This document shows, piece after piece, positions 1-54,727 of a DNA stretch of 54,727 nucleotides. This DNA is from Minisyncoccia bacterium (GTDB lineage Bacteria > Patescibacteriota > Minisyncoccia > Phycocordibacterales > UBA918): the NCBI GenBank assembly GCA_041750655.1, contig JBGSYZ010000010.1, positions 1 through 54,727 on the forward strand. The letters are read 5' to 3'. The translations under genes and the position numbers were made by a program. The notes below the pieces were generated by a model. It did no database searches. It was given only the letters and a program-made list of their open reading frames with translations, and was not told where the DNA came from. Positions within the stretch are counted from its first letter, which is position 1. Every line of letters starts with the position of its first letter.

Positions 1-1314
1 GAGATTTTCTTCGGAAGCGATAATTATGGCTTGGTTACTGTCTAAAATGAATTGACGAGAAAGTTCGAGCCAGCGATTACCTTTTCGTTCAAAATCTTTC
101 AATTTCTCTGAAAAATCAATTTTTTGGTTGAGGAGCTTTTGCTTTTTGGCGATATACTCCTCGCTCGTAATTGTGCTGTCCAAATGAGCGTCAAGAAGCC
201 TATCCAGCGTCTCCTCAACACTTTTGATCTGATTTTTCAGATTTTGAACGAAAAGCTCGTCAGAGTGGAAACTGCTCGCTTGTTCCTTTTCTAGTTCAGC
301 GAGCATGAATTCTTTCCACTCGGACGGCAAAGAAACTTTTTTGATAATGTCATTTGCTTGTTCGGCGAGGAATTCTTCGCGGATATATTTTTGTGTGCAA
401 ACACCTTTCTTTTTGGTACAGCGATAATAGGTATGACCTTTCTGCACTTCGCTGGTGATACCACAGCCGCATTCTTCACACAAAAATATTCCACGAAAAA
501 CATGCTTGTTAATTCCTCGCTTCATCGGGTGAGCATTCCTCGCCGATACTTCCGCGCATTTATCAAAAAGTTTCTTTGAAATCGCTGGCTCGTGCTTTCC
601 TTGGTAAAGTTCTTTGTTGAAAAGGAACATTCCATAATAAAAAGGATTTTTCAAAATCATTTGCGTGTTTGAAACGGTAAGAACTTTACCATTTTTAGAC
701 ACCAAGCCCTTTTGGGCAAGCAAATTCCTTGTATCTTTCAGAGAATAATTTCCAGTAGCATAGACTTCGAACATTTTCCTGACGAGGCGAAATCTCTCCA
801 CATCGGGAATAATTTTCTTGTTCAATTTATCATTTACATATCCCGTCGGAGCTTGACCACTTTGTTCGCCTCGTCTGACTTTTTGTCGAAGTCCGCGCTT
901 CACATTCTCTGAAAGATTATCTACATAGTATTTGCTCTGCCCAAAAGCAATATTTAACATAAACTTACCTTGTGGCGTAGCATCGAACCAAAACGTCGGG
1001 AATTTTAGCTCTTTAATAAGACCGAGGTCGCACAGATAGATTATCTTTCCACCATCAATACTATTTCTCGCCAATCTATCGGGATGCCAAGCTAAAATTC
1101 CCGACGCTTTGCCTTTTTCTATGAGCGAGAGCATATTGTTGAAAATAGGTCTGCCCGGCTCTTTCGCGGTTTGTGATTCAACAAAAGTTTCAACAATCTC
1201 CAACTGCTCTCGCGTGGCAAATTCTTTCAACTCGTCAATTTGCGATTCAATACTCAAAATCTGACGATCTGGTTCGTCGGTAGATTTACGAGCATAGAGA
1301 AAGAATTTGTTCAT
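1..1314 (-). CDS. Large serine recombinase (resolvase catalytic domain + recombinase domain + Zn ribbon + coiled coil), 3' end runs off the window
   Basis: Manual translation from ATG 1314, open for 438 codons to position 1: MNKFFLYARKSTDEPDRQILSIESQ (YxRxS catalytic Ser), WHPDRLARN, SENVKRG, LKNPFYYG, GKHEPAIS, CEECGC...YYRC...C Zn ribbon. Absent from the ORF track because there is no stop in the window. Confidence 0.95.
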   Translation of the reverse strand, partial: MNKFFLYARKSTDEPDRQILSIESQIDELKEFATREQLEIVETFVESQTAKEPGRPIFNNMLSLIEKGKASGILAWHPDRLARNSIDGGKIIYLCDLGLIKELKFPTFWFDATPQGKFMLNIAFGQSKYYVDNLSENVKRGLRQKVRRGEQSGQAPTGYVNDKLNKKIIPDVERFRLVRKMFEVYATGNYSLKDTRNLLAQKGLVSKNGKVLTVSNTQMILKNPFYYGMFLFNKELYQGKHEPAISKKLFDKCAEVSARNAHPMKRGINKHVFRGIFLCEECGCGITSEVQKGHTYYRCTKKKGVCTQKYIREEFLAEQANDIIKKVSLPSEWKEFMLAELEKEQASSFHSDELFVQNLKNQIKSVEETLDRLLDAHLDSTITSEEYIAKKQKLLNQKIDFSEKLKDFERKGNRWLELSRQFILDSNQAIIIASEENL

Positions 1315-1560
1315 AGAAAAAGGTTTATGTTAAATATTGATAATTATTCGCTTCCAGATTGGCTCGCAAAACGAAGTTTTGAATGATGTACTCATCATAA
1401 ACCCCCGCCTCGCGTCCCGCTCGCTTCTTTTGGATTTCAAAAACCCTTGGCGAATTCTGGCGGAAACCCCCGTCGCGTCGCTTTGCGACGCTCCGCATTT
1501 TGGCGAAAACGGCGATTCTATTTTGTTCAGGAGACACAGCCAACTCGTGCTAGCACGAGA
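1..1560. mobile_element. Putative self-folding serine-recombinase element (right part; left end outside the window)
   Basis: Recombinase CDS built of nested inverted repeats. The upstream flank 1340-1355 is complementary to the gene's 3' region 13-27, and 1400-1520 (+) reads like a recombinase C-terminus (NPRLASRSLLLDFKNPWRILAE). Confidence 0.65.
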
Positions 1561-1630
1561 TGCTTAGAAATAAGCTCTTAAAACTAGTTGAGATCTATAC
1601 AATCACAGAAGAAGCCGTAGGCTAATCCAG

Positions 1631-1662
1631 ACTAAAAAATACCCGTCAGGGTGTTTTTTAGT
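1631..1662 (+). terminator. Rho-independent terminator
   Basis: actaaaaaataccc-gtca-gggtgttttttagt hairpin with T-tract. Confidence 0.7.
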
Positions 1663-1714
1663 TGAAATAAAACAATTTCTAAGGTGTAGTAATAGATATC
1701 TGATATACTGAATT

Positions 1715-2284
1715 GTGATGGATAGAAACGATACTCAACTCGTAGCTGATTATTTAAATGGCGATGAAACTGCCCTTGGTTTTCTTGTAGACCGCTATAT
1801 TAAAGATGTGTATCGATTTGCACAGCAACTAACAAATGATGCTGGAGCGGCTGAGGATGTAACTCAGGAATCATTCGTAAAAGCTTGGAAGCATATTCGG
1901 AGCTACCGACAAGGAAGTAATTTTAAGACTTGGATTTTTACCATCACCCGCAACACAGCAATTGATTGGTTACGGAAGCAAAAAGAAATTGCTCTTTCTA
2001 GTTTTGAAAATGTTGAGGGGCAGAATATGTTACTAGAAACTATTGCCGACACTAATCCACTACCTGATGAATTGCTGGTAAGAGCAGAAAACACTGCTCA
2101 TGTTGTATTTTTACTTGAGCAACTTGATTCAAAATACCGTGACGTTCTTACGCTTCGGTACTCAAGCAATATGACATTTGAGGAGATTGGAGAAGTTTTA
2201 CGAAGACCATTACATACCATAAAGAGCCAACATCGGAGAGCATTAGTGATGCTCAGACGGCTACTCGAAGCTGAGCCAGCATAG
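1715..2284 (+). CDS. ECF (sigma-70 family) RNA polymerase sigma factor
   Basis: AEDVTQESFVKAW, FKTWIFTITRNTAIDWLRK (region 2) and region 4 HTH MTFEEIGEVL...TIKSQHRRA. Confidence 0.93.
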   Translation: MMDRNDTQLVADYLNGDETALGFLVDRYIKDVYRFAQQLTNDAGAAEDVTQESFVKAWKHIRSYRQGSNFKTWIFTITRNTAIDWLRKQKEIALSSFENVEGQNMLLETIADTNPLPDELLVRAENTAHVVFLLEQLDSKYRDVLTLRYSSNMTFEEIGEVLRRPLHTIKSQHRRALVMLRRLLEAEPA

Positions 2285-2290
2285 ATATGG

Positions 2291-2325
2291 AAAAGAGTGC
2301 ACCAAAATGCACTCTTTTTTCGTAT
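2291..2325 (+). promoter_or_regulatory. Putative ECF-type promoter (TGCACC-N17-CGTA) overlapping a hairpin
   Basis: tgcacc 2298-2303 and cgta 2321-2324; hairpin aaaagagtgca/tgcactctttt between the sigma and anti-sigma genes. Confidence 0.45.
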
Positions 2326-2332
2326 GGTATGT

Positions 2333-2713
2333 ATGCAAGATAATTTTGAGTTACCAGAAAGCCTCAGAGGCAATATTTTGTTAGGTATTCATACTGAGGA
2401 AAAAAGGCGTGCCAAGCGTCTACTAGTTGTGTCTGCAGTTGTTGCAACCAGTTCATTAGTTGGAATAATCGCATCGCTTAAATATGCGTTAGTGACACTC
2501 TATGAGTCGAGTTTTTATTCCTATGCCTCACTTCTGTTTTCAGATCCTGACGTTGTTACACAATACTGGAAAGAATTCAGTCTAGCATTGTTAGAGTCAC
2601 TTCCAGTGATAGGTATCGTATTGTGTCTCATCGCCGTGTTCGCATTACTTATGTCACTCCGTTTATTTGCACAGAATATGCGGTTTGGTTTTGCTCCAAC
2701 ATTCGCTAATTAA
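2333..2713 (+). CDS. Membrane protein, probable anti-sigma factor
   Basis: Directly follows the ECF sigma; short cytoplasmic N-terminus plus 2 TM helices; ATG 2333 preferred over 2297. Confidence 0.7.
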   Translation: MQDNFELPESLRGNILLGIHTEEKRRAKRLLVVSAVVATSSLVGIIASLKYALVTLYESSFYSYASLLFSDPDVVTQYWKEFSLALLESLPVIGIVLCLIAVFALLMSLRLFAQNMRFGFAPTFAN

Positions 2714-2724
2714 TATTTATTTGT

Positions 2725-3225
2725 ATGTATAAAAATCTTAAAGAATTTACTGCTTCAAAATCCTTTCAAGGAATTTTGATTGGTATTGGCATTTCTATTG
2801 TCGGACTCCTCATTTTTCAAGCCGGAGTCATGGTTGGACAACATAAAGTACAGTTCGGTGACCGATTAGGGAGTCACTTTGAACGTAACTTTGTTGATCT
2901 AGAAAGAGGCGGTTTTGGAAGTCCAAAAGGATTAGGTTTTGGTGAACAGCTTCCTCCTGGTGGACACGGGGCAGTTGGTGAGGTTATCAGCGTCACACTT
3001 CCAACATTTGTGATTGCTGGACCAGACAATCTTGAAAAAACTGTAACTGTTACTGACAACACGTTGATTCGTGAGTTTCGAGATGAACTCAGTACTGATG
3101 GCATAGAAACTGGAAAGTTTGTCGTTGTACTTGGTGAACCAAATGACGATGGTGTGATTAAAGCCAAGTTGATTCGTTTCTTGCCACCTCCACCTGATTT
3201 TATAAAAAATGAAACAAACGAATAA
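2725..3225 (+). CDS. Membrane-anchored protein with a DUF5666-like OB-fold domain
   Basis: N-terminal TM, then G-rich linker and GEVISV...KTVTVTDNT...G..VVV.G...A..I pattern. Confidence 0.65.
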   Translation: MYKNLKEFTASKSFQGILIGIGISIVGLLIFQAGVMVGQHKVQFGDRLGSHFERNFVDLERGGFGSPKGLGFGEQLPPGGHGAVGEVISVTLPTFVIAGPDNLEKTVTVTDNTLIREFRDELSTDGIETGKFVVVLGEPNDDGVIKAKLIRFLPPPPDFIKNETNE

Positions 3226-3227
3226 TT

Positions 3228-4988
3228 ATGAAACTTTTAAAAATTGTAACTAACTATAAATGGTATCTAATCGCAATTGTGATTTTTGCTGGAGGCATTT
3301 ATTACTACACACAAATTTATAATTCAGACAGTACTGATGCAGCACTATCTTTTTATGTAGTCGATACAGTTGAACGTGGTGAGGTAACGTCAGGTATTCT
3401 GACTACGGGTGACATTATTGCTGCCCAAAAACTTGATATAGATGTCTACAAACAGCTTAGTAGAATTGATGTTGTAAACATGGCTAATGGCAGTCATGTT
3501 GAAAAAGGTGACGTGCTCGTTTCTTTTGATAAAAGTGATGCCTACGTAGACACACAATCGTCCAAGGTTGCAGTGGCGGAGGCTCGACTTGCTTTGCAAG
3601 AAGAGCAAGAAAATGTGAATGATCCGAATACACAAATTAGAACCAAAGAAAATCAGATTGTAGGATATAACAAAACTATTATTGATACTGAACAAGATAT
3701 TAAAGATGCTTATAGAGATTTCTTAAATGAAGATTTAGAGGTGGTACCACACCCTGATAAATCAAGTGCTCTTGACGATAGAACCGAGCCAGTCTTATCT
3801 GGAAGATATGTGAGTGATACTCAAGGACAGTACGTTATTGAAGTGTATGCTTCGGCTGCAGATTCTGGATACAGTTATCGCGTAAGCGGTTTGGAGTCAA
3901 TGACGGATTCAGTAATTTTTGGTAAAGCTGTTGACTTGGGTAGTCGTGGTCTAAAAATCACGTTCCCGAGTGACACAAAGACAAGGGATAAATGGGTTGT
4001 GTATGTGCCAAATACAGAGATTGCTACATATTCTGAAACAAAGCGAGTATATGAAGAGAGTGTTGCAGCGTTAGAAAAGACAATTGCTGATACGAAGGTA
4101 AATCTAGCAAATGCTGCACAAGATCTTGCTGACCTAAAACAAACTGACTCCAGTAGTTACCGTGATTTGAATGTAGAGAAAGCCGAATCTAGTTTGTCAG
4201 AAGCACAGCAACGTTTGTCTAAGAACTACGATGTTGTACAAGAGCGAGATATCGTCGCACCTTTTTCAGGAACAGTGGAAGGAATGGAGAACGTTGTCGC
4301 TGGAGCGACCCCAACTGGTGGTACAAATGATTCTATAAATTTAGGTACACTTATTTCCGATGAGTTTCTAACAACATTCACGCTTGGTGCTACCGACGTT
4401 GCGAAAGTTTCGGTGGGACAAAAGGTAAAAGTGACCGTTACATCATTTGCAGAGCAGCCGGTATTCACCGCTGAAATTACACAAATAAGTTCACTGCCTG
4501 AAGCCAGTGGAGTCGCACAGTACAAGGTGCAAGCTTTGATTGAATATGACCGAGCTGCTGCAGAGTTGGTACTTCGTGAAGGAATGTTGGCTGACATAGA
4601 AGTGGTAGAAAAAGAGAGTTCAGATGCACTACGTGTACCAACTTCGGCTATTACGTATGAGCAAGGTGTTCCTAAGGTAACAATTATAGATAAGCTAACT
4701 GAAGAACAACAGCAGCAGGCAAATCGCATGGGTATTGTTCGAACAGAAGGTACAACTATTGCAACATACGATGTTGAGGTAGAGCTTGGTATCGTGGGTC
4801 AATATTATGTTGAAATAATAAGTGGCTTGTCTGAAGGAGATATTATCGTGTCTTCACAACTTTCAGATACGGCGACTGATTCTGTTGTACAGCAAGCAGG
4901 CTTCGGCCCTCCAGGTGGAGGGCAACGGCCAACTGGATCACCGACGGCTGGAAGTGGTGCGCCGGCAGGTAGGGCACCAAGTAACTAG
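3228..4988 (+). CDS. Efflux periplasmic adaptor / membrane fusion protein (MacA/HlyD-like)
   Basis: N-terminal TM, VEKGDVL lipoyl half-motif, coiled coils, IVAPFSGTV, VPTSAI, EIISGLSEGD. Confidence 0.9.
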   Translation: MKLLKIVTNYKWYLIAIVIFAGGIYYYTQIYNSDSTDAALSFYVVDTVERGEVTSGILTTGDIIAAQKLDIDVYKQLSRIDVVNMANGSHVEKGDVLVSFDKSDAYVDTQSSKVAVAEARLALQEEQENVNDPNTQIRTKENQIVGYNKTIIDTEQDIKDAYRDFLNEDLEVVPHPDKSSALDDRTEPVLSGRYVSDTQGQYVIEVYASAADSGYSYRVSGLESMTDSVIFGKAVDLGSRGLKITFPSDTKTRDKWVVYVPNTEIATYSETKRVYEESVAALEKTIADTKVNLANAAQDLADLKQTDSSSYRDLNVEKAESSLSEAQQRLSKNYDVVQERDIVAPFSGTVEGMENVVAGATPTGGTNDSINLGTLISDEFLTTFTLGATDVAKVSVGQKVKVTVTSFAEQPVFTAEITQISSLPEASGVAQYKVQALIEYDRAAAELVLREGMLADIEVVEKESSDALRVPTSAITYEQGVPKVTIIDKLTEEQQQQANRMGIVRTEGTTIATYDVEVELGIVGQYYVEIISGLSEGDIIVSSQLSDTATDSVVQQAGFGPPGGGQRPTGSPTAGSGAPAGRAPSN

Positions 4989-4997
4989 TTAGTAGTC

Positions 4998-5711
4998 ATG
5001 ACTACCCCAACTACAACAACAAAAGTTATTGAACTAAAAGATATATCAAAAAGTTTTTACTTGGCAGGCGGCCTTGAAGTACCTGTACTGCACCATATAA
5101 ATCTGGATATTTTTGAAGGAGACATGATTGCTATTCTTGGTCCTTCTGGTTCTGGTAAATCAACACTAATGAATATTATTGGCGGATTAGATATTGCTAC
5201 CAAGGGGGAGTATCACTTCGCTGGTCAATCAGTAGATACAATGACATCAAATGAACTGGCTGAATTACGCTCAACGGATATCAGTTTCATATTTCAATCG
5301 TTCCATCTTTTGGCAGGAAAAACTGTCTATCAGAATGTGATGTTACCACTCATATATCAACGCTCATTCACTGGTGATTATGATGAGTATGTTACACACG
5401 CTTTGAAGCGAGCTTCACTTGAAGAAGCTCATTGGCACAAGAAGCCAAATCAACTTTCTGGAGGACAGCGCCAGCGTGTAGCTATTGCCCGCGCGCTCGT
5501 AGCGCGTCCCAAATTATTATTAGCAGATGAACCAACAGGTAACTTAGACTCAAAGACGGGAGAGAATATCATTGATTCATTGACGTACTTAAACGAAAAA
5601 TATGGTACTACAATTGTGATCGTGACTCACGATGAGTCATTGACCGAAGTAGTTCATCGCGTAGTCAATATTAAAGACGGAGTCATTAATGAAACCGCTG
5701 GCAAGAAATAG
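4998..5711 (+). CDS. ABC transporter ATP-binding protein (LolD/MacB-like)
   Basis: GPSGSGKST, LSGGQRQRVAIARAL, LADEPTGNLD, VTHD. Confidence 0.96.
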   Translation: MTTPTTTTKVIELKDISKSFYLAGGLEVPVLHHINLDIFEGDMIAILGPSGSGKSTLMNIIGGLDIATKGEYHFAGQSVDTMTSNELAELRSTDISFIFQSFHLLAGKTVYQNVMLPLIYQRSFTGDYDEYVTHALKRASLEEAHWHKKPNQLSGGQRQRVAIARALVARPKLLLADEPTGNLDSKTGENIIDSLTYLNEKYGTTIVIVTHDESLTEVVHRVVNIKDGVINETAGKK

Positions 5712-5712
5712 T

Positions 5713-6894
5713 ATGAAAACAAAATTCCTAATTTCTGAATCGTTACAATCCCTACGCAGTAACTTATTGCGCTCCTTCTTAACAATCATTGGTATTGTGG
5801 TGGGTATTTTTTCTGTTACTGCAATGCTTGCTTTAGGGGAGGGGTTGTCAGCCAATGTACTTGATCGCTTTAGTTCATTTGCAAGTGGCGATATTACTGT
5901 GTCTGGTGAAATTTCATACACTGATTTTTCGTGGATCAACGAACAGCCATATGTCTCAGAATCATTAGCTTCTCTGTCAATTAATAATTCCAAAGTCATT
6001 GCTTTTGGTTCCGATTTTTCTCCCACTACACAGGTTGTTGTAGGTGATTATGAGGGTTTACAGAGCTACGATATTGTCAGCGGTGAGGTGTATGACTGGA
6101 ATGACATTAGTTTCGATGAAGCAGTTATTGTTGTCTCCGATGGTTTCGCTGATGCTGTACAAGAGGAGACTGGTCAGTCTGTATTGGATCAGGATGTTAC
6201 TGTCGGCGGTCAAAAATTTACCGTGATTGGAATAATTGAATCTGGTTCAATGCAGTTTACTCGTGGCGATGGTGTAATACTCGTTCCGTACAATAAAGCA
6301 ATTGGTACCTTAACAAGTACTAAAAACTTTTCTTCTGTATCTGTCTTACTTCAAGATTCATCTTATTTTGAAATTGCCGGACAACACATGCTCGAATCAT
6401 TAAACGCTTCCAGGCAACTAGCTAGCGACAGCGAGGATGTGTTTAGTGTTGAAACTTCACAATCATTCATCGAGACAGCTCAGGAAACGGTTCAGATGAT
6501 CAGTATATTTTTAGGAATCGTTGGAGGGATTGCTCTGTTTGTTGGAGGGATTGGCACAATGAATATGATGCTTACAACTGTGACCGAACGAACAAAAGAA
6601 ATTGGTTTGCGGAAAGCCGTTGGAGCACGCGATCGTGACATAATGCTACAGATTCTTATTGAGTCAGTCGCTCTCACTACTCTAGGTGGGTTTCTGGGAA
6701 TTTTGCTCAGTCTTGGTGTAGGCAAGATAGCTAATACTATTTTTGCTGATAGTGACATTATTTCTATCGTTATAAACACAAAAGTAATAGCACTGGCGTC
6801 ATTTGTAGCTGTAGCTGTCGGTGTAGTGTTTGGTTTGTATCCCGCACGTAACGCCTCAAAACTTCAACCAGTCGATGCATTGCGGTCAGAATAG
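5713..6894 (+). CDS. ABC transporter permease (MacB/FtsX family)
   Basis: RSFLTIIGIVVG, GGIGTMNMMLTTVTERTKEIGLRKAVGA, GLYPARNASKLQPVDALR. Confidence 0.95.
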   Translation: MKTKFLISESLQSLRSNLLRSFLTIIGIVVGIFSVTAMLALGEGLSANVLDRFSSFASGDITVSGEISYTDFSWINEQPYVSESLASLSINNSKVIAFGSDFSPTTQVVVGDYEGLQSYDIVSGEVYDWNDISFDEAVIVVSDGFADAVQEETGQSVLDQDVTVGGQKFTVIGIIESGSMQFTRGDGVILVPYNKAIGTLTSTKNFSSVSVLLQDSSYFEIAGQHMLESLNASRQLASDSEDVFSVETSQSFIETAQETVQMISIFLGIVGGIALFVGGIGTMNMMLTTVTERTKEIGLRKAVGARDRDIMLQILIESVALTTLGGFLGILLSLGVGKIANTIFADSDIISIVINTKVIALASFVAVAVGVVFGLYPARNASKLQPVDALRSE

Positions 6895-6917
6895 ACCCCT
6901 CTAGTGCACCTGACCGA

Positions 6918-6942
6918 GGTGGGTTCGAGTCCTGCTGCGGCA
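6918..6942 (+). other. tRNA 3'-end-like fragment (T-arm), possible att remnant
   Basis: ggtgggttcgagtcctgctgcggca: T-loop TTCGA in a stem, no D-arm upstream. Confidence 0.45.
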
Positions 6943-6967
6943 TATTAATGCGGTATAATTCACAGAT

Positions 6968-7354
6968 ATGATTGACCACATTTCTTTAGGCGTATCTGAT
7001 CTCAAAAAGAGTAGAGATTTTTATCTAAATGCCCTCAAACCACTTGGGTACGATATTATCTATGATATTGAAGATGTAGCTAACTGGGGGATGAATATAA
7101 GTGGATGTAGCATAGGAGAAAATGATCAGACTCGTCTGTGGCTCGAGGGAGACGCGACAGCTCACAAGACACATCTTGCTTTTGTCGGAAAAGATAGAGA
7201 TGTGGTCAACGCATTTTACGAGGCCGCAATGCAAGCAGGAGGCACAGACAATGGTGCTCCTGGGATCAGAGAGCAATACTCTCCAGTATACTATGCAGCG
7301 TTTGTACTAGATCCGGATGGTAATAATATAGAGGTTGTATTTAGAGGGACATAG
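6968..7354 (+). CDS. VOC/glyoxalase family protein
   Basis: MIDHISLGVSDL, HLAF, GGTDNGAPG.R..Y...YYAAFVLDPDGNNIE. Confidence 0.93.
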   Translation: MIDHISLGVSDLKKSRDFYLNALKPLGYDIIYDIEDVANWGMNISGCSIGENDQTRLWLEGDATAHKTHLAFVGKDRDVVNAFYEAAMQAGGTDNGAPGIREQYSPVYYAAFVLDPDGNNIEVVFRGT

Positions 7355-7384
7355 AAGTTCCCACTTCGCACCAGATGGTCATAC
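7355..7384 (+). repeat. Degenerate intergenic repeat, copy A
   Basis: aagttcccacttcgcaccagatggtca matches 7812-7838 at about 20/27 positions; begins right after a stop codon. Confidence 0.5.
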
Positions 7385-7424
7385 AAAGTTGCATTAAATA
7401 CGAATTTTGGAACAATAACTAAAT

Positions 7425-7811
7425 ATGAAAGACCTTAAACTCACAGTCAGAATAAATAAGCCAGTTGAAGAAGTTTTTGACTTCACTACAAATCCAGACA
7501 ACACTCCTAAGTGGATAGGTTCCGTTATGGGTGAAAAAGCAGAAAAATATCCTCCAGAGATTGGTACAAAATATAAAAATTGGGATGAGTCGGAGAAAGT
7601 TAACGAATATGTAGTAACTAAGTATGAACCTTTTAAAGTGTTCCAACTTGATGCTACACATCAAGACTATAAAGTTCGTTACACTTATACTCTAATTTCT
7701 GAAAATGAGACAGAGCTTGAATATTATGAATGGAGTGAATCTGACCAATTACACGCACCGTTTATGCAGAAGATTCTAGATAAGTTGAAGGAAGTGATGG
7801 AACAGCAATAA
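7425..7811 (+). CDS. SRPBCC (START-like/polyketide cyclase) family protein
   Basis: INKPVEEVFDFTTNPDNTPKW N-terminus and C-terminal LDKLKEVME helix. Confidence 0.85.
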   Translation: MKDLKLTVRINKPVEEVFDFTTNPDNTPKWIGSVMGEKAEKYPPEIGTKYKNWDESEKVNEYVVTKYEPFKVFQLDATHQDYKVRYTYTLISENETELEYYEWSESDQLHAPFMQKILDKLKEVMEQQ

Positions 7812-7844
7812 AAGTTCTAACATCGTCCCAGACGGCCAACAGTC
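7812..7844 (+). repeat. Degenerate intergenic repeat, copy B
   Basis: aagttctaacatcgtcccagacggccaacagtc; last 20 nt match 10311-10330 at 17/20. Confidence 0.55.
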
Positions 7845-8003
7845 ATGGGAGACAGGCAGTGTCTCCTGAACTCGCTATCTAGCAGCTTATATTTTAAACG
7901 AGTCATGGGCTCAAACTTTTTCCAAATGTTTCAAAAATAAAAAATTTATTCAAGAACATATTTTTGGTTCGAGTCTCAGAGGGTTTTTGTTATACTTATA
8001 TGT

Positions 8004-8375
8004 ATGAAGCCAACCAGTGAAGCAACTCTCAAGCGTGTGTATGCAATGACTTTTGCAAAGGTCTATCCGTTATATGTAGCTAAGGCTGAAAGAAAAGGTC
8101 GGACAAAAGCAGAAGTCGATAAAGTAATTCATTGGCTTACCGGATACACCCAAGCTAAGCTGAACTCACAGATAAAGAAAGAGGTGAATTTTGAGATTTT
8201 TTTCAAGGAAGCTCCAAAACTCAATCCTTCGCGCACACTCATCACCGGCATGATTTGTGGTGTTCGCGTTGAAGAGATTGAAGATAAAATCATGCGAGAG
8301 ATGCGTTATTTAGACAAGCTTATCGATGAACTTGCCAAAGGAAGACCCCTTGAAAAGATTTTACGGAAACCATAG
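8004..8375 (+). CDS. DUF2200 family protein
   Basis: [53 protein letters not shown]. Confidence 0.9.
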
Positions 8376-8387
8376 TAATATTAGTAT

Positions 8388-8693
8388 ATGTTTAAAAAAT
8401 ATTTCGAGTACCTTCAGGACAACCCTAATCGCTACTGGTTCAAGCGTAAGGTTTGGGGATGGGGTTGGGTGCCTGCGACATGGCAGGGGTGGCTCACAAC
8501 ATTGCTGTATGTTGCACTCATTTTACTTCTCGCATGCACTAGAGAAGAGGCAATCCCCGGGAATCCTGATTCAGGAAGTAACTTCTTGGTGTTTGGGTTG
8601 CCGATTATTCTCTTGACTATCACTTTTATTTCCATCGCATACAAGACAGGAGAGAAACCAAAGTGGCAATGGGGTTTGCCAAAAGATAAATAA
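8388..8693 (+). CDS. Small 2-TM membrane protein
   Basis: YWFKRKVWGWGWVPATWQGW motif, two hydrophobic helices, GEKPKWQWG. Confidence 0.8.
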   Translation: MFKKYFEYLQDNPNRYWFKRKVWGWGWVPATWQGWLTTLLYVALILLLACTREEAIPGNPDSGSNFLVFGLPIILLTITFISIAYKTGEKPKWQWGLPKDK

Positions 8694-8705
8694 TATTTAA
8701 ACAAT

Positions 8706-9164
8706 ATGGAAAGACTTACATTTACAACAACTATCAATGCGCCGAAAGAAAAAGTTTGGCATGTCATGCTTGACGAAACTACGTACCAACAGTGGACAAA
8801 ACAATTTAACGAAGGTTCTCGTTATGAAGGCAATTGGGAAACTGGCTCAGAGATGCGTTTCATCGGGGTTGATGATAGTGGCAAGGAGTCTGGTGGTATG
8901 TACAGCAAGATCAAAGAGACTCGACCGTACGAATTTGTCTCTATCGAACATCTCGGTATGATCACGGAAACAGGTGAGGTTGATACCACAAGCGAATCTG
9001 TGCAAAAGTGGGCACCGGCCTTTGAGAACTATACTTTTATTGATACAGAAGGTGGTATGGAAGTATTTGTTGAGATTGACGTCGCTGACGAGTGGAAAGA
9101 AATGTTTAACGACATGTGGCCAAAAGCGCTGGCCAAACTCAAGGAGATTGCTGAAAATTCATAA
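8706..9164 (+). CDS. SRPBCC (Aha1-like) domain protein
   Basis: INAPKEKVW, WETGSEMRF, WPKALAKLKEIAE. Confidence 0.88.
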   Translation: MERLTFTTTINAPKEKVWHVMLDETTYQQWTKQFNEGSRYEGNWETGSEMRFIGVDDSGKESGGMYSKIKETRPYEFVSIEHLGMITETGEVDTTSESVQKWAPAFENYTFIDTEGGMEVFVEIDVADEWKEMFNDMWPKALAKLKEIAENS

Positions 9165-9264
9165 AATTATATTTCAAGTTAAATGGTTTGAGACTGAGAC
9201 GGCCCAAGTCCTTTTGAGACAGAACTCGCATATTTTGTAAACTATTTGGTAGCAATGTAGAATT

Positions 9265-9753
9265 ATGATTATGAATACAACACCTAAAAATACAATCTGT
9301 CTTTGGTTCGATAAAGACGCCGAAAATGCAGCAAAATTTTACGCTGCCACTTTTCCAGACAGTAACATCACGAATGTTTTTTATGCGCCTAGTGATTTTC
9401 CAGGCGGTAAAAAAGGCGATGCTCTTACTGTAGAATTCACTGTTTGCGGGATTCCTTGCGTTGGTCTTAATGGCGGTCCAGTATTTAAACAGAGCGAAGC
9501 TTTTTCTTTTCAGATTGCCACAGACGACCAAGAAGAAACCGATCGTTATTGGGACGCAATCGTTGGAAATGACGGTCAGGAGAGTGAGTGTGGGTGGTGC
9601 AAGGACCGCTGGGGAGTATCATGGCAAATTACACCACGGACTTTAATTGAAGCACTGGCAGCTGGAGGGGAAGAAGCAAAGCGAGCTTTTGATGCGATGA
9701 TGACAATGAAAAAGATTGATGTGGCTGCTATTGATGCCGCTCGTCGAGGTTAA
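9265..9753 (+). CDS. VOC family protein (PhnB / 3-demethylubiquinone methyltransferase-like)
   Basis: ICLWFDKDAE, LNGGP.F, ESECGWCKDRWGVSWQI, MMTMKKIDVA. Confidence 0.93.
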   Translation: MIMNTTPKNTICLWFDKDAENAAKFYAATFPDSNITNVFYAPSDFPGGKKGDALTVEFTVCGIPCVGLNGGPVFKQSEAFSFQIATDDQEETDRYWDAIVGNDGQESECGWCKDRWGVSWQITPRTLIEALAAGGEEAKRAFDAMMTMKKIDVAAIDAARRG

Positions 9754-9770
9754 GGTGTATGATAGTTAAT

Positions 9771-9929
9771 ATGGAAAAACATTACATTTGTCGTGGTGGC
9801 TGTCGAGGTGTCTCAGAACATCCGGGAGTGTGCCAGGCCCCTGATTGTGAAAACCACAATCATGAATTAGTAGAGTGTCATTGTACTGATGGTTTGCATA
9901 ATGATTTCAAACCAGAAGTTGTGATGTAA
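9771..9929 (+). CDS. Small Cys/His-rich protein (52 aa), putative metal-binding
   Basis: Manual translation MEKHYICRGGCRGVSEHPGVCQAPDCENHNHELVECHCTDGLHNDFKPEVVM; fills the gap between co-oriented genes. Confidence 0.75.
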   Translation: MEKHYICRGGCRGVSEHPGVCQAPDCENHNHELVECHCTDGLHNDFKPEVVM

Positions 9930-9943
9930 TAAGTATAAAAAGT

Positions 9944-10279
9944 ATGAAACATTTTACCGTTATATATATGGCCCCAGCTTTAGTGATGGAAGAGTGGATG
10001 AAAAAACCTGAAGAAGAACGTAAAGACGCAGAAGAAAAAATGAAGGAAGAGTGGGATGTGTGGATGGCAGCACACACTGACATCATTTTGAACACCATTG
10101 CACTGGGAAAGACCAAACGTATCAGTGCATCAAGTATAGAAGATGTAAAAAATGACATGATGCTCTCTTCGTATGTGCAAGGTGAGTCTGCAGAAGCAGT
10201 GGCAGAGGCTTTTAGAGACCATCCTCACTTTGGTATCCCGGGAGCAACTATTGAAATAATGGAAACTCGGCCGATGTAG
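9944..10279 (+). CDS. YCII-related / dimeric alpha-beta barrel protein
   Basis: LGKTKRI, SYVQGESAEAVA..F.DHPH....ATIEIME. Confidence 0.7.
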   Translation: MKHFTVIYMAPALVMEEWMKKPEEERKDAEEKMKEEWDVWMAAHTDIILNTIALGKTKRISASSIEDVKNDMMLSSYVQGESAEAVAEAFRDHPHFGIPGATIEIMETRPM

Positions 10280-10310
10280 AAGGTTGAAAATAAATGAAAA
10301 ACTGAACCAT

Positions 10311-10330
10311 GTACCAAACGGCTAACAGTC
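10311..10330 (+). repeat. Degenerate intergenic repeat, copy C
   Basis: gtaccaaacggctaacagtc vs gtcccagacggccaacagtc (7825-7844). Confidence 0.5.
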
Positions 10331-10352
10331 GAGCTCTTGCTCTAATGTATAG

Positions 10353-10637
10353 ATGAAAGCAAAGAATTATAAGGAAGTAAAAAAATTTCAGGATATTCCC
10401 AATGTTGGTCCTGCAATGACTAGGGATTTTAATTTACTCGGATTAAATAATCCTTCTGATTTAATAAATAAAAATCCTGTATCGTTGTATAAAAAAATGT
10501 GTAAAGTCTCAGGAGTCAGGCAGGATCCTTGTGTGCTTGATACGTACATTGCAGTAATTGATTTTATGAATGGAGCACCTGCTAAGCCTTGGTATTTGTA
10601 TACTAAAAAGAGAAAAAAAGATCATCCAAGTATTTAG
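10353..10637 (+). CDS. Helix-hairpin-helix protein (Cdd1 / mitomycin-resistance-like)
   Basis: DIPNVGPA, LYKKMC..SG.RQDPCVLDT, PWY.YT.KRK. Confidence 0.85.
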   Translation: MKAKNYKEVKKFQDIPNVGPAMTRDFNLLGLNNPSDLINKNPVSLYKKMCKVSGVRQDPCVLDTYIAVIDFMNGAPAKPWYLYTKKRKKDHPSI

Positions 10638-11065
10638 AAGTTACAAAAGTTTTAACTTATCTAAACTTAAAATGTAATAAAGGTTCTTAACCGGTGTACT
10701 AAATAGTAGCGAATGAGGTTACAGATGGCCCGTCGCTACTTCGAACCGGACTATAAAAAACAAGCGATATATACGCCCTAGTGCGTGTACGCTCTAAACC
10801 ATCATTTAAAAAAACTGGTTCACACAACATTACTATGTAATCATCTGTCATGGTGGTCCTGGCCTTATGAGCTAGCAGTCAGCCATAAAAAATCTTACAT
10901 AGTGAACATCTATACTTGCCCATTGAGGTATATTATTGGGCAGACATTGTTGTTGAAACAATGTGTAACGTATTAGATATGCAACAATTGAACATCAAAC
11001 ATACACCCACTACCGGGTATCACCGGTAGTGGGTGTTGTGTGTTTGATTTTGGTATAATTAACTT

Positions 11066-11314
11066 ATGACCACCACAATCTCTAGCGGCGTAGCCCATAA
11101 AGTACCAGCGGATTTGCGTCTGGCGTTAACATCGTCTTCGAAAGTGACTGAGGCGTGGAATGACCTGACTCCGCTGGCCCGTAATGAATGGATTTGTTGG
11201 ACTATTTCAGTGAAAAAAGCCGAAACGCGAGCAGATCATGTGAGGCGAGTGAAAGAAGATATGCTCAAAGGTAAGCGACGCCCATGTTGCTGGCCGGGCT
11301 GTCCGCATCGGTGA
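11066..11314 (+). CDS. YdeI/OmpD-associated family protein
   Basis: VPADL, WNDLTPLARNEWICW..S.KK.ETR, RPCCWPGCPHR. Confidence 0.88.
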   Translation: MTTTISSGVAHKVPADLRLALTSSSKVTEAWNDLTPLARNEWICWTISVKKAETRADHVRRVKEDMLKGKRRPCCWPGCPHR

Positions 11315-11338
11315 GTAAATTTTAAGTTAATAATTTAT

Positions 11339-11719
11339 ATGTCAGAAAAAATCAACCAGGCACTTTCTCCAGAACAACAAGAACTTGAAAGGAGACGGGA
11401 AAAAATTAAGCTTGCTCAGGAATTAATCGACAGTAACGAGACGTTTGCGTTTCCTGGTTTTGATCCTGGTTATGTCGATGAGATGAGAATTGAACGAGAC
11501 GATCCTGATTTAGCAGGATTTTTAACACCTATGCATGATTTGTTAACTAAACTTCAAAATGAAGGTTTTAAAGTTTCCTTGGGAGATAATCCGGAATCAG
11601 GCAATGTTTTTGTTTTGCCAAAAAGTAGCACTGACATAGTTATGGATGGCGTTTTAATAAGGTGTCTAGCAAGTGAAGGGGTTAATGATGAAAGATTATT
11701 GAAGTTAATTAGTATTTGA
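11339..11719 (+). CDS. Hypothetical protein
   Basis: 126-aa ORF, co-oriented, natural composition. Confidence 0.7.
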   Translation: MSEKINQALSPEQQELERRREKIKLAQELIDSNETFAFPGFDPGYVDEMRIERDDPDLAGFLTPMHDLLTKLQNEGFKVSLGDNPESGNVFVLPKSSTDIVMDGVLIRCLASEGVNDERLLKLISI

Positions 11720-11740
11720 TAAATATGTATAATTAAAAAA

Positions 11741-11768
11741 GCCAGTGCGCGTGCGCACCAGGCTGGTT
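11741..11768. repeat. GC-rich palindrome, copy 1 (upstream of GH3)
   Basis: gtgcgcgtgcgcaccaggctggtt matches 13756-13779 at 23/24. Confidence 0.75.
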
Positions 11769-11807
11769 ATTTTATTTTTATGTAAAAGAGCGTTGTATAC
11801 TGTATAG

Positions 11808-13724
11808 GTGAAAATTTCTAAGAAACGACAAGTATTGAGTTTTTTTCTGTTTGGTATACCCGCCTTAACGGTGTTATTACTTGGATTTGCTACTACCGAT
11901 TATTTTGACCCACAACCAATTATGGTCACACCTCCTACCGATGCTCTCTATGTAGATACCAATCAGCCAATTCAGGCTCGGGTCGCCGATCTTTTGTCAT
12001 ACATGACACTCGAAGAGAAGATTGGACAGATGACGTTGGTGGAAAAGAATAGTATTAAAAAACCTAGTGATATTACAGAGTATGCCCTAGGGGCACTTTT
12101 GAGTGGTTCTGGCGCCAAGCCGGAAGAAAACACGGCCGCGGGGTGGAAACAGATGATTGACGAGTATCAGGCGCAAGCTCGTAAGACTCGACTGCAGATT
12201 CCATTATTGTACGGTTCAGACGCTATTCACGGACACGCGCATGTGCTGGGTGCCACCGTCTTTCCACACTCGATTGGGCTTGGAGCAACCGGGAATGCTG
12301 AGCTGGTAACAAAAGTAGCCAACGCCACTGCTGAGGAACTAACTGTTACTGGTGTAAATTGGAATTTTGCCCCTAACCTAGATACACCACAAGATATTCG
12401 GTGGGGCCGAGTGTATGAATCATTTTCAGATGATCCGGCTTTGGTAGCAAAACTAGGTGCAGCGTACATTGAGGGTTTGCAAACTCAAGAAAATACAAAA
12501 AATAAGTTTGTATCGGTTTTAGCGACAGCCAAACATTTTGTTGGACTTGGAGGGATGAGGTGGGACTCATCTTTGAATAAGAATTTTAAAATTGACCAAG
12601 GGGTGAGTTTGGCCGATGAGGAAGTATTGAGGAATGTGTACTTACCGCCTTTTATAGAGGCGATAGATGCAGGTGTTTTAAGTATTATGGTTGGACTCAA
12701 TACTTGGGGAGACGATAGAATGGTCCGACAAAAAGAGTTGTTGACTGATGTACTCAAAGGCGAACTTGGGTTTACAGGGTTTGTGGTATCCGATTGGTAT
12801 GGAGTGCACGAAGGAACTCATAATACTTTCTTAGCCACCGTAGCTGCCATACATGCTGGTGTTGATATGGTGATGCTGCCGTTTGATTATCAGCAGTTTA
12901 GTCGACATATGAAATGGGCCAACCGACTAGGTCTAATATCCGATGAACGGATAGACGATGCAGTCAGTAGGATTTTATATGCAAAGTTTGCACTTGGTTT
13001 ATTTGATAGACCGGAAGGTTACACAGAAACCACTATTATTTCAGATGCTTCGCACCGAGCTCTAGCGCGTGAGGCGGTGGCGCAATCCTTAGTATTACTT
13101 AAGAATCAAGACAACACGCTCCCTATTAAGGCTACGACCAAAAAGATTCGAGTGGCGGGGAGTGCGGCTGATAATATTGGTCAACAAACTGGAGCATGGA
13201 CAGTGGAATGGCAAGGTATCGATGGAAATTGGTTGCCAGGAGCGACTTCAATACTCCAAGGAATTGAAGAACAGGCGCAGAAGCAAGGAATACAAATAGA
13301 GTATGACAATCTGGGGGTCTTTTCGGATACAGCTAATCTCGCTGATATCGGTATTGCTGTCGTAGGTGAAAAACCGTACGCTGAAGGTTGGGGAGATACG
13401 GAGTATCCTGTCTTATCCGATGAAGATTTAACTGCTATTGAGAATCTGCAAGCTAGTAGCAAGAAAGTGGTAGTAGTTATTGTATCGGGTCGGCCACTTT
13501 TGGTTGAAAGAGAAATAAATTCCATTGAAGCTTTAGTTGCAGCTTGGTTACCGGGCAGTGAGGGAGCGGGGGTGGCTGATGTGTTGTTTGGTGAACAGCC
13601 GTTTGTCGGTACATTACCACTACCTTGGCCAGCTCGCTCAGAACAGTTACCGATTGCACTAGATGGTCACACTACAGATGGTACCCCGGTACTTTTTCCC
13701 CGGTATTTTGGTTTAAAAAAGTAG
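11808..13724 (+). CDS. Glycoside hydrolase family 3 (beta-glucosidase), membrane-anchored
   Basis: MTLEEKIGQ, DAIHG, RWGRVYESF, KHF, GFVVSDW (nucleophile Asp), AGVDMVM, AAWLPGSEG. Confidence 0.95.
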   Translation: MKISKKRQVLSFFLFGIPALTVLLLGFATTDYFDPQPIMVTPPTDALYVDTNQPIQARVADLLSYMTLEEKIGQMTLVEKNSIKKPSDITEYALGALLSGSGAKPEENTAAGWKQMIDEYQAQARKTRLQIPLLYGSDAIHGHAHVLGATVFPHSIGLGATGNAELVTKVANATAEELTVTGVNWNFAPNLDTPQDIRWGRVYESFSDDPALVAKLGAAYIEGLQTQENTKNKFVSVLATAKHFVGLGGMRWDSSLNKNFKIDQGVSLADEEVLRNVYLPPFIEAIDAGVLSIMVGLNTWGDDRMVRQKELLTDVLKGELGFTGFVVSDWYGVHEGTHNTFLATVAAIHAGVDMVMLPFDYQQFSRHMKWANRLGLISDERIDDAVSRILYAKFALGLFDRPEGYTETTIISDASHRALAREAVAQSLVLLKNQDNTLPIKATTKKIRVAGSAADNIGQQTGAWTVEWQGIDGNWLPGATSILQGIEEQAQKQGIQIEYDNLGVFSDTANLADIGIAVVGEKPYAEGWGDTEYPVLSDEDLTAIENLQASSKKVVVVIVSGRPLLVEREINSIEALVAAWLPGSEGAGVADVLFGEQPFVGTLPLPWPARSEQLPIALDGHTTDGTPVLFPRYFGLKK

Positions 13725-13740
13725 GTGTTGTTTTAATTCA

Positions 13741-13784
13741 TACAGAACCAGCCCGGTGCGCGTGCGCACCGGGCTGGTTCTGTA
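13741..13784. repeat. GC-rich palindrome, copy 2 (21-bp perfect stem; likely bidirectional terminator)
   Basis: tacagaaccagcccggtgcgc-gt-gcgcaccgggctggttctgta between convergent genes. Confidence 0.8.
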
Positions 13785-13794
13785 CCTATTCACT

Positions 13795-14169
13795 CTAGGC
13801 TCGACTCTTTTTAAAACAGTCAATACATTTCAAATTGCTGGTATTGCGGGGTGTAAAGGGAAGTGAAGTAATGGTTCCGCCACAGTCAGCACATTTCCAG
13901 TCACCTTCGACTCTAGCTCGTTCGCCAGGGGTAGTTGGTGTTGCACCACCAAAATCATCGGCTGGGGCAGGTTCGCCAGCTAAACCGGCTTCCTCGGGTA
14001 TTTCTGGAGCTTCAGAAGCGGTAGGCATTTCGGGGGCGTGCTCTTTTTCACGTTCTTTTCCTTTAGCGTAACAAGCACGGCAAGTAAGCCCGGCCTCACT
14101 TCGTGGTTCAAACGGTAGCTCGGTTATCGCTCCACCACAGCTGCTACATTTCCAATTTCCTTGGTGCAT
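13795..14169 (-). CDS. Tandem CxxC-x17-CxxC zinc-ribbon protein
   Basis: Two copies of W-K-C-x2-C-G-x2-I-T-x-L-P-F-x-P...C-x2-C separated by a Pro/Glu/Ala linker; start MHQGNW at 14169. Confidence 0.85.
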   Translation of the reverse strand: MHQGNWKCSSCGGAITELPFEPRSEAGLTCRACYAKGKEREKEHAPEMPTASEAPEIPEEAGLAGEPAPADDFGGATPTTPGERARVEGDWKCADCGGTITSLPFTPRNTSNLKCIDCFKKSRA

Positions 14170-14340
14170 ATTGATATAGATATTGTGTAATGAAGTACAG
14201 TATACCTTATTGAGACCAATAAATTTTGAGTTGACCAAATAACTAAATAAAGGCATACTACTGCCATATTTAAGCGCCTTGCGCGCCTTTTTATTTTCCA
14301 AATTTTTCTACCAATTCACTATAAAGTAATTATTAAAAGT

Positions 14341-16122
14341 ATGAGCCAAGAAATCCGCAACATTGCGATAATTGCCCACGTAGACCACGGCAAAACCACT
14401 CTGACTGATGGTCTGATGGAGTTTACTGGCTCTCGCGAAGAGGGACAGTCAATGGACAATAACGCGCTTGAGCAAGAGCGTGGTATTACTATTTACGCCA
14501 AAAATACTTCGGTGGAATACAAAGACACTAAAATCAACATTGTCGATACGCCCGGTCACGCCGACTTTGGTTCTGAGGTTGAACGTGTACTTCGCTCTAT
14601 CGACTGTGTACTTTTGGTAGTAGATGCTCAAGAAGGACCAATGCCACAAACTCGGTTTGTACTTAAGAAGTCACTGGAGTTAGGTCTAAAACCAATTGTC
14701 GTTATTAATAAGATTGATAAACCAGCGGCTGACACCGCACGGTGTGAAGATCAAGTATTAGAGCTTTTTTTGGAGCTTGGTGCTACTGACGAACAATCAG
14801 AATTTCCAGTTGTCTATGCCATTGGTCGTGACAAATTGGCTAAGCGAAAGATGGATGAAGAGATGAAAGATTTATCGCCAGTTCTCGACACGATTCTTGA
14901 ACACGTGCCACCGGCTCGCGCGTATGAAGACGGGGAAGCATTACGCGCTCAAGTTTTTAACCTCGGTTACGATAACTTCCTTGGTCGCTTGGCTATCGCC
15001 CGTATTTACGAAGGAAAACTCAATAAAGGTCAACAAATCATCATCAAACACAAAGGTGAACAAACTAAGAAAGGCAAGATTGTAAAAGTATCTGGCTACA
15101 AAGGTGTGCAGCAGGTGGAATTAGAGACAGCGTATGCAGGCGACATTGTATTAATTGCTGGACTCGAAGATATAAATATCGGCGATACTTTGACTGATAC
15201 TGAAAATGCCGAAGCACTACCAGCTATCAACGTAGACGAACCAACCGTGTCAATGCAGTTTTCGGTTAACTCCTCACCATTTGCGGGACGAGAAGGAAAA
15301 TATGTAACCAGTCGACAGATTGGTGATCGACTTAAAAAAGAGTTAGAAATTAACGTTGGTTTGCAAGTAGATTTTTCACAAGGTGATGTGTTTGAAGTGC
15401 GTGGTCGTGGAGAAATGCACATTGCAATATTGCTCGAAAACATGCGCCGCGAAGGATACGAACTATCTGTCTCACAACCAAAAGTTATTATTAAAGATAT
15501 TGAGGGAGTAAAAAGCGAACCGTTTGAGGAGGTGACAGTGGATGTGCCAAGCGAGTACCAAGGGGCAGTGATTGAGCGACTGTCTAATCGTGGCTTTATT
15601 ATGCAAAACATGATTCCCCACCAAAACCAAGTTCGAATGCTCTTTGAAGGTCCGACTCGAGGGCTTTTAGGGTACAAAAACCAATTTATTATTGATACCA
15701 AAGGAGAAGGAATTTTAGCCTCACGCTTTTTAGAATTCCGTGCCTATGCTGGTGAAATCAAGAAACGTAAAGTGGGCTCTATGACCAGTATGGAAACTGG
15801 CAAAGCACTTGGTTTTGCGTTATTTAATCTCCAAGACCGAGGCGAGTTGTATATTGGTGCCGGTACCGAAGTGTATGAAGGTATGGTAATCGGTAATACC
15901 AGTAAAGGTGAAGAGATGACGGTAAACCCCACGAAAGGTAAGCAGTTAACCAACATGCGGGCTAGTGGTAGTGATGATGCGATTACCTTGGTGCCACACC
16001 GAGAAATGACGATTGAAATCGGTCTTGAGATTATGCTTGGAGATGAATACTTAGAAGTGTGTCCACAGTCAGTGCGACTGCGAAAGCAAAAGTTGAAAGA
16101 GAGTGAGAGAAAACGAGGGTAG
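14341..16122 (+). CDS. typA: Translational GTPase TypA/BipA
   Basis: [52 protein letters not shown]. Confidence 0.97.
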
Positions 16123-16124
16123 AC

Positions 16125-16159
16125 AGAAAAAGGTCGTGATAAAGTCGCGACCTTTTTCT
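16125..16159 (+). terminator. Rho-independent terminator
   Basis: agaaaaaggtcgtga/tcgcgacctttttct stem followed by T-rich sequence. Confidence 0.7.
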
Positions 16160-16236
16160 TTATATTAAATTCGTATGTTTAATTGTATAAAAAAGATTTA
16201 TGGTATTGATTAAAAATTAACGGTATGATGTGAATC

Positions 16237-17472
16237 ATGAAAATTTTTAACACGCTATTCATATTGTTATTTTTGTTTATCCAGGTTCCAGTAGCTTACG
16301 CTGCCAGTGTAGAAGACGATTTAAAGCTACAATTGGTAGCCATCGCTGGCTACTTAGAGCGGCAGTTACCCATTACTAATACATCGCTGAGTACTGAAGA
16401 ACTGCGAGAAATTATTTTAGATAGCGCTGCTTGGATTGTCGCCGCTCAAGAAGATAGTGGCCATTTTGGCTATGAGTATCTTCCGTATACAGATGAGTAT
16501 GTAAACGACGATAATATGATTCGCCAAGGCGGCACATTATACGCTCTTTCGGAAGTGTACAAGAAACAAATAAAAAAAGACCCAGACGTAGCCGTGACTA
16601 TTGAACAAGCTATTTCATATTTCGAAAGTATTAGTGATGCTAATAAAAAAGATAGAGAAAATTTCTTATGTATAAAGGCTAGTCACGCTAGCACGAACTG
16701 TGATTTAGGTAGCACAGCCTTGGCTCTTTTGGGGATTTTAAACTACGTTGCGGTTGAAACAGACACAGAGACAACGTATGAACCTTTGATTGGAAAATAC
16801 GCTAACTATCTTATGGCGGCCAAGTTTCCAGACAGAGGTTTTAGTAACCGGTATAACACCAATAGTGGTTTTAGTGATGAAGAATCACCGTTTTACAACG
16901 GGGAAGCAATGTTGGCGTTGGTACGATACTACCAGTACCAAGAAAACGAAGAGGTCAAACAAATTCTACAAGATTCTTTTTCGTACCTTAGTGCTAAAGA
17001 AGAATACGAAACGCCACTGTATCTTTGGATTATGGCCGCTCTTAAGGATATGCAAAAACTGTGGCCTAACGATGAGTATGTACGTTACGCTTCAAACTTT
17101 ACTACGTTCCGTTTAGAGCAGATGCAGTACAAGCATAGTACTACACATAACTACTGTGCTCCGGTGGAAGGTCTAGTCAGTGCGTATAGTATTTTGGAAA
17201 AGAATGAAACTGATGATTACTTGGTACGACTTAATGACGAGATTGATTTTTGGCTAAAAAAAACCACTCGTCTTCAAATCGGCGAAAAAGATATCTATCG
17301 ATTGGTTCGTGAAGGTACCGGATTAACAATAAAGAAATTGCCAAACCCACGCTTAGCTCTTGGTGGTTTTTTAACCGGTGAGGACGAACTGACGCAAAGA
17401 ATAGATTTCACTCAACATTGCATCAACACCTATCTACAAACATTAATTGATATTGATAAGAAAAGTCTCTAA
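16237..17472 (+). CDS. Secreted hypothetical protein, probable alpha/alpha-barrel fold
   Basis: Signal peptide; G.F.Y.Y, LG.TALAL, FYNGEAMLAL and RIDFTQH motifs. Confidence 0.75.
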   Translation: MKIFNTLFILLFLFIQVPVAYAASVEDDLKLQLVAIAGYLERQLPITNTSLSTEELREIILDSAAWIVAAQEDSGHFGYEYLPYTDEYVNDDNMIRQGGTLYALSEVYKKQIKKDPDVAVTIEQAISYFESISDANKKDRENFLCIKASHASTNCDLGSTALALLGILNYVAVETDTETTYEPLIGKYANYLMAAKFPDRGFSNRYNTNSGFSDEESPFYNGEAMLALVRYYQYQENEEVKQILQDSFSYLSAKEEYETPLYLWIMAALKDMQKLWPNDEYVRYASNFTTFRLEQMQYKHSTTHNYCAPVEGLVSAYSILEKNETDDYLVRLNDEIDFWLKKTTRLQIGEKDIYRLVREGTGLTIKKLPNPRLALGGFLTGEDELTQRIDFTQHCINTYLQTLIDIDKKSL

Positions 17473-17522
17473 TTATAAACGTGTTGCGTAGCGGCTAGCA
17501 CCTGTTACACTACATCACTTAA

Positions 17523-18479
17523 ATGGAATACCTTATTTCAATCATACTGGTCCTACTTTCAGGGTTATTTTCTGGTCTTACGCTAGGACTACTTTCTCTA
17601 GATGTACAGTCGCTCCGTCGCCGCGCTTCGCGCGGCGACTTGGAAGCGATGAAAGTGCTACCAATCCGCAAGCAAGGCAATTTACTACTGACCACACTGC
17701 TGCTTGGTAATGTAACTGTTAATACCACTCTCTCTATTTATCTCGGTAGTATTGCCTCTGGCATCGTCGCCGGAATAACTGCCACTGCTCTTATCGTGCT
17801 TTTTGGGGAAATTATTCCTCAGGCCGTTATATCTCGGTATGCATTGTGGTTTGGTTCCCGGACAATTTGGTTTACTAAGCTGGTTATTTTTGCTTTTTAC
17901 CCAATATCTTGGCCGATTGCTAAGATGCTTGACTACGCATTAGGTAATGAAATGCCGACGGTGTATTCCCATCATGACATTATGGATATAGTGTCTGAAC
18001 TTGAAGATTCAGAGTACAGCCATATTGATGAAGACGAGGAGAGAATTGTCCATGGTGCGTTGCAGTTTTCTCACTTACGAGTACGAGAAATAATGACTCC
18101 GGCTGCAGAAGTGGTGTCTTTTGATGAAAATCAAAAACTAACCGAAGAATTTTTTGAAGAAGTGGTTGGTCATGGGTACTCGAGATTGCCGGTTTTTAGT
18201 GGTAAGAAGGAAAATATCGTCGGTGTGTTATTTGTAAAAGATTTAATTGTTGAAGATGATAATATTTCAATAAAAGATACTGAAGAAGCTTTCGAAAAAG
18301 GGTGTATGTCAGTACGAGGAGAAGATAAACTTGATAGTGTACTCGCTAGGATGTTAAAACAACAAAAACATCTAGCTATAGTAAAAAATCGAAGCGGTCA
18401 GTTTCTCGGGGTTGTTACACTTGAGGATATTATTGAAGAAATTATCCAACAGGAAATTGAAGACGAAGATGATGATTAA
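17523..18479 (+). CDS. CNNM/CorC (DUF21 + CBS) membrane protein
   Basis: LSGLFSGLTLGL, LLTTLLLGN, FGEIIPQA, GYSRLPV, GVVTLEDIIEEI. Confidence 0.93.
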   Translation: MEYLISIILVLLSGLFSGLTLGLLSLDVQSLRRRASRGDLEAMKVLPIRKQGNLLLTTLLLGNVTVNTTLSIYLGSIASGIVAGITATALIVLFGEIIPQAVISRYALWFGSRTIWFTKLVIFAFYPISWPIAKMLDYALGNEMPTVYSHHDIMDIVSELEDSEYSHIDEDEERIVHGALQFSHLRVREIMTPAAEVVSFDENQKLTEEFFEEVVGHGYSRLPVFSGKKENIVGVLFVKDLIVEDDNISIKDTEEAFEKGCMSVRGEDKLDSVLARMLKQQKHLAIVKNRSGQFLGVVTLEDIIEEIIQQEIEDEDDD

Positions 18480-18850
18480 GTGCTAGCTGCCAACCGAACT
18501 CGATTAACTAAATCCTTTATCTCAGTGTGCGCTTTGATTATGTAATCTTCGCTACCTTCCTCAACAGCATTAACCACACTTTCGGCATCAGTCCGATTAG
18601 TGAGGAAAATAATTTTGGCATTTTTGCCCCAATCATCTTGTCGAATTTTTTTAACCGCTTCATGACCACTAATGTCAGGCATCATTATGTCCATTAAGAT
18701 TACTTTAGGTTTATTTTCTAAAGCCAGTCTCACTCCATCGGTACCGGTAGCGGCTTTTAACGCCTCCATACCACCTGAGGTAAGAGCGTCATAATAGAGT
18801 TCTCTAATACTCTCATCGTCTTCGACGATGAGCACGTCGACCTTTTTCAT
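18476..18850 (-). CDS. Single-domain response regulator
   Basis: VLIVEDD, LMDIMMPDISG, IFLTN, DYIIK. Confidence 0.92.
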   Translation of the reverse strand: MKKVDVLIVEDDESIRELYYDALTSGGMEALKAATGTDGVRLALENKPKVILMDIMMPDISGHEAVKKIRQDDWGKNAKIIFLTNRTDAESVVNAVEEGSEDYIIKAHTEIKDLVNRVRLAAST

Positions 18851-18921
18851 TATGTTTAGAATAGCACAATTTCGCCACTCAAAACTTGCCGAATTTCTGA
18901 TTCAGCGTAAGCTAGTTACGT

Positions 18922-19758
18922 ATGTCAAATGTACAAAAAATTATCGTTTTGTGTATCGCACTAGTAATAATCACGAGTGGAGTGTTTTTTGCCAGGAACG
19001 CCGAAGCTCCGATTATGGATAGCGATGATGAAGGTCAGATTACAGATAATGATGGCGACAGCTCCATTCCGACATCACCAGTAAATACCAGCGTTGGGGG
19101 AGAAAGTATTGAAGTGTACAATACCATCTCTGTTCCGAGTGAAAGTCGTAGTCTCGATCTATCAGGACAAAATCTTTCCGGTTCATTAAAGGCCGAAATC
19201 CGGATGGTCAGCACTCTTGAGCATATAGATTTAAGTAACAACAAGTTTACTGGTCTACCAGCGGAGATTGGACAATTAGGTAAGCTCGAGACACTGGATT
19301 TAAGTAATAATAACTTCACAGGCTTGCCTCATGAGCTTGGTAATCTCAGTAAGTTACAATACTTAAATCTTTCAGGAAATAATATTTCAGATTTTGATTT
19401 AAATGTAATTAAGAATAAATTACCGAACACTACTATCATCACCAATGATAGTGCCCCGGTAGCGTGTACGATGGATGCTAAGATTTGTCCAGATGGTAGT
19501 GCAGTGGGGCGCACCGCCCCGAATTGTGAATTTGCGGCCTGTCCAATTTCTCAGGAGGTAGTTTGTACTGATGTCATGAAACAAAACCAGGCCTGCACCA
19601 GAGAGTATCGACCAGTGTGTGGTTTAGTCCAAGTTCAGTGCATAACAACCCCGTGTGACCCAGTTCCAGAAACATTTAGTAATGGGTGTAGTGCCTGTGC
19701 TGCTGGAAATGTTGTTTCGTATACAGAGGGACAGTGTTCAGCGTTAGAAGTTAATTAA
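18922..19758 (+). CDS. Membrane-anchored leucine-rich repeat protein with Cys-rich (Kazal-like) C-terminal modules
   Basis: LxxLDLSNN repeats; ACTMDAKICPDGSAVGR..PNCEF..CP and CTREYRPVCG...TFSNGC.AC. Confidence 0.88.
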   Translation: MSNVQKIIVLCIALVIITSGVFFARNAEAPIMDSDDEGQITDNDGDSSIPTSPVNTSVGGESIEVYNTISVPSESRSLDLSGQNLSGSLKAEIRMVSTLEHIDLSNNKFTGLPAEIGQLGKLETLDLSNNNFTGLPHELGNLSKLQYLNLSGNNISDFDLNVIKNKLPNTTIITNDSAPVACTMDAKICPDGSAVGRTAPNCEFAACPISQEVVCTDVMKQNQACTREYRPVCGLVQVQCITTPCDPVPETFSNGCSACAAGNVVSYTEGQCSALEVN

Positions 19759-19765
19759 GGATTAT

Positions 19766-20161
19766 ATGAAAAAAGGATTTGTAACAAATATTGAAAAAGA
19801 AACCATTACTAATACTGATTACAGAAGAGTTTTGTATACCGGTGAACATAGTCAATTAGTGGTGATGAATTTACAACCAGGGGAAGAAATTGGTTCTGAA
19901 ACCCATGCTGGAATTGATCAATTTATTCGAGTGGAACAAGGCGAAGGCAAAGTGGTTCTAAACGGTAGCGAAGAACACTCGTTACCAGCCGAGCATGCGG
20001 TTATCATTCCTGCAGGTGTGGAGCATAATGTGATAAATGTTGGATCAGGAGAATTGAAATTGTATTCAATTTATTCTCCAGCTGAACACAAAGATGGTAC
20101 TGTCCACCCAACGAAAGCTGATGAAAAAGAAGAGCATTTTGATGGAGTTACTACTGAATAA
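19766..20161 (+). CDS. Cupin domain protein
   Basis: QLVVMNLQPGEEIGSETH..IDQFIRVEQG, IPAGVEHNV, LKLYSIYSP. Confidence 0.92.
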   Translation: MKKGFVTNIEKETITNTDYRRVLYTGEHSQLVVMNLQPGEEIGSETHAGIDQFIRVEQGEGKVVLNGSEEHSLPAEHAVIIPAGVEHNVINVGSGELKLYSIYSPAEHKDGTVHPTKADEKEEHFDGVTTE

Positions 20162-20237
20162 CATCCATGCTTCACGGTTGCTTGCCAACTTTGTATTTAG
20201 CGCTAGACTAACTATATATTACTAAGTCTCCCAAATC

Positions 20238-20879
20238 ATGAATACAAAAACACTAATTATTGCCGTAGTTCTTTTAGTAGCGGCTGCTGGTGGGTATTAT
20301 CTAGTTACTAATAATCAGTCTAGTTCCCCAGCTATGGTTGGAAATGATGATGGTCCTAACCAACCAGAAACTGCAGAAAATACGTTTACCGGTAAAAAAG
20401 GCATGGGCTCACTCATGGGTTTAATGGGTTTTGGTCAAAATACTATGTGTACATTTTCGTATGTTGACTCGAGTACCGGACAAACCAGTAGTGGTGAGTT
20501 TTATTATGATGGAGGTAATCAAAAATTTCGAGTTGATAGTAGTACACAAGCAGATGGAGCGGTATACGTCACTCATATGATCAATGACGGAGATTTTGCG
20601 TATGTGTGGAGCGAAGGGGAAGAGGAAAACTTTGCCATGAAAATGTCTGCCGATATGAGTGGTGATGCGAATACTCAAGACTACGACTCATCGGAACCAA
20701 ACAAACCGGTATCAATGGATCAAGAGGTAGAATATGACTGTAATTCGTGGCGTGTTGATAATAGTATGTTTATACCACCGAGCTCAATAGAATTTATGGA
20801 TATGGCCTCTATGATGCAGGCTGCCATGGAAGGAATGCCTGAAGGTTTTTCTCTACCGGAAGGATTTCCTGGTCAATAA
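20238..20879 (+). CDS. Secreted/membrane-anchored hypothetical protein
   Basis: N-terminal TM; beta-rich domain ending YDCNSW.VD.SMF.PP. Confidence 0.8.
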   Translation: MNTKTLIIAVVLLVAAAGGYYLVTNNQSSSPAMVGNDDGPNQPETAENTFTGKKGMGSLMGLMGFGQNTMCTFSYVDSSTGQTSSGEFYYDGGNQKFRVDSSTQADGAVYVTHMINDGDFAYVWSEGEEENFAMKMSADMSGDANTQDYDSSEPNKPVSMDQEVEYDCNSWRVDNSMFIPPSSIEFMDMASMMQAAMEGMPEGFSLPEGFPGQ

Positions 20880-20946
20880 GTCAGACTTCTAAACATGTGG
20901 TAAACTTTCGTTATTAATGATGTAAGGTTTATTTAACATTTCATGT

Positions 20947-21747
20947 ATGAAACCATTGTATGTACTTTTGTTTGTCGTTGTAATTGTGGCCGGATTTTAT
21001 TTTGTGGCCGGACCGCCAAATAGCATTGTAAAAAATGGTGAACCTCAAGAACAGGTTAGAGAGGATGATAGTAAAAATGAAGACCTAAACAACGAAGACA
21101 CAACTGAGACAGCTGTGGTTGAGGATACTGACCAACGTTCATTGGGAGATGATTCTGGAATGGAATTCCCTAGCATGGATGTTGAAAAATTGATTGTCGC
21201 TGATGGTTCATACAATGTTAATGCGCAGTCGAGCATTGTGCGTTGGGCGGGCAAGAAGCCGCTTATCAGCGGTTACACCAACTCCGGTACTATAGCAGTT
21301 AGTGACGGAACTATTACAGTAGCCAATGATACTGCTACAGGTAACTTCACTATTGATATGAATACACTTGATGTTGGTTTAACTGCCAAAAAGCCTGGCC
21401 AAGAAGGTACTCTCGAAGGACATTTAAAGAGTGATAAGTGGTTTGACGTAGCGACGTATCCGACCGCGTCATTTGTCATTACCAACGTAGCCAAACGAGC
21501 GGATAGTGACGAGAGTCATATATATAATGTAACTGGTGATCTAACCATGAAAGGAGTTACTAACGAAATATCTTTTCCGGCAGAGATTTATCAAACACCA
21601 GCGGGAGAGGTACGGGCTATCGCTGCTACGGAAATAGATCGTACCAAGTGGGGCATTACAGCTGGTTCCGGTTCATTTTTTGACGATCTGGCTGACAATG
21701 TCATTGATGACATGATTGCTATTTCGTTTGATATTGTCGCACGATAA
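20947..21747 (+). CDS. YceI family lipid/polyisoprenoid-binding protein
   Basis: HLKSDKWFDVATYPTASF, GDLTMKGVT, IDRTKWGI. Confidence 0.92.
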   Translation: MKPLYVLLFVVVIVAGFYFVAGPPNSIVKNGEPQEQVREDDSKNEDLNNEDTTETAVVEDTDQRSLGDDSGMEFPSMDVEKLIVADGSYNVNAQSSIVRWAGKKPLISGYTNSGTIAVSDGTITVANDTATGNFTIDMNTLDVGLTAKKPGQEGTLEGHLKSDKWFDVATYPTASFVITNVAKRADSDESHIYNVTGDLTMKGVTNEISFPAEIYQTPAGEVRAIAATEIDRTKWGITAGSGSFFDDLADNVIDDMIAISFDIVAR

Positions 21748-21758
21748 TTAGTTTCTCA

Positions 21759-22466
21759 TTAGTTGTGTAAAAAATTTTCGTTCACTGCTGGAGCGACTGC
21801 AACTGCTGTTATAACGTCATTTGTTTTTAGTACATAGTGAGGCAGAGACTCAGTCTGTAAATCAAGCACTAGTTCCTGCAGCTTTGTGTTAGAGATAGTT
21901 TTAGTGATGGTGTCATGTTCAGTAAACAACCAGTCTGCTAGTTCTGGGTCTAAACGGTACGCTTGGCCATTGACTGCGGCTAACTCATTCCCTAACAGAC
22001 CAGTACTGACTTCAAGAGCAATATCAAGCATGTGATTTTTTCTGTTCTTTGTTTCAGATTGATTAATAAAAACTCTCATGTGTGATTTCCGTTTCTTTTT
22101 CTTTTTTATCATGCCTAGAGTGGGGCCAATTATGGCCACTCCGACAATACCTAAGACAATATCCTGTGGGGATTCATAATTTTTGGCCCAAGTGACTAGA
22201 ATTGCTTGTGCCTCGCTAGTTTTTTTAGACTTATGTACAGTTATTTCTTGCAGTAGCCACACTGTTCGATTTTCTGCTTCTTCTAGATTCTGGGGACAGA
22301 GATATTTGGATGGTGTTACAAATGCAGTTGGCTGCTTTTCGTCCAAAATCCTTTGTACATGAGCATAGAGCAGGTCAGCAAAGTCGGTATCGGTTTTTGC
22401 ATAGGCAACCAGAGCAGCGGCGTGGTGTGCCAGCCTGTTCAAAGTTTTTGTTTGGATAGAATTCAT
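21759..22466 (-). CDS. Hypothetical protein (central TM)
   Basis: 235-aa ORF. Confidence 0.7.
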   Translation of the reverse strand: MNSIQTKTLNRLAHHAAALVAYAKTDTDFADLLYAHVQRILDEKQPTAFVTPSKYLCPQNLEEAENRTVWLLQEITVHKSKKTSEAQAILVTWAKNYESPQDIVLGIVGVAIIGPTLGMIKKKKKRKSHMRVFINQSETKNRKNHMLDIALEVSTGLLGNELAAVNGQAYRLDPELADWLFTEHDTITKTISNTKLQELVLDLQTESLPHYVLKTNDVITAVAVAPAVNENFLHN

Positions 22467-22576
22467 AGGAGAAGGTTAATGTTTGTATACTTGTAGTATA
22501 TGACGTTATTAAACTCTGTCTAGATGTTACACTAATTTATTGAGCATCACATTTATTTTGGTGATTTTATGAAAGA

Positions 22577-22618
22577 AAAGTATAAAATAAGCTTCACAAA
22601 GTATAAAATAAGCTTCAC
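22577..22618 (+). repeat. Perfect 21-bp tandem duplication
   Basis: aaagtataaaataagcttcac x2. Confidence 0.9.
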
Positions 22619-22745
22619 GCAGGCGCACTTAGATGTGCCGACACGAACACCTGGGCCAATTTTTCAAGTTGTTGCTCATTCAACTCCGTTCACGACAATA
22701 AAAGAAACTGTCTACACAACCGATCAGTGGGTATATAATTAAACT

Positions 22746-23237
22746 ATGAAAAGTTTTCTAGAATTCGTTGCCATCGTTCTGTGTTTAGGATTTGTGGGCT
22801 ATTCAATATATGTTAACCAAGATAAAATCGTACATTTCTTTTATGGAGAGCCAACACACGTTATTAACATTCAAGGAGCGCGCTTTTTTGCTACGTTAGC
22901 CAATACTCCTGAGGCACGAGAAAAAGGTTTGTCTGGAACAGAAAAACTAGATGATTTGCAAGTGATGTTATTTGCGTTTGATACAAATGATACACACGGT
23001 ATTTGGATGAAAGATATGAATTATCCAATTGATATTTTTTGGGTGTCTGAAGACTTTCAAATTGTTCATATTGAAAAACGAGTGGGTCCGGAGACATTTC
23101 CTAAAACTTTTAGGCCACATACACCATCTCGGTATGTTATTGAGAGTAACGCCAACGTAGCCGAAGCCTTCAATATTCATGAAGGTGATCTCGTTATCTT
23201 CCCAGATTCACTTATGGACAAAATATTGTCTAATTAG
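22746..23237 (+). CDS. DUF192 domain protein
   Basis: ANTPEAREKGLS, MLF.F, IWMKDMNYPIDIFW, YVIE. Confidence 0.9.
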   Translation: MKSFLEFVAIVLCLGFVGYSIYVNQDKIVHFFYGEPTHVINIQGARFFATLANTPEAREKGLSGTEKLDDLQVMLFAFDTNDTHGIWMKDMNYPIDIFWVSEDFQIVHIEKRVGPETFPKTFRPHTPSRYVIESNANVAEAFNIHEGDLVIFPDSLMDKILSN

Positions 23238-23261
23238 CAAATTGTTGTATAATGCTGCCAA

Positions 23262-23684
23262 TCGCGAAATGATTGCTTGGTAGCGTGCTGCCAAGAGGAA
23301 AGTCCGAACACGCCCTGATTCTATATGTTTCAGGAGACAGGTAGCGGGTAACTCCCGTCGTAGGCGAAAGTCTATAGAGGTGCGAGCAGAGACGTCGGCG
23401 GCGAAAGCCAATGAGTTCCCAAATATATATTTGGTGAATAGTCGGTGTGGTGACATACCGAGTGAAACGGCAAAATCCTTACGTGCGTGCAAGACCGTGC
23501 CCAGCCCCAGATTCGTGGTCGTTATCACATCGCTTTATTAAGACAGCCTAGTCTGTGTTACACAGCGGAGTGTGAATTACTATGAATCTGGGGCTGGGAG
23601 TGTCGCCAGAGCAGTATGGCAACATACTGCCTAGGTAAATAATCATTGAGGGCCTAGCCCTTACAGAATTCGGCTTATACGCGA
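23262..23684 (+). ncRNA. rnpB: RNase P RNA
   Basis: GAGGAAAGTCC near the 5' end, GTGAAACGG, ACAGAATTCGGCTTA near the 3' end, closing P1 tcgcg/cgcga, TATAAT upstream, terminator downstream. Confidence 0.95.
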
Positions 23685-23688
23685 GAAA

Positions 23689-23717
23689 GAAAAACCTCTA
23701 CTTTGTAGGGGTTTTTT
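23689..23717 (+). terminator. Terminator after rnpB
   Basis: gaaaaacctctac/gtaggggttttttc. Confidence 0.75.
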
Positions 23718-23771
23718 CGTATGTTATTCTATATGTTGAATTATCTAAGGTGGTATTAACTGTTTTAAACA

Positions 23772-26261
23772 ATGCAAAATATGGAGTTTAGAGAATCAGA
23801 AGCAGCACCCAAAGACGGTGTTTCAAATGTGCTGAAGTCAGTCAGTCAAAATATAGTAATTTTTGTTTTTGGTGTTCTGCCATTGTTTTTCTTACCAATA
23901 GCGTTTGCTCCTTTTGATCACACCAAGATTTTATTTGTGATTGTTGGCTTAATGTTGGCTCTAGTGTTCTTTAGTTTGTCAGTATTGCGCTCAGGTACGC
24001 TTACCATGAGTTCTCCAACTAGCATATTTATTATATGGCTTATACCGTTTAGTGCCATTGTTTCCTCTCTCATATCGGGAGATATATACGACTCACTCAT
24101 AGGTGATTCGTTTTCAACACAGTCAGCTCTGTTTTTAGTTTTGTTAGCGGCTATTACTACCGGAGTCACTTTAATTCTTAATCAGAAAACTGCTATTCTT
24201 CGTTTCTATGTTTTGCTTTTAACGGTTTCGATTTTACTTGGCTTGTTTCATTTGTGTAGGATAGTTTTCGGCACTGATTTTTTAAACTTTGGAATATTTC
24301 AGGGTTCAGTCTCCACTCCACTCGGCAGTTGGAATGACCTAGGTTTATTTTTTGGTTTAGCAGTTATTTTGTCGCTGGTAGCACTTGAACAATTACCAAT
24401 TACTAAACTCGGTAAAATTATTGTTAGTAGTATTATCTTGCTATCTCTAGTTATATTAGCAGTAGTAAACTTTTTTGGAGTTTGGATAGTATTGGGGGCA
24501 GTGAGCCTTATTATGCTTATTTATTCAATAAGCAAAGATAGATTTGGAGGTAATACTTTTACACAAAGTGAAAAAAATTCATCCGTTGGGTCTATTGTAA
24601 TTTCGTTAGTTGTTTTTGCCACTTCATTTATATTTATTGTCGGCGGTACAGCTGTTGGTGGTGTAGTTTCTAATATGACCGGTATTTCATTTATTGAAGT
24701 ACGACCTTCGTTTTCAGCCACTATTGATATTGCTAAAAATGTCTATTCTGAGAATGCTTTTGTGGGAATAGGTCCAAACAAATTTATTGATGCATGGCGG
24801 TTACATAAAGACCCGTCAATAAACCAAACTGTTTTTTGGGGCACCGATTTCGTCGCCGGTAATGGGTATGTCGCAACACTACTGGCAACTACCGGTATTT
24901 TAGGCATCGTGTCGTGGCTGGTGTTTTTTATCTTCTATATACGAACAGGTTTACGCATGCTTTTTAAGAGCCAAAGTGGCGACAAGCTGTTCTTCTTTAT
25001 CGGGACTTCTTCATTCATTGCCTCAGTGTATCTTTGGGGAATGGCGTTGTTGTACGTTCCTTCAGCTACCATGCTGATGTTGCTCGCTTTGTTTACCGGT
25101 ATTACCTACACTGTCTATAGTGGTCTGATTCCTAACACCGCCAAGACCATTACTTTTAGTAATGATAAACGGACTGGCTTTGTTCTTGTTACCATTATAA
25201 TGGTTCTGATTATCGGTTCAGTGACAACTATGTATACTGCCGGGCGACACTACGCCGCTTCATACGTTTTTGCTAAAGCCTTAAGTAGCATTGGTGATGG
25301 AACTTCATTAGAATCAGTTGAACAAACTATTTCTGACGCGTACAGTCTTTCTAATAGCGATGTGTTTGCTCGCCAAGTGGCTGGGTATCAAATTGCTCGA
25401 ATGAATACCTTGTTGTCTTTACAAGAACCAACGCCGGAACAGCAACAACAATTCCAAACAGCGGTCGCTAATGGAGTAAATTCAGCTCGCTTAGCTGTTG
25501 ATACAGATGGTTCAGACGCAACCAATTGGGCAACACTCGGTGCTGTATATAGCGTAGTGTCGCTGGCTGGTATTGAGGGAGCCTATGATCGATCCAAGGA
25601 AGCATTTTTGCAGGCCAGAGCGCTTGATCCGAACAATCCATCGTACATACTGGCCGAAGCCCAACTTGAATCAAGAAACGGAAATCTTGAGTCTGCCAAA
25701 GCTTTTGCTGAAGAAGCTATTCGTTTAAGACCACAATATGTTGAAGCGGTGAATTTCTTGTCACAAATTGAAGTAGCGGCCGGTAATGTTGCCGGGGCGA
25801 TAGAATCAACCATTGCGGCCACTCGACTCGAACCAAACAATCCTTCACGGTATTATCAGTTGGGCGTACTGTATTCTTCAAACGCCGACATTCCGAACGC
25901 TACGGCAGCCTTTGAGCGAGCAGTAGCCCTTGACCCAAATTTTGCTAATGCTCGGTATTTCTTGGCTCTGGCGTATATTGAACAAGGTCGTAAAGAAGAT
26001 GCAGTAGAACAACTACAAGTTGTAGCCAGCCTCAATCCTGACAACACAGATTTACCAAATTTAATTTCACAAGTTAAGTCTGGAGAAATAGTCGACACAC
26101 CACTTTCAGTTAATCAAGTAACGGAACCTAATCCAGTTACCCAAGCTGGTGATAGTGTATCTTCTACCGATGTTCCAGACACACCTTTAGTCTCACCAGT
26201 TAACCCAGGGGTCGGAACAGCTAATGAGGGTTCCGCTGAGGTTAGTGTCCCAGCAGAGTAA
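23772..26261 (+). CDS. Multi-TM membrane protein (O-antigen ligase/Wzy-like) with C-terminal TPR repeats
   Basis: About 12 TM helices, GIGPNKF and TTGILG motifs, TPR repeats ALDPN... Confidence 0.85.
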   Translation: MQNMEFRESEAAPKDGVSNVLKSVSQNIVIFVFGVLPLFFLPIAFAPFDHTKILFVIVGLMLALVFFSLSVLRSGTLTMSSPTSIFIIWLIPFSAIVSSLISGDIYDSLIGDSFSTQSALFLVLLAAITTGVTLILNQKTAILRFYVLLLTVSILLGLFHLCRIVFGTDFLNFGIFQGSVSTPLGSWNDLGLFFGLAVILSLVALEQLPITKLGKIIVSSIILLSLVILAVVNFFGVWIVLGAVSLIMLIYSISKDRFGGNTFTQSEKNSSVGSIVISLVVFATSFIFIVGGTAVGGVVSNMTGISFIEVRPSFSATIDIAKNVYSENAFVGIGPNKFIDAWRLHKDPSINQTVFWGTDFVAGNGYVATLLATTGILGIVSWLVFFIFYIRTGLRMLFKSQSGDKLFFFIGTSSFIASVYLWGMALLYVPSATMLMLLALFTGITYTVYSGLIPNTAKTITFSNDKRTGFVLVTIIMVLIIGSVTTMYTAGRHYAASYVFAKALSSIGDGTSLESVEQTISDAYSLSNSDVFARQVAGYQIARMNTLLSLQEPTPEQQQQFQTAVANGVNSARLAVDTDGSDATNWATLGAVYSVVSLAGIEGAYDRSKEAFLQARALDPNNPSYILAEAQLESRNGNLESAKAFAEEAIRLRPQYVEAVNFLSQIEVAAGNVAGAIESTIAATRLEPNNPSRYYQLGVLYSSNADIPNATAAFERAVALDPNFANARYFLALAYIEQGRKEDAVEQLQVVASLNPDNTDLPNLISQVKSGEIVDTPLSVNQVTEPNPVTQAGDSVSSTDVPDTPLVSPVNPGVGTANEGSAEVSVPAE

Positions 26262-26264
26262 TTC

Positions 26265-27941
26265 ATGGTACGACGAGTATTACAAATGGTATTTCGTGAA
26301 GTACGCGGCCTACACCAGGCCGCGTACGTGTTGGCAGTATTTACCTTCGGCTCACAAGTACTGGCTCTCATACGAGACCGTTTGCTTGCCTCACAGTTTG
26401 GTGCTGATGAAACCTTAGATATATACTATGCCGCCTTCAAGATTCCTGATTTATTATTTGTGTTGTTTGCTTCAACTTTATCTGTGTATGTTCTTATTCC
26501 GTTCGTTGCTGCTAAGCGAGACCAGGAGAGTTCTGCCTCAGCTGGAGTTTTGTTGAGTCAAGTCTTTTCTGTATTTCTCGTTACGTATAGTGTTTTGGCT
26601 TTGATTATTGCAGTATTAACTCCACACCTCGTACCTTTATTTTTCCCAGGTCTTGTTGAAAAAAGCGACGAACTAACTCTTCTTATCAGAATACTTTTGC
26701 TTCAACCTCTGTTCTTAGGGGTATCGAGTTTGTTTGGTGTTATTACTCAGCTTAGTCACCGATTTGTTCTGTATGCCATTAGTCCACTTGTATATAACCT
26801 AGGAATAATTCTCGGTATTGTAATGTTGTATCCAATATATGGCATCGCTGGTTTGGCATACGGAGTGATAATTGGAGCTATCGCTCATATGCTTATCCAA
26901 ATACCGTTCGTTAGAAAAAGTGAACTTAAATTTGGTTTCAGCAGGAAGGTCGATGCTGCTCAACTGTCTAGTATTCTTACTATTTCTTTACCCCGGGCTC
27001 TGACTCTGTCGCTCAATCAAATCACTTTACTATTTTTGGTTGGACTGGCGAGTGCTATGACAGTTGGTTCAGTAGCGGTATTTCAATTCGCGTATAATCT
27101 CAACTCAGTACCTTTAGCTATTGTTGGTGTGAGTTATTCAGTGGCAGCCTTTCCACTATTAGCAGAACTTTTTGCTAAAGGTGACCTGTCTACTTTTAGA
27201 CTGCATATTAACTCAGCTCTACGCCACATTATCTTTTGGTCAGTACCGGCCATTGCTCTTATAGTAGTTTTACGGGCTCAAATTGTCCGGGTCGTTTTGG
27301 GTTCAGGGGCGTTCAACTGGGATGATACTCGTCTTACTGCCGCGGTATTGGCCATTTTAGCTATATCATTGGTTGCCCAGGCAATTAATTTATTATTTAT
27401 TCGAGCCCTGTATGCCGGAGGTCACACGAGAGCCCCGCTCCTTATTTCGGGTTTCGGGTTCGTGGCTTCGATAGTTATGGCGTACGTGTTTTACAATTCT
27501 TTCTTGGCCTATGACAGCGTTCGTTCTATTTTCGAATATGTGTTTCGGGTTACAGATGTACCAGGTACAGAGGTCCTCATGATAGCGGTGGCGTATTCGA
27601 TTTCCGTTATTGGCCAAAGTCTGTTCTTATCATCGACTATCATTCGTTATTACCATGTTACCTTGCATTGGGTGAAGGAGCGTTTGCTAAAGTCAGTTAC
27701 TGCCGCCGTTATCGGTGGAGTAACTTCATACGTCACATTAAATTTTGTAGTCTTTGGTATCAATGAGGAGAGATTCTTAGGAATTGTCCTTCAGGGAGGA
27801 GTTGCTGGACTTTTTGGTGTCATTGCTATTATTTGGGCCTATTATCTATTAAAAATGCCTGAATTCTTTGAAGTAAAAGAAACTCTGCATAGAAGAGTGT
27901 TTAAGGTGTCGAACCCGGTTGTAACTGATGAACCACTCTAG
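26265..27941 (+). CDS. murJ: Lipid II flippase MurJ (MviN)
   Basis: LALIRDRLLASQFGA, YYAAFKIPD, P..YNLGII, SVAAFP, RALYA. Confidence 0.9.
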   Translation: MVRRVLQMVFREVRGLHQAAYVLAVFTFGSQVLALIRDRLLASQFGADETLDIYYAAFKIPDLLFVLFASTLSVYVLIPFVAAKRDQESSASAGVLLSQVFSVFLVTYSVLALIIAVLTPHLVPLFFPGLVEKSDELTLLIRILLLQPLFLGVSSLFGVITQLSHRFVLYAISPLVYNLGIILGIVMLYPIYGIAGLAYGVIIGAIAHMLIQIPFVRKSELKFGFSRKVDAAQLSSILTISLPRALTLSLNQITLLFLVGLASAMTVGSVAVFQFAYNLNSVPLAIVGVSYSVAAFPLLAELFAKGDLSTFRLHINSALRHIIFWSVPAIALIVVLRAQIVRVVLGSGAFNWDDTRLTAAVLAILAISLVAQAINLLFIRALYAGGHTRAPLLISGFGFVASIVMAYVFYNSFLAYDSVRSIFEYVFRVTDVPGTEVLMIAVAYSISVIGQSLFLSSTIIRYYHVTLHWVKERLLKSVTAAVIGGVTSYVTLNFVVFGINEERFLGIVLQGGVAGLFGVIAIIWAYYLLKMPEFFEVKETLHRRVFKVSNPVVTDEPL

Positions 27942-27977
27942 CCAGCCATCGCAACATACTGTACAGTACCACTCACT

Positions 27978-29768
27978 ATGGCCGAAATTAGGAACTTTAG
28001 TATTATCGCGCATATTGATCATGGCAAATCTACTTTGGCTGATCGTATGCTCGAACAAACCAAAACAGTAGAAGCTCGCCTCATGAAAGAACAGGTGCTT
28101 GATTCTATGGAGCTCGAGCGCGAGCGGGGAATCACCATCAAGATGCAACCAGCTCGGATGAGCTACTTGCATGGTGATAAAGAGTATATTCTCAACCTTA
28201 TCGACACTCCTGGACACATCGATTTTTCGTACGAAGTTTCCCGAGCCCTTAATGCGGTGGAAGGGGTATTACTGTTGGTTGATTGTACACAAGGGGTGCA
28301 AGCTCAGACACTCACCACTCTGCAGATGGCTAAAGACCACGGTCTCACAATAATTCCAGTACTTTCCAAAATAGACGTACCTCATGGTCGGATTAAAGAG
28401 GTTGGTGACGAAATCATTAATCTTCTCGGCTGCACACGAGAAGATATTATGTTGGCTTCTGGTAAGACTGGTCAAGGAGTACCAGAGCTTCTAGAAGCTA
28501 TTTGTGAACGTATTCCAGCTCCCATCAACACCCCAGATACAACCTATCGCGGTCTTATTTTTGATTTCGAATATTCAAATCATCGTGGCATTATCGTGTA
28601 CCAGCGAGTGGTTGATGGCGTGATTAAGAAGGGAGACGCCCTCGAATTTGCCGCTACTGGCAAAAAATTTGTGGCGCTTGAAGTTGGTATTTTAGCTCCA
28701 CAGGAAGTACCAGTGGCCAGCTTAAGCTCGGGAGAAATTGGCTACATTGTGACCGGTATAAAGGAGCCAGGTGTGGCTGGGGTAGGAGATACCTTGCGTC
28801 TCGAAAAAAGCACCGCTGAGCCATTGCCTGGTTATCAAGAAGCTCCTCCCGTAGTGTGGTCGTCGGTTTTTCCAGAAAGCCAAGATGATTTTACGATGCT
28901 GCGCCAGGCGTTGGATAGATTACGATTATCTGACTCGTCACTTTCGTACGAAGAAGAATCTTCTGGTATCCTTGGCCGAGGTTTTCGCTGTGGTTTTTTG
29001 GGGATGCTCCATATGGAAATTATTACCGAACGGCTGCGACGAGAATTTGATATAGAGATTATTATTACTGCGCCGTCGATTTCTTACGAAGTGACGTGGC
29101 CGGACGGCAAGGTAGAGGAAATATACGCGGCTACCCGTTTTCCGAATCATGGCGATAAAGTCGAGGTACGTGAACCCTGGATTTTGGGGCAGATAATTCT
29201 ACCGGGCGAATACATGGGTAACATTATGACGCTTTTGTATGAACACGAAGGCAGTGTGATTGATACTGAGGTGTTTGGTGATGGGAGAACTCTTTTGGCG
29301 ATAGAAATGCCGTTGCGAGAACTAATGAGAGGTTTTTTCGATAAACTTAAAAATGCCAGCAGTGGCTACGCGTCACTCTCGTATGAGATAGCAGAAATGC
29401 GACCGGCTAATGTCACTAGACTTGATATTCTGGTAGCAGAAGAACTCATCCCCGCCTTTTCTCGAGTGGTTGGTATCATGCGGGCTGAAACTGAAGCTAA
29501 AGCCATCACTGAAAAATTGTATACCACCCTTCCGCGTCAGCAATTTGCTACTAAAATCCAAGCGATGGTCATGGGGAAGCTCACGGCCACCAAAAAATTA
29601 TCAGCGCTTCGCAAAGACGTGACCGCGAAGCTTTATGGTGGTGATATCACTCGAAAAATGAAACTGCGAGAAAATCAAAAGCGTGGGAAGAAAAAAATGT
29701 TGGAGCGGGGGACAGGGAATGTGCATATACCTCCCGATGTCTTCATGAAAATGATGAAAGATGACTAA
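27978..29768 (+). CDS. lepA: Elongation factor 4 (LepA)
   Basis: IRNFSIIAHIDHGKSTLADR, GFRCGFLGMLH, RKDVTAKLYGGDITRK. Confidence 0.97.
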   Translation: MAEIRNFSIIAHIDHGKSTLADRMLEQTKTVEARLMKEQVLDSMELERERGITIKMQPARMSYLHGDKEYILNLIDTPGHIDFSYEVSRALNAVEGVLLLVDCTQGVQAQTLTTLQMAKDHGLTIIPVLSKIDVPHGRIKEVGDEIINLLGCTREDIMLASGKTGQGVPELLEAICERIPAPINTPDTTYRGLIFDFEYSNHRGIIVYQRVVDGVIKKGDALEFAATGKKFVALEVGILAPQEVPVASLSSGEIGYIVTGIKEPGVAGVGDTLRLEKSTAEPLPGYQEAPPVVWSSVFPESQDDFTMLRQALDRLRLSDSSLSYEEESSGILGRGFRCGFLGMLHMEIITERLRREFDIEIIITAPSISYEVTWPDGKVEEIYAATRFPNHGDKVEVREPWILGQIILPGEYMGNIMTLLYEHEGSVIDTEVFGDGRTLLAIEMPLRELMRGFFDKLKNASSGYASLSYEIAEMRPANVTRLDILVAEELIPAFSRVVGIMRAETEAKAITEKLYTTLPRQQFATKIQAMVMGKLTATKKLSALRKDVTAKLYGGDITRKMKLRENQKRGKKKMLERGTGNVHIPPDVFMKMMKDD

Positions 29769-29904
29769 AACGTACCCATCTGCTTTGTTGCAGTTCGGTA
29801 AAATGATTGTCGCCGTATGTCTAATACGCCTCCAATCATTTTCCTCCTGCGCCGCGCAGCTGCAGCAATTTTAATCTTCTCGTAGGAGAGTTTGTAAAAC
29901 AAAA

Positions 29905-30110
29905 GGTCCTCTCATATTTTATGAGAGGACACCTATTTGATGTACTGTATTCATATGAACGGCCGCGGATCCACGACCGTAGGCTAGCCGGCATGGGTCC
30001 CACCCCATGTCCGCGTCCTTGGCTCAGTGCGAGAACCGACCTGACTGTGCACTTTCGTCTCGAAAGACGTCTCCCAAAGATGAACTGCATAGATCACCCG
30101 TGCACCTGCA
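29905..30110. ncRNA. Candidate structured ncRNA (about 180-200 nt; 6S-like not excluded)
   Basis: GC-rich intergenic segment with many stems; TTGACA (minus strand) at 30135-30140 and a hairpin plus T-tract on the minus strand at 29895-29930. Confidence 0.45.
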
Positions 30111-30166
30111 TATTCAATCATGCTATTAAAGTATTGTCAATAGGTAAAAACCTTTATTTTTAAGAT

Positions 30167-30283
30167 CTATACTCCAAATCCTCCAGAATAAACCAGTATC
30201 ATGCCGAGAATGATGATTACAGCAATAACGGTCCAAATCCATTTAATGGCTTTTTTAGTGCGATGATGGTACAGAAAACTCAT
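30167..30283 (-). CDS. Small single-TM protein (38 aa)
   Basis: Manual translation MSFLYHHRTKKAIKWIWTVIAVIIILGMILVYSGGFGV. Confidence 0.7.
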   Translation of the reverse strand: MSFLYHHRTKKAIKWIWTVIAVIIILGMILVYSGGFGV

Positions 30284-30320
30284 AGTATTTTTATTTTTTT
30301 AAGTGTTAGAATAATACCAC

Positions 30321-30695
30321 ATGCAGGATTTCAAACGCAAAAAAATGATTAAGAATATACTATTCTCATACGGGACACTGGTTCTGCTGGTCCTGCTGAT
30401 TGTACTGTTGGGAAAGAGTGTTTTTGAACGATTTACCGTAGAAAGAGAAATGTCTGCACGCCGTACCGAAGCCGAGAGGGAACTTACAGAACTTAAGCAA
30501 AGGGCTGCTGCTCTGGAATCACAAGTTGACTATCTAGAGGACGATCGAGGAATGGAGGCAGAAATTCGTAGTCGGTTTGATGTAGTTAAAGAAGGAGAGC
30601 AGGTAGTCATTATTCTTGATGATGAAAGTAAGCAGGAAGCTACTGAAACAAAAACCGAAATTGTCGAGGATGAACCTTGGTACAAATTCTGGTAA
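30321..30695 (+). CDS. Septum formation initiator (FtsB/DivIC family)
   Basis: TM followed by coiled coil and E..IRSRFDVVKEGE. Confidence 0.85.
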   Translation: MQDFKRKKMIKNILFSYGTLVLLVLLIVLLGKSVFERFTVEREMSARRTEAERELTELKQRAAALESQVDYLEDDRGMEAEIRSRFDVVKEGEQVVIILDDESKQEATETKTEIVEDEPWYKFW

Positions 30696-30706
30696 TATAG
30701 TCACAT

Positions 30707-30976
30707 ATGAACGATACAACAGAGAATACAAATACTTCACATGAAGCGACCGCCATCATTTATAGCACCCCAGTGTGTCATTTTTGTCAGGCGGCCAAAG
30801 AGTTTTTTAAAGAGAATAATGTTTCTTACGAAGATATTAATGTGGCCGAAGATGCTGAAAAGCGCCAAGAAATGATTGAAATGACCGGTCAGATGGGCGT
30901 GCCAGTTATTAAGATTGGAAACGATGTGGTGATTGGGTTTGATGAAGGTAAGGTTAAAGAGCTTTTGGGTCTCTAA
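30707..30976 (+). CDS. Glutaredoxin-like (NrdH/YruB) protein
   Basis: YSTPVCHFC, TGQMGVPV, GFD. Confidence 0.92.
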   Translation: MNDTTENTNTSHEATAIIYSTPVCHFCQAAKEFFKENNVSYEDINVAEDAEKRQEMIEMTGQMGVPVIKIGNDVVIGFDEGKVKELLGL

Positions 30977-31007
30977 AATTTACACACACGTAACTTAGCT
31001 GGACTCT

Positions 31008-31044
31008 AACAAAAACACACGGTGTACAGCCGTGTGTTTTTGTT
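31008..31044. terminator. Bidirectional terminator
   Basis: aacaaaaacacacgg/ccgtgtgtttttgtt between convergent genes. Confidence 0.75.
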
Positions 31045-31108
31045 ACTTATTACGTTACAGCAATTAGAAACCCTTCGCGTAGTAGGCGCGAAGGGTTGGT
31101 TTATGTTG

Positions 31109-31678
31109 TTATGAATTCTTTTTCATAAAAACAAGCTTAAATGGTTCGCGCATACGAAACTCACTCATAGCAAATTCAACAGTTAGTTTTCTAATGCCTT
31201 TGCTTAACTCAAGCATGAGCACCTCCGGAATACCAGAGGAATTGCGTAGTGGTTCCATCGCTACCATAAACAGATCGCATCCCTCTTGTTCGTTGAGAGA
31301 AAACAGACCAAACAAGGCCATAGCTAGAAGAGGGCTGCAACACTCGAGACCACATTGGGCCGCTTTGGCGTAGATTTCTCTCCGGGTAGCACATCGTGGC
31401 AAGCCTAGTTCTTCGGGACTCACCACCACTAAGGTGTGTTCTTGTGGGTCCGTTTTGGTACTTGGAAAACTTTTTTCAATCAAGTACACGGCCCATTTCT
31501 CAATTGACACCCCTATAGATTGCAGCCACCCATAAAAATCATACAGTGTAGACTTAGAAGTGCTTGCTGGTACATGGTAGGTATGACCCACTGTCTGTGA
31601 GATATTAGACGGAAGTGCTGGCATCTTTTCCTCCCATTGAGTTTTGCTTTTGTAAAAATGTTGTAAAGACATTTTCAC
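31109..31678 (-). CDS. Hypothetical protein
   Basis: LVVVSPEELGL...T..EIY..A...GLE.C motif, VAMEP. Confidence 0.7.
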   Translation of the reverse strand: MKMSLQHFYKSKTQWEEKMPALPSNISQTVGHTYHVPASTSKSTLYDFYGWLQSIGVSIEKWAVYLIEKSFPSTKTDPQEHTLVVVSPEELGLPRCATRREIYAKAAQCGLECCSPLLAMALFGLFSLNEQEGCDLFMVAMEPLRNSSGIPEVLMLELSKGIRKLTVEFAMSEFRMREPFKLVFMKKNS

Positions 31679-31755
31679 TCTGCCTATTATTACGTTGCGA
31701 ATAATTATTTATTACAACGTAAAAAACTGAGTAATTCACGTGCTAAAATTTGGTT

Positions 31756-32505
31756 ATGGAACCGGAAACAAATAGTGGTGAAACAGGGGAGCAAAAAACT
31801 TCGTTTTTTGCTCCCCTCACGAAAGTAACAACTTTCTCAAAATTCTTTGCGTTAGCCTTGTTTATCGTAATGCCGTTTGTTGGTGGGTGGATTGGGTATC
31901 ACTACGCGCCGGAAAAGGTGGTGGAGGTAGAGAAGGAGGTGGAAATAGAGAAAACTCCAGAGGTTAATCAAAACATTCTTGTTTGCATTCCAACCGGAAC
32001 CCCTTGCGCATACTACCGAGGCTCGACCATTATTACAGGATCTTATCCAGATTCGTTCGAAAAGATCGACGATGTCTACTACAAAGATGAAAAGCAGGTA
32101 TTTGTTACGTGGTATACAAGCTCTGACTATGTATATGGGCCAAGCGCATTTATTGTTGACGGTGCCGACTCCGCGACATTCGAGCCAATTTACTCAGATG
32201 CGTTTCGTGGCGGCGTTAGATTGGCAAAAGATAATAAGCATGTCTACTTGGATAATAAGATTATAGAAGGTGCAGATCCAAGTAGTATAAAAATATTTGA
32301 TTTTTCACCAAGACTTTTTGCAGATAAACATGCTGTTTATAAAAATGGAGTCAAAGTTGATTTTATTGATGCAACTACTTTCAAAATTAATTCTGTTGAT
32401 GAAACGCTCGGTGGCACGACCGTGCATGCATCTGATCAAAATAGCGACTATATTTTAAAAGTCGATGGTTCTGATTCCCGTCTGCTTACAATAGAAGTAA
32501 TTTAA
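31756..32505 (+). CDS. Membrane-anchored DKNYY-repeat protein
   Basis: Repeats YYKDEKQVF, GADSATF, AKDNKHVY, GADPSS, ADKHAVY. Confidence 0.85.
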   Translation: MEPETNSGETGEQKTSFFAPLTKVTTFSKFFALALFIVMPFVGGWIGYHYAPEKVVEVEKEVEIEKTPEVNQNILVCIPTGTPCAYYRGSTIITGSYPDSFEKIDDVYYKDEKQVFVTWYTSSDYVYGPSAFIVDGADSATFEPIYSDAFRGGVRLAKDNKHVYLDNKIIEGADPSSIKIFDFSPRLFADKHAVYKNGVKVDFIDATTFKINSVDETLGGTTVHASDQNSDYILKVDGSDSRLLTIEVI

Positions 32506-32512
32506 TAATCTT

Positions 32513-32730
32513 GTGCAGGAATCGAGTCCTACTTTCAATTGAAACGAGCGAAATAAAAATTGATTTTTATTTCCGAGTGAATGCAGAAAGAAAATTAATT
32601 TACAGATTCAGTAGACCTTTTGGGTATTTTATTCCACTCCGTTTATAAAATTTCTCAAAAGCTTTTCGATTCGCGCTACGGATTTGTAAATACAAATCCT
32701 GCGCCTGCTCGAGGAACTTTGTTCCACTTG
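32513..32730. mobile_element. Fold-back mini-element at the 3' end of the tRNA-Arg relic
   Basis: Inverted tRNA-end copy ttcgattc (32665-72) + hairpin + cctgctcgagg (32704-14), further hairpins, direct copy gcaggaatcga (32515-25). Confidence 0.6.
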
Positions 32731-32825
32731 TGCCTCGAGCAGGAATCGAATCCACATCTCTCCCGAGTGACTAAAATATGCTGGGCGCATATTTTAGAGT
32801 TCTATCCATTGAACTTCAGGGAGGC
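32731..32825 (-). pseudogene. tRNA-Arg-like relic with a hairpin inserted in the anticodon arm
   Basis: D-arm agttcaatggatagaac identical to the tRNA-Arg at 33608; T-arm ttcgattcc; insertion ctaaaatatgc...gcatattttag. Confidence 0.7.
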
Positions 32826-33075
32826 CTTGAAATGAAACCTTGAGCTACGGCAAAAATAGTCTGGGAGACTGTTTTTGAAAATATGTGCCCTTACTCGGAC
32901 CACTTCTCGAACTTTTGTGCCTGCGGAGCAATTGGAGAGGGTGTTAGAGATGTTTTGTAGACGACCAAAACATTGAAATATCTCAAGAATTTGGTTTACT
33001 AACCTCAGTCCGTTGTCTCTCTGGAACCCTTGTATTCATCAACATGTGTTGGTGAGGGGTTTAGGGAGATATACC

Positions 33076-33528
33076 ATGCAGTTCATCATTCGCGTCATAA
33101 ATACCCACTACCCGAAGCCCTATCTGTGGTGGGCGGACTTTCTCTTCGTGCTCGGCATCGTGAGTATTGTCCTGGCTGTCCCAGAAGGCTCGTATCCTCG
33201 ACTGGTGTCTGCCGAAGCGCTTGGTCGGTTCGGCTTTATCTGTACGACAATTTTCGGCTTTTCGTACGGATACTGTCAGGTCGATGCCAAAAGCTTTCAT
33301 GCCAATTATATCAATTGGATGCTGAGCCGTAACCTGGTTCCGGTGGCCCTTACCTTCCTGCTGACATTGGTGTTGGCTATCGTCGGTTTCGTCGAGGCAA
33401 ATTCACTGCTGATCTTTCCAATGACAGCGCTCATCGGCACCGCTTTTTTGGAAGTTTACGCGTGGTGCATTTACCTTCTATACCGTTTCCTCCGACTCAT
33501 TTTCGTAGGCAACGAAGTGAAAGGGTAA
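33076..33528 (+). CDS. 4-TM membrane protein
   Basis: Four hydrophobic helices; GGAGA upstream of ATG 33076. Confidence 0.7.
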   Translation: MQFIIRVINTHYPKPYLWWADFLFVLGIVSIVLAVPEGSYPRLVSAEALGRFGFICTTIFGFSYGYCQVDAKSFHANYINWMLSRNLVPVALTFLLTLVLAIVGFVEANSLLIFPMTALIGTAFLEVYAWCIYLLYRFLRLIFVGNEVKG

Positions 33529-33607
33529 TGGGCGTCGGCCGGCCGGTTCCATGCTGGAGCCGGCCTTTTCTTTTGCTTAGGCACCGGAACATACGATTTT
33601 CATTTAG

Positions 33608-33679
33608 TGCCCCTGGTAGGAATCGAACCTACATCAGCTCGTTAGGAGTGAGCCGTTCTATCCATTGAACTACAAGGGC
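33608..33679 (-). tRNA. tRNA-Arg(CCT)
   Basis: gcccttgtagttcaatggatagaac...ctCCTaa...ggttcgattcctaccaggggca cloverleaf. Confidence 0.95.
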
Positions 33680-33733
33680 TTTGTGCGGATTACTGTAGCA
33701 TATTTGCCGGGTTTTGATGATAAAATAATAGTC

Positions 33734-34069
33734 ATGCCACCGCATAGTAAAGAGGAAGATATGAAGGAAATGCTCGAAGAAAATAACAAACTTCTCGAGG
33801 AAAACAATAGATATTTAAAGCGCTTGTACAGAAATGCCAAGTGGTCTTTCTGGGTTCGAATCGTGTGGTATTTGTTACTCCTTGGTTTACCGTTTGCACT
33901 TTACTTCTACATCCTCGAACCATATTTTACCTTGCTAGGTTCATCGTACGACCAATTTAATGCCGGTATTCAAGAGATACCAGGTTGGAAACAGTTTAAT
34001 TTAATGATGGAACACTTTAGGAATGGGGGAGAAGCTACAACAACGGCTCAATTTAAATCCATAGAATAA
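33734..34069 (+). CDS. Hypothetical protein (coiled coil + TM)
   Basis: LEENNKLLEENNRYL coil followed by a hydrophobic helix. Confidence 0.75.
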   Translation: MPPHSKEEDMKEMLEENNKLLEENNRYLKRLYRNAKWSFWVRIVWYLLLLGLPFALYFYILEPYFTLLGSSYDQFNAGIQEIPGWKQFNLMMEHFRNGGEATTTAQFKSIE

Positions 34070-34141
34070 ACGTTGAAAAATACCGGAAAAAAGGTAGAAT
34101 AGCCAGCACTTGTTTACATTAGTGAGTGAGTAGATATATTC

Positions 34142-34214
34142 GCTTGGGTAGCTCAGTTGGTAGAGCATTTCCCTGAAGAGGAAGGGGTCGGCGGTTCGAG
34201 CCCGCCCCCAAGCA
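34142..34214 (+). tRNA. tRNA-Phe(GAA)
   Basis: gcttgggtagctcagttggtagagca...ctGAAga...ggttcgagcccgcccccaagca. Confidence 0.95.
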
Positions 34215-34251
34215 CAAATAAAAAGACGGCCACCAGGCCGTCTTTTTATTT

Positions 34252-34563
34252 GTGCTTGGAAAGAAGACACTTGAGTGTCTTCTGGGGCGGGCTCGAACGA
34301 CGGACCGATGTGAGCTTGCGAACAAGGGAGTCGTGTCCCGCGGCACTTAGTAATTTATAAGCGAAGCGAAATAAATTACTTAGTGACCGTCAGGACGAGC
34401 CCTCCCTCCTGTCAGTTACGTGCGGGCTCGAAAGGCGCAACGATGTTGCTTTGCAACGAGTGAGCCGTGGTCAAGAACACTTAGTAGATTCAGAGTGAAA
34501 CGAAAGAATATACTTAGTGATTCGTGACCGAGCCCACCTGTGCGCTTTACGTGCGAGCCCACC
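34252..34563. mobile_element. Two tandem fold-back mini-elements downstream of tRNA-Phe
   Basis: Inverted tRNA end (gtgcttgg + hairpin + ggggcgggctcgaac); two units bounded by gggctcgaa...cgagccc sharing the stem cacttagta/tacttagtg. Confidence 0.65.
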
Positions 34564-34642
34564 TTAACCCCACCCCTTCCTTGCCATCACCCTCCAAAAA
34601 CAGTTATATTCAAATTAGTAGAGCTGTACACGGAGAAACCTA

Positions 34643-34825
34643 ATGGATATCCAAACGTATGATGCTGAAGGTAACCCGACTGGTCAAATCATTCGGATCG
34701 ACGACATTGCCTACCCCCAACCTGATTCTTTTGAAGGTGGTTTCCATAGAGTTCATCTTCTGAACTCGGCTGGTGGTCAAGATGTCATTGTTTGCGACGA
34801 AGATCTCAGACCTGAACATGCCTGA
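34643..34825 (+). CDS. Small hypothetical protein
   Basis: 60 aa, GGAGA upstream, hairpin downstream. Confidence 0.55.
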   Translation: MDIQTYDAEGNPTGQIIRIDDIAYPQPDSFEGGFHRVHLLNSAGGQDVIVCDEDLRPEHA

Positions 34826-34889
34826 CCAGTGCAACCAACGCGGCGGGCCCATGCAATGGGCCCGCCGCAAAATCATCTCAATTTTAATA

Positions 34890-35396
34890 TTACTTACTCG
34901 TGTTGGTTCGTACTTTCAGTTTGGTGCTTCGGTCTTTATCAACTTTCGGTAAAATAATCTGTAGTAGTCCATGCTGCTCTTTGGCCTCAGCCTCATCAAT
35001 CAACACTTCCTCTGGCAAGAGGAGTGTCCGTGAGAAGGCGCCCCAGAATAGCTCTCGATGATAGTAATCTTCGTCAGGTGCTTCCTGATCTTCTTCACGG
35101 TGGCCTTTAATGGTTACCATATCGCGGGTAATGGCGATATCTAGGTCCTCAGGGCTCACACCGGCCACGAGAGCGCGAATAACAATACTATCGCCTGTTT
35201 GGTACATATCTACCGGCAATTCGCCTTCCTGAGCGTTTCTGTCGTCGTGCTCATCGTAAGCTCCATCGTCTTCCTCGCTAACTTCTTCAGTGTCGTTTTC
35301 ATCAGCAAAAGCTACGTCCTCATCAAGGAGCTCGTCGTCGTATTCGTCGAGGTTTACTGAACCGGTAAGTCGTTCTAAAAATGATGGTCGTTTCAT
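34890..35396 (-). CDS. Hsp20/alpha-crystallin small heat-shock protein
   Basis: PVDMYQT, AGVSPEDLDI, ELFWGAFSRT.LLP, HGLLQIILPK. Confidence 0.93.
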   Translation of the reverse strand: MKRPSFLERLTGSVNLDEYDDELLDEDVAFADENDTEEVSEEDDGAYDEHDDRNAQEGELPVDMYQTGDSIVIRALVAGVSPEDLDIAITRDMVTIKGHREEDQEAPDEDYYHRELFWGAFSRTLLLPEEVLIDEAEAKEQHGLLQIILPKVDKDRSTKLKVRTNTSK

Positions 35397-35400
35397 CCTG

Positions 35401-35515
35401 CCCTTACATTGCCACTACAAGCGAAGCTTGTGTGTCAGATGTGATTAAATTTGAATAAAGTTTCGACATATCTATTAAATGTTCTTATTAGTATAACACT
35501 GTGGCAATGTTAGGG
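35401..35515. repeat. Fold-back element with terminal inverted repeats and a GCGAAGC hairpin
   Basis: cccttacattgccac / gtggcaatgttaggg (14/15); acaaGCGAAGCttgt at 35417-35431. Confidence 0.6.
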
Positions 35516-35529
35516 TTGGATTCATAATA

Positions 35530-36261
35530 TTATTTTCGGCGGAGGCGGTGTTTAACTTCTAAAATTTTGACTTTTTCAAAGATGAGGAAAAGGATAATTA
35601 TGCCAATCCAAACGAATAGAAAGACACCGAGAATGGCCTCTCCTCCATTTCCTTTCATTATAAAGAAGTTAAATATACCGTGCAATACGATAGCAATGAA
35701 TAAGCCAACCATACCATACCAGATTTTCTTCAAGGTTGACTTGTAAAAGGCAAACGCAAGAAATACTCCCACTGTGGCAGAGGCTAGTACGTGGAGTAAA
35801 GTAGCCCCAATAAATCGGAAATTTCCGGTGAGAAGAGAGCTGCTCCATTGTCCGCCATCTAGTAAGTTAAATATAAAAAGAGTATTTTCAAGCGAGGCAA
35901 AACCAAGAGCAATCACAATCATGTACACAATTAAATCTATAGGTTCGTCTACTGCCTTATGCCAAAAGACGACCACCAACGCAGCGGCGTATTTGAGTAA
36001 TTCCTCAAGAATTACCCAAATGAGTATAAGGTTATCGCCAGCTGGCTGACAGACGCCTGCTTGGTACACATCACAGGCAAGTTTTTGCAAAGGAAGAGTA
36101 ATTGGCACCACAGCCATACCAGCCATAAAGGTAATAAAAATAAGCCACAAAGGCTCTGGACGCAATCGATCTTCTTTGAGCCAAAACCACACCCAAAATA
36201 AGGCTGGCACGAGGCCACCCACAAAAGCTATAGAAAATTGCAAAGGATCGAGGGAACCCAT
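35530..36261 (-). CDS. PrsW family intramembrane metalloprotease
   Basis: EELLK, GFASLEN, LLH, LHGIFN. Confidence 0.92.
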   Translation of the reverse strand: MGSLDPLQFSIAFVGGLVPALFWVWFWLKEDRLRPEPLWLIFITFMAGMAVVPITLPLQKLACDVYQAGVCQPAGDNLILIWVILEELLKYAAALVVVFWHKAVDEPIDLIVYMIVIALGFASLENTLFIFNLLDGGQWSSSLLTGNFRFIGATLLHVLASATVGVFLAFAFYKSTLKKIWYGMVGLFIAIVLHGIFNFFIMKGNGGEAILGVFLFVWIGIIILFLIFEKVKILEVKHRLRRK

Positions 36262-36386
36262 GGAGATATTGTACCAGCTTGGAGTAACAAAAAATCGCAA
36301 ACTAAGGAATAAAATGGTGTAAAAAAGTTAAAAGCCGGCATCCCGTAAGGGGTGCCGGCTTAGATTTTACGACGCCACACAGTAGC

Positions 36387-36671
36387 TTAAGGTAAAAAGA
36401 ATTCTACCTCTTTAGCTTCACCATGGAAAACCACTGTGTACTCGCTGTCGGCGGTCAGACCAGTCTGGTCCGACATAATCGAAAAACTGGCATTGGTCTG
36501 AAAACCATTTGGGTTGTGTTTGTAATTGCTTGTCATCACTCCCATAAGCTGAACCTTTTGGCCACCTATGTCCAGAGTCATGTCGATAGGGTTGCCTTTT
36601 TTGCTACCGCAGTTGATTTGGAGTTTTCCTTCCTCATCTTCGACTAGGGAGAATCGTAGTGTTGTGTTCAT
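36387..36671 (-). CDS. Hypothetical protein
   Basis: ORF with GGAGG before ATG and a terminator hairpin downstream. Confidence 0.6.
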   Translation of the reverse strand: MNTTLRFSLVEDEEGKLQINCGSKKGNPIDMTLDIGGQKVQLMGVMTSNYKHNPNGFQTNASFSIMSDQTGLTADSEYTVVFHGEAKEVEFFLP

Positions 36672-36768
36672 GATCGCCTCCTTCAATCTGCAACTAACTT
36701 AGTCATTTTAAGACGAAAAGTCAATATAAAAAGGTGCGGGCCTTGGGCCCGCACCTGGTTGCAACTAT

Positions 36769-37212
36769 CTAGTACGAAAACAACAAATGACCGATACGAC
36801 CAATGACATTGGCTTCGTTTGGTCGCCAATCGGCACCAGGTTCGCGAATTAATGGAATTTCATGCCCATGCGGGTCTTCAAAGATTATAAAACTAGCACA
36901 CACATCAGTTGGCCAACAACATTCCGGAACTTTTCTTGGACGTTCATAGATAGTACCAGTGGTGTCTTTGAAATGAACTTCCACCGGATAGGTATAATCA
37001 TCGAATGCGTAGTCGCCGTAAAAAATTCCTTGTACGGCGACAGGGATATCTTCGTCGTCTTCAAACCTGGCTGACAGAAAATGAACCGAACCCGAAAGCG
37101 AAATATGTTGTCCAGTTTCTAACCAAAAAGAAATTTGTGTGCCGTCAAAAACTACACCTTGTACGTATTTTCCGTGTGGTGGATCGAAGTCTGGCTCTCC
37201 AGTATTTTTCAT
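36769..37212 (-). CDS. Hypothetical protein
   Basis: 147-aa ORF with GGAGG RBS and a terminator hairpin downstream. Confidence 0.65.
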   Translation of the reverse strand: MKNTGEPDFDPPHGKYVQGVVFDGTQISFWLETGQHISLSGSVHFLSARFEDDEDIPVAVQGIFYGDYAFDDYTYPVEVHFKDTTGTIYERPRKVPECCWPTDVCASFIIFEDPHGHEIPLIREPGADWRPNEANVIGRIGHLLFSY

Positions 37213-37270
37213 GACATCCTCCGGTTTTTTCTATTTTGCACTATAATCCTGAACAGACGCACAGTCAACT

Positions 37271-37564
37271 TTAATGGTACGTTGGTCTACTATATTCACA
37301 ATTACCGTCGATAATAACCTCATTTACCACCAACTCATCCAGTGTAGGGTGTTGTACAAGCGTAAAAATGACCAGCTTATTGTCAGCACTTAGCCCGGAG
37401 TAGTGCAAAGCAGTTTCGCTCGGGTGTTCAGTGAGTTCGTGAAGTGATATTTTTCCTAAGTCAGGAAGTATAATTTCTGCTTTAGTTAAATCTTTACTTA
37501 AGTTAAAGGGTACTCGTTCGATAGCTTCAAATTTTTTTTGAGTATTTTTTTCAAAATGTTCCAT
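37271..37564 (-). CDS. Hypothetical protein
   Basis: 97-aa ORF adjacent to valS. Confidence 0.6.
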   Translation of the reverse strand: MEHFEKNTQKKFEAIERVPFNLSKDLTKAEIILPDLGKISLHELTEHPSETALHYSGLSADNKLVIFTLVQHPTLDELVVNEVIIDGNCEYSRPTYH

Positions 37565-37566
37565 GT

Positions 37567-39813
37567 TTATTTTTTAGGCCAACTAGCGACTATTAACAAT
37601 TCTTGATCTTTCATTTCTTTCGGAAGTTCTTGCCAAATAGTCTCAGTTACAAACGGCATAAAGGGGTGCATCATTTTTAAGTTCTCTACGAGTAGGTGAC
37701 ATAATAGCCAACCTCGTACCTGCCGCGCTTCCTGGTCGCTACTATTGAGGATATCTTTGCTCTCTTCAATGATAACGTCAGCAAAAGTGTGCCAGAGATA
37801 GTGATAGGCTTTTTCAGCGGCAATATACAAATTAAATCTTTCTATATCATTAGATACCTCTGCAACTACAGCGTGGAATTCCTTTCTAATTGCAAGCTCT
37901 CGTTCTGAAAATGAACTGAGAGGTGGTTCAGTGGTCACATCAATACCACTAGTGTTGGTAAGTACGAAGCGACTGATGTTCCAGATTTTGTTAGCAAATT
38001 TTTTGTAGCCGCGAATTTTATCTTCCGAAAGTGGCATGTCGTTGCCGGGAGCGGCACCGATAATGAGTGATAGGCGAGTGGCATCAGCCCCGTACTTTTG
38101 GATCATATCGAGCGGATTAATGGTATTTCCCAGCGACTTACTCATCTTGCGATTTTTGTCGTCACGAACCAGGCCGTGTAAGTACACATTTTTAAATGGT
38201 ACTTGTCCAAGTAAAAACGAGCTCATGAGCACCATACGCGCCACCCAGAAAAAGAGGATATCGTAGCCAGTTTCCAGTACAGTCGTAGGATGATACGTTT
38301 TCATATCGGCTGTTTCTTCTGGCCAACCGAGAGTAGAGAAGGTCCAAAGACCACTAGAGAACCAAGTATCAAGAGTGTCAGGATCTTGCACCCACCCTTC
38401 ACCCGGCGAAATTTTCTGAACCACTATTTCTCCATCCTTGAACCAGGCAGGTATACGATGTCCATACCAAATTTGGCGCGAAATACACCAGTCTCGAAGG
38501 TTATCAATCCAATGGTAGTAGGTTTTATTGAAGCGGTCAGGGAAGATAGATACACCGCCATTTTCAACCGCTTTCTTCAATAATGTTTTGAGGGTGACAG
38601 TGTCGCCCTCATTAATACCGGGGATTTCTGATGGTCCCATTGAAAATTCTTTGTGTACATCAACGAACCACTGTTCCTTTATTTGTGGTTCAATCATCCC
38701 GCCCCCACGACTATTAGTAGCAACATTGTGAGTGTATGTTTCGTCAACCTTTTCCACCAAACCCTTTTCAGTCATTTTCTCTACAATGGCCGCTCGCGCT
38801 TTTTTGATATGTTGACCGGCAAACTCCCCAGCAATAGGTAAGAGTACACCGCGTTCATCGATGATTTGTTCCCAGTCTAGTTTGTGTCTTTGGGCAATCT
38901 CAAAATCAACCGCACTATGCCACGGTGTAATAGTCATCACCCCAGTACCCACTTCTGGATCAACGGCTTCATCTTTAATGATAGTGGCCGTTATGGGACC
39001 ATTAATCCACTCTACTTCTATGTGTTGTCCGTGTTGGTACTCTGTATAGCGAGCATCATCGGGATGCATTACGACGTATTTGTCACCAAATTTTGTCTCT
39101 GGCCGCACGGTACCAATGGTAAAAGGTCCGTATTTAAAGTAATAAAACGGGCTGTTTTTTTCCTCGTATTCAATCTCGTCATCAGACACCGTAGTCTGCA
39201 TATTTGGGTCCCAGTTGACTATGCGACCACCACGATAGATGAGCCCGGCTTCATACATACGGATAAACGCTTCCATCACCGCGTTGTATCGAGTGTCATC
39301 TAGGGTAAACGCATAGCGACTCCAGTCCATACTCGCTCCCATTTTTTTAGTCTGTCCGATGATGGTGTCTTTACTTTCTTCAGCAAAAGCACCAATTCGT
39401 TTTAGTAGTTCTTCACGGCCAATATCATCACGTCGCTTTTTTTCTTCCTTATATAAAATACCTTCTACTTTTGATTGGGTAGCCAGAGCGGCTGAGTCAG
39501 TGCCTGGAATCCAGAGTGTACGCTTACCACACATACGGTTGTACCGTACCAAGATGTCTTCAATGGCCAACATCGCACCGTGTCCCATATGGAGTGTACC
39601 GGTAACATTCGGGGGAGGGAGAACAATAGAAAAAGTCTCGGCGTCAGCTTTAGTAATACCTTTTTCTATACAAACATCAGGATTAAAAAAACCAGATTTT
39701 TCCCACATAGCGTACAGTTTATCTTCGTGTCCGCTCGGTTCGTAAGGTTGTAAGAAAATCTCAGGGATGTTGGGCTGTTGGGCTTCCTTGTCCATAGAAT
39801 TCGATAGTACCAT
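37567..39813 (-). CDS. valS: Valine--tRNA ligase (lacks the C-terminal coiled-coil arm)
   Basis: PPPNVTGTLHMGH, DWCISRQIWYGHRIP, DTWFSS, KMSKSLGN. Confidence 0.96.
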   Translation of the reverse strand: MVLSNSMDKEAQQPNIPEIFLQPYEPSGHEDKLYAMWEKSGFFNPDVCIEKGITKADAETFSIVLPPPNVTGTLHMGHGAMLAIEDILVRYNRMCGKRTLWIPGTDSAALATQSKVEGILYKEEKKRRDDIGREELLKRIGAFAEESKDTIIGQTKKMGASMDWSRYAFTLDDTRYNAVMEAFIRMYEAGLIYRGGRIVNWDPNMQTTVSDDEIEYEEKNSPFYYFKYGPFTIGTVRPETKFGDKYVVMHPDDARYTEYQHGQHIEVEWINGPITATIIKDEAVDPEVGTGVMTITPWHSAVDFEIAQRHKLDWEQIIDERGVLLPIAGEFAGQHIKKARAAIVEKMTEKGLVEKVDETYTHNVATNSRGGGMIEPQIKEQWFVDVHKEFSMGPSEIPGINEGDTVTLKTLLKKAVENGGVSIFPDRFNKTYYHWIDNLRDWCISRQIWYGHRIPAWFKDGEIVVQKISPGEGWVQDPDTLDTWFSSGLWTFSTLGWPEETADMKTYHPTTVLETGYDILFFWVARMVLMSSFLLGQVPFKNVYLHGLVRDDKNRKMSKSLGNTINPLDMIQKYGADATRLSLIIGAAPGNDMPLSEDKIRGYKKFANKIWNISRFVLTNTSGIDVTTEPPLSSFSERELAIRKEFHAVVAEVSNDIERFNLYIAAEKAYHYLWHTFADVIIEESKDILNSSDQEARQVRGWLLCHLLVENLKMMHPFMPFVTETIWQELPKEMKDQELLIVASWPKK

Positions 39814-39857
39814 GATTTATGGCTGTAAAAAAGGTTAATTTGCTAGAATGTTTTATT

Positions 39858-39941
39858 AAAAACCTCCACAAAGGACCGGTATACTAGGGAAATGAATCTC
39901 AAAAAGAGATTGTAGTAGCCCGGTCCTTTGTGGAGGCTTTT
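39858..39941. repeat. Long branched hairpin between tsaD and valS
   Basis: Perfect 17-bp inverted repeat cctccacaaaggaccgg 39863-79 / 39920-36. Confidence 0.75.
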
Positions 39942-40016
39942 CTCAAATTAAAAAACAGGACAAGAAGTCCTGCGTCTCTGACCGTGTTATATACTTTCCT
40001 GTTAAAAATGCAAGCA

Positions 40017-41198
40017 TTATTCGTCTGCTATTGAACGATTTCCGTTAGCTCGAATGAAAGTTGCTGCCGCAGCATTAGCTCCCTTATCAAGATGAGCATG
40101 ACCAGCTAAAGCAATCATGATTGAATTATCTGTTGAGAGCCCCGGGTTTGGGGTGTAGACAGTAATATCTGGGTGGGTAATTAAAAAATGACGTTTAAAT
40201 TCTTGCATCAGGAATTTGTTCGCGGAAACGCCGCCGCCGATAATGATGGTGCGACCTCCGTATTTCTCCACAGCGTCTTTCGTTTTCTTTATGAGAACGT
40301 CGCGCACAGCGTCTTCAAAATCTCGAGCCAAAGCTTTTTTGTCGTCGTCGGTTAATTCTTTTCCTTCCACGGCATAGCGTACTGAAGTCTTCAGTCCAGA
40401 AAAAGAAAAATCTAAATCATCAGAGTTAATCATCGGACGAGGGAGGTCAGCTTTGAACGGAGGAAGGTTACGTTGGCGGCCTTCGGCCGCCAACGTACTT
40501 ATCTCCGGACCACCGGGGTACGGCAAGCCAATCAAGCGAGCAACTTTATCAAATGCTTCACCAACAGCATCATCACGAGTTTGTCCGACTTTTTCATACT
40601 GCACCCAATCTTTCATGAGGATGAGTTCGGTGTGTCCACCAGAGATAAGTAGCACAATAGCAGGGAAGAGAATGGGGGTAAGTTTATTATCTTCCTCAAT
40701 ATCAAAAATACTCGCCAGCACGTGACCTTCCATGTGATTGACGGGAATCATTTTTATTTTCCAAAGGTAGCTCAGTGCTTTAGCAAAATTAACCCCGACC
40801 CAGAGGGCTGGTTCTAGGCCTGGTCCAGCGGTGACAGCGATGATGTCTATTGGTGGTACACCGTGTCCATTATGAAAAGTAATAAGTTGCTCGGCTAGGG
40901 TTGGTTCACGCTCTAGGATTTTACGTAACTCCACTTCTTGTTCCGGGTAGAGAGCTGGGGAGTAGTCTTTTTCAAATCCAGCTTCACCTAGCGCTTTTTC
41001 GAGCATAGGTACAATAGTGGCGGCGTGTTCGCGCTTCGCGAGCGCTGGGAACACGCCGCCATACTCTCGGTGGATATCAATTTGTGAAAAAAGAGCGTTG
41101 CCTAAAAGTTCGTATGTAGCCTCCGGAAAGTCACCAAAAGCTTCAATAATGCTCACAGCTGTTTCATCACAAGATGTCTCAATTGATAGGATTTTCAT
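40017..41198 (-). CDS. tsaD: tRNA N6-adenosine threonylcarbamoyltransferase
   Basis: ILSIETSCDET, GPGL, NHMEGH, SGGHT, DDAVGEAFDKVAR, TDNSIMIA. Confidence 0.96.
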   Translation of the reverse strand: MKILSIETSCDETAVSIIEAFGDFPEATYELLGNALFSQIDIHREYGGVFPALAKREHAATIVPMLEKALGEAGFEKDYSPALYPEQEVELRKILEREPTLAEQLITFHNGHGVPPIDIIAVTAGPGLEPALWVGVNFAKALSYLWKIKMIPVNHMEGHVLASIFDIEEDNKLTPILFPAIVLLISGGHTELILMKDWVQYEKVGQTRDDAVGEAFDKVARLIGLPYPGGPEISTLAAEGRQRNLPPFKADLPRPMINSDDLDFSFSGLKTSVRYAVEGKELTDDDKKALARDFEDAVRDVLIKKTKDAVEKYGGRTIIIGGGVSANKFLMQEFKRHFLITHPDITVYTPNPGLSTDNSIMIALAGHAHLDKGANAAAATFIRANGNRSIADE

Positions 41199-41271
41199 GG
41201 AAGCACTATACTAAAAAGTGGATTGAAAAGATAGAAATGCTATACTGAAAGTAGTTCAGTTTGGAGGTGAC

Positions 41272-41463
41272 ATGGAAAAAATATCTATCGGCCGTGACGA
41301 AGTGGCAGCGACAGTGTTCGTTGTTGTGTGCGCATTCTTCGTAATCGGGGTGACGGTCTACGCTGTGGTGTGTCCCAGCGTGGCACGAGTGTTTTGTGCT
41401 ATGACTCAACACAAAACACTCGAACGAGGCTTTTGCACACGTTGTGGAGTGAAGGTCCATTAA
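41272..41463 (+). CDS. Small TM protein with a C-terminal Cys motif
   Basis: GGAGG RBS, TM helix, FCTRCG, terminator downstream. Confidence 0.55.
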   Translation: MEKISIGRDEVAATVFVVVCAFFVIGVTVYAVVCPSVARVFCAMTQHKTLERGFCTRCGVKVH

Positions 41464-41595
41464 TGAGATGGCGGGTGGCTGGTTCAACCCGCCACTCGCT
41501 TTTTATATTAAAGTTAACAAAAACTCGCAACACATTCGTAAGTGCTCGTCTATATATTTTGTGGTGCAACATGCACCACATGTCTCCCCGACATT

Positions 41596-41671
41596 TGGTG
41601 ACCGGTACAAGACTTGAACTTGTGACCTCTACAATGTCAATGTAGCGCTCTACCAGCTGAGCTAACCGGTC
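41596..41671 (-). tRNA. tRNA-Val(GAC), CCA encoded
   Basis: gaccggttagctcagctggtagagcg...ttGACat...gttcaagtcttgtaccggtcacca. Confidence 0.95.
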
Positions 41672-41804
41672 TGGTGTTTTGTTCGACAGGCCTCAAAATG
41701 GAAATAATTGAAGTGCCCTGGAGACATTTTAATAGATATCATTCCGTGTCATCGTACAAAAGTGCTAAGATAATAGCATATTGGTTTTAATAATCGAATA
41801 CTAT

Positions 41805-42128
41805 ATGGGACGTGAAGAATTTCCGGGAACCTGGAGTCAAAGTGCTGAAAAAGTGATGGCGAATAGAGATGAGCAATTAAGTGGATTAGACAGCAAGATT
41901 GTCTATGTGCGCAGTTACGTAGAAGACGCTTTTAGTGATGATTCCGTTCGTACTTATGTTACAGGTGACAATATTGTTGGAAAGGTAGGTGGAAATATTG
42001 AAAAGGCACAAAAATATGCAGAGCGAAATCCCAAAGTAATACCTGGTGACTTAAGAGAGATGGGAGATGAATACCCGGCTGCTTTTATACTTTGTCTAGC
42101 TGATAAAATTGATCAGAATTTAAATTAA
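41805..42128 (+). CDS. Hypothetical protein
   Basis: ORF with natural composition. Confidence 0.6.
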   Translation: MGREEFPGTWSQSAEKVMANRDEQLSGLDSKIVYVRSYVEDAFSDDSVRTYVTGDNIVGKVGGNIEKAQKYAERNPKVIPGDLREMGDEYPAAFILCLADKIDQNLN

Positions 42129-42276
42129 GTTTAGTCGATAGGGCAAGTTTGTGAAATGGTGTACTTTTCCAAACTGGTACTACGTACCAAAGGTTGTGGG
42201 AGCACCAGGCCGGCGGATTCTTGGCTGAGTAGCCGTGTTATTATTTTAAATAGATACCCTAATAAAACTGGAGACA

Positions 42277-42612
42277 GTGATGGCTAGTCCGACCCCTAAA
42301 TTGGTCTCAGTGACCAACAGTAATGCTCTCGTGCAAAAGCCACCGCAGCTTAGTGCGGAGGAAGAGTCGCTTATCGAAATTTTACGGGAATTTCGTTATC
42401 CTGGAGCGGATACGTTCTTAAACAAGTGGCGAGCCGGAGAAACCCCGGGAACACTGTTTGATATCTTGAGGCAAGAAATCAAACCCCTCCATGAACTTTT
42501 TAAAGATATGGAAAATCTTCAACTGAGGTTTGAAGAATTATCCGCCAAAGACACCACCGGTCTTCTAGTGGCTGAATTCCGGGCTCGTCTCAATCAGATG
42601 GTAAGAAAGTAA
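42277..42612 (+). CDS. Hypothetical protein
   Basis: GGAG RBS, helical protein, terminator hairpin downstream. Confidence 0.6.
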   Translation: MMASPTPKLVSVTNSNALVQKPPQLSAEEESLIEILREFRYPGADTFLNKWRAGETPGTLFDILRQEIKPLHELFKDMENLQLRFEELSAKDTTGLLVAEFRARLNQMVRK

Positions 42613-42704
42613 ATGCAAAACCGGCGCCCTGAAAGTTTTGGGGGCGCCGGTAAAATTGTATATGTAGAGATGATATACTTTTACTAATTAAGGCGTTCCT
42701 ATTT

Positions 42705-43310
42705 TTGGAGCTCACCGTTATCTTCGCTACGTCTTTTTTGCTGACAATCCAGCTCTTCTATAATTGCCTCAATGAAACCCATTTTATGGCGATTGGACTA
42801 CTGGGTGGTATTACTGCTTTGATAGCACTGGTAGCAGGGTACTCGCCGTCACCGACCACTATCGCTCTCTATTTTGCCCTGTCTATCTGTGCTATAGGTT
42901 TCTTCTTATATAATCTAGCCATCGGTTACATTGTGTATGACTTTGGGGCGGTATCGCGTAATATTTTTGTAGAGAAAGAAGTTACCAGTATACTCAAAAA
43001 TCTTCCCAAATACGCTGAGCGCTCACACGATAAATATGGTAGCTATGAGCACGTTTGTCGTAACGAAAGTTTTGTCTTTGTGCCGGCTGCTATCGAGACC
43101 GCACACTCAGATGAAAGTTGTTATGGCCCCCTCGCTTTCCTCCTTTTCGATAAGGAAAATCCGCCCAGATATTTTGATTGCAAGGCTGATGATATTGGTT
43201 GGCGAGTAGAGTCGCAAATTCCAGATGCGGAAGAATATCTGTGTATCGACACAAGGCGACAAGTCCTAATGAACAAATTTTCAAGAGGAGAGGAGACTAG
43301 TTGTCGGTAA
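42705..43310 (+). CDS. Membrane protein with a Cys-containing pilin-like C-terminal domain
   Basis: 3 TM helices, then GSYEHVC...C....W.VES......YLCID. Confidence 0.65.
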   Translation: MELTVIFATSFLLTIQLFYNCLNETHFMAIGLLGGITALIALVAGYSPSPTTIALYFALSICAIGFFLYNLAIGYIVYDFGAVSRNIFVEKEVTSILKNLPKYAERSHDKYGSYEHVCRNESFVFVPAAIETAHSDESCYGPLAFLLFDKENPPRYFDCKADDIGWRVESQIPDAEEYLCIDTRRQVLMNKFSRGEETSCR

Positions 43311-43404
43311 GGATTCTAGTGAAATAAGTTGAGTAGTTATATTTCTGGTTCGTTTTTAAGACAGAGACCAGAGCATTTAACTTCTGTAAAACTACTTAAT
43401 TATT

Positions 43405-44055
43405 CTAAATATTTTTTAGTTTCCAAAATACAAAAATAATAAGCAGAAGTACAATCAAACCAGTCAGGTATGACAAATTAGGGGCATATACTGACGCGCT
43501 GTGTCCGAGTAAAATTGTAAATGTGCTTAATAGAGAGATACCAGCCGTCCAAGGAAAAATATAATTTTTAAGTTTTACACCAGATAAAGCAGCTGTATAC
43601 GCTGTGATATTGGTGGTGCTCACCGGCACTACCCCTAATAAAAATATTGTATATGGTGTTAGTGTACCTTTAAGTTTATCGATCTCTCTAGAAATTTTAG
43701 GTAAACGGTTTTTGTTTATAAAATGACCAATAATTTTTTTACCAATCATGTAGTTACCAAAGGCACCGATGAATTCACCGATGACTGTCAGTAAAACTGC
43801 TAGATACGGATTAAAAATATAACCAGCCACAACCCCGAGTGCACTACTTGGAAAAAAGCTTAAAGAAATGCTGGCGACTAATAGAATATACACTAACCAA
43901 GACCAAACACCGGCGCTGGTGACAAGGTTTTCAATATTTGCTTTACTAAAAAAATTAGTTTCGATAACCTCTTCGGTGACTGAGTATAGTAAAAACACCA
44001 ACACTATTAGAGTAATTGCATACATTAAAATTTTGTATAAGCGTATTTTGGGCAC
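43405..44055 (-). CDS. TVP38/DedA (VTT domain) membrane protein
   Basis: FFPSS.L...AGYIF, GAFGNY.IG. Confidence 0.8.
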   Translation of the reverse strand: MPKIRLYKILMYAITLIVLVFLLYSVTEEVIETNFFSKANIENLVTSAGVWSWLVYILLVASISLSFFPSSALGVVAGYIFNPYLAVLLTVIGEFIGAFGNYMIGKKIIGHFINKNRLPKISREIDKLKGTLTPYTIFLLGVVPVSTTNITAYTAALSGVKLKNYIFPWTAGISLLSTFTILLGHSASVYAPNLSYLTGLIVLLLIIFVFWKLKNI

Positions 44056-44196
44056 TGACGTATTGTACTAGGTGAAATATTTTCTTGCACATTAAAAATA
44101 AATTTTAATTATTGCACTAAGAAAGTAATGTGTCCTTAAGTATATTATAAAGAGTTGAGGCGCCCGCTTGCGGGCGCCTCTCAAACCAAAAAGATC

Positions 44197-44448
44197 TCAA
44201 TGAAATGTTATGTCCCGCACATCAACTACGTTTCGCCAATCTCCGGGGGAAATCAATTTGCGATGTACAAATTTAACTGAATGCAATGGCCCTTCAATTT
44301 TTTTCTGCCAAAACTCAATGAATTTAAACAGTTCTGGATAATCGGGGGCTAAATCATATTCCTGCCAAAGAAATGTGTTGAGGACGTTGCGATAATCTGG
44401 CATTCGATAAAAAAGTTGCGCAGTGGTGAGCCCATAACCCCTGAGCAT
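44197..44448 (-). CDS. usg: Usg family protein (N-terminus possibly frameshifted)
   Basis: (SETEL)MLRGYGLTTA..FYRMPD...LNTFLWQEYDLAPDYP.L..F..FW...IEGPLHSV. Confidence 0.85.
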   Translation of the reverse strand: MLRGYGLTTAQLFYRMPDYRNVLNTFLWQEYDLAPDYPELFKFIEFWQKKIEGPLHSVKFVHRKLISPGDWRNVVDVRDITFH

Positions 44449-44801
44449 GAGCTCAGTTTCAGAGCGATTACTATCGACATTTCAACACTCCTCAGTTAAG
44501 GTTAAGACTTACGAACTGGTGGCCTAAAAACAGTCGTTTTATTTTGGTCGCGGTTCTTTTTTTCTCGAATTGTGCCCCTCATTATTGCCGTCCTCTCTGC
44601 TGGTGAGTTTTAAACAACAAGCTCTATTTTTGTTATATACCTTGGCAAAGCATAGTGCAAATTTTGCATGTGATTAATCTTAAACCCTACCGAGATTAAT
44701 CACGGTAGGGTTTAAAATATTGATGTGATCCAATAACGTGGCTTTCAGAATTCATTAGTGAAAAAGAACATGTTACAAAAAATGTTTTTATATAGAAAAA
44801 G

Positions 44802-45293
44802 TTACAGCAAGAGTTCATATTGAGGTAGTAAGCGTCCTTCAATACTGGTAGAGGGGACTTCACCGGTTTTGACAGCACCCATTTTTTTGTAAAAACCAGC
44901 TGCATGTGGATCACTATCTATAACCAACTTTTCATAGCCACGGCTTTTAGCAATCAGTTTAGCGGCGGTAAGAAGTTCAGTTCCAAAACCGCGATTCATA
45001 TAGTTTGGTTGAATAAAAAGTGCCTCCAAACTGCCTGAGCTTTCTTTTTCTGGCTTTACAAAAGCAAATCCAACGACTACGCTATCCTCCTCTTTAACCA
45101 GGATAATGTTGTCACTATTTGCAATTTGTTTTGGAGTGATGGTGAGTTCTGCTCGGCATGCTTTCATAAAATCAGAGCTGTAACCCCAGTGTGCTTTCGC
45201 GGCCAGTGAAATAGAAGTTAATAGATCGGCTTGTTCAGCTTTTGCACAGACGATACTGCTTGCCAGTCTTTCCTCCTGCAGGACTTTTTTCAT
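44802..45293 (-). CDS. GNAT family N-acetyltransferase
   Basis: KAHWGY, LFIQP.YMNRGFG, DSDPHAAGFY.KMGA. Confidence 0.92.
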   Translation of the reverse strand: MKKVLQEERLASSIVCAKAEQADLLTSISLAAKAHWGYSSDFMKACRAELTITPKQIANSDNIILVKEEDSVVVGFAFVKPEKESSGSLEALFIQPNYMNRGFGTELLTAAKLIAKSRGYEKLVIDSDPHAAGFYKKMGAVKTGEVPSTSIEGRLLPQYELLL

Positions 45294-45366
45294 TTTTTGA
45301 TTGTATCAGACCTGAACATTCTTTGGGATACCGTGAAATACGTTGAAAAATATAGCTTCTTATTTT

Positions 45367-45555
45367 GTGATCCCACGGGAATCTTTCATTACATGAACGG
45401 TACAGGTTGTCACGATTTTTCATTCTTCAAAATCGTAGGCAACCTTTTCGATTCCCACGTAAGAGTGTCCCACGCTCTTACTCGTGGAATCACAGCGAGT
45501 TTTACATACGAAAAAACGGCTCTAATGAGCCGTTTTTTCGGTAAAACTTACGCTG
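45367..45555. mobile_element. Fold-back mini-element at the tRNA-Glu 3' end
   Basis: Direct copy gtgatcccacgggaatc 45367-83; inverted copy ttcgattccc + hairpin + cgtggaatcac 45447-93. Confidence 0.7.
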
Positions 45556-45627
45556 TGATCCCACGGGGAATCGAACCCCGATTTCCAGGATGAAAACCTG
45601 ATGTCCTAACCGTTAGACGATGGGACC
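45556..45627 (-). tRNA. tRNA-Glu(TTC)
   Basis: ggtcccatcgtctaacggttaggaca...ttTTCat...ggttcgattccccgtgggatca. Confidence 0.95.
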
Positions 45628-45773
45628 CTAAAACAATCCGGGGGATTGTTTTAGTTGAGTACAATACTCAACACCAATCACCACCGAGTTGTATTGCAGA
45701 CAAAAGCCTACAAGGTGGCCCAAATCATAACAAAATACGACAAAAAAGCTAGTCTAAAATAAGAGCGTCCGAT

Positions 45774-46229
45774 TTACGAACGCCCAGTATTTTTCCTTCG
45801 ATATGGACTGTTTGTACGAAATCGTAGCCCAAACTCACCAGCTTTATTCATTATTTTTTTCACGAGCTTACACTTGTTGGGTTCACTAAGATTTTTCGCA
45901 CCCAACATAAAGAACTCGTCTTGTTCAAGTTCAAGAGCTGCCATTATTTTTTTCAGTTCCTCTGTTCGAAGATTTTTGCGAACATCTCTTGCTCGGTCAA
46001 TTACCATCTCTGAGACTTCCGCGAGAGAGGAGATGCTGATCCGGGTTATTTTCATATCGGTGAGCAGGTACTCTATTGCTTGGGCAGACTTAACTCTTTC
46101 AATACCGTCGACTAGTGACTCTTTCTTACCAACAACAGGCATGGTTTTTGGTATGTCTTTTGGTGGCAAGCGACTACCAGTTTGTCGAAAGTCTTCATAA
46201 CTGGCTGCCAGGCTTACTTTTCTTGGCAT
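45774..46229 (-). CDS. Hypothetical basic protein, possible HTH
   Basis: ISISSLAEVSEM.IDR...KKIMAALEL resembles an XRE-type HTH. Confidence 0.55.
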   Translation of the reverse strand: MPRKVSLAASYEDFRQTGSRLPPKDIPKTMPVVGKKESLVDGIERVKSAQAIEYLLTDMKITRISISSLAEVSEMVIDRARDVRKNLRTEELKKIMAALELEQDEFFMLGAKNLSEPNKCKLVKKIMNKAGEFGLRFRTNSPYRRKNTGRS

Positions 46230-46320
46230 GATAAGGCATCCTTTCTTTTACCAGAATCTAAACCTACTCTACCAAAAGATTGATATAAAGCTAGGGTAAA
46301 AATCTGGTACACTTTAACCA

Positions 46321-46833
46321 ATGGTATCAAGATTGTTTCTTAAACTAGCTTTTATTGTACTGCTCTTATTTTCAAGCTTTCGGTTGTACACGAGTCCACC
46401 ACATTGGACATTCATCAGTAGCGTAAATTTAATTTTTCACGAAGCAGGTCACGCTATCTTTTTTGTATTTGGTAATTTTATGCATGTGCTCGGTGGAACG
46501 TTAGGGGAGTTACTTATCCCCCTGGCTATAATTTTTCATTTTTTGCGACAGGGACATAGATTCGCTTTAGGGTTTTCTCTTTGGTGGCTTTCGACAGCCT
46601 TATTTAATGTAAGTATATATGCCGCTGATGCTCAGGAAAGAGTACTGCCGCTTATTACTGGTGACCCAGGTACACACGATTGGTGGTATCTACTTAATGT
46701 ATTGGGAATCATCGAGCACGACAACTTAGTTGGAAACATATTTTTTGTGCTTAGTGTGTGTGTGCTGTGGTATGCGATTGTGGTATTCTATAGAGACTTA
46801 CGGGCAGACATTCAGTCTTTGGTAAAAGTGTAA
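46321..46833 (+). CDS. Membrane protein with HExxH (M50-like peptidase)
   Basis: FHEAGH, LGGT, Y.ADA...LPL, HDW..LL. Confidence 0.85.
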   Translation: MVSRLFLKLAFIVLLLFSSFRLYTSPPHWTFISSVNLIFHEAGHAIFFVFGNFMHVLGGTLGELLIPLAIIFHFLRQGHRFALGFSLWWLSTALFNVSIYAADAQERVLPLITGDPGTHDWWYLLNVLGIIEHDNLVGNIFFVLSVCVLWYAIVVFYRDLRADIQSLVKV

Positions 46834-46956
46834 GTTTTGTTTTTACCAAAATTTACTAAAATATTGCCACCACCTGTCAACCCATCTATCTACATAGTTT
46901 TACCTGGTTTTATTGGACTACTTATCTCCATAGTTTTACAGTAGTTATGCAGGGTT

Positions 46957-46965
46957 TTATCCACA
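46957..46965 (+). promoter_or_regulatory. DnaA box followed by an AT-rich tract
   Basis: Perfect TTATCCACA with degenerate boxes upstream. Confidence 0.4.
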
Positions 46966-47058
46966 GCCCTTTGAAATAGCTATATTTTTAAACGTATTTA
47001 AAATTTAAAAAATTGAAGTCTCACACTCTTGACGTGGGAAGTAGTTGTGTCAAGCTAA

Positions 47059-47180
47059 GTGGAGTCATACGTGTGTGGTGTTTATCTCCAAATACTATGT
47101 TTCTCTTAGAAGAAACGGAGGCACGTGTGGCAATAAAGCTCTACGTTGTACAGCAAAAGGCCCCCTCGGGGGCCTTTTGC
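47059..47180 (+). ncRNA. Candidate small structured RNA with terminator
   Basis: 11-bp stem gtcatacgtgt/gcacgtgtggc with G-U pairs encloses two hairpins; TTGACG upstream; GC hairpin terminator 47153-47180. Confidence 0.45.
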
Positions 47181-47326
47181 TTTAAGTGACTCAACGAGCA
47201 AAGCGACTATGAGGAACTTACACAGGACATTTGAGATAAATTCGAGACCTAACGAGAATTTATCCAAATGTGTCGGGAAAACATGTTGGTAAACTAGTAA
47301 TTCCGGTCTTAGAAAATTTTATAAAA

Positions 47327-48253
47327 TTACTTTGTTTTTAGGGTGACGTAAATGTCTTCTAACGCTCGCACTGCGTCTCCTGCAGAAATGTTGTTTTGGT
47401 GGTATTTAATATTGGTACAATCACCAGCCGCCCAAATACCCGGCACGTTCGTTTGTTGTGTCCAGGGATCAATTTTAATACGTTTGTATTCATCGGTTTC
47501 GACCACGCTAGCGGCAAAGTCTGTGCTTGGTATCATTCCGATTTCCACAAAAATACCGGTGACGTCTAGTGTGTGATGCTCGTCAGTTTTTCCATCTTTG
47601 TATGTGATTCCTGATACAAAATTATCACCATGAACTTCTATAGTAATAGCATCTAGGATGCCGGTCATGTTCTCGTGGGCTAATACCTTTTCCACAGTTA
47701 CAGGGTCTGCCTTGAATGTCGGACCGCGGTGGAGAAGCGTCACACTTTTAGCATACGCAAGAAGTTGGGCAGCTGTTTCAAAACCAGCGTTACCGCCACC
47801 GATTACCACTACATCCTGACCAGCAAACAAGGGACCGTCACACGTGGCGCAGTAGGTGAGACCTTTGTGTTCAAATTTTTTAGCTCCGGGTACCGCTAAT
47901 TTTCTGCGATCTGAGCCGGAGGCAATAAGAATTGTTTTAGTTTCAATTGGTTCACCTGAACTTTGATGGACCAGAAAACAACCATTCTTTTTCTCAATGT
48001 TAGTTACTGTTGAGTTCTCGCTAATATCAACGATTTGCCCTGAGTAGGCACGTAAATGTTCTTCAAGGTTTTTTGCTAAATCTGTTCCGCTAATAGAAGT
48101 TGTACCAATCCAGTTTTGGATAGCTGGCGAAACTTTACTTTGTCCGCCCCATTCTCCAGTAATAAGTAGAGTCGAAAGTTGTTTTCGTGAAGCGTAGACA
48201 CCTGCTGCGGTTCCAGCTGGTCCGCCGCCAATAATTACCAAATCGTACATCAT
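47327..48253 (-). CDS. Thioredoxin reductase / AhpF-like flavoprotein
   Basis: IIGGGPAG, YCATCDG, VIGGGNAG, AAGD. Confidence 0.93.
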   Translation of the reverse strand: MMYDLVIIGGGPAGTAAGVYASRKQLSTLLITGEWGGQSKVSPAIQNWIGTTSISGTDLAKNLEEHLRAYSGQIVDISENSTVTNIEKKNGCFLVHQSSGEPIETKTILIASGSDRRKLAVPGAKKFEHKGLTYCATCDGPLFAGQDVVVIGGGNAGFETAAQLLAYAKSVTLLHRGPTFKADPVTVEKVLAHENMTGILDAITIEVHGDNFVSGITYKDGKTDEHHTLDVTGIFVEIGMIPSTDFAASVVETDEYKRIKIDPWTQQTNVPGIWAAGDCTNIKYHQNNISAGDAVRALEDIYVTLKTK

Positions 48254-48301
48254 TAAATATAGTTACTGCGTAATGGAAAAAAGTATAGCATTTTATAATA
48301 C

Positions 48302-48329
48302 AAAAAACCTACTTCACAGTAGGTTTTTT
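48302..48329 (-). terminator. Terminator downstream of the displaced ftsZ end
   Basis: aaaaaacctac/gtaggtttttt. Confidence 0.7.
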
Positions 48330-48351
48330 AAAAATAAATTTTTGTTTCAAC

Positions 48352-48552
48352 TTACTTAAGCTTTGACCTTCTCAAGAAGGCCGGAACTGGCGCATATTAC
48401 TAAACTCATTACATTCGTTAAGTATGTGCTGCCCTCAAACAGTCCAGGGGACTGTTTGAGTTGAATGCAAAGACAAATACAAAAAATATTAAGGTAAATT
48501 TCTGGCGGGGGATAGCCACTCACATAGCTACGCCTCGCAGTTCCTTCAAAGC
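48352..48552 (-). mobile_element. Fold-back insertion at the ftsZ 3' end with a duplicated C-terminal coding segment
   Basis: Second copy of [11 protein letters not shown] at 48352-48387; inverted target cgcagttcc 48536-44; internal hairpins. Confidence 0.75.
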
Positions 48553-49779
48553 TTACTTTAGTTTCGACCTTCGAAGAAAGGCTGGAACTGCGCCCCAGTC
48601 ATCGTCATCCTCTTCATCGATTGGGTCAATTGGTTTTGGTTCTGGTTTTGTTATTTCTTTAGGTTTAGTGACCGATACCGGTGTTTCATTCGGTTCTTGG
48701 TCACGTTTAGACAGTGAATTAAAGATACGGCCACGAGTTTCAGCTTCGCCACTCGTGAGCACATTTTCTGTGACAGTGTCGCGAGATGAAGGTCTTACTA
48801 TTGAGTGGGAATGTTCGCTCTCCACTTCAGGGAAGCCAGTTGCAATAACGGTAATCTTAAGTTCGTTCTTCTTAAGCTTTTCGTCTTTGATAGCACCGAA
48901 GATCACCTTAGCGTGTGGATCAATAGACTCAGTAATCACCCGAGCTGCTTCTTGGATTTCAAGCATTCCCATATCGTCACCACCAGCAATAGCGAAGAGT
49001 ACGCCCTTGGCACCCGTGATAGAAACTTCCAAGAGTGGGGAATTGATAGCAGCTTGAGCTGCTTCTTCCGCTCGTTTATCGCCAGCTGAGATACCAATAC
49101 CCATAAGAGCTGAACCAGCGTTTTCCATAACAGAACGAATGTCAGCAAAGTCAACATTGATAATACCTGACATAGTGATGAGATCAGAAATTCCTTCAAC
49201 AGCCTGTTTCAGAATATCGTCACACATTGCGAAGGCATTTTGAATAGAAGTCTCACGGTCGACGATAGCAAGGAGTCTATCGTTGGGGATGGTGATAAGG
49301 GCATCCACTTCTTTTTTAAGAGCTTCGATACCCTGCATCGCCAGACGCATTCGCTCTTGTCCCTCGAAGAGGAACGGTTTGGTGACAACACCAACTGTCA
49401 GTGCCCCACTGTCTCGAGCAATTTTAGCTACCACTGGAGCAGCACCCGTACCTGTTCCACCACCCATTCCACAGGTGACAAAAATCATGTCTGAACCCTT
49501 GATAGAATTGGCTATTTCCTCGCGTGTTTCTTCAGCTGCTCGTTGACCAACTTGGGGGTTACCACCAGCCCCGAGACCACGAGTTAGATTCTTACCGATG
49601 TGGATTTTTTTCTTGGCAAGTGAGTGATGCAAATCTTGGGCGTCACTGTTAATAGCAATGAACTCGACACCTTTAATTTTGTTGCTAATCATGTGATTAA
49701 CAGCATTGTTTCCTGAACCTCCGACACCAGCAACTCGAATTCGAGCAAAAGACTCAACGTCTGATTTTATTTGTTCCAT
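48553..49779 (-). CDS. ftsZ: Cell division protein FtsZ
   Basis: [30 protein letters not shown]. Confidence 0.98.
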
Positions 49780-49927
49780 AATACATTAAAATAATACCTC
49801 CTCGCGTCCCCACGCGGACTTCTAGTAAAGTGACTGTATCATACACTGCATAGAGTACAGTGTCACCATATTGACATATTTGAGAATCGTTTATTTGTAA
49901 AAAAGTGTTTTTACAGCAATTATAAAT

Positions 49928-51091
49928 TTATGGAAGAAATTGACTTACCCACTTCATGAAAGTACTTTTCGTTTGTTTACTAAAACCAATATGATGTTCA
50001 TCACCTTCACCACTGGAGCCCCATATGCAAAGTCCATACGCGACTGCCCAGGATGCATCCTTAACTTTTCCGTTTTGGCCTGGGTCGAGAGTAGCAATCC
50101 GAGAAGGCAGACGGAGTGTGGCGCGCGCTAAATCTTGGATAGTAGCAATCCCTGAACCACCACCAGTAATAATAATTCCGGCTGGCAAAAGCCCGTCTCG
50201 CTTTAGGGTTTTAAGGTGAGAATCTATTAATTCAAAAATATCTGTTAGTCGAGCCGACACAATTTCATCAAGTTTACGCTTTGAGTAATTACCACTTGAT
50301 AGACTGCCGCGCTTAATTTTTTCAGCTTCTTCTAGCGGAATCTTTAGACCAAGGGCAATGTCGTTAGTAATATCATTAGAACCGAGTGGGAAGACTTTTA
50401 TAGAAATTGGGTTACCATCTTCGAAAACAACAATTGAGACCGTTTCAGCACCAATATTAGCTAAAACACAACCAGCTCGTTTTTGGGCTTTGCTAGTCAT
50501 TACAAGGCTACCGGCTAATGGGGAGGCCATAATGTCTTCTACAATTAAACCAGTACTTTCAATTGCTGAAACCAAATCATTAAGGTGTTGTTCAAACGTT
50601 GTAATAAAAAGGGTTTCTACTTCCAGTTTGGTACCGCGCATCCCTTGGGGACGTCCCATTACTACTTCACCGTCGACTTTAAATGAGAGGGGAATTGAGT
50701 GAAGAATCTTGCGATTCGGAATAGTATCAATAATATGCTCCTCGCTATTTTGGATAACTTTATCGATATCGATTTGGGTAATCTCAGAATCAGCCCGTGA
50801 GGTAATAACTTCACCGTGTGACCGCATTTCATCCAGACCAATGCCGCCCATCGACATGTAGACTTTTTTAATTTGAGTGCCTGATGATTTCTCGGCTTGC
50901 ATAACAGCACTTCGGACACTGCGTATAACGTCACTGTCGTTAATAATATACCCATTGCGTAAACCGCGGCTTTCAGCAAAACCGGTACCAATTATTTGTG
51001 GCATGTTTTTCTTATCTTTGCTACGTTTAACAACCACCACTTTTACTTGGTAGGTTCCGACGTCTATTCCAACAACTGTTTCAGAACTCAT
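49928..51091 (-). CDS. ftsA: Cell division protein FtsA
   Basis: VGIDVGT, NIGAET, ITNDIA, ITGGGS; upstream of ftsZ. Confidence 0.95.
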   Translation of the reverse strand: MSSETVVGIDVGTYQVKVVVVKRSKDKKNMPQIIGTGFAESRGLRNGYIINDSDVIRSVRSAVMQAEKSSGTQIKKVYMSMGGIGLDEMRSHGEVITSRADSEITQIDIDKVIQNSEEHIIDTIPNRKILHSIPLSFKVDGEVVMGRPQGMRGTKLEVETLFITTFEQHLNDLVSAIESTGLIVEDIMASPLAGSLVMTSKAQKRAGCVLANIGAETVSIVVFEDGNPISIKVFPLGSNDITNDIALGLKIPLEEAEKIKRGSLSSGNYSKRKLDEIVSARLTDIFELIDSHLKTLKRDGLLPAGIIITGGGSGIATIQDLARATLRLPSRIATLDPGQNGKVKDASWAVAYGLCIWGSSGEGDEHHIGFSKQTKSTFMKWVSQFLP

Positions 51092-51127
51092 GGTTAACAA
51101 AATATAACACGTCTAGAGACGTAATAC

Positions 51128-51508
51128 TTACTGTAAGCCGTACTTTTGTGTGTATTTAGCTTCTTCCGCATCCATTGTAGCCCCGTGTGCCAAGCCTTTC
51201 AAATGAAGTAGTGCATGTATGTATAAAAAACCGATATAACCTCGGGGTGAGAAATTGTATTTTTTACATTCCGTCTTTGCTACCACTGGTGTAATAAAAA
51301 TTTCTCCATCTTTATCTGAAAGTGGGAAGGAGAGTACATTTGGCGTGTAATCTTTGTTGCGAAACTTTTTGTTAAGTTCTCGGGCTTTAGTTTTGCCAAT
51401 AAACACCAAAGAAAGACGATATCCTTTTCCCAGGATATCGTCTTTCATTTCCGAGTACGGAAGTTTTGGGTATGAACGAGCTGTGGCGCTGATAGCGACT
51501 TCACTCAT
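51128..51508 (-). CDS. ybeY: rRNA maturation endoribonuclease YbeY
   Basis: LNKKFRNKDY.PNVLSFP, HALLHLKG..H. Confidence 0.92.
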   Translation of the reverse strand: MSEVAISATARSYPKLPYSEMKDDILGKGYRLSLVFIGKTKARELNKKFRNKDYTPNVLSFPLSDKDGEIFITPVVAKTECKKYNFSPRGYIGFLYIHALLHLKGLAHGATMDAEEAKYTQKYGLQ

Positions 51509-51511
51509 AGG

Positions 51512-51754
51512 TTAACGGTTCCAGCGTCGATCTTGGATTTTTCCAAGCTTTACCAGTTCTTCATATTTCTCTTTCTTGTCTAGCTTTTTCAAACGAGCAA
51601 ATTTCTGAACGTTACGAGATTTGATTCGAGTCACATAACGAGAACCCCGAGCACGCTGGATGATACCAGAGCCCTGGACACGTTTAGTAAAGCGACGAAT
51701 AAGATTCGCTGTGCTTTCGTTATTATTTCGGTCTACTTCAACATTTTTAGCCAT
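51512..51754 (-). CDS. rpsU: 30S ribosomal protein bS21
   Basis: VEV..NNNES..NLIRRFTKRVQGSG, basic tail; start at ATG 51754. Confidence 0.8.
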   Translation of the reverse strand: MAKNVEVDRNNNESTANLIRRFTKRVQGSGIIQRARGSRYVTRIKSRNVQKFARLKKLDKKEKYEELVKLGKIQDRRWNR

Positions 51755-51814
51755 ATGTGGGAAAGAGCATACCACGCGACAGTGGCGCATGCAAGGTGTA
51801 TTTTATAGATAATA

Positions 51815-52990
51815 TTAGACTGAGACGGTTCGGCGCAACCGACTAGCGAGTTGGTTTTGAGGGACGTGTTCTTGACTTCTAGCTTCCATGTCACGAAGAA
51901 TAACTGTACCTTCCACGTATTCTTTTTGACCAATAATAATGGTATGGCGGACTTTTTTAGCTTCAGCATCTCGGAGCTGAGTAGAAAGTGAATCACACGC
52001 TAAATTCTGATGAACTTGAATACCAGCCTTACGTAACTCATCAATCATCAGTAAACTTCGTACCTTCGGGCCAAATCCTAATTGTACAATATAGACAGAT
52101 GGAACTGTACTGAGACTAGGGCGTGGAGTTCGGGCCGGAGCTTTCTTTTCTCGAAGAATCACTACTGCTCCTGCCGCCGGTATTTTGTTTTTGGTATTTC
52201 GATGTACGAACTCAGAATATCGTCCACCACGAATATAGATAGGTTGTGGATCAAGCAGTAATCCCTCTTCGTCAAATATATCAACTGCGAAAAGGGCATC
52301 AGTATAAATATTGTGGTGACCCATAAGTTTCGGATCTATTTCATAGGGAGTTTCACTCATGTCTAAGTACTCTACAATTTCTCGGAAATGCTTTCGGCTA
52401 TTATCACTAAGGTATTCAAGTGGGCTTGGGCTCTTCAGACCGAGTTCGTCACCCTTTTCTATTAGATGAGCGAGAGCTGTAAGGGTGTGCTCTTTCATGA
52501 GCTCTCGAGCTGACAGCGGCATATGATCAATTCTTTTTCTAAGATAGTTTGTTAGTTCTCGGACGTAACGAGTGACGGAGTCTGAGTCACCGAGCGAGTT
52601 AACACGTACACTATGGTTCTCGTACCCTACTTCAGTAAGGAGCGAGCGGACTGACTGAATTAAAATAGCTTCAGCAATACTTTTCTCAACTCCAAATACT
52701 TGGAGAGAAATAGCGGCATCTCCAGTACGAGGGACCTTTTCAGTGGTATAAAATAAACTCGGTCCTTCCTTCGCATTTAATCGAGCGTCGAAGTATGAAG
52801 TAAGACCGCCGGTGAGCATACCATGCATGTCATCCTTTTTTCGTTCAGCCGCTGAGTCGTTGTTTTCCATTCGTTCTTTGCATGCTCGACACTCAGGTGT
52901 TTTCTTTAATTCTTCTGGTGAGCGAAATCCAAAAAATTCCGCCGTATCGACTGCTGTCTTTAGAAAATCTGTGGCGTTGATTGGTGACAT
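51815..52990 (-). CDS. Degenerate histidyl-tRNA synthetase-like protein
   Basis: VNSLGD, GGRY and a HisRS-type anticodon-binding domain present; motif 2 FRYERPQ absent. Confidence 0.8.
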   Translation of the reverse strand: MSPINATDFLKTAVDTAEFFGFRSPEELKKTPECRACKERMENNDSAAERKKDDMHGMLTGGLTSYFDARLNAKEGPSLFYTTEKVPRTGDAAISLQVFGVEKSIAEAILIQSVRSLLTEVGYENHSVRVNSLGDSDSVTRYVRELTNYLRKRIDHMPLSARELMKEHTLTALAHLIEKGDELGLKSPSPLEYLSDNSRKHFREIVEYLDMSETPYEIDPKLMGHHNIYTDALFAVDIFDEEGLLLDPQPIYIRGGRYSEFVHRNTKNKIPAAGAVVILREKKAPARTPRPSLSTVPSVYIVQLGFGPKVRSLLMIDELRKAGIQVHQNLACDSLSTQLRDAEAKKVRHTIIIGQKEYVEGTVILRDMEARSQEHVPQNQLASRLRRTVSV

Positions 52991-53004
52991 ATTATTTTGA
53001 GAAC

Positions 53005-53667
53005 TTAAGAACTAATATCTTGTAAAGAAGCGTCACTATTAAACATTCCCGGCATAACTCCCGCTGCTCCTAACGGGAACAGACGCAAGAGCGCCCGGCC
53101 GACAATATTCTTTTCCGGTAAAATTCCCCACATACGAGAATCAGAACTTTGATCACGGTTGTCTCCCATTACAAAATATTCTCCTTCTCCCAGATCTTCC
53201 TCGAGGAACGTGTTTGGCTGCATAGAAGCGATGTATGGTTCAGACAAAACCGCCCCTTCCGGGTGAGAGCCGTTAGTAATAGTGACTGTATTACCCTCAA
53301 TAGCGATTTTTTCACCTGGTAGACCAATAACGCGCTTAATAAAGAATTTTGAAGGGTCACGAGGGTAGCGGAAAATGATTACATCACCACGATTAGGCTC
53401 CTCAAAACGGTAGGAAATTTGGTCTACAATGAGATATTCTCCATTATGAAAAGTCTCCATCATTGAAGCACCAGATACGATAAATGGTTGAGCGATAAAC
53501 ATCCTAATAGGGAAAACAATCAAGAGCGCTATGAGTGAGAAGCGGATAATTTCTGTCAGAGGGTGTTCTTTCTTTTCTTTTGGAGTGTGTGAGTTTGATG
53601 AAACCCTATCAGCCGCAGTATCAACTACTGTGTCGGACATATCATTAACATCTGGAGTAAGGCTCAT
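53005..53667 (-). CDS. lepB: Signal peptidase I
   Basis: VSGASM, RGDVIIF, FIKRVIGLPGE, GDNRDQSSDSR. Confidence 0.96.
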   Translation of the reverse strand: MSLTPDVNDMSDTVVDTAADRVSSNSHTPKEKKEHPLTEIIRFSLIALLIVFPIRMFIAQPFIVSGASMMETFHNGEYLIVDQISYRFEEPNRGDVIIFRYPRDPSKFFIKRVIGLPGEKIAIEGNTVTITNGSHPEGAVLSEPYIASMQPNTFLEEDLGEGEYFVMGDNRDQSSDSRMWGILPEKNIVGRALLRLFPLGAAGVMPGMFNSDASLQDISS

Positions 53668-53736
53668 ACGAATTTACAAGTATTATAATCGTGAAAAAGG
53701 TCTGAGGCAAGTTTTTACTATTATCGCTACAAATTT

Positions 53737-53960
53737 GTGACTGCAATGCAATCAATAATTTTTTTCACGATTTCGCCACAGACATTAATTTAAAAGTTTA
53801 AGTGTGTCTGCTGCTGCAAATGTTCAAAAATCAATGGTTGCACTGCAGTCACCAACAGTATTTTGATGTAGTAGAGACGTCATTAATACTTTTTAAAAAC
53901 ATCTGCAGACCTATAGGTCGAAGTCGTTTGAGAAAAGTGTTAATGACAACGCTACCACTG
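53737..53960. repeat. Cluster of long imperfect hairpins between lepB and pth
   Basis: gtgactgcaatgcaatca/tggttgcactgcagtcac and gtcattaatactttt/aaaagtgttaatgac. Confidence 0.6.
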
Positions 53961-53988
53961 TATTACATAGGCGTGTAAACTATGGGTT

Positions 53989-54122
53989 ATGCGCTATATA
54001 GTAGGACTCGGTAACCCGGGAGAGAAACAAGTAATAGGGAGCGCAAGCGACCATATTCTTGTTTCCGTCCGAATTTTCTCCTTTCCTAGAGAAAATTCCT
54101 GGACGTTGTTAAAATACATACC
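53989..54122 (+). mobile_element. Duplicated pth 5' end followed by a two-hairpin insertion
   Basis: 53989-54027 (MRYIVGLGNPGEK) matches 54123-54161 at 35/39. Confidence 0.7.
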
Positions 54123-54548
54123 ATGCATTACATAGTAGGACTCGGTAATCCGGGAGAGAAATACAAAAACACCCGACACAATATCGGTTGGACAGTTTTG
54201 GATTATTTTATTGAAAACGAAGGATTACCTGGTTTGGTAGATTCAGCTAAGTACGCAGGTAGTATGTCGACTGGTGTGGTTAATGGTCAAGAAGTGACGA
54301 TTTTATATCCTAACACCTTTATGAATAAGTCTGGTTCGGCAGTGCGTAAACTGGTGCCTAAGGAAGAGGCAGAAAAATTAGTAGTGGTCTATGACGATGT
54401 TGATTTGCCGGTTGGTGATATAAAAGTCTCTGTTGGGAGAGGGGCAGGGGGTCATAACGGCGTAGCCTCTATTATTGAATCTTTAGGAAGTAAAGATTTT
54501 GTGCGCGTGCGAGTTGGGATTGCTCCAGTGAGTTTTTGGACCGGGAAA
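54123..54548 (+). CDS. pth: Peptidyl-tRNA hydrolase, 3' end lost at a sequence junction
   Basis: IVGLGNPG..Y..TRHNIG, TFMNKSG, DDVDLP, GGHNG, RVRVGI. Confidence 0.93.
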
Positions 54549-54727
54549 GCGGGGCGGCCTCTTACGACGCGGCGGTGCAGAACCTGAGGGCCGGCGAGCT
54601 GGTCGGTGTCTACCCCGAGGCGACGATCAGCCGCAGTTTCGAGATCAAGGAATTCAAATCGGGAGCGGCCCGGATGGCCGTCGAGGCGGGAGTGCCGATC
54701 GTCCCGCACATTGTCTGGGGTGCTCAG
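54539..54727 (+). other. High-GC lysophospholipid acyltransferase (PlsC family) fragment, actinobacterial-like
   Basis: Reads DRESGAASYDAAVQNLRAGELVGVYPEATISRSFEIKEFKSGAARMAVEAGVPIVPHIVWGAQ; abrupt GC jump. Confidence 0.85.

What the first reader, a model, noticed from the sequence alone, without database searches (positions are those of the whole stretch)
1..1355. Serine recombinase gene whose entire coding sequence folds into one nested fold-back structure
Seen: the CDS is tiled by nested inverted repeats. Perfect pairs: 28-35/701-708, 66-78/580-592, 81-97/239-255, 108-118/230-240, 127-135/211-219, 263-271/313-321, 273-280/298-305, 362-373/535-546, 602-614/679-691, 709-718/938-947, 733-746/904-917, 781-791/865-875, 948-964/1323-1339, 994-1010/1090-1106, 1112-1124/1311-1323, 1125-1133/1205-1213, 1135-1144/1188-1197 and 1218-1228/1299-1309. 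One-bulge pairs: 13-27/1340-1355, 39-49/690-701 and 328-347/560-578. They are essentially mutually compatible and cover the gene end to end while it still encodes an intact recombinase. The stems are Watson-Crick, so both strands can fold, which points to ssDNA rather than mRNA. Known: large serine recombinases normally act on dsDNA att sites, while folded-ssDNA substrates are known for tyrosine recombinases (integron attC, CTXphi attP). Inference: a mobile element that exists or transfers as a compact folded single strand.
Basis: partly seen in the sequence, partly recalled or inferred. Interest (0 to 1): 0.95.

Follow-up and report, generated by a model that had tools for sequence, protein, structure and literature searches.

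The report
Self-folding serine-recombinase mobile element
A 1.7-kb mobile element made of one recombinase gene sits beside a tRNA gene, and its whole DNA, protein-coding part included, is kept by selection as a nested set of hairpins, a design seen in hundreds of related copies and described in none of the papers searched.

Summary
All 18 "perfect" inverted-repeat pairs are exact, the three bulged pairs fit, and no two of the 21 helices cross. The coding sequence folds 13.7 SD better than synonymous-codon shuffles. Control genes show nothing comparable.

The gene is a large serine recombinase on the minus strand. It is the sole gene of a 1704-bp insertion at the 3' end of tRNA-Gln. The insertion has perfect 127-bp terminal inverted repeats, and a same-genus genome has an empty site.

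The fold is conserved. All 72 homologous genes counted (54-99% amino-acid identity) are rich in inverted repeats. The stems covary (746 double changes against about 350 in controls). Synonymous sites diverge 3.6% in stems against 19% in loops. A 43%-identical paralogue at tRNA-Glu has its own stems at the same positions.

Mismatches show no G·U bias on either strand, which favours a DNA-level fold over an RNA fold.

A single-stranded DNA stage remains an inference. No circles, ssDNA or strand asymmetry were seen.

The parts
1..1314 (-). Large serine recombinase CDS, codons 1-438 of a 496-codon ORF. The rest lies on contig C14 (L002 1500..1324) and ends inside the 3' end of tRNA-Gln.
   Evidence: ORF. 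Pfam Resolvase 1.1e-21, Recombinase 5.2e-14, Zn_ribbon_recom 7.9e-8.
13..1355 (.). Outer four-way junction with no unpaired base between helices: 13-27/1340-1355, 28-35/701-708, 709-718/938-947, 948-964/1323-1339.
66..592 (.). Best-conserved domain, a second near-perfect four-way junction: 66-80/578-592, 80-97/239-256, 259-271/313-325, 327-347/560-579.
   Evidence: exact inverted repeats at these alignment columns in 61, 63, 47 and 67 of 72 sequences; helix 10 is 93% paired and helix 14 is 88% paired with 14 of 17 pairs compensated; the same helices occur in the 43%-identical paralogue.
709..947 (.). Middle domain: 709-718/938-947, 733-746/904-917, 781-791/865-875.
948..1339 (.). 5' domain: 948-964/1323-1339, 994-1010/1090-1106, 1112-1124/1311-1323, 1125-1133/1205-1213, 1135-1144/1188-1197, 1218-1228/1299-1309. 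It spans the start codon and 25 nt of leader.
1315..1399 (-). Leader between the upstream arm and the ATG. It carries the 3' arms of two outer helices.
1400..1526 (.). Upstream terminal inverted-repeat arm, 127 nt, 100% complementary to L002 1338-1464. That partner arm also encodes the recombinase C-terminal tail.
   Evidence: 127/127. (126 of 127 positions pair in the fold). (arms co-vary between copies).
1526..1542 (+). 17-nt spacer TTCAGGAGACACAGCCA. Its last 6 nt (1537-1542, CAGCCA) repeat the last 6 nt of tRNA-Gln, which is the att core and direct repeat. In a circular form the spacer would be the loop between the two arms.
1543..1640 (+). Host DNA that directly follows tRNA-Gln in the empty site of a same-genus genome.
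   Evidence: 86 of 95 identical from CAGCCA onward; tRNA-Gln abuts it in L085.

Best explanation
The region is a minimal site-specific integrative element of 1704 bp. It has one large serine recombinase (LSR) gene, perfect 127-bp terminal inverted repeats and a 17-nt spacer. The spacer carries a 6-bp core (CAGCCA) identical to the 3' end of its target, tRNA-Gln. These points are shown. Natural selection also keeps the whole element self-complementary at the DNA level. A branched, fully nested fold runs through the coding sequence, is closed by the terminal arms and is conserved with compensatory changes across a large family that targets several tRNAs. This too is shown. My inference is that the fold works when the element is single-stranded, on either strand. 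That could be after DNA uptake by these competence-dependent bacteria, or in another ssDNA intermediate. Folding would bring the two ends together into a 127-bp duplex stem with the att core in or beside its loop. It would shield the strand and offer duplex segments for priming, transcription and recombinase binding, so that a gene-sized element can establish itself in a new cell without homology. Regular passage through such a hairpin state would also explain why the two arms evolve in concert.
For: Element and target: empty site in G007. The arms are 127/127 identical. The ~1.7-kb unit alone is shared between genomes. 27 of 30 loci have a tRNA (Gln 16, Ser 8, Trp 2, Asn 1) abutting the downstream arm. 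22 of 24 two-flank loci have flanking inverted repeats. Selection on the fold: z=-13.7 against synonymous shuffles. All 72 homologous genes counted have 10-31 inverted repeats of 9 nt or more, against mostly 0-13 (up to 27) in flanks. 72.2% of cells are paired against 34-46% when the partner is slid. There are 746 double-change cells against 303-434 slid and 348+-22 shuffled, with 0 of 500 shuffles reaching the observed value. Synonymous third-position divergence is 3.6% in stems against 19.0% in loops in 17 close copies. The paralogue at 51% nucleotide identity has the same helices, with 11 of 17 pairs compensated in one helix. DNA rather than RNA: G.T on the sense strand 971 against G.T on the antisense strand 950 against other mismatches 2686. 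Isolated mismatches inside helices number 25, 19 and 55 in the same three classes. Both strands fold equally as circular ssDNA, at -495 and -507 kcal/mol with 73-74% paired, against -160+-7 for shuffles. Concerted arms: 425 co-varying against 54 discordant site comparisons, and 0-1 within-copy mismatches in 6 of 7 copies. The spacer occurs in both orientations relative to the gene.
Against: No single-stranded or circular form was seen. The public data were contigs only, every listed joint had 26 nt or fewer on its shorter side, and short contigs end in the arms rather than closing into circles. The substitution spectrum is exactly strand-symmetric (C>T 54, G>A 54), so there is no deamination signature of a long-lived single strand. 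Serine recombinases are known (recalled, not tested here) to cut double-stranded sites in concert, and no folded-ssDNA substrate is known for them. Among close copies, uncompensated single changes (3-14 per copy) outnumber compensated ones (0-1) in the internal stems. Those stems are therefore held by purifying selection, not renewed at each transfer. The element is covered in RNA-library contigs, so transcripts may exist. A promoter-like site outside the upstream arm (no more than chance) would put both arms into one RNA.
Confidence: 0.42

Rival explanations
1. Self-maintaining coding palindromes. Arm-to-arm conversion (template switching, repair of extruded hairpins) keeps inverted repeats perfect whether or not they have a function, as proposed for the perfect inverted repeats inside mitochondrial genes of Nematomorpha. 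Protein-level selection on both arms would then slow change in the stems.
For: The terminal arms evolve in concert. The stems are perfect Watson-Crick runs with no wobble excess. The Discussion of PMC6649704 (abstract and Discussion read) argues for exactly this mechanism. Conversion combined with coding constraint on the partner arm could by itself lower synonymous divergence in stems.
Against: Helix positions and junction geometry are conserved down to 43% amino-acid identity, whereas the Nematomorpha repeats are gained and lost. The helices form one nested architecture that closes the whole element, with two junctions that have almost no unpaired bases. Close copies show single, unconverted changes rather than doubles in the internal stems. 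Neighbouring genes and a distant LSR in the same kind of genomes lack the feature.
Confidence: 0.2
2. A double-stranded DNA function. The arms plus spacer form an unusually long palindromic attP. The inverted cores make the recombinase unit an invertible segment. The internal repeats serve DNA topology, cruciform extrusion or protein binding during synapsis, with no free single strand.
For: In 20 of 39 copies examined the core lies inverted at both ends of the recombinase unit, so the LSR would invert it rather than excise it. Composite islands have cargo units bounded by 156-202-bp inverted repeats ending in the same 17-mer. The strand symmetry of all signals fits duplex DNA.
Against: More than 20 different short stems with loops of up to several hundred nt are not expected to extrude from, or be read in, duplex DNA (inference). 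Covariation preserves pairing, not sequence, which argues against protein-binding motifs.
Confidence: 0.18
3. An RNA structure. The recombinase mRNA, or a longer transcript including both arms, folds to limit translation, set its half-life or be cut by RNase III as autoregulation.
For: The fold is very strong with RNA parameters. The element is covered by contigs of 6 metatranscriptome runs. A promoter-like site lies outside the upstream arm.
Against: G.U pairs are no commoner than A.C mismatches, and non-wobble mismatches dominate. The antisense strand folds as well as the sense strand. No Rfam family matches. The promoter-like count equals chance. RNA-library contigs cannot show transcription and may hold DNA. 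A 127-bp perfect duplex inside the coding end would expose the mRNA to cleavage (inference).
Confidence: 0.15
4. An artefact of assembly, or a planted or synthetic sequence.
For: The gene lies at a contig end, and many copies lie at contig ends.
Against: The window sequence is in public runs of 17 studies. 541 relatives occur in independent assemblies, including an isolate genome. The contig breaks are explained by the long perfect arms.
Confidence: 0.01

Closest known systems
Large serine recombinase integrases of phages and islands (phiC31, Bxb1, A118/LI, TP901-1, CcrAB, XisF)
   Same: Resolvase, recombinase and zinc-ribbon domain order. Site-specific insertion with a short core identity and a reconstituted target.
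   Different: Only remote sequence similarity: NCBIfam CcrB and XisF scores are far below their cut-offs, phage hits are under 30% identical, and PDB matches cover only N-terminal domains. Known att sites are (recalled) 40-50-bp imperfect dyads. Here the arms are 115-134-bp perfect inverted repeats, the element carries nothing but the recombinase, and the gene itself is a conserved fold.
Folded single-stranded recombination sites: integron attC, CTXphi attP(+), IS200/IS605 ends (recalled)
   Same: Pairing is conserved rather than sequence, and the hairpins are part of a mobile element's recombination apparatus.
   Different: Those use tyrosine or HUH enzymes, hairpins of about 60-150 nt and one defined strand. 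Here the enzyme is a serine recombinase, the fold covers 1.7 kb including the coding sequence, and no strand bias is seen.
[quoted passage not shown]
   Same: Perfect inverted repeats inside functional protein-coding genes, both arms coding, no excess of imperfect repeats.
   Different: Those repeats are scattered, gained and lost between species and not nested into one structure. Here positions are conserved to 43% identity and the helices close the whole element.
Rod-like or branched coding RNA replicons: hepatitis delta virus, viroid-like Obelisks (recalled)
   Same: Genome-wide self-complementarity overlapping the single ORF of a minimal selfish element.
   Different: Those are RNA circles with no DNA stage. 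This one is chromosomal DNA with an integrase and shows no G.U signature.
Hairpin-ended replicons with flip/flop termini (parvovirus/AAV ITRs, poxvirus telomeres) and single-strand origins or ssDNA promoters of plasmids (recalled)
   Same: Long perfect terminal palindromes kept identical. The loop sequence is found in both orientations. Folded DNA could mimic duplex signals.
   Different: No Rep/HUH nickase, protelomerase or replication gene is present. The only ORF is the LSR.
Tycheposons and other tRNA-targeting islands of streamlined genomes (10.1101/2020.12.28.424599; passages only)
   Same: Integration at tRNA genes in small genomes. A minority use large serine recombinases. Cargo modules lie next to the integrase.
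   Different: In the passages read they are reported with replication genes and mostly tyrosine recombinases. A term search of that text found 'hairpin' nowhere and 'inverted repeat' only in the reference list.

Membership tests
Large serine recombinase (serine integrase) | N-terminal resolvase catalytic domain with the serine nucleophile | tested here: met
   PF00239, residues 5-150, E=1.1e-21. YARKS is visible at residues 7-11.
Large serine recombinase (serine integrase) | Recombinase domain followed by a zinc-ribbon domain | tested here: met
   PF07508 residues 177-256 and PF13408 residues 273-316, both above their cut-offs.
Large serine recombinase (serine integrase) | Concerted double-strand exchange between duplex attP and attB at a 2-bp crossover | not testable with these tools
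   Only the 6-bp shared core (CAGCCA) is defined, from the filled and empty sites.
tRNA-site integrative element | Insertion at a tRNA 3' end, bounded by a direct repeat, with an empty site in a relative | tested here: met
   in G007 tRNA-Gln is followed directly by window 1543 onward. CAGCCA occurs at L002 1333-1338 and at window 1537-1542.
tRNA-site integrative element | Excised circular form | tested here: inconclusive
   only contigs were available, and no junction or circular contig was seen.
Folded-ssDNA recombination substrates (attC, CTXphi, IS200/IS605) | Tyrosine or HUH recombinase | tested here: not met
   serine recombinase. No other ORF with a family match lies in the element.
Folded-ssDNA recombination substrates (attC, CTXphi, IS200/IS605) | Structure conserved through compensatory change | tested here: met
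Folded-ssDNA recombination substrates (attC, CTXphi, IS200/IS605) | One defined strand is the substrate | tested here: inconclusive
   There is no strand bias in wobble or substitutions, and both strands fold alike.
Structured RNA (Rfam family or regulatory mRNA fold) | G.U pairs tolerated far more than A.C, or a match to a curated family | tested here: not met
   971 against 950; 25 against 19, with 55 other mismatches; no family other than tRNA.
Conversion-maintained coding palindromes (Nematomorpha type) | Perfect inverted repeats inside functional coding sequence | tested here: met
Conversion-maintained coding palindromes (Nematomorpha type) | Repeats dynamic, with positions not conserved between species | tested here: not met
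   the same helices occur in up to 67 of 72 homologues and in the 43%-identical paralogue.
Insertion sequence | Terminal inverted repeats plus a transposase of a known IS family | tested here: not met
   Terminal repeats are present. The IS607 model scores 29 bits against a cut-off of 110, and no DDE domain is found.
Hairpin-ended replicons (flip/flop termini) | Terminal loop in two orientations, plus a nickase or telomere resolvase | tested here: inconclusive
   The 17-mer has one orientation in the window and the opposite in 20 other copies. No such enzyme gene lies in the element.

The most novel reading that the evidence does not exclude
These are gene-sized selfish DNAs whose life cycle includes a folded single-stranded stage, a DNA counterpart of rod-like coding RNA replicons. 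A serine recombinase would act on, or be expressed from, a hairpin-form att site created by folding. That would let a 1.7-kb element cross phylum boundaries through DNA uptake alone, and recruit cargo cassettes that are likewise bounded by long hairpin arms ending in the same 17-nt site.
Probability: 0.3. Interest if true: 0.95.

Novelty: new variant of a known kind. Interest (0 to 1): 0.87.

Why it matters
Selection at synonymous sites and covariation across a whole protein-coding gene, at the DNA level, has no described counterpart in bacterial mobile elements in the six literature searches run here. The family is common. 74 of 401 evenly drawn genomes of the phylum carry a relative, and 541 relatives were confirmed in one genome per species. 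Near-identical copies also occur in unrelated phyla, one of them a cultured isolate, so the question can be tested at the bench.

If the fold marks a single-stranded stage, three things follow:
- It would widen what serine recombinases are thought to do.
- It would explain how minimal elements spread among bacteria that rely on DNA uptake.
- It would offer compact, self-contained integration modules.

If instead the palindromes maintain themselves, the family is the clearest bacterial case of that process acting inside a functional gene. Either way, the long perfect arms explain a recurrent source of contig breaks next to tRNA genes in these metagenome-assembled genomes.

Tried and rejected
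- **Rfam**: an E-value-threshold scan of both contig ends found only the tRNA and a weak terminator-like hit.
- **Promoter and terminator scan**: one promoter-like site (window 1543-1515, minus strand), equal to the shuffle mean of 1.0. No transcription start can be inferred.
- **Sequencing runs**: all four runs laid were Logan contigs.
  - The five listed joints (48>562, 105>234, 258>408, 441>556, 1101>1277) have 22-26 nt on the shorter side. They lie in a repeat-rich stretch, and I do not use them.
  - Depth over the element sums several variants.
  - Coverage in RNA-library contigs cannot show transcription.
  - Parts without cover are not interpreted.
- **Circular contigs**: of 4 short or end-placed contigs, two begin inside an arm, one contains both arms and one has no terminal repeat. 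None closes on itself.
- **Strand asymmetry of substitutions**: none.
- **Synteny search in 30 relatives by DNA**: 3 relatives matched. Only one (G007) was informative, and it gave the empty site.
- **The majority arrangement**: I tried to derive it (core inverted at both ends of the recombinase unit) from the window's arrangement by a single LSR integration, inversion or antiparallel exchange at a palindromic dinucleotide. None of the schemes worked out by hand reproduces the observed junctions. It stays unexplained.
- **Literature**: six searches found no description of this family or of a gene-wide fold in a recombinase gene. Only listings were seen, except PMC6649704 (abstract and Discussion) and 10.1101/2020.12.28.424599 (three passages).
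  - Published catalogues of LSRs and their att sites (recalled, not read; supplements are closed) may list members.
- **Rows dropped**:
  - Of the 80 loci, 8 partial matches (L022, L023, L025, L040, L046, L049, L050, L054) were left out of all gene-wide counts.
  - L009 was left out of the alignments because of an in-frame stop.
  - One search examined 24 of the loci with both flanks, and one search examined 30 loci.
Full report
**Observation.**
- The 21 helices never cross, four pairs of arms overlap by 1-2 nt, and 511 of 1355 bases lie in arms. About 0.02 repeats of 13 nt or more are expected by chance, and 7 are present.
- Window 1-1355 holds 33 exact inverted repeats of 9 nt or more, against 0-13 in the 39 other blocks of equal size.
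- The DNA fold of 1-1360 uses the stems.
- With RNA parameters the sense coding sequence reaches -455.6 kcal/mol. Forty synonymous-codon shuffles give -329.6+-9.2 (z=-13.7) and 40 dinucleotide shuffles give -323.3+-10.8 (z=-12.3).
- Controls are flat: another ORF of the window gives z=-0.8 and a distant LSR gene gives z=-0.7 with no repeat of 9 nt or more.

**What the gene is and where it ends.**
- The ORF lies on the minus strand (1314..1) and runs off the window, which is the start of contig C10. Its first 46 nt equal the last 46 nt of contig C14.
- Across that overlap the ORF continues to 496 codons and stops inside the 3' end of a tRNA-Gln gene. Homologous loci are continuous over the same point.
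- Pfam finds the resolvase, recombinase and zinc-ribbon domains of a large serine recombinase.
- Characterised relatives are remote.

**The element.**
- A 127-nt stretch next to the tRNA (L002 1338-1464) is the perfect reverse complement of window 1400-1526. The nested fold therefore continues outward into one long closing stem.
- In a genome of the same genus (G007) the tRNA-Gln gene is followed directly by the sequence that starts at window 1543 (86 of 95 identical).
- The window genome thus carries a 1704-bp insertion. In order, it reads: tRNA...CAGCCA, arm, recombinase gene (reverse), arm, an 11-nt spacer, a second CAGCCA (window 1537-1542), then host DNA.
- Joined into a circle, the two arms would flank a 17-nt loop that carries the core.
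- Folded as circular single-stranded DNA, either strand pairs 73-74% of its bases at about -500 kcal/mol, against -160+-7 for six shuffles. 126 of 127 arm positions pair with each other.

**The family.**
- A scan of one genome per species found 541 relatives. The best 80 (54-99% identity) are mostly Patescibacteria MAGs, but also include a Schleiferia thermophila isolate and MAGs of other phyla.
- In an even draw of the phylum, 74 of 401 genomes have a relative at E<=1e-80, with up to four per genome.
- 27 of 30 loci examined have a tRNA gene (Gln 16, Ser 8, Trp 2, Asn 1) abutting the downstream arm. 22 of 24 have the flanking inverted repeat, usually 77-134 bp at 93-100% identity.
- Similarity between copies in different genomes is confined to the unit itself.
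- Three copies from a Bacteroidota isolate, a Thermodesulfovibrio MAG and a Patescibacteria MAG share about 1.72 kb at 98.4-99.6% identity with unrelated flanks.
- The window sequence occurs in public runs of 17 studies. It is therefore natural and widespread.

**Is the fold conserved?**
- All 72 full-length homologues have 10-31 exact repeats of 9 nt or more. Their flanks mostly have 0-13, a few more, and the enrichment is confined to the element.
- On a 72-sequence alignment the window's 180 pairs are 72.2% paired, against 34-46% when partners are slid. There are 746 double-change cells against 303-434 slid and 348+-22 shuffled, with 0 of 500 shuffles reaching the observed value.
- Individual helices switch cleanly, for example G-C 32 against A-U 29, or U-A 32 against C-G 30.
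- Exact repeats sit at the same alignment columns in up to 67 of 72 sequences. They outline a second four-way junction at window 66-592.
- In 17 close copies, synonymous third positions differ at 3.6% in stems and 19.0% in loops.
- A paralogue in the same genome, next to tRNA-Glu, has only 193 of 444 identical residues. It has 115-bp perfect arms and its own 9-19-nt stems at homologous positions. One helix has 11 of 17 pairs compensated.

**DNA or RNA?**
- Non-Watson-Crick cells split into 971 G.T on the sense strand, 950 G.T on the antisense strand and 2686 others.
- Isolated mismatches inside otherwise perfect helices split 25, 19 and 55 in the same three classes.
- A functional RNA helix set would be expected (recalled) to favour G.U strongly. 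Both strands also fold equally, and no Rfam family matches.
- I read this as a constraint on DNA pairing, but transcripts cannot be excluded.

**How the arms behave.**
- Between seven copies the arms differ at up to 51 sites. Within six of the seven copies they differ at 0-1 site. Summed over the pairwise comparisons, this gives 425 co-varying sites against 54 discordant ones.
- The outer 20 nt are the most variable part and are still perfectly matched.
- The internal stems behave differently. Close copies show few changes and almost no compensations, which indicates purifying selection rather than frequent renewal.

**Junction variants and cargo.**
- In 20 of 39 copies examined the 17-mer lies at the same distance upstream of the gene but in the opposite orientation to the window's. 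The core then forms the first bases of the arm and pairs with the tRNA end.
- In two such loci a second, inverted 17-mer lies about 2.0-2.4 kb further out. It sits at the end of a cargo unit bounded by 156-202-bp inverted repeats. Beyond it, host DNA follows the same spacer-core junction as in the window.
- The window copy is thus the minimal form.
- I could not derive the common arrangement from it by one recombination step.

**Interpretation.**
- Shown: a minimal LSR integrative element, and a DNA-level, selected, family-wide fold closed by concertedly evolving arms.
- Inferred: the fold acts in a single-stranded state. The strand symmetry would fit uptake of either strand by transformation. 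That these bacteria depend on DNA uptake is recalled, not tested.
- Against the inference: no single-stranded or circular form was seen, there is no strand asymmetry, and there is no precedent for serine recombinases on folded strands.
- Self-maintaining coding palindromes, as discussed for Nematomorpha mitochondria, remain a live rival. So do a duplex palindromic att site with inversion, and an RNA role.

Noticed in passing
G000 contig C12, L093 1241-3008: A second, 43%-identical fold-back recombinase element lies in the same genome next to tRNA-Glu(ctc). It has 115-bp perfect arms and its own nested stems.
   Followed up: yes
L069, L067, L070: The same ~1.72-kb element occurs at 98.4-99.6% identity in a cultured Bacteroidota isolate (Schleiferia thermophila DSM 21410), a Thermodesulfovibrio MAG and a Patescibacteria MAG, with unrelated flanks. 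This points to very recent cross-phylum transfer, or to binning error for the two MAGs.
   Followed up: partly
L048 371-2808; L028 723-2785; L075 1295-2845; L076 1369-2893 and 4423-6960: Cargo units next to the recombinase unit are each bounded by 88-241-bp inverted repeats. They carry an HTH protein, an HD-domain protein, a trypsin-like peptidase and unknowns. An OLD/AbiEii-like ATPase lies beside one. In L048 and L028 the repeats end in the same 17-nt site.
   Followed up: partly
window 1543-1640: About 100 nt downstream of the tRNA-Gln site is 91% identical in a same-genus genome, although the neighbouring genes gave no DNA match there. It begins with a perfect 16-nt palindrome and has no Rfam match. 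It may be a small RNA or a processing/terminator region.
   Followed up: partly
window 1337-1567 (+): A 76-codon ORF on the opposite strand repeats the recombinase's C-terminal tail peptide, because the upstream arm is the reverse complement of the coding downstream arm. It is probably a by-product of the repeat.
   Followed up: no
window 1715-2713: A 189-aa ORF that by eye resembles an ECF-type sigma factor is followed by a 138-aa ORF that looks membrane-spanning and could be an anti-sigma factor. Both are host genes next to the insertion. No family search was run on either.
   Followed up: no
L004 2785-2916 vs 4351-4482: One copy has arms that differ at 7 sites, whereas the other six copies compared have 0-1. 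It may have been caught before homogenisation or after recombination with another copy.
   Followed up: no
many loci: Relatives very often lie 200-470 nt from a contig end. The long perfect arms appear to break short-read assemblies next to tRNA genes.
   Followed up: partly

Follow-up and report, generated by a model that had tools for sequence, protein, structure and literature searches.

The upstream flank of a large serine recombinase gene in a Minisyncoccia bacterium is probably the far end of a small mobile element at tRNA-Gln

Results

The recombinase gene and an inverted copy of its 3′ end

The window, by which we mean the whole 54,727-nt stretch of Minisyncoccia DNA analysed here, opens with a large serine recombinase (LSR) gene, and the region upstream of this gene, at 1340-1560, is probably the far end of a 1.7-kb mobile element that carries the LSR alone, sits at tRNA-Gln(CTG) and would be a deletion derivative of a family of elements in CPR bacteria (Patescibacteria) that keep a spare attachment site. 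The window begins at the first base of contig C10, one of the 17 contigs of the 906-kb genome, and the first 438 of the 496 LSR codons lie on its minus strand at 1..1314, as determined from the list of open reading frames, Pfam, the contig overlap and the joined frame. The last 58 codons were found on contig C14 (C14:28826-28999), whose last 46 bases were identical to window 1-46 when the intergenic region was searched against the whole genome with blastn. The joined C14 and C10 frame gives an LSR of 496 aa; its C14 part reads ...IGSNPRLASRSLLLDFKNPWRILAETPVASLCDAPHFGENGDSILWLPD*, and the stop codon sits within tRNA-Gln(CTG). We accepted the join because of the 46-nt overlap and because close relatives of 97-98% identity carry the frame unbroken, as one piece of 496 aa (such continuous frames occur in relatives of 94-98% identity), and it is on these two points that the predicted adjacency of C14 and C10 at window position 1 rests. 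Three Pfam domains, all exceeding their curated cut-offs, follow one another in the protein, namely PF00239 Resolvase (residues 5-150, 1.1e-21), PF07508 Recombinase (177-256, 5.2e-14) and PF13408 Zn_ribbon_recom (273-316, 7.9e-8). Residues 6-14 read LYARKSTDE, at what we take to be the usual place of the catalytic serine motif.

The first-pass annotation had proposed that the upstream flank repeats the recombinase's own 3′ end in inverted form. The sequence left of position 1 was recovered from C14, and its reverse complement was found to match the upstream flank, so that the proposal holds, at 100% over 127 nt and with weaker blocks reaching to 1340. The upstream arm of the repeat (1400..1526, plus strand) is a perfect 127-nt reverse complement of C14:28837-28963 by both blastn and pairwise alignment; a perfect match of this length would be far beyond chance. 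The C14 arm lies 36 nt left of window position 1, and it doubles as the P′ arm of the attachment site and as code for the C-terminal tail of the LSR. The G+C content of the upstream arm is 0.56-0.60 versus about 0.40 in the surroundings. The LSR frame passes through the C14 arm and gives the same peptide as the plus strand of the upstream arm; in tblastn, the LSR tail matched the plus strand of 1400-1528 with 97.7% identity over 43 aa, and the plus-strand frame at 1337-1567 reads ...NPRLASRSLLLDFKNPWRILAETPVASLCDAPHFGENGDSIL... (also quoted as ...NPRLASRSLLLDFKNPWRILAETP...).

Inward of the arm, the mirror similarity goes on in blocks, which appeared in the pairwise alignment as CGAGCCAATCT and then GGAAGCG(A)ATAATTAT and which are split by a 31-nt insert in the upstream copy, where it holds both hairpins described below, and by a 37-nt insert in the coding copy. 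The block ATAATTATTCGCTTCC at 1340-1355 agrees with the reverse complement of window 14-28 at 15/16 positions with one 1-nt indel, and the "IGS" block AGATTGGCTCG at 1356-1366 is present in the coding copy too. The LSR leader or promoter region (1315..1399, minus strand) is made up of these two decayed mirror blocks of the gene 3′ end and the 31-nt hairpin insert, and a counterpart of it, 83-88 nt long, is kept in relatives of 91-98% identity. The quoted strings, the IGS block, the two hairpins and the plus-strand frame had all been read correctly in the first-pass annotation, each in its place. The inner ends of the arms (e.g., C14:28960-28969) carry a conserved GGTTC(G), a T-loop-like string, which in the coding copy reads on as GGTTCGAGCC and encodes a conserved IGSNP.

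Two hairpins beside the upstream arm

Hairpin 1 (1383..1398, ATGATG-TACT-CATCAT) has a 6-bp stem and a 4-nt loop, and hairpin 2 (1367..1381, CAAAAC-GAA-GTTTTG) has a 6-bp stem and a 3-nt loop. When covariation was followed in 25 distinct relatives, 6/6 pairs of hairpin 1 were changed on both sides with 90% of the cells paired, and 5/6 pairs of hairpin 2 were changed on both sides, which gives 11/12 pairs for the two. Over both hairpins 82.9% of the cells were paired versus 60.0% in shuffles (0/500 reached the observed value), and sliding the hairpin partners in the same relatives dropped pairing to 30-46%. Judged by this covariation, the two hairpins are conserved structures, in DNA or RNA. 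In the upstream copy they are inserted exactly between GGTTC and GAGCC, two strings that are contiguous in the coding copy. Many relatives have hairpins centred on GCGAAGC or GCAAAGC, and DNA hairpins of these two sequences are unusually stable.

An RNA gene was also considered for the G+C-rich stretch and rejected, as an Rfam search of window 1-6000 with E up to 1 returned nothing in 1315-1714; its sole match was STnc320 at 2283-2338, which was below the gathering score and terminator-hairpin-like. No tRNA or tmRNA was detected by ARAGORN in the upstream flank. A promoter scan of 1200-1760 gave one sigma-70-like site, where 1.0 is expected by chance, on the minus strand at 1543-1515 (TTGGCT-17 nt-TAGAAT). 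This promoter-like site covers the core together with the outer arm end and is directed at the LSR gene; a transcript from it would begin with the arm and have the arm's complement at the 3′ end of the coding region. Further out, the fold showed a strong palindromic hairpin of terminator-like form with A- and T-run flanks (1633-1660), in the interval that separates the element from the sigma-factor gene; this hairpin was missing from the terminator scan.

The same layout in a paralogue and in related genomes

A paralogue of the LSR (41% identical, 528 aa) lies in the middle of a contig at C12:30003-31759 (L002 2504-4260). Its 3′ end overlaps tRNA-Glu(CTC), and the gene is flanked by an inverted repeat, perfect over 115 nt, whose arms are 1469 nt apart. 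The core of this paralogue is TCAC, and both the inverted core (GTGA) and the GTTCG-bearing P arm are present in intact form; a whole-genome search yielded no distal P arm for it. Among 61 related genomes, an LSR homologue was found in 40. The close LSRs in this set (at least 44% identity) had repeats of 133-147 nt with gaps of 1402-1568 nt and mostly adjoined a tRNA, and no repeat was found within 1.5 kb of the distant ones (at most 43% identity). A partial LSR homologue (30% identity over 177 aa) was also observed at the start of another contig of the genome (C16:5-532).

For the wider family one genome per species was scanned, which gave at least 542 relatives among at least 600 matched stretches, and the best 80 were kept; the relatives in this set are kin, and the counts taken from it are not independent. 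According to the record titles, these best 80 of at least 542 are spread over Minisyncoccia, Nomurabacteria, Paceibacterota, Saccharibacteria, Doudnabacteria and others, and the top LSR matches among them, again in several CPR classes by record titles, share 91-99% protein identity, a level that points to recent transfer between classes. A repeat flanking the LSR was present in 58 of the 61 loci of this best-80 set that could be tested, the remainder being 3 with room but no repeat and 19 without room to test. Where the arms were at least 80 nt long (84-219 nt; n=53, best 80 of at least 542 relatives), 26 pairs were 100% identical and 46 were at least 95% identical. At 46 of the 58 repeat loci a tRNA (32 Gln, 11 Ser, 3 Ala) was located at the arm of the LSR 3′ end with an overlap of about 5 nt; the other repeat loci of the same best-80 set consisted of 1 reversed (L176), 7 without room and 4 without a tRNA. 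In the reversed locus the tRNA lies beside the 5′ arm and the P arm beside the 3′ arm, the arms are 91% identical, and the frame stops 191 nt early. The LSR frame reads on beyond the core by 1-282 nt, varying by locus (best 80 of at least 542 relatives).

Thirty loci offered 1000 nt or more of room for a second repeat pair; 16 of them had one abutting the first pair, and 14 showed none (best 80 of at least 542 relatives). In these 16 loci, taken from the same best 80, the second pair measured 72-409 nt and boxed 1006-7426 nt of cargo; in L065 it was 246 nt long and 100% identical. Between elements of 94-98% identity the 15-20 nt adjoining the core vary, with the two arms of each element staying identical, so that the arms are homogenised within an element. 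In L167, L187 and L161 the arms carry different core-proximal variants (arm identity 70.7%, 85.9% and 94.7%, respectively), and it looks as if modules had been exchanged between elements.

Anatomy of the attachment sites

The junctions were compared in all loci with at least 60% identity (best 80 of at least 542 relatives). Three types of site in the relatives share the core CAGC(CA), namely the tRNA junction, an internal inverted site and a distal junction. At the tRNA junction the order is tRNA arm, core and P′ arm. Outside the upstream arm the relatives show a conserved P arm, core and P′ arm, inverted relative to the tRNA junction, and at the distal junction of loci with a second repeat pair the P arm and the core are followed by unrelated flank. 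Because the arm is followed in relatives by an inverted core and a P arm, the upstream arm is, as judged from these alignments, one half of a spare copy, internal and inverted, of the joined element ends.

The arms around the short shared core are unlike each other, and in this copy CAGCCA ends the tRNA at one junction and occupies 1537-1542 at the other. In the P arm, GTTCG begins 23 nt before the core in 29/29 tRNA-Gln loci, and in the tRNA the T-loop GTTCG begins 18 nt before the core in 25/29, the other 4 being a later pattern match. In the relevant passages of Rutherford et al. (2013, PMC3783163), the zinc-ribbon-domain motif of serine integrases is placed about 5 bp closer to the centre in attB than in attP. 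The 5-nt shift of GTTCG between the P arm and the tRNA fits this attP/attB spacing as given in those passages, and the match supports the view that the sites are true serine-integrase sites with the tRNA 3′ end as putative attB. The distal flank of L164 resembles the DNA directly after tRNA-Gln in the unoccupied metagenome contigs L123 and L141, a hint that these may represent the empty site for L164.

A 1.7-kb copy with a shortened distal end

The element extends from C14:28838 to window 1542, about 1705 nt, with one gene, the LSR. By comparison with the P arms of at least 30 relatives and by alignment with L183, L170 and L175, a P-arm remnant was recognised at 1520..1536 (plus strand), which consists of the last 17 nt in direct orientation, overlaps the repeat arm by 7 nt (ATTTTGT) and lacks the GTTCG motif of intact P arms. 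It is followed by the core CAGCCA at 1537..1542 (plus strand), the right end of the element, and the same six bases end tRNA-Gln at C14:28832-28837. The next stretch, 1543..1566 (plus strand), starts with a 7-bp hairpin and, from its likeness to other tRNA-Gln flanks, is probably the original DNA downstream of tRNA-Gln (B′ side). A similar hairpin stands directly after tRNA-Gln in L147 and in L107, the latter of which also has FtsE/FtsX upstream. At the start of contig C15 (C15:1-223, L003), a 7-bp hairpin almost identical to that of window 1544-1559 comes after tRNA-Ser(TGA), with a longer palindrome behind it; the arrangement may represent either a further small element or a signal shared by regions downstream of tRNA genes.

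Alignment with intact relatives showed that the inverted spare core, the inverted P arm and the cargo are absent from this copy, and among the loci examined the direct fusion of the arm to the P remnant was seen in this window only. We infer that it arose by deletion, with two short direct repeats at the foot of the cargo palindrome as end-points. Because the P arm is without GTTCG and the spare core is gone, the copy has probably lost the ability to excise by itself, though its LSR is intact and could work on other cassettes of the genome.

None of 87 metagenome stretches that share the exact tRNA-Gln tail proved to be an orthologous empty site; most belong to unrelated lineages, and of the 80 with flanks, 4 had an LSR match and 2 had the repeat. 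In 60 genomes of the genus the best match to the sigma-factor gene at 1715-2284 had 36% identity, too little for a close orthologue, and synteny could therefore not define the empty site. When a second copy of 1527-1560 was sought in the whole genome, only a relic at 7853..7871 (plus strand) was recovered, which resembles the inverted core together with the first part of the P arm (16/19 against the reverse complement of 1525-1543). A motif search with 1525-1543 gave 2 matches, its own site and this relic, where 0.01 is expected by chance, and the relic is possibly the scar of an older element. A tRNA 3′ fragment was also observed at 6918-6945, directly after the ABC permease gene, with a T-arm containing GGTTCGAGTCC and an acceptor strand one base off that of tRNA-Gln and without CCA; a second GGTTCGAGTC occurs at 7966-7975. 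These two places are possible scars of older tRNA-Gln insertions, and the DNA from 1543 to about 7870 may be old island DNA.

The module in public metagenomes

Of the 20 public runs listed as matching the window, 2 contain most of window 1-8000, and the remaining 18, which come from 15 other studies, contain 8-11% of its words. When four runs were compared, a freshwater run and a cave run covered only about 1-1600 at 90% identity or more and almost nothing beyond, and the probable source run and its sister sample alone extended into the flank beyond about 1600. Since two unrelated metagenomes share only about 1-1600, the recombinase module is what travels. The freshwater and cave contigs that match to 1509 then diverge, the outer 17 nt of the arm being different there. 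The repeat edges, at 1429 and 1497, are where the public contigs break off; no circle junction and no joint for excision or inversion was seen in the four runs, and, as contigs ending in the repeat, these data are silent on inversion and excision.

Discussion

In the mechanism that we propose, the LSR of the family would integrate a circle by recombining P-CAGC-P′ with the 3′ end of a tRNA gene, and the anatomy of the sites gives good support to an integration step that joins P-core-P′ to the tRNA 3′ end. The P′ arm overlaps the last ~45 codons of the LSR gene, and a second, inverted copy of the whole site is kept just upstream of the gene, so that two P′ arms box the LSR gene as long near-perfect inverted repeats and two P arms box the cargo where it is present. 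Of the spare site only the P′ part (1400-1526) would be left in the present copy, fused through ATTTTGT to the last 17 nt of P; the deletion would account for the loss of the spare core and the inverted P arm, together with any cargo and the greater part of the distal P arm. Recombination between the arms would keep them identical and would let each module turn over or be exchanged; with low confidence, we suggest that keeping or exchanging modules is the role of the spare site.

Other explanations of the repeat were weighed against this reading. The locus is divided between two contigs that overlap by just 46 nt, as would be expected of a chimeric join at a contig end, and a leftover of a second inverted recombinase gene could likewise leave a relic by chance; we regard such an artefact or relic as extremely improbable, since the same layout lies within a single contig of this genome (C12) and recurs in 58 loci from many independent assemblies (best 80 of at least 542 relatives), with conserved repeat boundaries marked by GGTTC inside and the CAGC core outside. 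The first-pass annotation had suggested a self-inverting segment that swaps C-termini. In such a switch the LSR or homologous recombination would flip the 1.4-kb segment between the arms and toggle LSR expression versus tRNA read-through or C-terminal residues. The LSR gene does lie between perfect inverted arms, its frame is open through either arm (ending ...SILWLPD* now and ...SILFRRHSQLVLARDA* if flipped), the tRNA of L176 is at the 5′ arm with the P arm at the 3′ arm, and the arms are homogenised within elements. However, 46/47 relatives with a readable tRNA side (best 80 of at least 542) share one orientation with the gene 3′ end toward the tRNA, which argues against frequent flipping, and in the flipped L176 the arms are 91% identical and the frame ends 191 nt early. 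No reads or contigs displayed a second orientation at this locus. A flip would moreover alter nothing except the gene's own last codons, and the tail that was thought to be swapped is frame read-on past the core, 1-282 nt and specific to each locus, and probably incidental. A self-inverting switch is unlikely on these grounds.

The same annotation had alternatively described the repeat as a terminal inverted repeat forming the stem of a folded element. The terminal position is right for the present 1.7-kb copy, which has an arm at each end beside an att-type junction, and not for the family, in which the arm is internal. It seems quite improbable that the 127-nt arms are the true terminal inverted repeats of a recombinase-only insertion sequence, an autonomous minimal transposon: every readable relative has the core and the conserved P arm after the upstream arm and not target DNA, a second repeat pair and cargo abut the arm in 16 loci (best 80 of at least 542), and the direct fusion was seen in this window alone. 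The arms at both ends of this copy, the unit at window ~1-1600 shared by unrelated metagenomes and the contigs of many relatives that end just beyond the upstream arm all speak for such a transposon, although contig ends at that place are what a repeat causes in assembly. As for single-strand fold-back, in which the arms would pair during uptake or replication and the spare site would splint the element ends into a duplex attachment site, the arms and core are complementary, the geometry permits it, and two covarying mini-hairpins, many with GCGAAGC or GCAAAGC centres, lie just inside the arm. Serine recombinases, however, cut double-stranded DNA; by reasoning, a folded strand recombined with the chromosome would leave hairpin-capped breaks. 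Neither a single-stranded nor a circular form was seen, and the present copy is without the splint core. We hold fold-back to be highly improbable.

The reading of 1340-1560 as the far end of a deletion derivative with one gene is therefore preferred. A bolder extension of it, which is rather doubtful at present, would make the spare site a working part, with the LSR and cargo modules each flipped or swapped at tRNA ends in an integron-like manner by a serine recombinase, the mini-hairpins serving as single-stranded or cruciform signals, and a cargo-less copy such as this one giving enzyme in trans to recombinase-less cassettes. To our knowledge canonical serine integrases do not recombine attP with attL or attR, and an LSR-driven flip of modules would for this reason break the known rules.

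The family is a very common and apparently undescribed mobile element of the ultra-small CPR bacteria that inserts at tRNA gene ends. In the open literature, taken at the level of abstracts, no CPR or tRNA-targeting serine-recombinase element with an inverted spare site was found to be described. If the proposal is true, the family would provide a compact serine integrase for which the universal T-loop and 3′ end of tRNAs serve as the recognised target and which, by record titles, is spreading nearly unchanged across CPR classes, and it would be a candidate for the main route of gene exchange in CPR bacteria, which have few known mobile elements. The inverted spare site raises the question of how directionality and module exchange are controlled, and the present copy would be a natural deletion form in which the recombinase module is separated from the spare core. 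For annotation, the family would explain the frequent breaks of CPR assemblies next to tRNA genes.

Comparison with known systems

We rate the family as a serine-integrase element with an unusual tRNA target and a spare site that is without a described counterpart in the open literature. It is like the phage-type large serine integrases (Listeria A118/LI, phiC31 and Bxb1), as portrayed in passages of PMC3783163, in its three-domain recombinase, in a short core between unlike arms and in a motif whose distance from the core is 5 nt greater in the element arm than in the host arm. As in those systems, the recombinase gene adjoins the site. Unlike them, the family targets tRNA 3′ ends with the T-loop as host motif, its LSR frame crosses the core, its elements are tiny (1.7 to ~9 kb), and it keeps a full inverted spare site with hundreds of flank bases.

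Small non-phage elements of clostridia, Tn4451/Tn4453 with TnpX and Tn5397 with TndX, have an LSR at one end as the sole mobility gene, as is the case here; we know of no long inverted repeats, tRNA target or internal spare site in them. The serine invertase switches (Hin/hix, Gin/gix, PinQ) are similar in that a serine recombinase gene lies in or beside a segment bounded by inverted sites. Switches of the Hin/Gin type use small recombinases, 26-bp sites and an enhancer, and both orientations coexist. The family differs from Hin, Gin and PinQ in its large recombinase, in arms of 84-219 nt and in the single orientation of 46/47 loci (best 80 of at least 542). The yeast 2-micron plasmid carries Flp, a tyrosine recombinase, and 599-bp inverted repeats, and it replicates. 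The recombinase of the family, by contrast, is of the serine type, and neither a replication gene nor a circle was seen here; as in the 2-micron plasmid, two inverted sites would split a circular form, if one exists, into two arcs.

Follow-up and report, generated by a model that had tools for sequence, protein, structure and literature searches.

Folded mini-elements at the ends of tRNA and conserved protein genes in a Minisyncoccia bacterium and its relatives

The mini-elements described here are probably small mobile cassettes, non-coding and folded in a strand-specific manner, that occupy the ends of the most conserved genes, where they replace gene ends and spread horizontally without an enzyme of their own. 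The evidence comprises a common layout, two covarying cores, abundance and spread through the phylum, a register between the inverted and direct target copies, functional gene ends that are foreign relative to the displaced ones, and filled and unfilled sites among relatives. They seem to represent a kind of mobile DNA, apparently undescribed, that lacks any self-encoded enzyme. The window, i.e., the whole stretch of DNA analysed, is 54,727 nt long.

Layout of the elements in the window

The 3' form of the element follows the order gene end (A1), hairpin or terminator (T), inverted copy (A'), structured core and direct copy (A2), and it is present at tRNA-Phe, tRNA-Glu, a tRNA-Arg relic and ftsZ, while pth harbors a 5' form. 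This common layout of four loci, proposed earlier in a sequence-only reading, was confirmed by the repeat coordinates at each locus. The inserts are about 150-250 nt in size, their target-copy flanks vary from 11 to 50 nt, and every cassette supplies a terminator-like hairpin. The target genes observed were tRNA, tmRNA and rRNA genes, ftsZ, rplL, rplE, fusA, rpsI and pth. Clean copies in relatives run from the gene through A1, T, A', core and A2 to the old terminator; the old ends and old terminators are still adjacent, which bears out the proposal of insertion into conserved gene ends that the elements then restore. The register is constant in 24 of the 39 type 1 elements with both copies, A' extending exactly 2 nt deeper into the gene than the start of A2. 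The features of the three tRNA loci are as follows.

34142-34215, + strand: tRNA-Phe, target gene (ARAGORN, Rfam)
~34194-34215, + strand: functional end A1 of tRNA-Phe, T-loop to 3' end
34216-34252, + strand: tRNA-Phe terminator hairpin T, tip of the fold-back (inverted repeat 34208-34231 / 34236-34259)
34253-34297, + strand: A' of the tRNA-Phe 3' end, in pieces 34253-34259 and 34284-34297
34298-34393, + strand: type 1 core, unit 1 (R1, 81.7 bits, E = 1.9e-19)
34394-34432, + strand: inter-unit block, an older set of A, hairpin and A' in decayed form (sequence; direct repeat 34287-34311 / 34422-34446)
34433-34528, + strand: type 1 core, unit 2 (R1, 104.9 bits, E = 1.4e-25)
34529-34563, + strand: decayed displaced T-loop/3' part of tRNA-Phe with hairpin remnant (direct copy)
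45555-45627, - strand: tRNA-Glu, target gene (ARAGORN, Rfam)
45447-45554, - strand: tRNA-Glu terminator hairpin and A' region (inverted repeats)
45509-45540, - strand: tRNA-Glu terminator hairpin
45383-45446, - strand: type 2 core (R2, 72.1 bits, E = 4.1e-14)
45359-45384, - strand: displaced A2 of the tRNA-Glu 3' end (direct copy 45359-45379, 21 nt, 86%)
32730-32830, - strand: tRNA-Arg-like relic, the element's target end (sequence comparison with tRNA-Arg 33607-33679)
32665-32717, - strand: A' of the relic, inverted pieces 32704-32717 and 32665-32677 with a hairpin between them
32594-32664, - strand: type 2 core (R2, 57.5 bits, E = 6.8e-11)
32510-32529, - strand: displaced A2 of the relic 3' end (direct copy, 20 nt, 85%)

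At tRNA-Phe, two units stand in tandem with a start-to-start spacing of 135 nt. The inverted repeat formed by the tRNA 3' end and terminator is 24 nt long and 100% identical, and the T arm has an inverted copy of 23 nt (87%, 34186-34208 / 34284-34306), while the direct copy is weak (13 nt, 85%, 34551-34563). A' is split by a small hairpin (34260-34283) and terminates in tcgaa, exactly as had been read from the sequence; the same interruption was claimed for tRNA-Glu and the tRNA-Arg relic, and A' was indeed found in two pieces at both. The pieces at tRNA-Glu lie at 45478-45497 (20 nt, 85%) and 45447-45456 (10 nt, 100%), with a hairpin (45459-45481) between them. The relic carries extra bases in its anticodon region, and neither ARAGORN nor Rfam gave a call for 32730-32830.

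53989-54027, + strand: displaced pth 5' end copy (direct copy)
54028-54122, + strand: pth insert, comprising an inverted-copy hairpin, a second hairpin (54071-54098) and the region just upstream of pth
54123-54161, + strand: functional pth 5' end (ORF 54123-54587)

The direct copy at pth covers 39 nt at 90% identity (53989-54027 vs 54123-54161), and the insert gave no match to R1 or R2. The duplicated end and hairpins reported earlier for this locus, without a clear inverted copy, stood, and a weak inverted copy of 13 nt (85%) was found at 54019-54031 / 54058-54070, the latter segment lying within a hairpin.

Two folded core types and their spread

Two conserved core types were obtained at the window loci, namely type 1 (model R1, ~96 nt), which occurs twice at tRNA-Phe, and type 2 (model R2, ~60 nt), which occurs at tRNA-Glu and the tRNA-Arg relic. 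These common structure models, with their compensatory changes, uphold the proposal of one family of target-adapted elements with a structure shared across loci, whereas the accompanying statement that the loci have different sequences is contradicted by the R1 and R2 matches. The loops at 47198 and 1478, once listed as relatives, gained no statistical support as members, with nearest model matches of only E = 1.1 and 5.5 for R1 and E = 0.35 for R2.

Among 95 distinct copies of the type 1 core, pairing was observed in 97.5% of cells, with compensatory changes at 23 of 23 pairs, and none of 500 shuffles reached the observed values; in the type 2 core, 14 of 18 pairs showed compensatory change. 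Since G-T and T-G pairs (42) far outnumber A-C and C-A pairs (6), it is one strand that folds, in keeping with a single-stranded intermediate. The type 1 hairpin is imperfect, with T opposite T, a bulged A and a GNA-type apical mini-hairpin, and its sequence is conserved across classes, suggesting a specific protein partner that an enzyme-free model leaves unnamed. No ORF was found in the folded core of 60-100 nt.

The elements are abundant, with about 60 cores in the 906-kb genome and a core downstream of 24 of its 39 tRNA/tmRNA genes. The genome-wide search for gene-end copies that had been suggested was productive: against background scores of 5-9 for the 38 tRNAs of the genome, 11 have a direct 3'-end copy downstream (score ≥14) and seven a 5'-end copy upstream (score ≥15). 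On Patescibacteria contigs, 72 of 103 usable type 1 cores have a co-oriented tRNA or tmRNA within 400 nt upstream, and the type 1 hairpin motif was found across the phylum. Both types are present in 35 of 41 related genomes, and both are absent from the same five. Cores cluster by genome, and nearest neighbours often lie at other loci of the same genome, with identities of 0.84-0.89 in G007 and, at most, 0.91 in G018, as spread within a genome would give; exact tandem dimers also exist.

Foreign gene ends at ftsZ and other genes

48552-48594, - strand: functional ftsZ 3' end, A1, encoding 11 residues and the stop codon
48394-48551, - strand: ftsZ insert, with short inverted copy 48536-48552 and internal hairpin 48434-48460
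48351-48393, - strand: displaced ftsZ end, A2, still encoding 11 residues and the stop
48302-48329, - strand: resident ftsZ terminator, after the displaced copy

The direct copy at ftsZ covers 39 nt at 79% identity (48351-48389 vs 48552-48590), and the inverted copy pairs over only 9 nt (48536-48544 vs 48584-48592). The start of the insert appears type 1-like by eye, but R1 reached only E = 2.9 at 48389-48459, so membership in type 1 is statistically unsupported. A1 and A2 differ by seven synonymous and two edge differences (P = 0.0004, codon test), and across 12 protein-gene cases there were 62 synonymous and only two non-synonymous codon differences; this makes the functional end the foreign one and the displaced copy the end that was functional before. 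In 19 genomes of the genus, the 28 ftsZ end copies all encode the same 11 residues and differ at synonymous sites. Identity is 94% between the displaced copy in G000 and the functional end in G012, whereas the adjoining ftsZ sequences of these genomes match at only 76%. Where A1 and A2 differ, A' mostly agrees with A1; at tRNA-Phe of G022 the inverted copy is closer to the displaced copy than to the functional tRNA.

The ftsZ sites of relatives range from insert-free to an insert with a displaced end that still codes. Of 24 loci, 11 have an R1 core, nine an intact second coding copy and 11 neither, with the core exactly between both copies in seven; the displaced copies were searched by peptide pattern, which is biased to intact ones, and by this search 4 of 13 filled genomes lack one. 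The two ftsZ copies of G023 show no difference over 36 nt, and an inverted copy is not visible there, so A' is not always present; this duplication was possibly made in place. The comparison of empty and filled alleles proposed earlier yielded insert-free sites for tRNA-Phe in G021 and for ftsZ in G003.

Possible routes of insertion and relation to known systems

As to how the cassettes insert, we tentatively suggest a route that would require no element-encoded enzyme. A 3'-end cassette would bring its own A1, T and A', followed by a type 1 or type 2 core, and on entry the resident end (A2) with its terminator would be pushed to the far side of the core, leaving the gene intact. The sense strand may enter as single-stranded DNA, e.g., by natural transformation, and RecA would pair its gene-body part with the resident gene; A' would then pair with the A1 of its own cassette or with the resident strand that has been displaced, bringing the core 3' end beside position p of the resident end, where a host nuclease and ligase would make the join and replication would fix the insertion. 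Repeated invasions would pile up units, the youngest adjoining the gene. The earlier idea that folding rebuilds a duplex target copy for recombination is compatible with these data. All 41 genomes have DprA, which is compatible with single-strand uptake and does not discriminate between the readings; since the five genomes without either core type also have it, something other than competence decides element presence. The minimal mobile elements of Neisseria are gene cassettes between two conserved genes, moved by transformation and homologous recombination. The mini-elements likewise have no genes of their own and would move in this manner, but both of their arms come from one gene, because its end is duplicated.

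It is much less likely that the elements are non-autonomous transposons whose movement depends on a dedicated single-strand DNA enzyme supplied in trans, which would recognise the core hairpin, with A' as guide. Such an enzyme (HUH/Y1 or Y2, a Xer-type tyrosine recombinase that uses a folded site, as for CTX phage and integron attC, or some unknown nuclease) would be phage- or plasmid-borne, or unrecognised in these genomes. It would agree with the conserved imperfect hairpin, the strand-specific fold, a right-hand junction sharp at the hairpin foot with its constant 2-nt register, the joint absence of both types from the same five genomes and the exact tandem dimers. Against it, the 98.8%-complete genome with its ~60 copies gave no Y1_Tnp, RVT_1 (reverse transcriptase), TnpB zinc-ribbon or IS110 match, and a HUH/RAYT mobiliser, raised earlier as an alternative, is unsupported for want of a Y1_Tnp match there. 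The serine recombinase of the window (1-1314), of whose element the mini-elements had been considered non-autonomous partners, found no support, since large serine recombinases and the elements do not co-occur: recombinase-domain genes are present in the element-free G031, G034 and G040, and none were found in the element-rich G002, G009, G011, G021, G036, G037 and G038. The only tyrosine recombinase of the genome is Xer-like by eye, and the genome yielded no dif-like palindrome containing the hairpin motif; nor was a common cleavage motif seen just before A in the targets. A trans enzyme alone also would not explain the foreign functional end.

Two groups of known systems resemble the mini-elements in part. 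REP/BIME, MITE-type repeats and IS200/IS605 elements are abundant, short, hairpin-forming, strand-specific and located behind genes, as the mini-elements are, and IS608 finds its target by means of internal bases that pair with it. The mini-elements differ in having no RAYT/Y1 or TnpB gene in the genome, in flanks that are variable target copies instead of fixed terminal repeats or short duplications, and in the foreign functional gene end. In the CTX phage attP(+), used with XerCD, and in integron attC, the site is one strand folded into an imperfect hairpin that leaves bases unpaired, and the order site, cargo, inverted site, loop and site expected after a one-strand exchange is that of the mini-elements; but those are fixed sequences served by one recombinase, whereas the paired arms here copy many different genes.

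A further explanation, which we consider improbable, is that the cores are host-beneficial modules (3'-end terminators, insulators, RNA-processing or stabilising signals, or REP/BIME-like DNA structures) copied by recombination and selectively maintained downstream of highly expressed genes, with the gene-end copies as by-products. Compensatory changes do persist at the same locus across species (tRNA-Phe unit 1 is 88% identical to the G008 copy), core model scores stay high while adjoining displaced ends decay, the elements keep one position and orientation behind stable-RNA and ribosomal-protein genes, and each cassette has its terminator-like hairpin. However, that terminator stands between gene and core, making co-transcription doubtful, and a conserved promoter was not seen. 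Within one genus, moreover, a given gene may have or lack an element, some related genomes are entirely without elements, A'/gene-end pairing is not kept in G022, and tandem stacking with foreign gene ends marks invasion instead of a housekeeping signal.

T-loop junctions are typical of integration sites in tRNA genes, for which, as for tmRNA genes, sublocation rules were reportedly given by Williams in 2002. Integration of mobile elements into a tRNA gene leaves direct repeats, one being the complete gene and the other a partial copy (PMC9897764). The elements are nevertheless very unlikely to be att duplications left by an integrase after loss of the element body, as at dozens of sites the repeats enclose the same structured cores of ~60-96 nt, the inverted copy keeps a fixed register, protein C- and N-termini are among the targets, no integrase genes adjoin the elements and the genome has one tyrosine recombinase. 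Tyrosine-integrase elements share with the mini-elements the direct repeat of the tRNA 3' part around the insert and the restored gene (PMC9897764), as well as the T-loop junctions; the mini-elements differ in lacking an integrase, in their small size, in their inverted copy and structured core, and in targeting protein-gene ends as well.

The cassette reading has a close parallel in the mobile endonuclease ORFs (mORFs) of fungal mitochondria (PMC3630166), where a foreign C-terminal segment was found in Allomyces atp6 and in Glomus atp6, atp9, cox2 and nad3. Their mobile part is a protein-coding homing endonuclease (PMC3630166), while here it is the non-coding folded core, and the mini-elements add an inverted target copy, targets that include tRNA, tmRNA and 5' ends, and dozens of copies per genome. 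In both, a gene core is followed by a foreign end, a mobile element and the native end displaced downstream, the target genes are conserved, and the inserted end and the native one specify similar proteins from differing DNA, a pattern interpreted for mORFs as horizontal transfer (PMC3630166).

Gene-end copies and folded cores in the window and its genome

The genome that holds the window (as its contig C10) comprises 906 kb in 17 contigs, is 98.8% complete and carries 38 tRNAs and one tmRNA. At the gathering score, tRNA was the only Rfam family matched in the window, and in an E-value search of four further element-carrying loci tRNA alone reached the gathering score, with the rest falling below it. 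The tRNA genes of the window and the shorter of the two conserved cores detected there (type 2, model R2) are as follows.

33607-33679, minus strand, tRNA-Arg (ARAGORN, Rfam)
34142-34215, plus strand, tRNA-Phe (ARAGORN, Rfam)
coordinates and strand not given, tRNA-Val (ARAGORN, Rfam)
45555-45627, minus strand, tRNA-Glu (ARAGORN, Rfam)
45383-45446, minus strand, type 2 core (R2)
32594-32664, minus strand, type 2 core (R2)

The last bases of tRNA-Phe form a 24-nt perfect inverted repeat with the terminator, and an inverted copy of the T arm (23 nt, 87%), split by a small hairpin and with tcgaa at its end, is followed downstream by two related units at a spacing of 135 nt. On the minus strand, tRNA-Glu is followed by a terminator, a split inverted copy, a 62-nt middle part and a direct copy of its 3′ end (86%), and the tRNA-Arg relic has a plan equal to that of these two loci. 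The last codons of ftsZ are copied directly 201 nt downstream (39 nt, 79%), with a 9-nt inverted copy immediately behind the stop codon, while the first codons of pth are copied 134 nt upstream (39 nt, 90%) with a weak inverted copy of 13 nt. The background score of end copies near the tRNAs of this genome is 5–9; 11 tRNAs have a 3′-end copy downstream with a score of at least 14, and seven have a 5′-end copy upstream with a score of at least 15. The alignments at the five loci, together with these tRNA scores above background, bear out the layout of gene end, inverted copy and direct copy that had been described in the sequence-only reading. The same reading described the loci as different in sequence, and the conserved type 1 and type 2 cores had been missed in it.

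A type 1 module is common to the sequences behind seven tRNAs of the genome. In clean copies from the same genus the full order is the functional gene end (A1), a terminator hairpin, the inverted copy (A′), into which a small CTGC-loop hairpin is often set, a core of about 96 nt, the displaced direct copy (A2) and the resident's own terminator. From an alignment of 21 sequences, the type 1 fold consists of a closing helix, a variable hairpin and a long hairpin, the last with an invariant CTTAG word in both arms that sets T facing T, a bulged A and an apical mini-hairpin. Compensatory change was observed in 16 of the 23 pairs of this alignment and in all 23 pairs among 95 distinct copies from other Patescibacteria, where 97.5% of the cells pair; none of 500 shuffles reached the observed values, and slid controls paired at 25–42%. 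G-T and T-G pairs together number 42 against six for A-C and C-A, so that the sense strand alone must be the one on which the fold is selected, be it as RNA or as single-stranded DNA. The type 2 core of about 60 nt was obtained by aligning the middle parts of tRNA-Glu, the Arg relic and eleven other sites, and contains a long hairpin, a conserved linker and a 5-bp hairpin, with 14 of 18 pairs compensatory. The shared structure that the sequence-only reading expected of a family was thus captured in two models, R1 (type 1) and R2, both with compensatory pairs.

R1 matched 22 copies in the genome at E values up to 1, with significance in the window only at the two Phe units, and R2 matched 42 copies. 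The cores are 60–110 nt long and contain no ORF. Neither model was significant at ftsZ, pth, 47100-47280 or 1315-1700 of the window (for 47100-47280, R1 E = 1.1 and R2 E = 0.35), and membership of the loops noted earlier in the two last regions is unsupported. The region 47100-47280 is a convergent intergenic region between an ORF at 46321-46833 and a thioredoxin-reductase-like gene, and holds a terminator and several hairpins.

Targets, distribution and the origin of the paired gene ends

Of the 60 cores examined in the window's genome, 29 follow a co-oriented tRNA or tmRNA, and 24 of the 39 tRNA/tmRNA genes have at least one core behind them. Cores also occur behind a 16S 3′ end, behind fusA and behind genes whose C-termini resemble those of rplE and dnaJ, these two names being read by eye from the translated ends; relatives have cores behind rpsI- and rplL-like ends. 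A type 1 element is also present at the tmRNA gene (C7:102914-103019, minus strand), where the inverted copy is split and the direct copy of the tRNA-like 3′ end is 24 nt long (alignment score 21). A motif scan of public genomes located the type 1 hairpin motif in Patescibacteria, with two contigs of the list labelled as another phylum (Patiriisocius, Bacteroidia). The 103 usable type 1 cores come from contigs labelled Saccharibacteria, Kaiserbacteria, Paceibacteria/Parcubacteria, Nomurabacteria, Yonathbacteria and Minisyncoccia. Of these cores, 72 have a co-oriented tRNA or tmRNA no more than 400 nt upstream, in most cases at 45–94 nt. For 52 of the 103 cores, an inverted copy scoring at least 10 was present close on the 5′ side (10 in the control), and for 30 a direct copy scoring at least 12 was present close on the 3′ side (6 in the control).

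Across the window's genome and its relatives (41 in total), R1 was detected in 35, namely the genome itself, 23 of 24 from the same genus and 11 of 16 from other families of the order; R2 was likewise detected in 35, with up to 72 copies, and five genomes (G026, G031, G032, G034 and G040) contain neither. Tandem arrays in which gene-end blocks and cores alternate were observed at the window's Phe locus and in G015 and G010. In one Saccharibacteria contig, tRNA-Lys is followed by an exact dimer of the unit and then by an 11-nt copy and the old terminator, and tRNA-Cys has the whole fold-back on both sides of the core. Nearest-neighbour cores often come from different sites of one genome, a comparison resting on genome labels, and families therefore spread also within lineages to new targets.

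The end of ftsZ was found at 24 loci among the genomes, with two further loci cut by contig ends. An R1 core lies just downstream in 11 of the 24, a still-coding second copy exists in nine (including the window's genome and G018, where no core is detectable by R1), the core sits exactly between both copies in seven, and 11 have neither; displaced copies were found by peptide pattern, so decayed ones are missed in these counts. A core without an intact second copy was observed in G010, G004, G022 and G005. The comparison of empty and filled alleles proposed in the sequence-only reading thus finds both states within the genus, with G003 as an apparently truly empty site. Another structured insert was seen by eye at ftsZ in G020. 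All 28 ftsZ end copies, from 19 genomes of the genus, encode the same peptide, and the nucleotide identity of the pairs extends from 36/36 in G023 and 94% in G013 to far lower values. The displaced copy in the window is 94% identical to the functional ftsZ end of G012, whereas identity falls to 76% in the neighbouring stretch of ftsZ.

In the window, the functional ftsZ end and its displaced copy encode 11 identical residues and the stop; seven codons differ synonymously and two codons at the 5′ edge differ, and so few non-synonymous codons would arise by random substitution with P = 0.0004. DNA alignment yielded 12 protein-gene cases (seven at ftsZ, two rplL-like, one in an unnamed gene, and the rplE-like and fusA ends of the window's genome), over which 62 codon differences are synonymous against two non-synonymous. 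A copy drifting after duplication in place would gain mostly non-synonymous changes, and the differences therefore pre-date the juxtaposition; judging from these codons, two functional ends of different lineages must have been brought together. Simple duplication at a staggered cut followed by divergence in place was ruled out as the general origin, since the displaced copies show almost no non-synonymous change, and is possible for some events given the identical pair in G023. Where A1 and A2 differ within the stretch that pairs with A′, it is mostly A1 that A′ matches, at about 8 of 9 sites as read from the printed alignments, and A′ therefore travels with the incoming end. Its capture from the resident's bottom strand at a staggered break was rejected on the same ground, A′ following the foreign A1 where the copies differ.

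The direct copies are 11–50 nt long. In 24 of the 39 type 1 elements with both copies scorable, the A′ base nearest the core is paired to a gene position lying 2 nt before the start of A2. Such a fixed register at tRNA and protein targets alike speaks for a defined joining step, not random illegitimate recombination. The comparisons of the gene-end copies show a cassette of A1, hairpin, A′ and core arriving at a conserved gene, which is kept whole. The old end and the old terminator are left beyond the core.

Proposed movement of the elements and comparison with known systems

Pfam searches of the window's genome gave no match to Y1_Tnp (PF01797), RVT_1, the TnpB zinc ribbon or IS110 (PF01548), while PF01797 gave matches in control genomes; a HUH/RAYT mobiliser elsewhere in the genome, offered as an alternative in the sequence-only reading, is accordingly not borne out. 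One tyrosine recombinase, Xer-like in appearance, was found (C1:52512-53033). A search of the genome for a dif-like palindrome made up of the hairpin's words had no hit. DprA occurs in 41/41 genomes and, being universal, is uninformative. Two genes with resolvase domains encode large serine recombinases.

window 1-1314, minus strand, large serine recombinase with Resolvase, Recombinase and zinc-ribbon domains
C12:29990-31590, strand not given, large serine recombinase whose end adjoins tRNA-Glu-ctc

Both, the first together with the adjoining stretch 1315-1700, are likely parts of ordinary integrated elements unrelated to the mini-elements. The partnership with the folded recombinase element of the window, which had been suggested earlier, fails on distribution, the recombinase domain and the mini-elements showing no co-occurrence across the 41 genomes, and the large serine recombinase was discarded as a partner for this reason.

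The most likely of the readings considered is one in which the active form would be the sense single strand, whose gene-body part would pair with the resident gene. A′ might then fold onto A1, hiding the spare end so that crossing-over could not drop the element, or it might pair with the displaced resident strand. Pairing of A′ would set the foot of the long hairpin against the joining position, where host enzymes would join the strands, and replication would fix the insert. Such a mechanism would explain how orientation and register arise, why the most conserved genes are chosen, why A1 is foreign and A2 fresh, why units stack and why no enzyme gene is present. It gives no account of the phylum-wide conservation of the hairpin sequence, of the five element-free genomes or of new target specificities, and the re-targeting of cassettes is not explained by it. 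Because of these gaps, and since the conserved hairpin suggests a protein partner, a dedicated enzyme that acts in trans stays the chief rival, ahead of a possible role of the cores in the host, which is a lesser one.

In its full form our proposal is tentative and may well be wrong: that the elements are a class of 'homing' DNA lacking an enzyme, each a folded single strand with a spare gene end, an inverted copy as guide or mask and a conserved three-helix core, spliced into the most conserved gene ends by host uptake, RecA, nuclease and ligase only, and spreading between Patescibacteria species while repeatedly overwriting the ends of tRNA, ftsZ and ribosomal-protein genes. If true, this would be mobile DNA without coding capacity that borrows homology from a conserved gene, keeps the gene working with a spare end and uses its own fold. 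The elements form a steady channel through which essential genes are exchanged between species, as can be seen at the C-terminal peptide of FtsZ, and they bear on competence and recombination in Patescibacteria; a compact, programmable insertion of DNA at a chosen gene end would be attractive as a tool. The load is considerable for a tiny genome (about 60 copies in 0.9 Mb), and the pseudo-ends of tRNAs and genes are misleading in annotation.

Several known systems resemble the family in part. MITEs have conserved terminal inverted repeats, a fixed short duplication and an autonomous transposase relative, whereas the flanks here are target-derived, differ at each site and span 11–50 nt, and no Y1_Tnp, IS110 or TnpB match, the families searched, exists in the window's genome. 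REP/BIME repeats occur in genomes with a RAYT gene, while PF01797 has no match here. IS200/IS605-derived elements (PATE) and TnpB guide RNAs depend on TnpA (Y1) and/or TnpB, neither of which has a match in the genome, and on subterminal hairpins at both ends, where the present elements have a single conserved long hairpin on the 3′ side. The IS110 bridge RNA, structured and with target and donor loops, lies beside a DEDD transposase, and PF01548 has no match in the genome. Sites of CTX type or integron type share an imperfect one-strand hairpin with conserved unpaired bases; they mimic the fixed dif or attI of a cognate tyrosine recombinase. In the present elements the paired arms vary with the target. 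Integrase-type elements are likewise flanked by a direct repeat of the target gene end, but contain an integrase in or beside them, unlike these non-coding inserts. Integrases leave partial tRNA copies (PMC9897764), and their layout is also close.

The nearest described system is the fungal-mitochondrial mORF, in which a foreign C-terminal gene segment is brought in and the native one is left downstream (PMC3630166). The foreign inserted end and the native end displaced downstream recur here, as the 62 against two codon differences and the ftsZ ends indicate, but the mobile part there is an endonuclease ORF and here an ORF-less core of 60–110 nt. What sets the present family apart from both mORF and integrases is the inverted copy with its fixed register, the pair of small covarying cores, and a target range of tRNA, tmRNA and protein genes at either end, with dozens of copies. 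Searches of the literature on repeats and mobile elements of Patescibacteria, the Candidate Phyla Radiation and Saccharibacteria, covering journals outside subscription, turned up no account of such elements, and in our view the family is a new kind of element.

Inserts at 5′ ends and other structured loci

A third structured core of about 75 nt, recognized by eye, lies downstream of ftsZ in two relatives (sequences L188 of G018 and L180 of G020); it is unlike R1 and R2 and ends in a word similar to CTGTAAGG. In G018 it is placed between an inverted copy and the intact displaced ftsZ end. A type 1 core flanked by tRNA-Ser-type 3′-end copies was observed at C3:1-300 of the window's genome and in L021 of G018, behind the end of an apparently structured RNA-like gene that is not a tRNA by ARAGORN. 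The start of C3 and the end of C15 lie near related sequence, and the assembly may break at these repeats. Assemblies seem to do so, and some cores sit at contig ends.

About 0.8 kb (32831-33606) separates the working tRNA-Arg (33607-33679, minus strand) from a full-length relic (32730-32830, minus strand), and contains a 171-aa ORF (33013-33528) on the strand opposite to both copies, with no Pfam match. In a contig of a related organism (DNA run X3), 32798 is joined to 33611. This stretch may be a larger cassette that replaced the tRNA in its entirety. Contigs of four DNA runs placed on 32400-52399 of the window gave no usable joints, those seen belonging to tRNAs of other organisms, and the uncovered part that run X1 leaves at 34172-34860 should not be read as a result.

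A mirror class at 5′ ends was observed in the window's genome upstream of tRNA-Ser (C11:62432-62519, C15:134-223 and C7:118233-118320) and of the tRNAs Lys-ctt, Glu-ctc, Thr-tgt, Asn and Tyr. In this class an old copy of about the first 24 tRNA positions is followed by a hairpin, whose loop is often CTGC, then by new upstream sequence and the working tRNA; in some cases a shared module of about 100 nt lies between the hairpin and the new upstream sequence. The pth insert looks like a member of this class, and tRNA-Ser-gga has two nested inserts of this kind upstream.

Follow-up and report, generated by a model that had tools for sequence, protein, structure and literature searches.

A 201-nt structured element in the 3′ end of ftsZ of a Minisyncoccia bacterium belongs, judging from its sequence, to a large family of small non-coding elements

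The window, by which we mean the whole analysed stretch of 54,727 nucleotides, carries an ftsZ gene with a trxB-like neighbour (Table 1), and the 3′ end of ftsZ is present there twice. The live tail reads gtt cca gcc ttt ctt cga agg tcg aaa cta aag taa, and the second copy, 201 nt downstream and separated from the first by 165 nt, reads gtt ccg gcc ttc ttg aga agg tca aag ctt aag taa. The eight nucleotide differences between them (a/g, t/c, c/t, t/g, c/a, g/a, a/g and a/t) affect 7 of the 11 sense codons and every change is synonymous, as the original prediction of a duplicated and synonymously recoded C-terminal peptide had stated. When eight random substitutions were placed in the live 36-mer, the peptide was kept in 0 of 50,000 simulations. 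The encoded motif is conserved: an ending [L/I]K was present in 26 of 26 readable relatives, and 25 of them had SKLK. The downstream copy lies outside any open reading frame because it is directly preceded by the in-frame sequence taa tat gcg cca. The 165 nt between the copies are unrelated to ftsZ, and the ORF listing contains no open reading frame inside the 201-nt insert.

Several parts can be distinguished in this insert. The inverted target expected between the copies is there, since ggaactgcg is the exact reverse complement of cgcagttcc at the junction; we call it guide 2. Another short complement, guide 1, is perfect for the downstream copy but not for the live one; its sequence is identical in the congeneric locus L018, and L015 has the covarying pair gttttga/tcaaaac. 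The better fit of guide 1 to the downstream copy speaks against a simple picture in which the element carries its own matching tail. Hairpins had also been predicted, and the 12-bp stem ctcaaacagtcc/ggactgtttgag was located at 48460-48434. It occurs once in the window, where zero occurrences are expected by chance. The 311-nt region folds better than its shuffled versions (z −5.68; 0 of 100 shuffles equally good). The terminator placed behind the downstream copy was only partly recovered: sequence and fold give a hairpin at this position, but the consensus terminator scan did not return it. Both halves of a structure that we call module B can be made out by eye in comparison with L018; their divergence is too great for profile and covariance model (CM) searches, both of which missed the second half. 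The leader-like module of the insert is also found immediately 5′ of tRNA-Glu, two tRNA-Ala genes, tRNA-Trp and tmRNA in the same genome. The label 'promoter' for this module was dropped because scans detected no sigma-70-like promoter on the element strand or upstream of tRNA-Glu. With the 321-nt locus as query, blastn-short found no second copy of the ftsZ element in the genome.

Table 1. Features of the ftsZ region and two further element sites in the window.
Feature	Position	Strand	Basis or remark
Two tandem B-type elements behind tRNA-Phe	34216-34545	plus	R1 = 101.7 bits at 34389-34529
A-type element in tRNA-Glu(ttc)	45359-45554	minus	replacement end, terminator, guide (cgctgtgattccacgag), module A, displaced 3′ end 45359-45379
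trxB-like gene, 308 aa	47327-48253	minus	conserved neighbour downstream of ftsZ
Terminator-like hairpin with A-tract and T-tract flanks	48302-48329	minus	fold; insert-free loci have a hairpin there before trxB
Displaced copy T of ftsZ tail, 36 nt	48352-48387	minus	intact, outside any ORF; probably the native end
201-nt non-coding structured element	48388-48588	minus	inserted at Ala|Val codon boundary, 11 codons before ftsZ stop
Diverged module B second-half hairpin (gggcagcacatactta...tttagtaatatgcgcc)	48389-48433	minus	fold; comparison with L018
Leader-like module, tgcattcaact plus perfect 12-bp hairpin	48434-48470	minus	stem with compensatory changes
Module B first-half remnant (..gcgtagctatgtgag-hairpin-ccccgcc)	48504-48535	minus	comparison with L018, L015, L017, alignment A1
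Guide 2, ggaactgcg	48536-48544	minus	reverse complement of target junction
Guide 1, gctttga	48546-48552	minus	immediately 3′ of stop codon; complement of tcaaagc (Ser-Lys-Leu codons)
Live tail copy T′, 36 nt, C-terminal 11 residues plus stop	48588->48553	minus	probably element-supplied, from rplE analogy
Target junction cgcagttcc, Ala-Val-Pro codons	48584-48592	minus	pairs with guide 2; spans left duplication boundary
ftsZ CDS, 408 aa	48553-49779	minus	ORF listing

The tail duplication is not an assembly artefact. Contigs of the Logan collection from two runs (6167 nt and 1705 nt), which may represent the source sample, span both copies with 0 differences, and a run of another study gave two identical 151-nt unitigs over 48362-48512 and 48516-48666. 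The two copies are therefore linked in contigs built from reads, whereas the original prediction would have fallen had no reads spanned both. A merging of the ftsZ ends of two strains might be suspected from the metagenomic source and from the likeness of the copies to strain alleles. It is made extremely improbable by these contigs and unitigs, by the unrelated DNA between the copies and by the same architecture in the assemblies of 13 other species. In the contigs aligned to the locus there were no joints of an excised or empty form or of a circle, and the metagenome contigs scanned gave 0 matches to an empty-site allele of this strain. None of the RNA runs listed contains this stretch.

It is instructive to compare the ftsZ loci of the congeners. 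An insert is present at the same codon boundary in 14 of 21 readable loci (13 of 20 if that of the window is excluded), and the stretch read at the other seven has none; in five of these (L003, L007, L011, L019 and L022) trxB follows within 300 nt, as it does at three of five ftsZ loci from other families. This distribution supports the earlier claim that an element has integrated into the ftsZ tail. Among the filled loci the second tail is intact in nine (the window and eight others) and truncated in five. Second and live tails differ in 0 to 13 of 36 nt, always synonymously, and for loci with at least eight differences an all-synonymous outcome was obtained in 0 of 50,000 simulations. The differences are small in L004 (0/36) and L017 (2/36). 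The locus L018 has the same two tail alleles as the window in the opposite order together with the same guide, and by manual count its live tail matches the downstream copy T of the window at 34 of 36 positions. The exclusively synonymous differences and the swapped alleles argue for the suggested origin of the replacement end in another lineage. In a sliding-window comparison of ftsZ with 20 congeners the nearest neighbour did not change, all of them being about 80% identical and saturated, so that this comparison has no power to tell which tail is native. The larger cargo-bearing forms for which a search at this site had been suggested were not found, and neither was a recombinase-bearing form.

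Guide 2 follows its target. Of the filled ftsZ loci, 7 of 14 contain the 9-mer complement of the live junction without any mismatch, versus 0 of 12 empty ones, and the covarying combinations are gtt/ggaac, gtg/ggcac and gta/ggtac. At L004 and L002 the guide is complementary to the D-W-G-A codons left of the boundary instead. On this comparison the inverted target can be regarded as a constant feature of the element that covaries with the target.

The ftsZ insert is, as far as sequence comparison tells, one member of a large family of structured non-coding elements of 110-560 nt, located mainly at the T-loops of tRNA and tmRNA genes. The genome of the window contains at least 54 module matches, 29 of which lie within 800 nt downstream of a tRNA or tmRNA gene on the same strand. 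At least one module follows 23 of its 39 tRNA and tmRNA genes, and the last 14 nt of the gene are repeated 88-570 nt downstream at 13 of the 39. All members share one anatomy. The replacement 3′ end may be accompanied by a terminator or a small cargo; a guide forms the Watson-Crick complement of the target, either at the crossover point or beside it; and conserved hairpin modules, A, B or both, are present along with the displaced native 3′ end. In tRNA elements the terminator-like hairpin usually stands 5′ of the guide. The elements always lie on the sense strand, and a minority occupies 3′ ends of protein genes (ftsZ, rplE and others). The ftsZ insert has the parts by which we recognise the family: sense orientation at a gene 3′ end, a replacement end, guides 1 and 2, the two halves of module B (by eye) and a displaced copy.

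Across genomes of the ultra-small CPR bacteria the junction is almost always ...CGTGACC|GA(A/G/T)TCC, which is inside the T-loop. A tRNA or tmRNA gene lies upstream on the same strand in 67 of 81 pattern instances, in 64 cases within 561 nt and in the others at 926, 1112 and 1940 nt. The complement of a 12-mer from the T-loop and T-stem of the element's own tRNA was present, with at most one mismatch, in 28 of 43 cases versus 0.1% of 1338 mismatched pairings, and agreement of the 9 nt behind the junction with this tRNA was seen in 24 of 43 cases versus 0%. Module B has compensatory changes at 13 of 25 predicted pairs and retains one G·U pair in 53 of 56 sequences. Copy number ranges from 0 to 29 among congeners; 38 of 39 have at least one copy and one genome, 99% complete, has none. 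Matches were found in just 5 of 120 other genomes sampled evenly over the phylum; the family is patchy across Patescibacteria. Presence and absence vary at orthologous ftsZ, rplE and tRNA-Leu sites, tandem arrays and decayed copies occur, and the duplicated segment is about 11-55 nt long. No Rfam family was found for the elements. The literature searched, including a search for terms within bioRxiv 10.64898/2026.10.21.760802, contained no description of such elements, and the family is apparently undescribed. A scan of viral contigs with the end motif of module B gave nine matches, all of them chance occurrences in coding sequence without the module.

Which of the two ends is the newcomer can be judged better at other genes. 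In rplE (uL5) of the same genome the downstream copy encodes a tail of native type (PLQKPVEEVTK*) and the live tail is short; the two diverge in length and sequence right after a core of about 11 nt. Element-bearing rplE alleles have shortened live tails such as QKVE*, and element-free alleles have the longer native ones. Since the downstream tail is of native type and the live one is shortened, the rplE element supplies the live end. At three tRNA genes (tRNA-Ala, tRNA-Leu and tRNA-Thr) the CCA is present in the live copy and missing from the downstream copy. By analogy, the live ftsZ tail T′ would be supplied by the element, with the downstream copy T as the native end. The original prediction had made the same claim, and it gains support from the rplE tails and the CCA pattern, not from the ftsZ locus itself.

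The elements are not linked to any recombinase, transposase or reverse transcriptase. The genome of the window (98.8% complete) encodes two large serine recombinases and a single Xer-like tyrosine recombinase, the latter on another contig. It had 0 matches to the IS110 DEDD recombinase (PF01548), which was detected in control genomes, and likewise 0 to Y1 transposase (PF01797), TnpB (PF07282) and reverse transcriptase (PF00078); clustering of its open reading frames revealed no multi-copy transposase-like family. The 3-kb flanks of the fetched CPR loci lack a recurrent recombinase, their protein clusters being housekeeping neighbours alone. Recombinase counts do not follow element copy number: where 15-19 copies occur, the genome has a single tyrosine recombinase and none of the serine type, and the genome with 0 copies has seven serine recombinases. 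Large serine recombinases were rejected as the mobilising enzyme because their counts do not track copy number. A link to kink-turn RNAs and L7Ae or Nop proteins (TIGR-Tas-like) was also considered and dropped, the genome having no L7Ae or Nop domain.

How do these elements compare with known systems? Integrative elements with tyrosine integrases enter the 3′ part of tRNA and tmRNA genes or of protein genes and fall into sublocation classes, the T-loop among them; cis-mobilizable elements (CIMEs) are their integrase-less derivatives and undergo accretion. With them the family shares the insertion within a gene, the replacement 3′ end, the displaced partial copy as far direct repeat, the crossover in the T-loop and the tandem accumulation. 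The differences are the size of 110-560 nt, the lack of an integrase inside or beside the element, the recombinase content uncorrelated with copy number, and the presence of a covarying target complement and RNA-like structured modules. Passages of PMC9897764 give a restored gene together with direct repeats of its 3′ end as a hallmark of integration into tRNA genes; both features are found here. The MITE model does not apply, since the ends (gttcc... and ...gcgcca) are not inverted repeats and the duplication has no fixed length. The pattern of a diversity-generating retroelement is also lacking: there is no reverse transcriptase, and the differences are all synonymous and not confined to adenines.

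Other systems share the guide-like pairing. IS110/IS1111 elements carry at their end a structured non-coding RNA, in which short target-complementary segments set the insertion site. Target-complementary segments in structured non-coding sequence are common to our family and to these bridge or seek RNA elements (the subject of PMC11208160 and PMC11208158). However, the genome has no DEDD (RuvC-like) recombinase, encoded with such an RNA or otherwise; pairing of the guide involves 9-20 nt of just one strand; our elements bring along a long replacement end; and no separate donor-binding loop was identified. IS200/IS605 elements and the TnpB omega RNA are small and rich in hairpins, an internal guide pairs with a single-stranded DNA target, and non-autonomous mini-copies exist. 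Small size, many hairpins and guide-like pairing are shared, but the guide here has 9-20 nt, not 4, the target 3′ end is duplicated, Y1 and TnpB are lacking, and the Rfam match to IS605-orfB-II reached 19.1 bits versus a gathering threshold of 88. In IMEX of the CTX-phage type, folded single-stranded DNA is integrated by the host Xer system and an inverted-copy hairpin imitates the duplex target; hybrid site, loop and inverted copy stand together at one junction, the target is regenerated and arrays build up. The junction layout of target and inverted copy and the arrays are similar here. The elements differ in having many target genes, not dif, in the absence of a recognisable dif-like core and in their RNA-like modules; a single Xer-like gene is present, and targeting of many genes argues against an Xer-dependent IMEX. 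Finally, in group I and II introns an internal guide pairs with the exon at the insertion site of a sense-oriented, structured insert. The elements share the internal guide complementary to the insertion site, the orientation and the structure, but they have neither an intron (ribozyme) core nor an Rfam match at gathering thresholds or at E values up to 5-10, reverse transcriptase and homing endonuclease are absent, and the exon end is duplicated, the downstream copy often being truncated.

Our preferred reading is that an element of this family integrated into the ftsZ tail with its own replacement end and displaced the native tail, to which we assign a probability of about 0.7. That such an element was inserted in ftsZ and brought the live tail with it seems to us very probable. 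The element would have entered at the Ala|Val boundary, its 5′ part fully replacing the essential ftsZ tail; because the replacement tail is fully synonymous, the FtsZ protein is unchanged. The native tail would have been displaced downstream, beside the old terminator and trxB. The target would be chosen by base pairing of the guide, acting as RNA or as folded single-stranded DNA, with exchange at the left edge of the duplicated segment and regeneration of the complete target at the left junction; tandem arrays would follow from this regeneration. The enzyme of integration would act in trans. By gene transfer and recombination the elements may further reach orthologous sites in other species, and the existence of the two ftsZ tails as saturated synonymous alleles would follow from such movement. 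That targeting is truly guide-directed is possible, though we hold it to be somewhat less probable than the contrary. How both the guide and the replacement end are re-set for a new target is not explained by the proposed mechanism.

The anatomy, the guide-target and intra-module covariation, the presence/absence and copy-number variation, the tandem arrays and the lack of a linked recombinase are observed. A bolder proposal built on them is a new class of protein-less 'guide-and-patch' mobile elements of 110-560 nt. The structured RNA of such an element, or its folded single strand, would recognise the target by base pairing and steer integration, either with the help of a host or CPR enzyme or by its own catalysis, and the patch would repair the split gene. 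On this view tRNA T-loops and the tails of essential genes such as ftsZ and rplE would lie open to colonisation across Patescibacteria. We put this forward as speculation and consider it rather doubtful.

Other explanations of the ftsZ insert have to be weighed against the preferred reading. It could be a relic of classical integration, in which a phage or island entered by means of its tyrosine or serine integrase, with a replacement end in its attP, and was later mostly deleted, leaving an attL-attR mini-element like the CIMEs of ICEs, with incidental complementarity to the target. The direct repeats and the restored gene are the textbook signature of tRNA integration (in the same passages of PMC9897764), the crossover in the T-loop and accretion-like arrays fit as well, and in the genome of the window tRNA-Gln and tRNA-Glu have large serine recombinase genes nearby. 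Such a relic is nevertheless unlikely: nearly all tRNA-linked instances lie close to their gene (64 of 67 within 561 nt) and no recombinase was shown in the three farther ones, the flanks of 3 kb lack a recurrent recombinase, copy number and recombinase counts mismatch, and island decay predicts neither the RNA-like module covariation nor that of guide and target. Another course would begin with an insertion that locally duplicated the 3′ end of its target, perhaps with an inverted copy that became the guide, followed by replacement of the upstream gene and tail through homologous recombination with the element-bearing allele of another species. It would easily provide target-specific parts at new targets, and it agrees with the identical or near-identical copies at L004 and L017, with the two alleles shared by L001 and L018 in reversed order with the same guide, and with some duplications at tRNA loci that reach the trailer or terminator. 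The tRNA-Ile on contig C6, L174 and L189 are of this last kind and look more like local duplication. Against it stand the rplE tails, which differ after the core of about 11 nt with the downstream one of native type, the confinement of CCA to the live copy at three tRNA genes and the variable duplicated length. It would also need a process that copies a target once directly and once in interrupted inverted form, and we know of none; we judge this course improbable.

Two further readings take the insert for a functional RNA. An intron-like RNA, with the guide as group I internal guide sequence or group II EBS, would be spliced out and the downstream tail expressed; the guide would pair with the end of the '5′ exon' or, alternatively, with the beginning of the downstream copy. 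The topology resembles P1/P10, as the guide pairs with 3-13 nt left of the boundary and with the first bases of either copy; the sense orientation, the conserved G·U pair, GA-rich internal loops of the modules and the intact downstream copies at 9 of 14 ftsZ loci are also in keeping with it. Splicing at the other five loci, where the downstream copy is truncated after about 12 nt, would however destroy FtsZ. Together with the lack of an Rfam match to group I or II introns or ribozymes, a size of 110-250 nt that is below known self-splicing cores, the terminator-like hairpin that usually precedes the guide in tRNA elements and a genome without reverse transcriptase for DNA mobility, this makes the intron-like reading quite improbable. 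A resident RNA, that is a 3′-UTR or trailer structure or a tRNA-like small RNA serving the processing or stability of the upstream gene, would account for the strong conservation of sequence and structure over distant CPR lineages and for the leader-like hairpin in front of mature tRNA 5′ ends; guide 1, the hairpin, guide 2 and the downstream copy together can even mimic an acceptor/T-arm helix. Its absence from a 99%-complete genome within a range of 0-29 copies among congeners, its match in 5 of 120 other genomes of the phylum sample, the variable occupation of orthologous ftsZ, rplE and tRNA-Leu sites and the tandem and decayed copies make this role very unlikely.

If the preferred reading is correct, then reduced CPR genomes (about 0.9 Mb), nearly without classical transposons, have been colonised by dozens of tiny non-coding elements, which enter the most conserved genes of the cell and are made harmless by the spare end that they carry. 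The covariation of guide and target and the lack of a linked recombinase point to an insertion system that is compact, at about 150-200 nt, and possibly guided by RNA; such a system would be relevant to the biology of mobile elements and to genome engineering. The elements mark horizontal exchange among CPR species, and in CPR genomes they will mislead annotators of tRNA genes, of 3′ UTRs and of small RNAs. They create partial tRNA copies and alternative protein tails, and uL5 has actually been shortened.

The last 36 nt of ftsZ occur twice in the window, as originally predicted. The downstream copy differs from the live tail (the end of the ORF) by 8 nt in 7 of 11 codons, with the peptide unchanged, and this all-synonymous outcome appeared in none of 50,000 simulations placing 8 random substitutions in the tail. 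The second tail has an in-frame stop codon ahead of it and no start codon. The inverted target was recovered as well, cgcagttcc being exactly complemented by ggaactgcg, and the hairpins reported between the copies include a perfect one of 12 bp. The terminator placed after the second copy appears in the fold as an A/T-flanked hairpin, but the consensus scan does not list it. The whole region folds far better than its shuffles (z -5.68). Strain-merging assembly, in which reads would not span both copies, does not account for the duplication: contigs from two runs, which may be the source sample of the assembly, cover both tails with 0 differences, and a run of a different study has 151-nt pieces that match the insert and the live end exactly.

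Coordinates of the ftsZ duplication and of related features in the window and in other contigs (C) of its genome
Feature	Position	Strand	Remark
ftsZ CDS, 408 aa	49779 to 48553	minus	ORF call
Live ftsZ tail, last 36 nt	48588-48553	minus	sequence comparison
Second copy of 36-nt ftsZ tail	48387-48352	minus	sequence comparison
Target cgcagttcc	48592-48584	minus	
Complement ggaactgcg	48544-48536	minus	
12-bp hairpin	48460-48434	minus	
Terminator-like hairpin	48329-48302	minus	
rplE with B-type element	C7:74440-75250		L202/L203
tRNA-Val element, 570 nt	C15:5900-6480		
A-type modules not near tRNA	C17:102633-102864; C17:118135-118866; C7:27671; C7:38457		among others
A-type module behind protein ORF	C17:29735		palindrome spans stop codon
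Leader-like motif with hairpin	45628-45690	minus	
Leader-like motif in ftsZ element	48434-48470		
Further leader-like motif sites	C5 ~41545-41700; C9 ~18245-18330; C11 ~118900-118988; C7 ~103500-103530		
Region of large serine recombinase gene and ~135-nt repeat	1-1800	minus	
~135-nt repeat, second site	C14:28838-29045		after tRNA-Gln, contig end
22-nt inverted repeat	45336-45357 / 46978-46999		95% complementary
Small ORF, 151 aa	between the 22-nt repeats	minus	
Small ORF, 170 aa	between the 22-nt repeats	plus	membrane-like

The conserved FtsZ tail ending in [L/I]K is present in all 26 readable loci, which come from the genus and from other families of its order. An element integrated into this tail had been proposed, and alignment of the ftsZ 3′ regions revealed an insert at an identical codon boundary in 14 of 21 readable genus loci and none in the stretch read of the other 7. 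Among the latter, trxB lies less than 300 nt from the stop codon in L003, L007, L011, L019 and L022; the L010 contig ends 84 nt past the stop, and L005 has a different downstream region. The second tail is intact in nine filled loci (the window's own L001, and L004, L008, L009, L013, L015, L016, L017, L018) and truncated after ~12 nt in five (L002, L006, L012, L014, L021). Several loci (L002, L008, L016) carry two or three elements in tandem. In the other families the insert is absent from all five readable loci, with trxB within 300 nt in three (L026, L027, L030). A Candidatus Paceibacteria MAG, the closest named relative among the records fetched (FtsZ 75% identical), shows this arrangement too, its second copy being decayed. 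Second and live tails differ by 0, 2, 5, 8, 8, 10, 12, 13 and 13 nt and the peptide is never altered, therefore both copies evolved as working ends. In most genomes the two tails diverge as much as those of two random congeners, and L018 has the window's two alleles in reversed order.

Directly after the stop codon, the ftsZ inserts carry a short segment, the guide, complementary to ftsZ coding sequence at or beside the duplication boundary. The window-type guide pairs with GCN-GTN-CC through covarying pairs (gtt/ggaac, gtg/ggcac, gta/ggtac), and a perfect 9-mer complement is found in 7 of 14 filled loci versus 0 of 12 empty ones; in L004 and L002 the guide is complementary to the D-W-G-A codons immediately left of the boundary. 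After the guide come module B (..CGGAGCG..-hairpin-..GCGAGNCGGGG, then the long hairpin UCGAGAGUACUUAG...CUUAGUAACUCGUGACC) and/or module A (AGGUUGCC-hairpin-GACAACCUGNACNG-hairpin, with a UGUAA loop), whose end adjoins the second copy. The same anatomy is seen behind tRNA genes. There the order begins with the intact tRNA 3′ end, often followed by a terminator-like hairpin, then guide 1, complementary to the acceptor 3′ strand, a small hairpin, and guide 2, complementary to the T-stem 3′ strand and T-loop and extending 3 nt beyond the boundary; module A or B and a second tRNA copy from T-loop position 57 on complete the element. Guide 1 is a true complement: at tRNA-Ala it has A3, whereas the 5′ strand of that tRNA has G3.

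When 56 copies of module B from a range of CPR (Patescibacteria) were aligned, the consensus fold had 25 pairs. Compensatory changes occur at 13 of these (for example CG 22 / GC 21 / AU 9, or UA 29 / CG 26), and one G.U pair is retained in 53 of 56 sequences. This pattern identifies the functional strand as the sense strand of the target gene, and would fit that strand either as RNA or as single-stranded DNA. Rfam 15 gave no family, at gathering thresholds for the whole window with its three elements or at relaxed E-values. In the window's insert, tgcattcaact and the 12-bp hairpin take the place of part of the first half of module B, and the second half has diverged, which is why profiles and covariance model missed this copy.

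The window's own genome (906 kb, 17 contigs, 98.8% complete) contains 21 B-type and 33 A-type modules (profile search, E < 0.01). Of these 54, 29 follow a tRNA or tmRNA gene on the same strand at a distance of at most 800 nt, and 23 of the 39 such genes bear at least one; in 13 of the 39 the last 14 nt are repeated 88-570 nt downstream with at most two mismatches. Protein-gene targets include a 719-aa ORF, rplE and a 661-aa ORF, among others. For about 21 A-type modules there is no tRNA nearby; some stand right behind protein ORFs, with a palindrome spanning the stop codon, and others in tandem in intergenic DNA. The tRNA-Val element has, between replacement end and guide, a ~75-aa ORF with a terminator of its own, so small cargo is possible.

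Beyond this genome, an exact-motif scan covering a single genome per species found at least 126 stretches. Among the matches listed nearly all are labelled Patescibacteria (Saccharibacteria, Paceibacteria, Yonath-, Nomura-, Kaiser-, Campbell-, Lloyd- and Zambryskiibacteria), and almost all show the junction ...CGTGACC|GA(A/G/T)TCC. Flanks were fetched for loci among these matches, five loci being dropped as non-CPR chance matches or overlapping duplicates. A same-strand tRNA or tmRNA lies upstream in 67 of the resulting 81 instances (within 561 nt in 64), and 9 of the 14 others sit in loci whose sequence breaks off less than 400 nt upstream. In 43 instances, again among the matches listed, with a tRNA end less than 260 nt upstream, a 12-mer complement of the own tRNA's T-loop/T-stem (at most one mismatch) occurs in 28, versus 0.1% of 1338 mismatched pairings. 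The 9 nt past the junction match the own tRNA, with at most one mismatch, in 24 of the 43 (controls 0), and guide 1 varies more (present in 10 of 43 versus 1.3% in controls). A covariance model built from the 56-copy alignment detected 0-29 copies per genome and at least one in 38 of 39 congeners, the exception being 99% complete; matches occurred in at least 5 of 120 other genomes of an even phylum sample, a lower bound given stricter filters and 25 candidates scored per genome. Copy-number range, presence or absence at orthologous ftsZ, rplE and tRNA-Leu sites, tandem arrays and truncated copies speak for an element that multiplies and moves horizontally, and against a fixed RNA gene. Two complete B-type modules (L064/L065) near tRNA-Trp lie in JBLHQB010000003.1, a contig of a Flavobacteriaceae-labelled MAG (Patiriisocius sp.), probably a mis-binned CPR contig and not spread beyond CPR.

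Which copy, then, is native? The original prediction had the element supplying a replacement end, and rplE (uL5) upholds this for the family. In 30 congener loci, terminator-adjoined alleles end in ...PLQK[P/E/A/K]E plus 3-6 more residues, and the tails of alleles followed by the element hairpin are short or altered (QKVE*, QKAE*, QK*, VAKAE*, QVKTV*; five or six loci). In the own genome a B-type element has shortened the live tail to PLQKVE*, and the downstream copy, PLQKPVEEVTK*, is of native type. These tail types settle for the family that the live end was brought by the element, the native end being displaced and surviving as the downstream copy. At ftsZ itself, where identity to congeners is ~80% along the gene and the nearest neighbour changes nowhere along it, this assignment would follow by analogy. 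An encoded CCA restricted to the live copy at tRNA-Ala, tRNA-Leu-taa and tRNA-Thr-ggt agrees with rplE. Two observations do not fit neatly: the window's guide 1, gctttga, is perfect to the downstream copy (tcaaagc) and imperfect to the live one (tcgaaac), and at a few tRNA loci the repeat continues into the trailer or terminator. Recombination among elements or alleles of different species could be the source of both.

No protein accompanies the elements, and the 3-kb flanks of CPR loci contain no recurrent recombinase. The own genome encodes a single tyrosine recombinase, Xer-like and 305 aa long, together with two large serine recombinases; IS110 DEDD, TnpB, Y1 transposase, reverse transcriptase, L7Ae, Nop domain and any multi-copy transposase-like family were all absent from it. 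Most genomes of the genus have exactly one tyrosine recombinase. Serine recombinases do not track the elements, with 19 and 15 copies in genomes having none and 0 copies in one having seven. The anatomy leads us to prefer guide-directed integration, in which the guide would pick the target by base pairing as RNA, like a bridge RNA or intron guide. Alternatively, the guide might act within a folded single strand, its stem mimicking the target as in CTX-type integration. Under guide-directed integration, exchange would take place at the left boundary of the duplication and restore the target at the left junction, allowing repeated insertion and arrays. Spread between species at one gene would need no special enzyme, as homology for recombination following DNA uptake could come from the conserved gene to the left and the displaced copy to the right.

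We place the family among gene-end-restoring integrative elements. In contrast to the integrase-borne ones, its members are tiny, lack an integrase, and possess a covarying target complement and RNA-like modules. Of MITEs, IS110, IS200/IS605-TnpB, group I/II introns and DGRs, each has a defining feature that the family lacks. Neither full-text literature searches nor Rfam yielded a description of this kind of family, although one may exist; that it is a truly new, guide-directed, protein-less class we regard as doubtful (probability about 0.3).

Other repeats were noticed near tRNAs and recombinases. A conserved leader-like motif (..GAGTATTGCACTCAACT with a hairpin that shows compensatory changes) stops exactly where tRNA-Glu, two tRNA-Ala, tRNA-Trp and tmRNA have their first base, is tandemly duplicated ahead of tRNA-Ala on contig C5, and occurs within the ftsZ element; the consensus scan shows no promoter in it. 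It might serve as a 5′ leader or in processing, or represent an insert of a second kind. The serine recombinase gene at the window start is preceded by a ~135-nt repeat terminating in ..GCGAGGCGGGGG beside a T-loop-like GTTCGAGCC, and the second such gene lies near tRNA-Glu(ctc) on contig C12; these regions may be integrated elements that break the assembly. The 22-nt inverted repeat flanks 1620 nt containing tRNA-Glu with its element and the two small ORFs.
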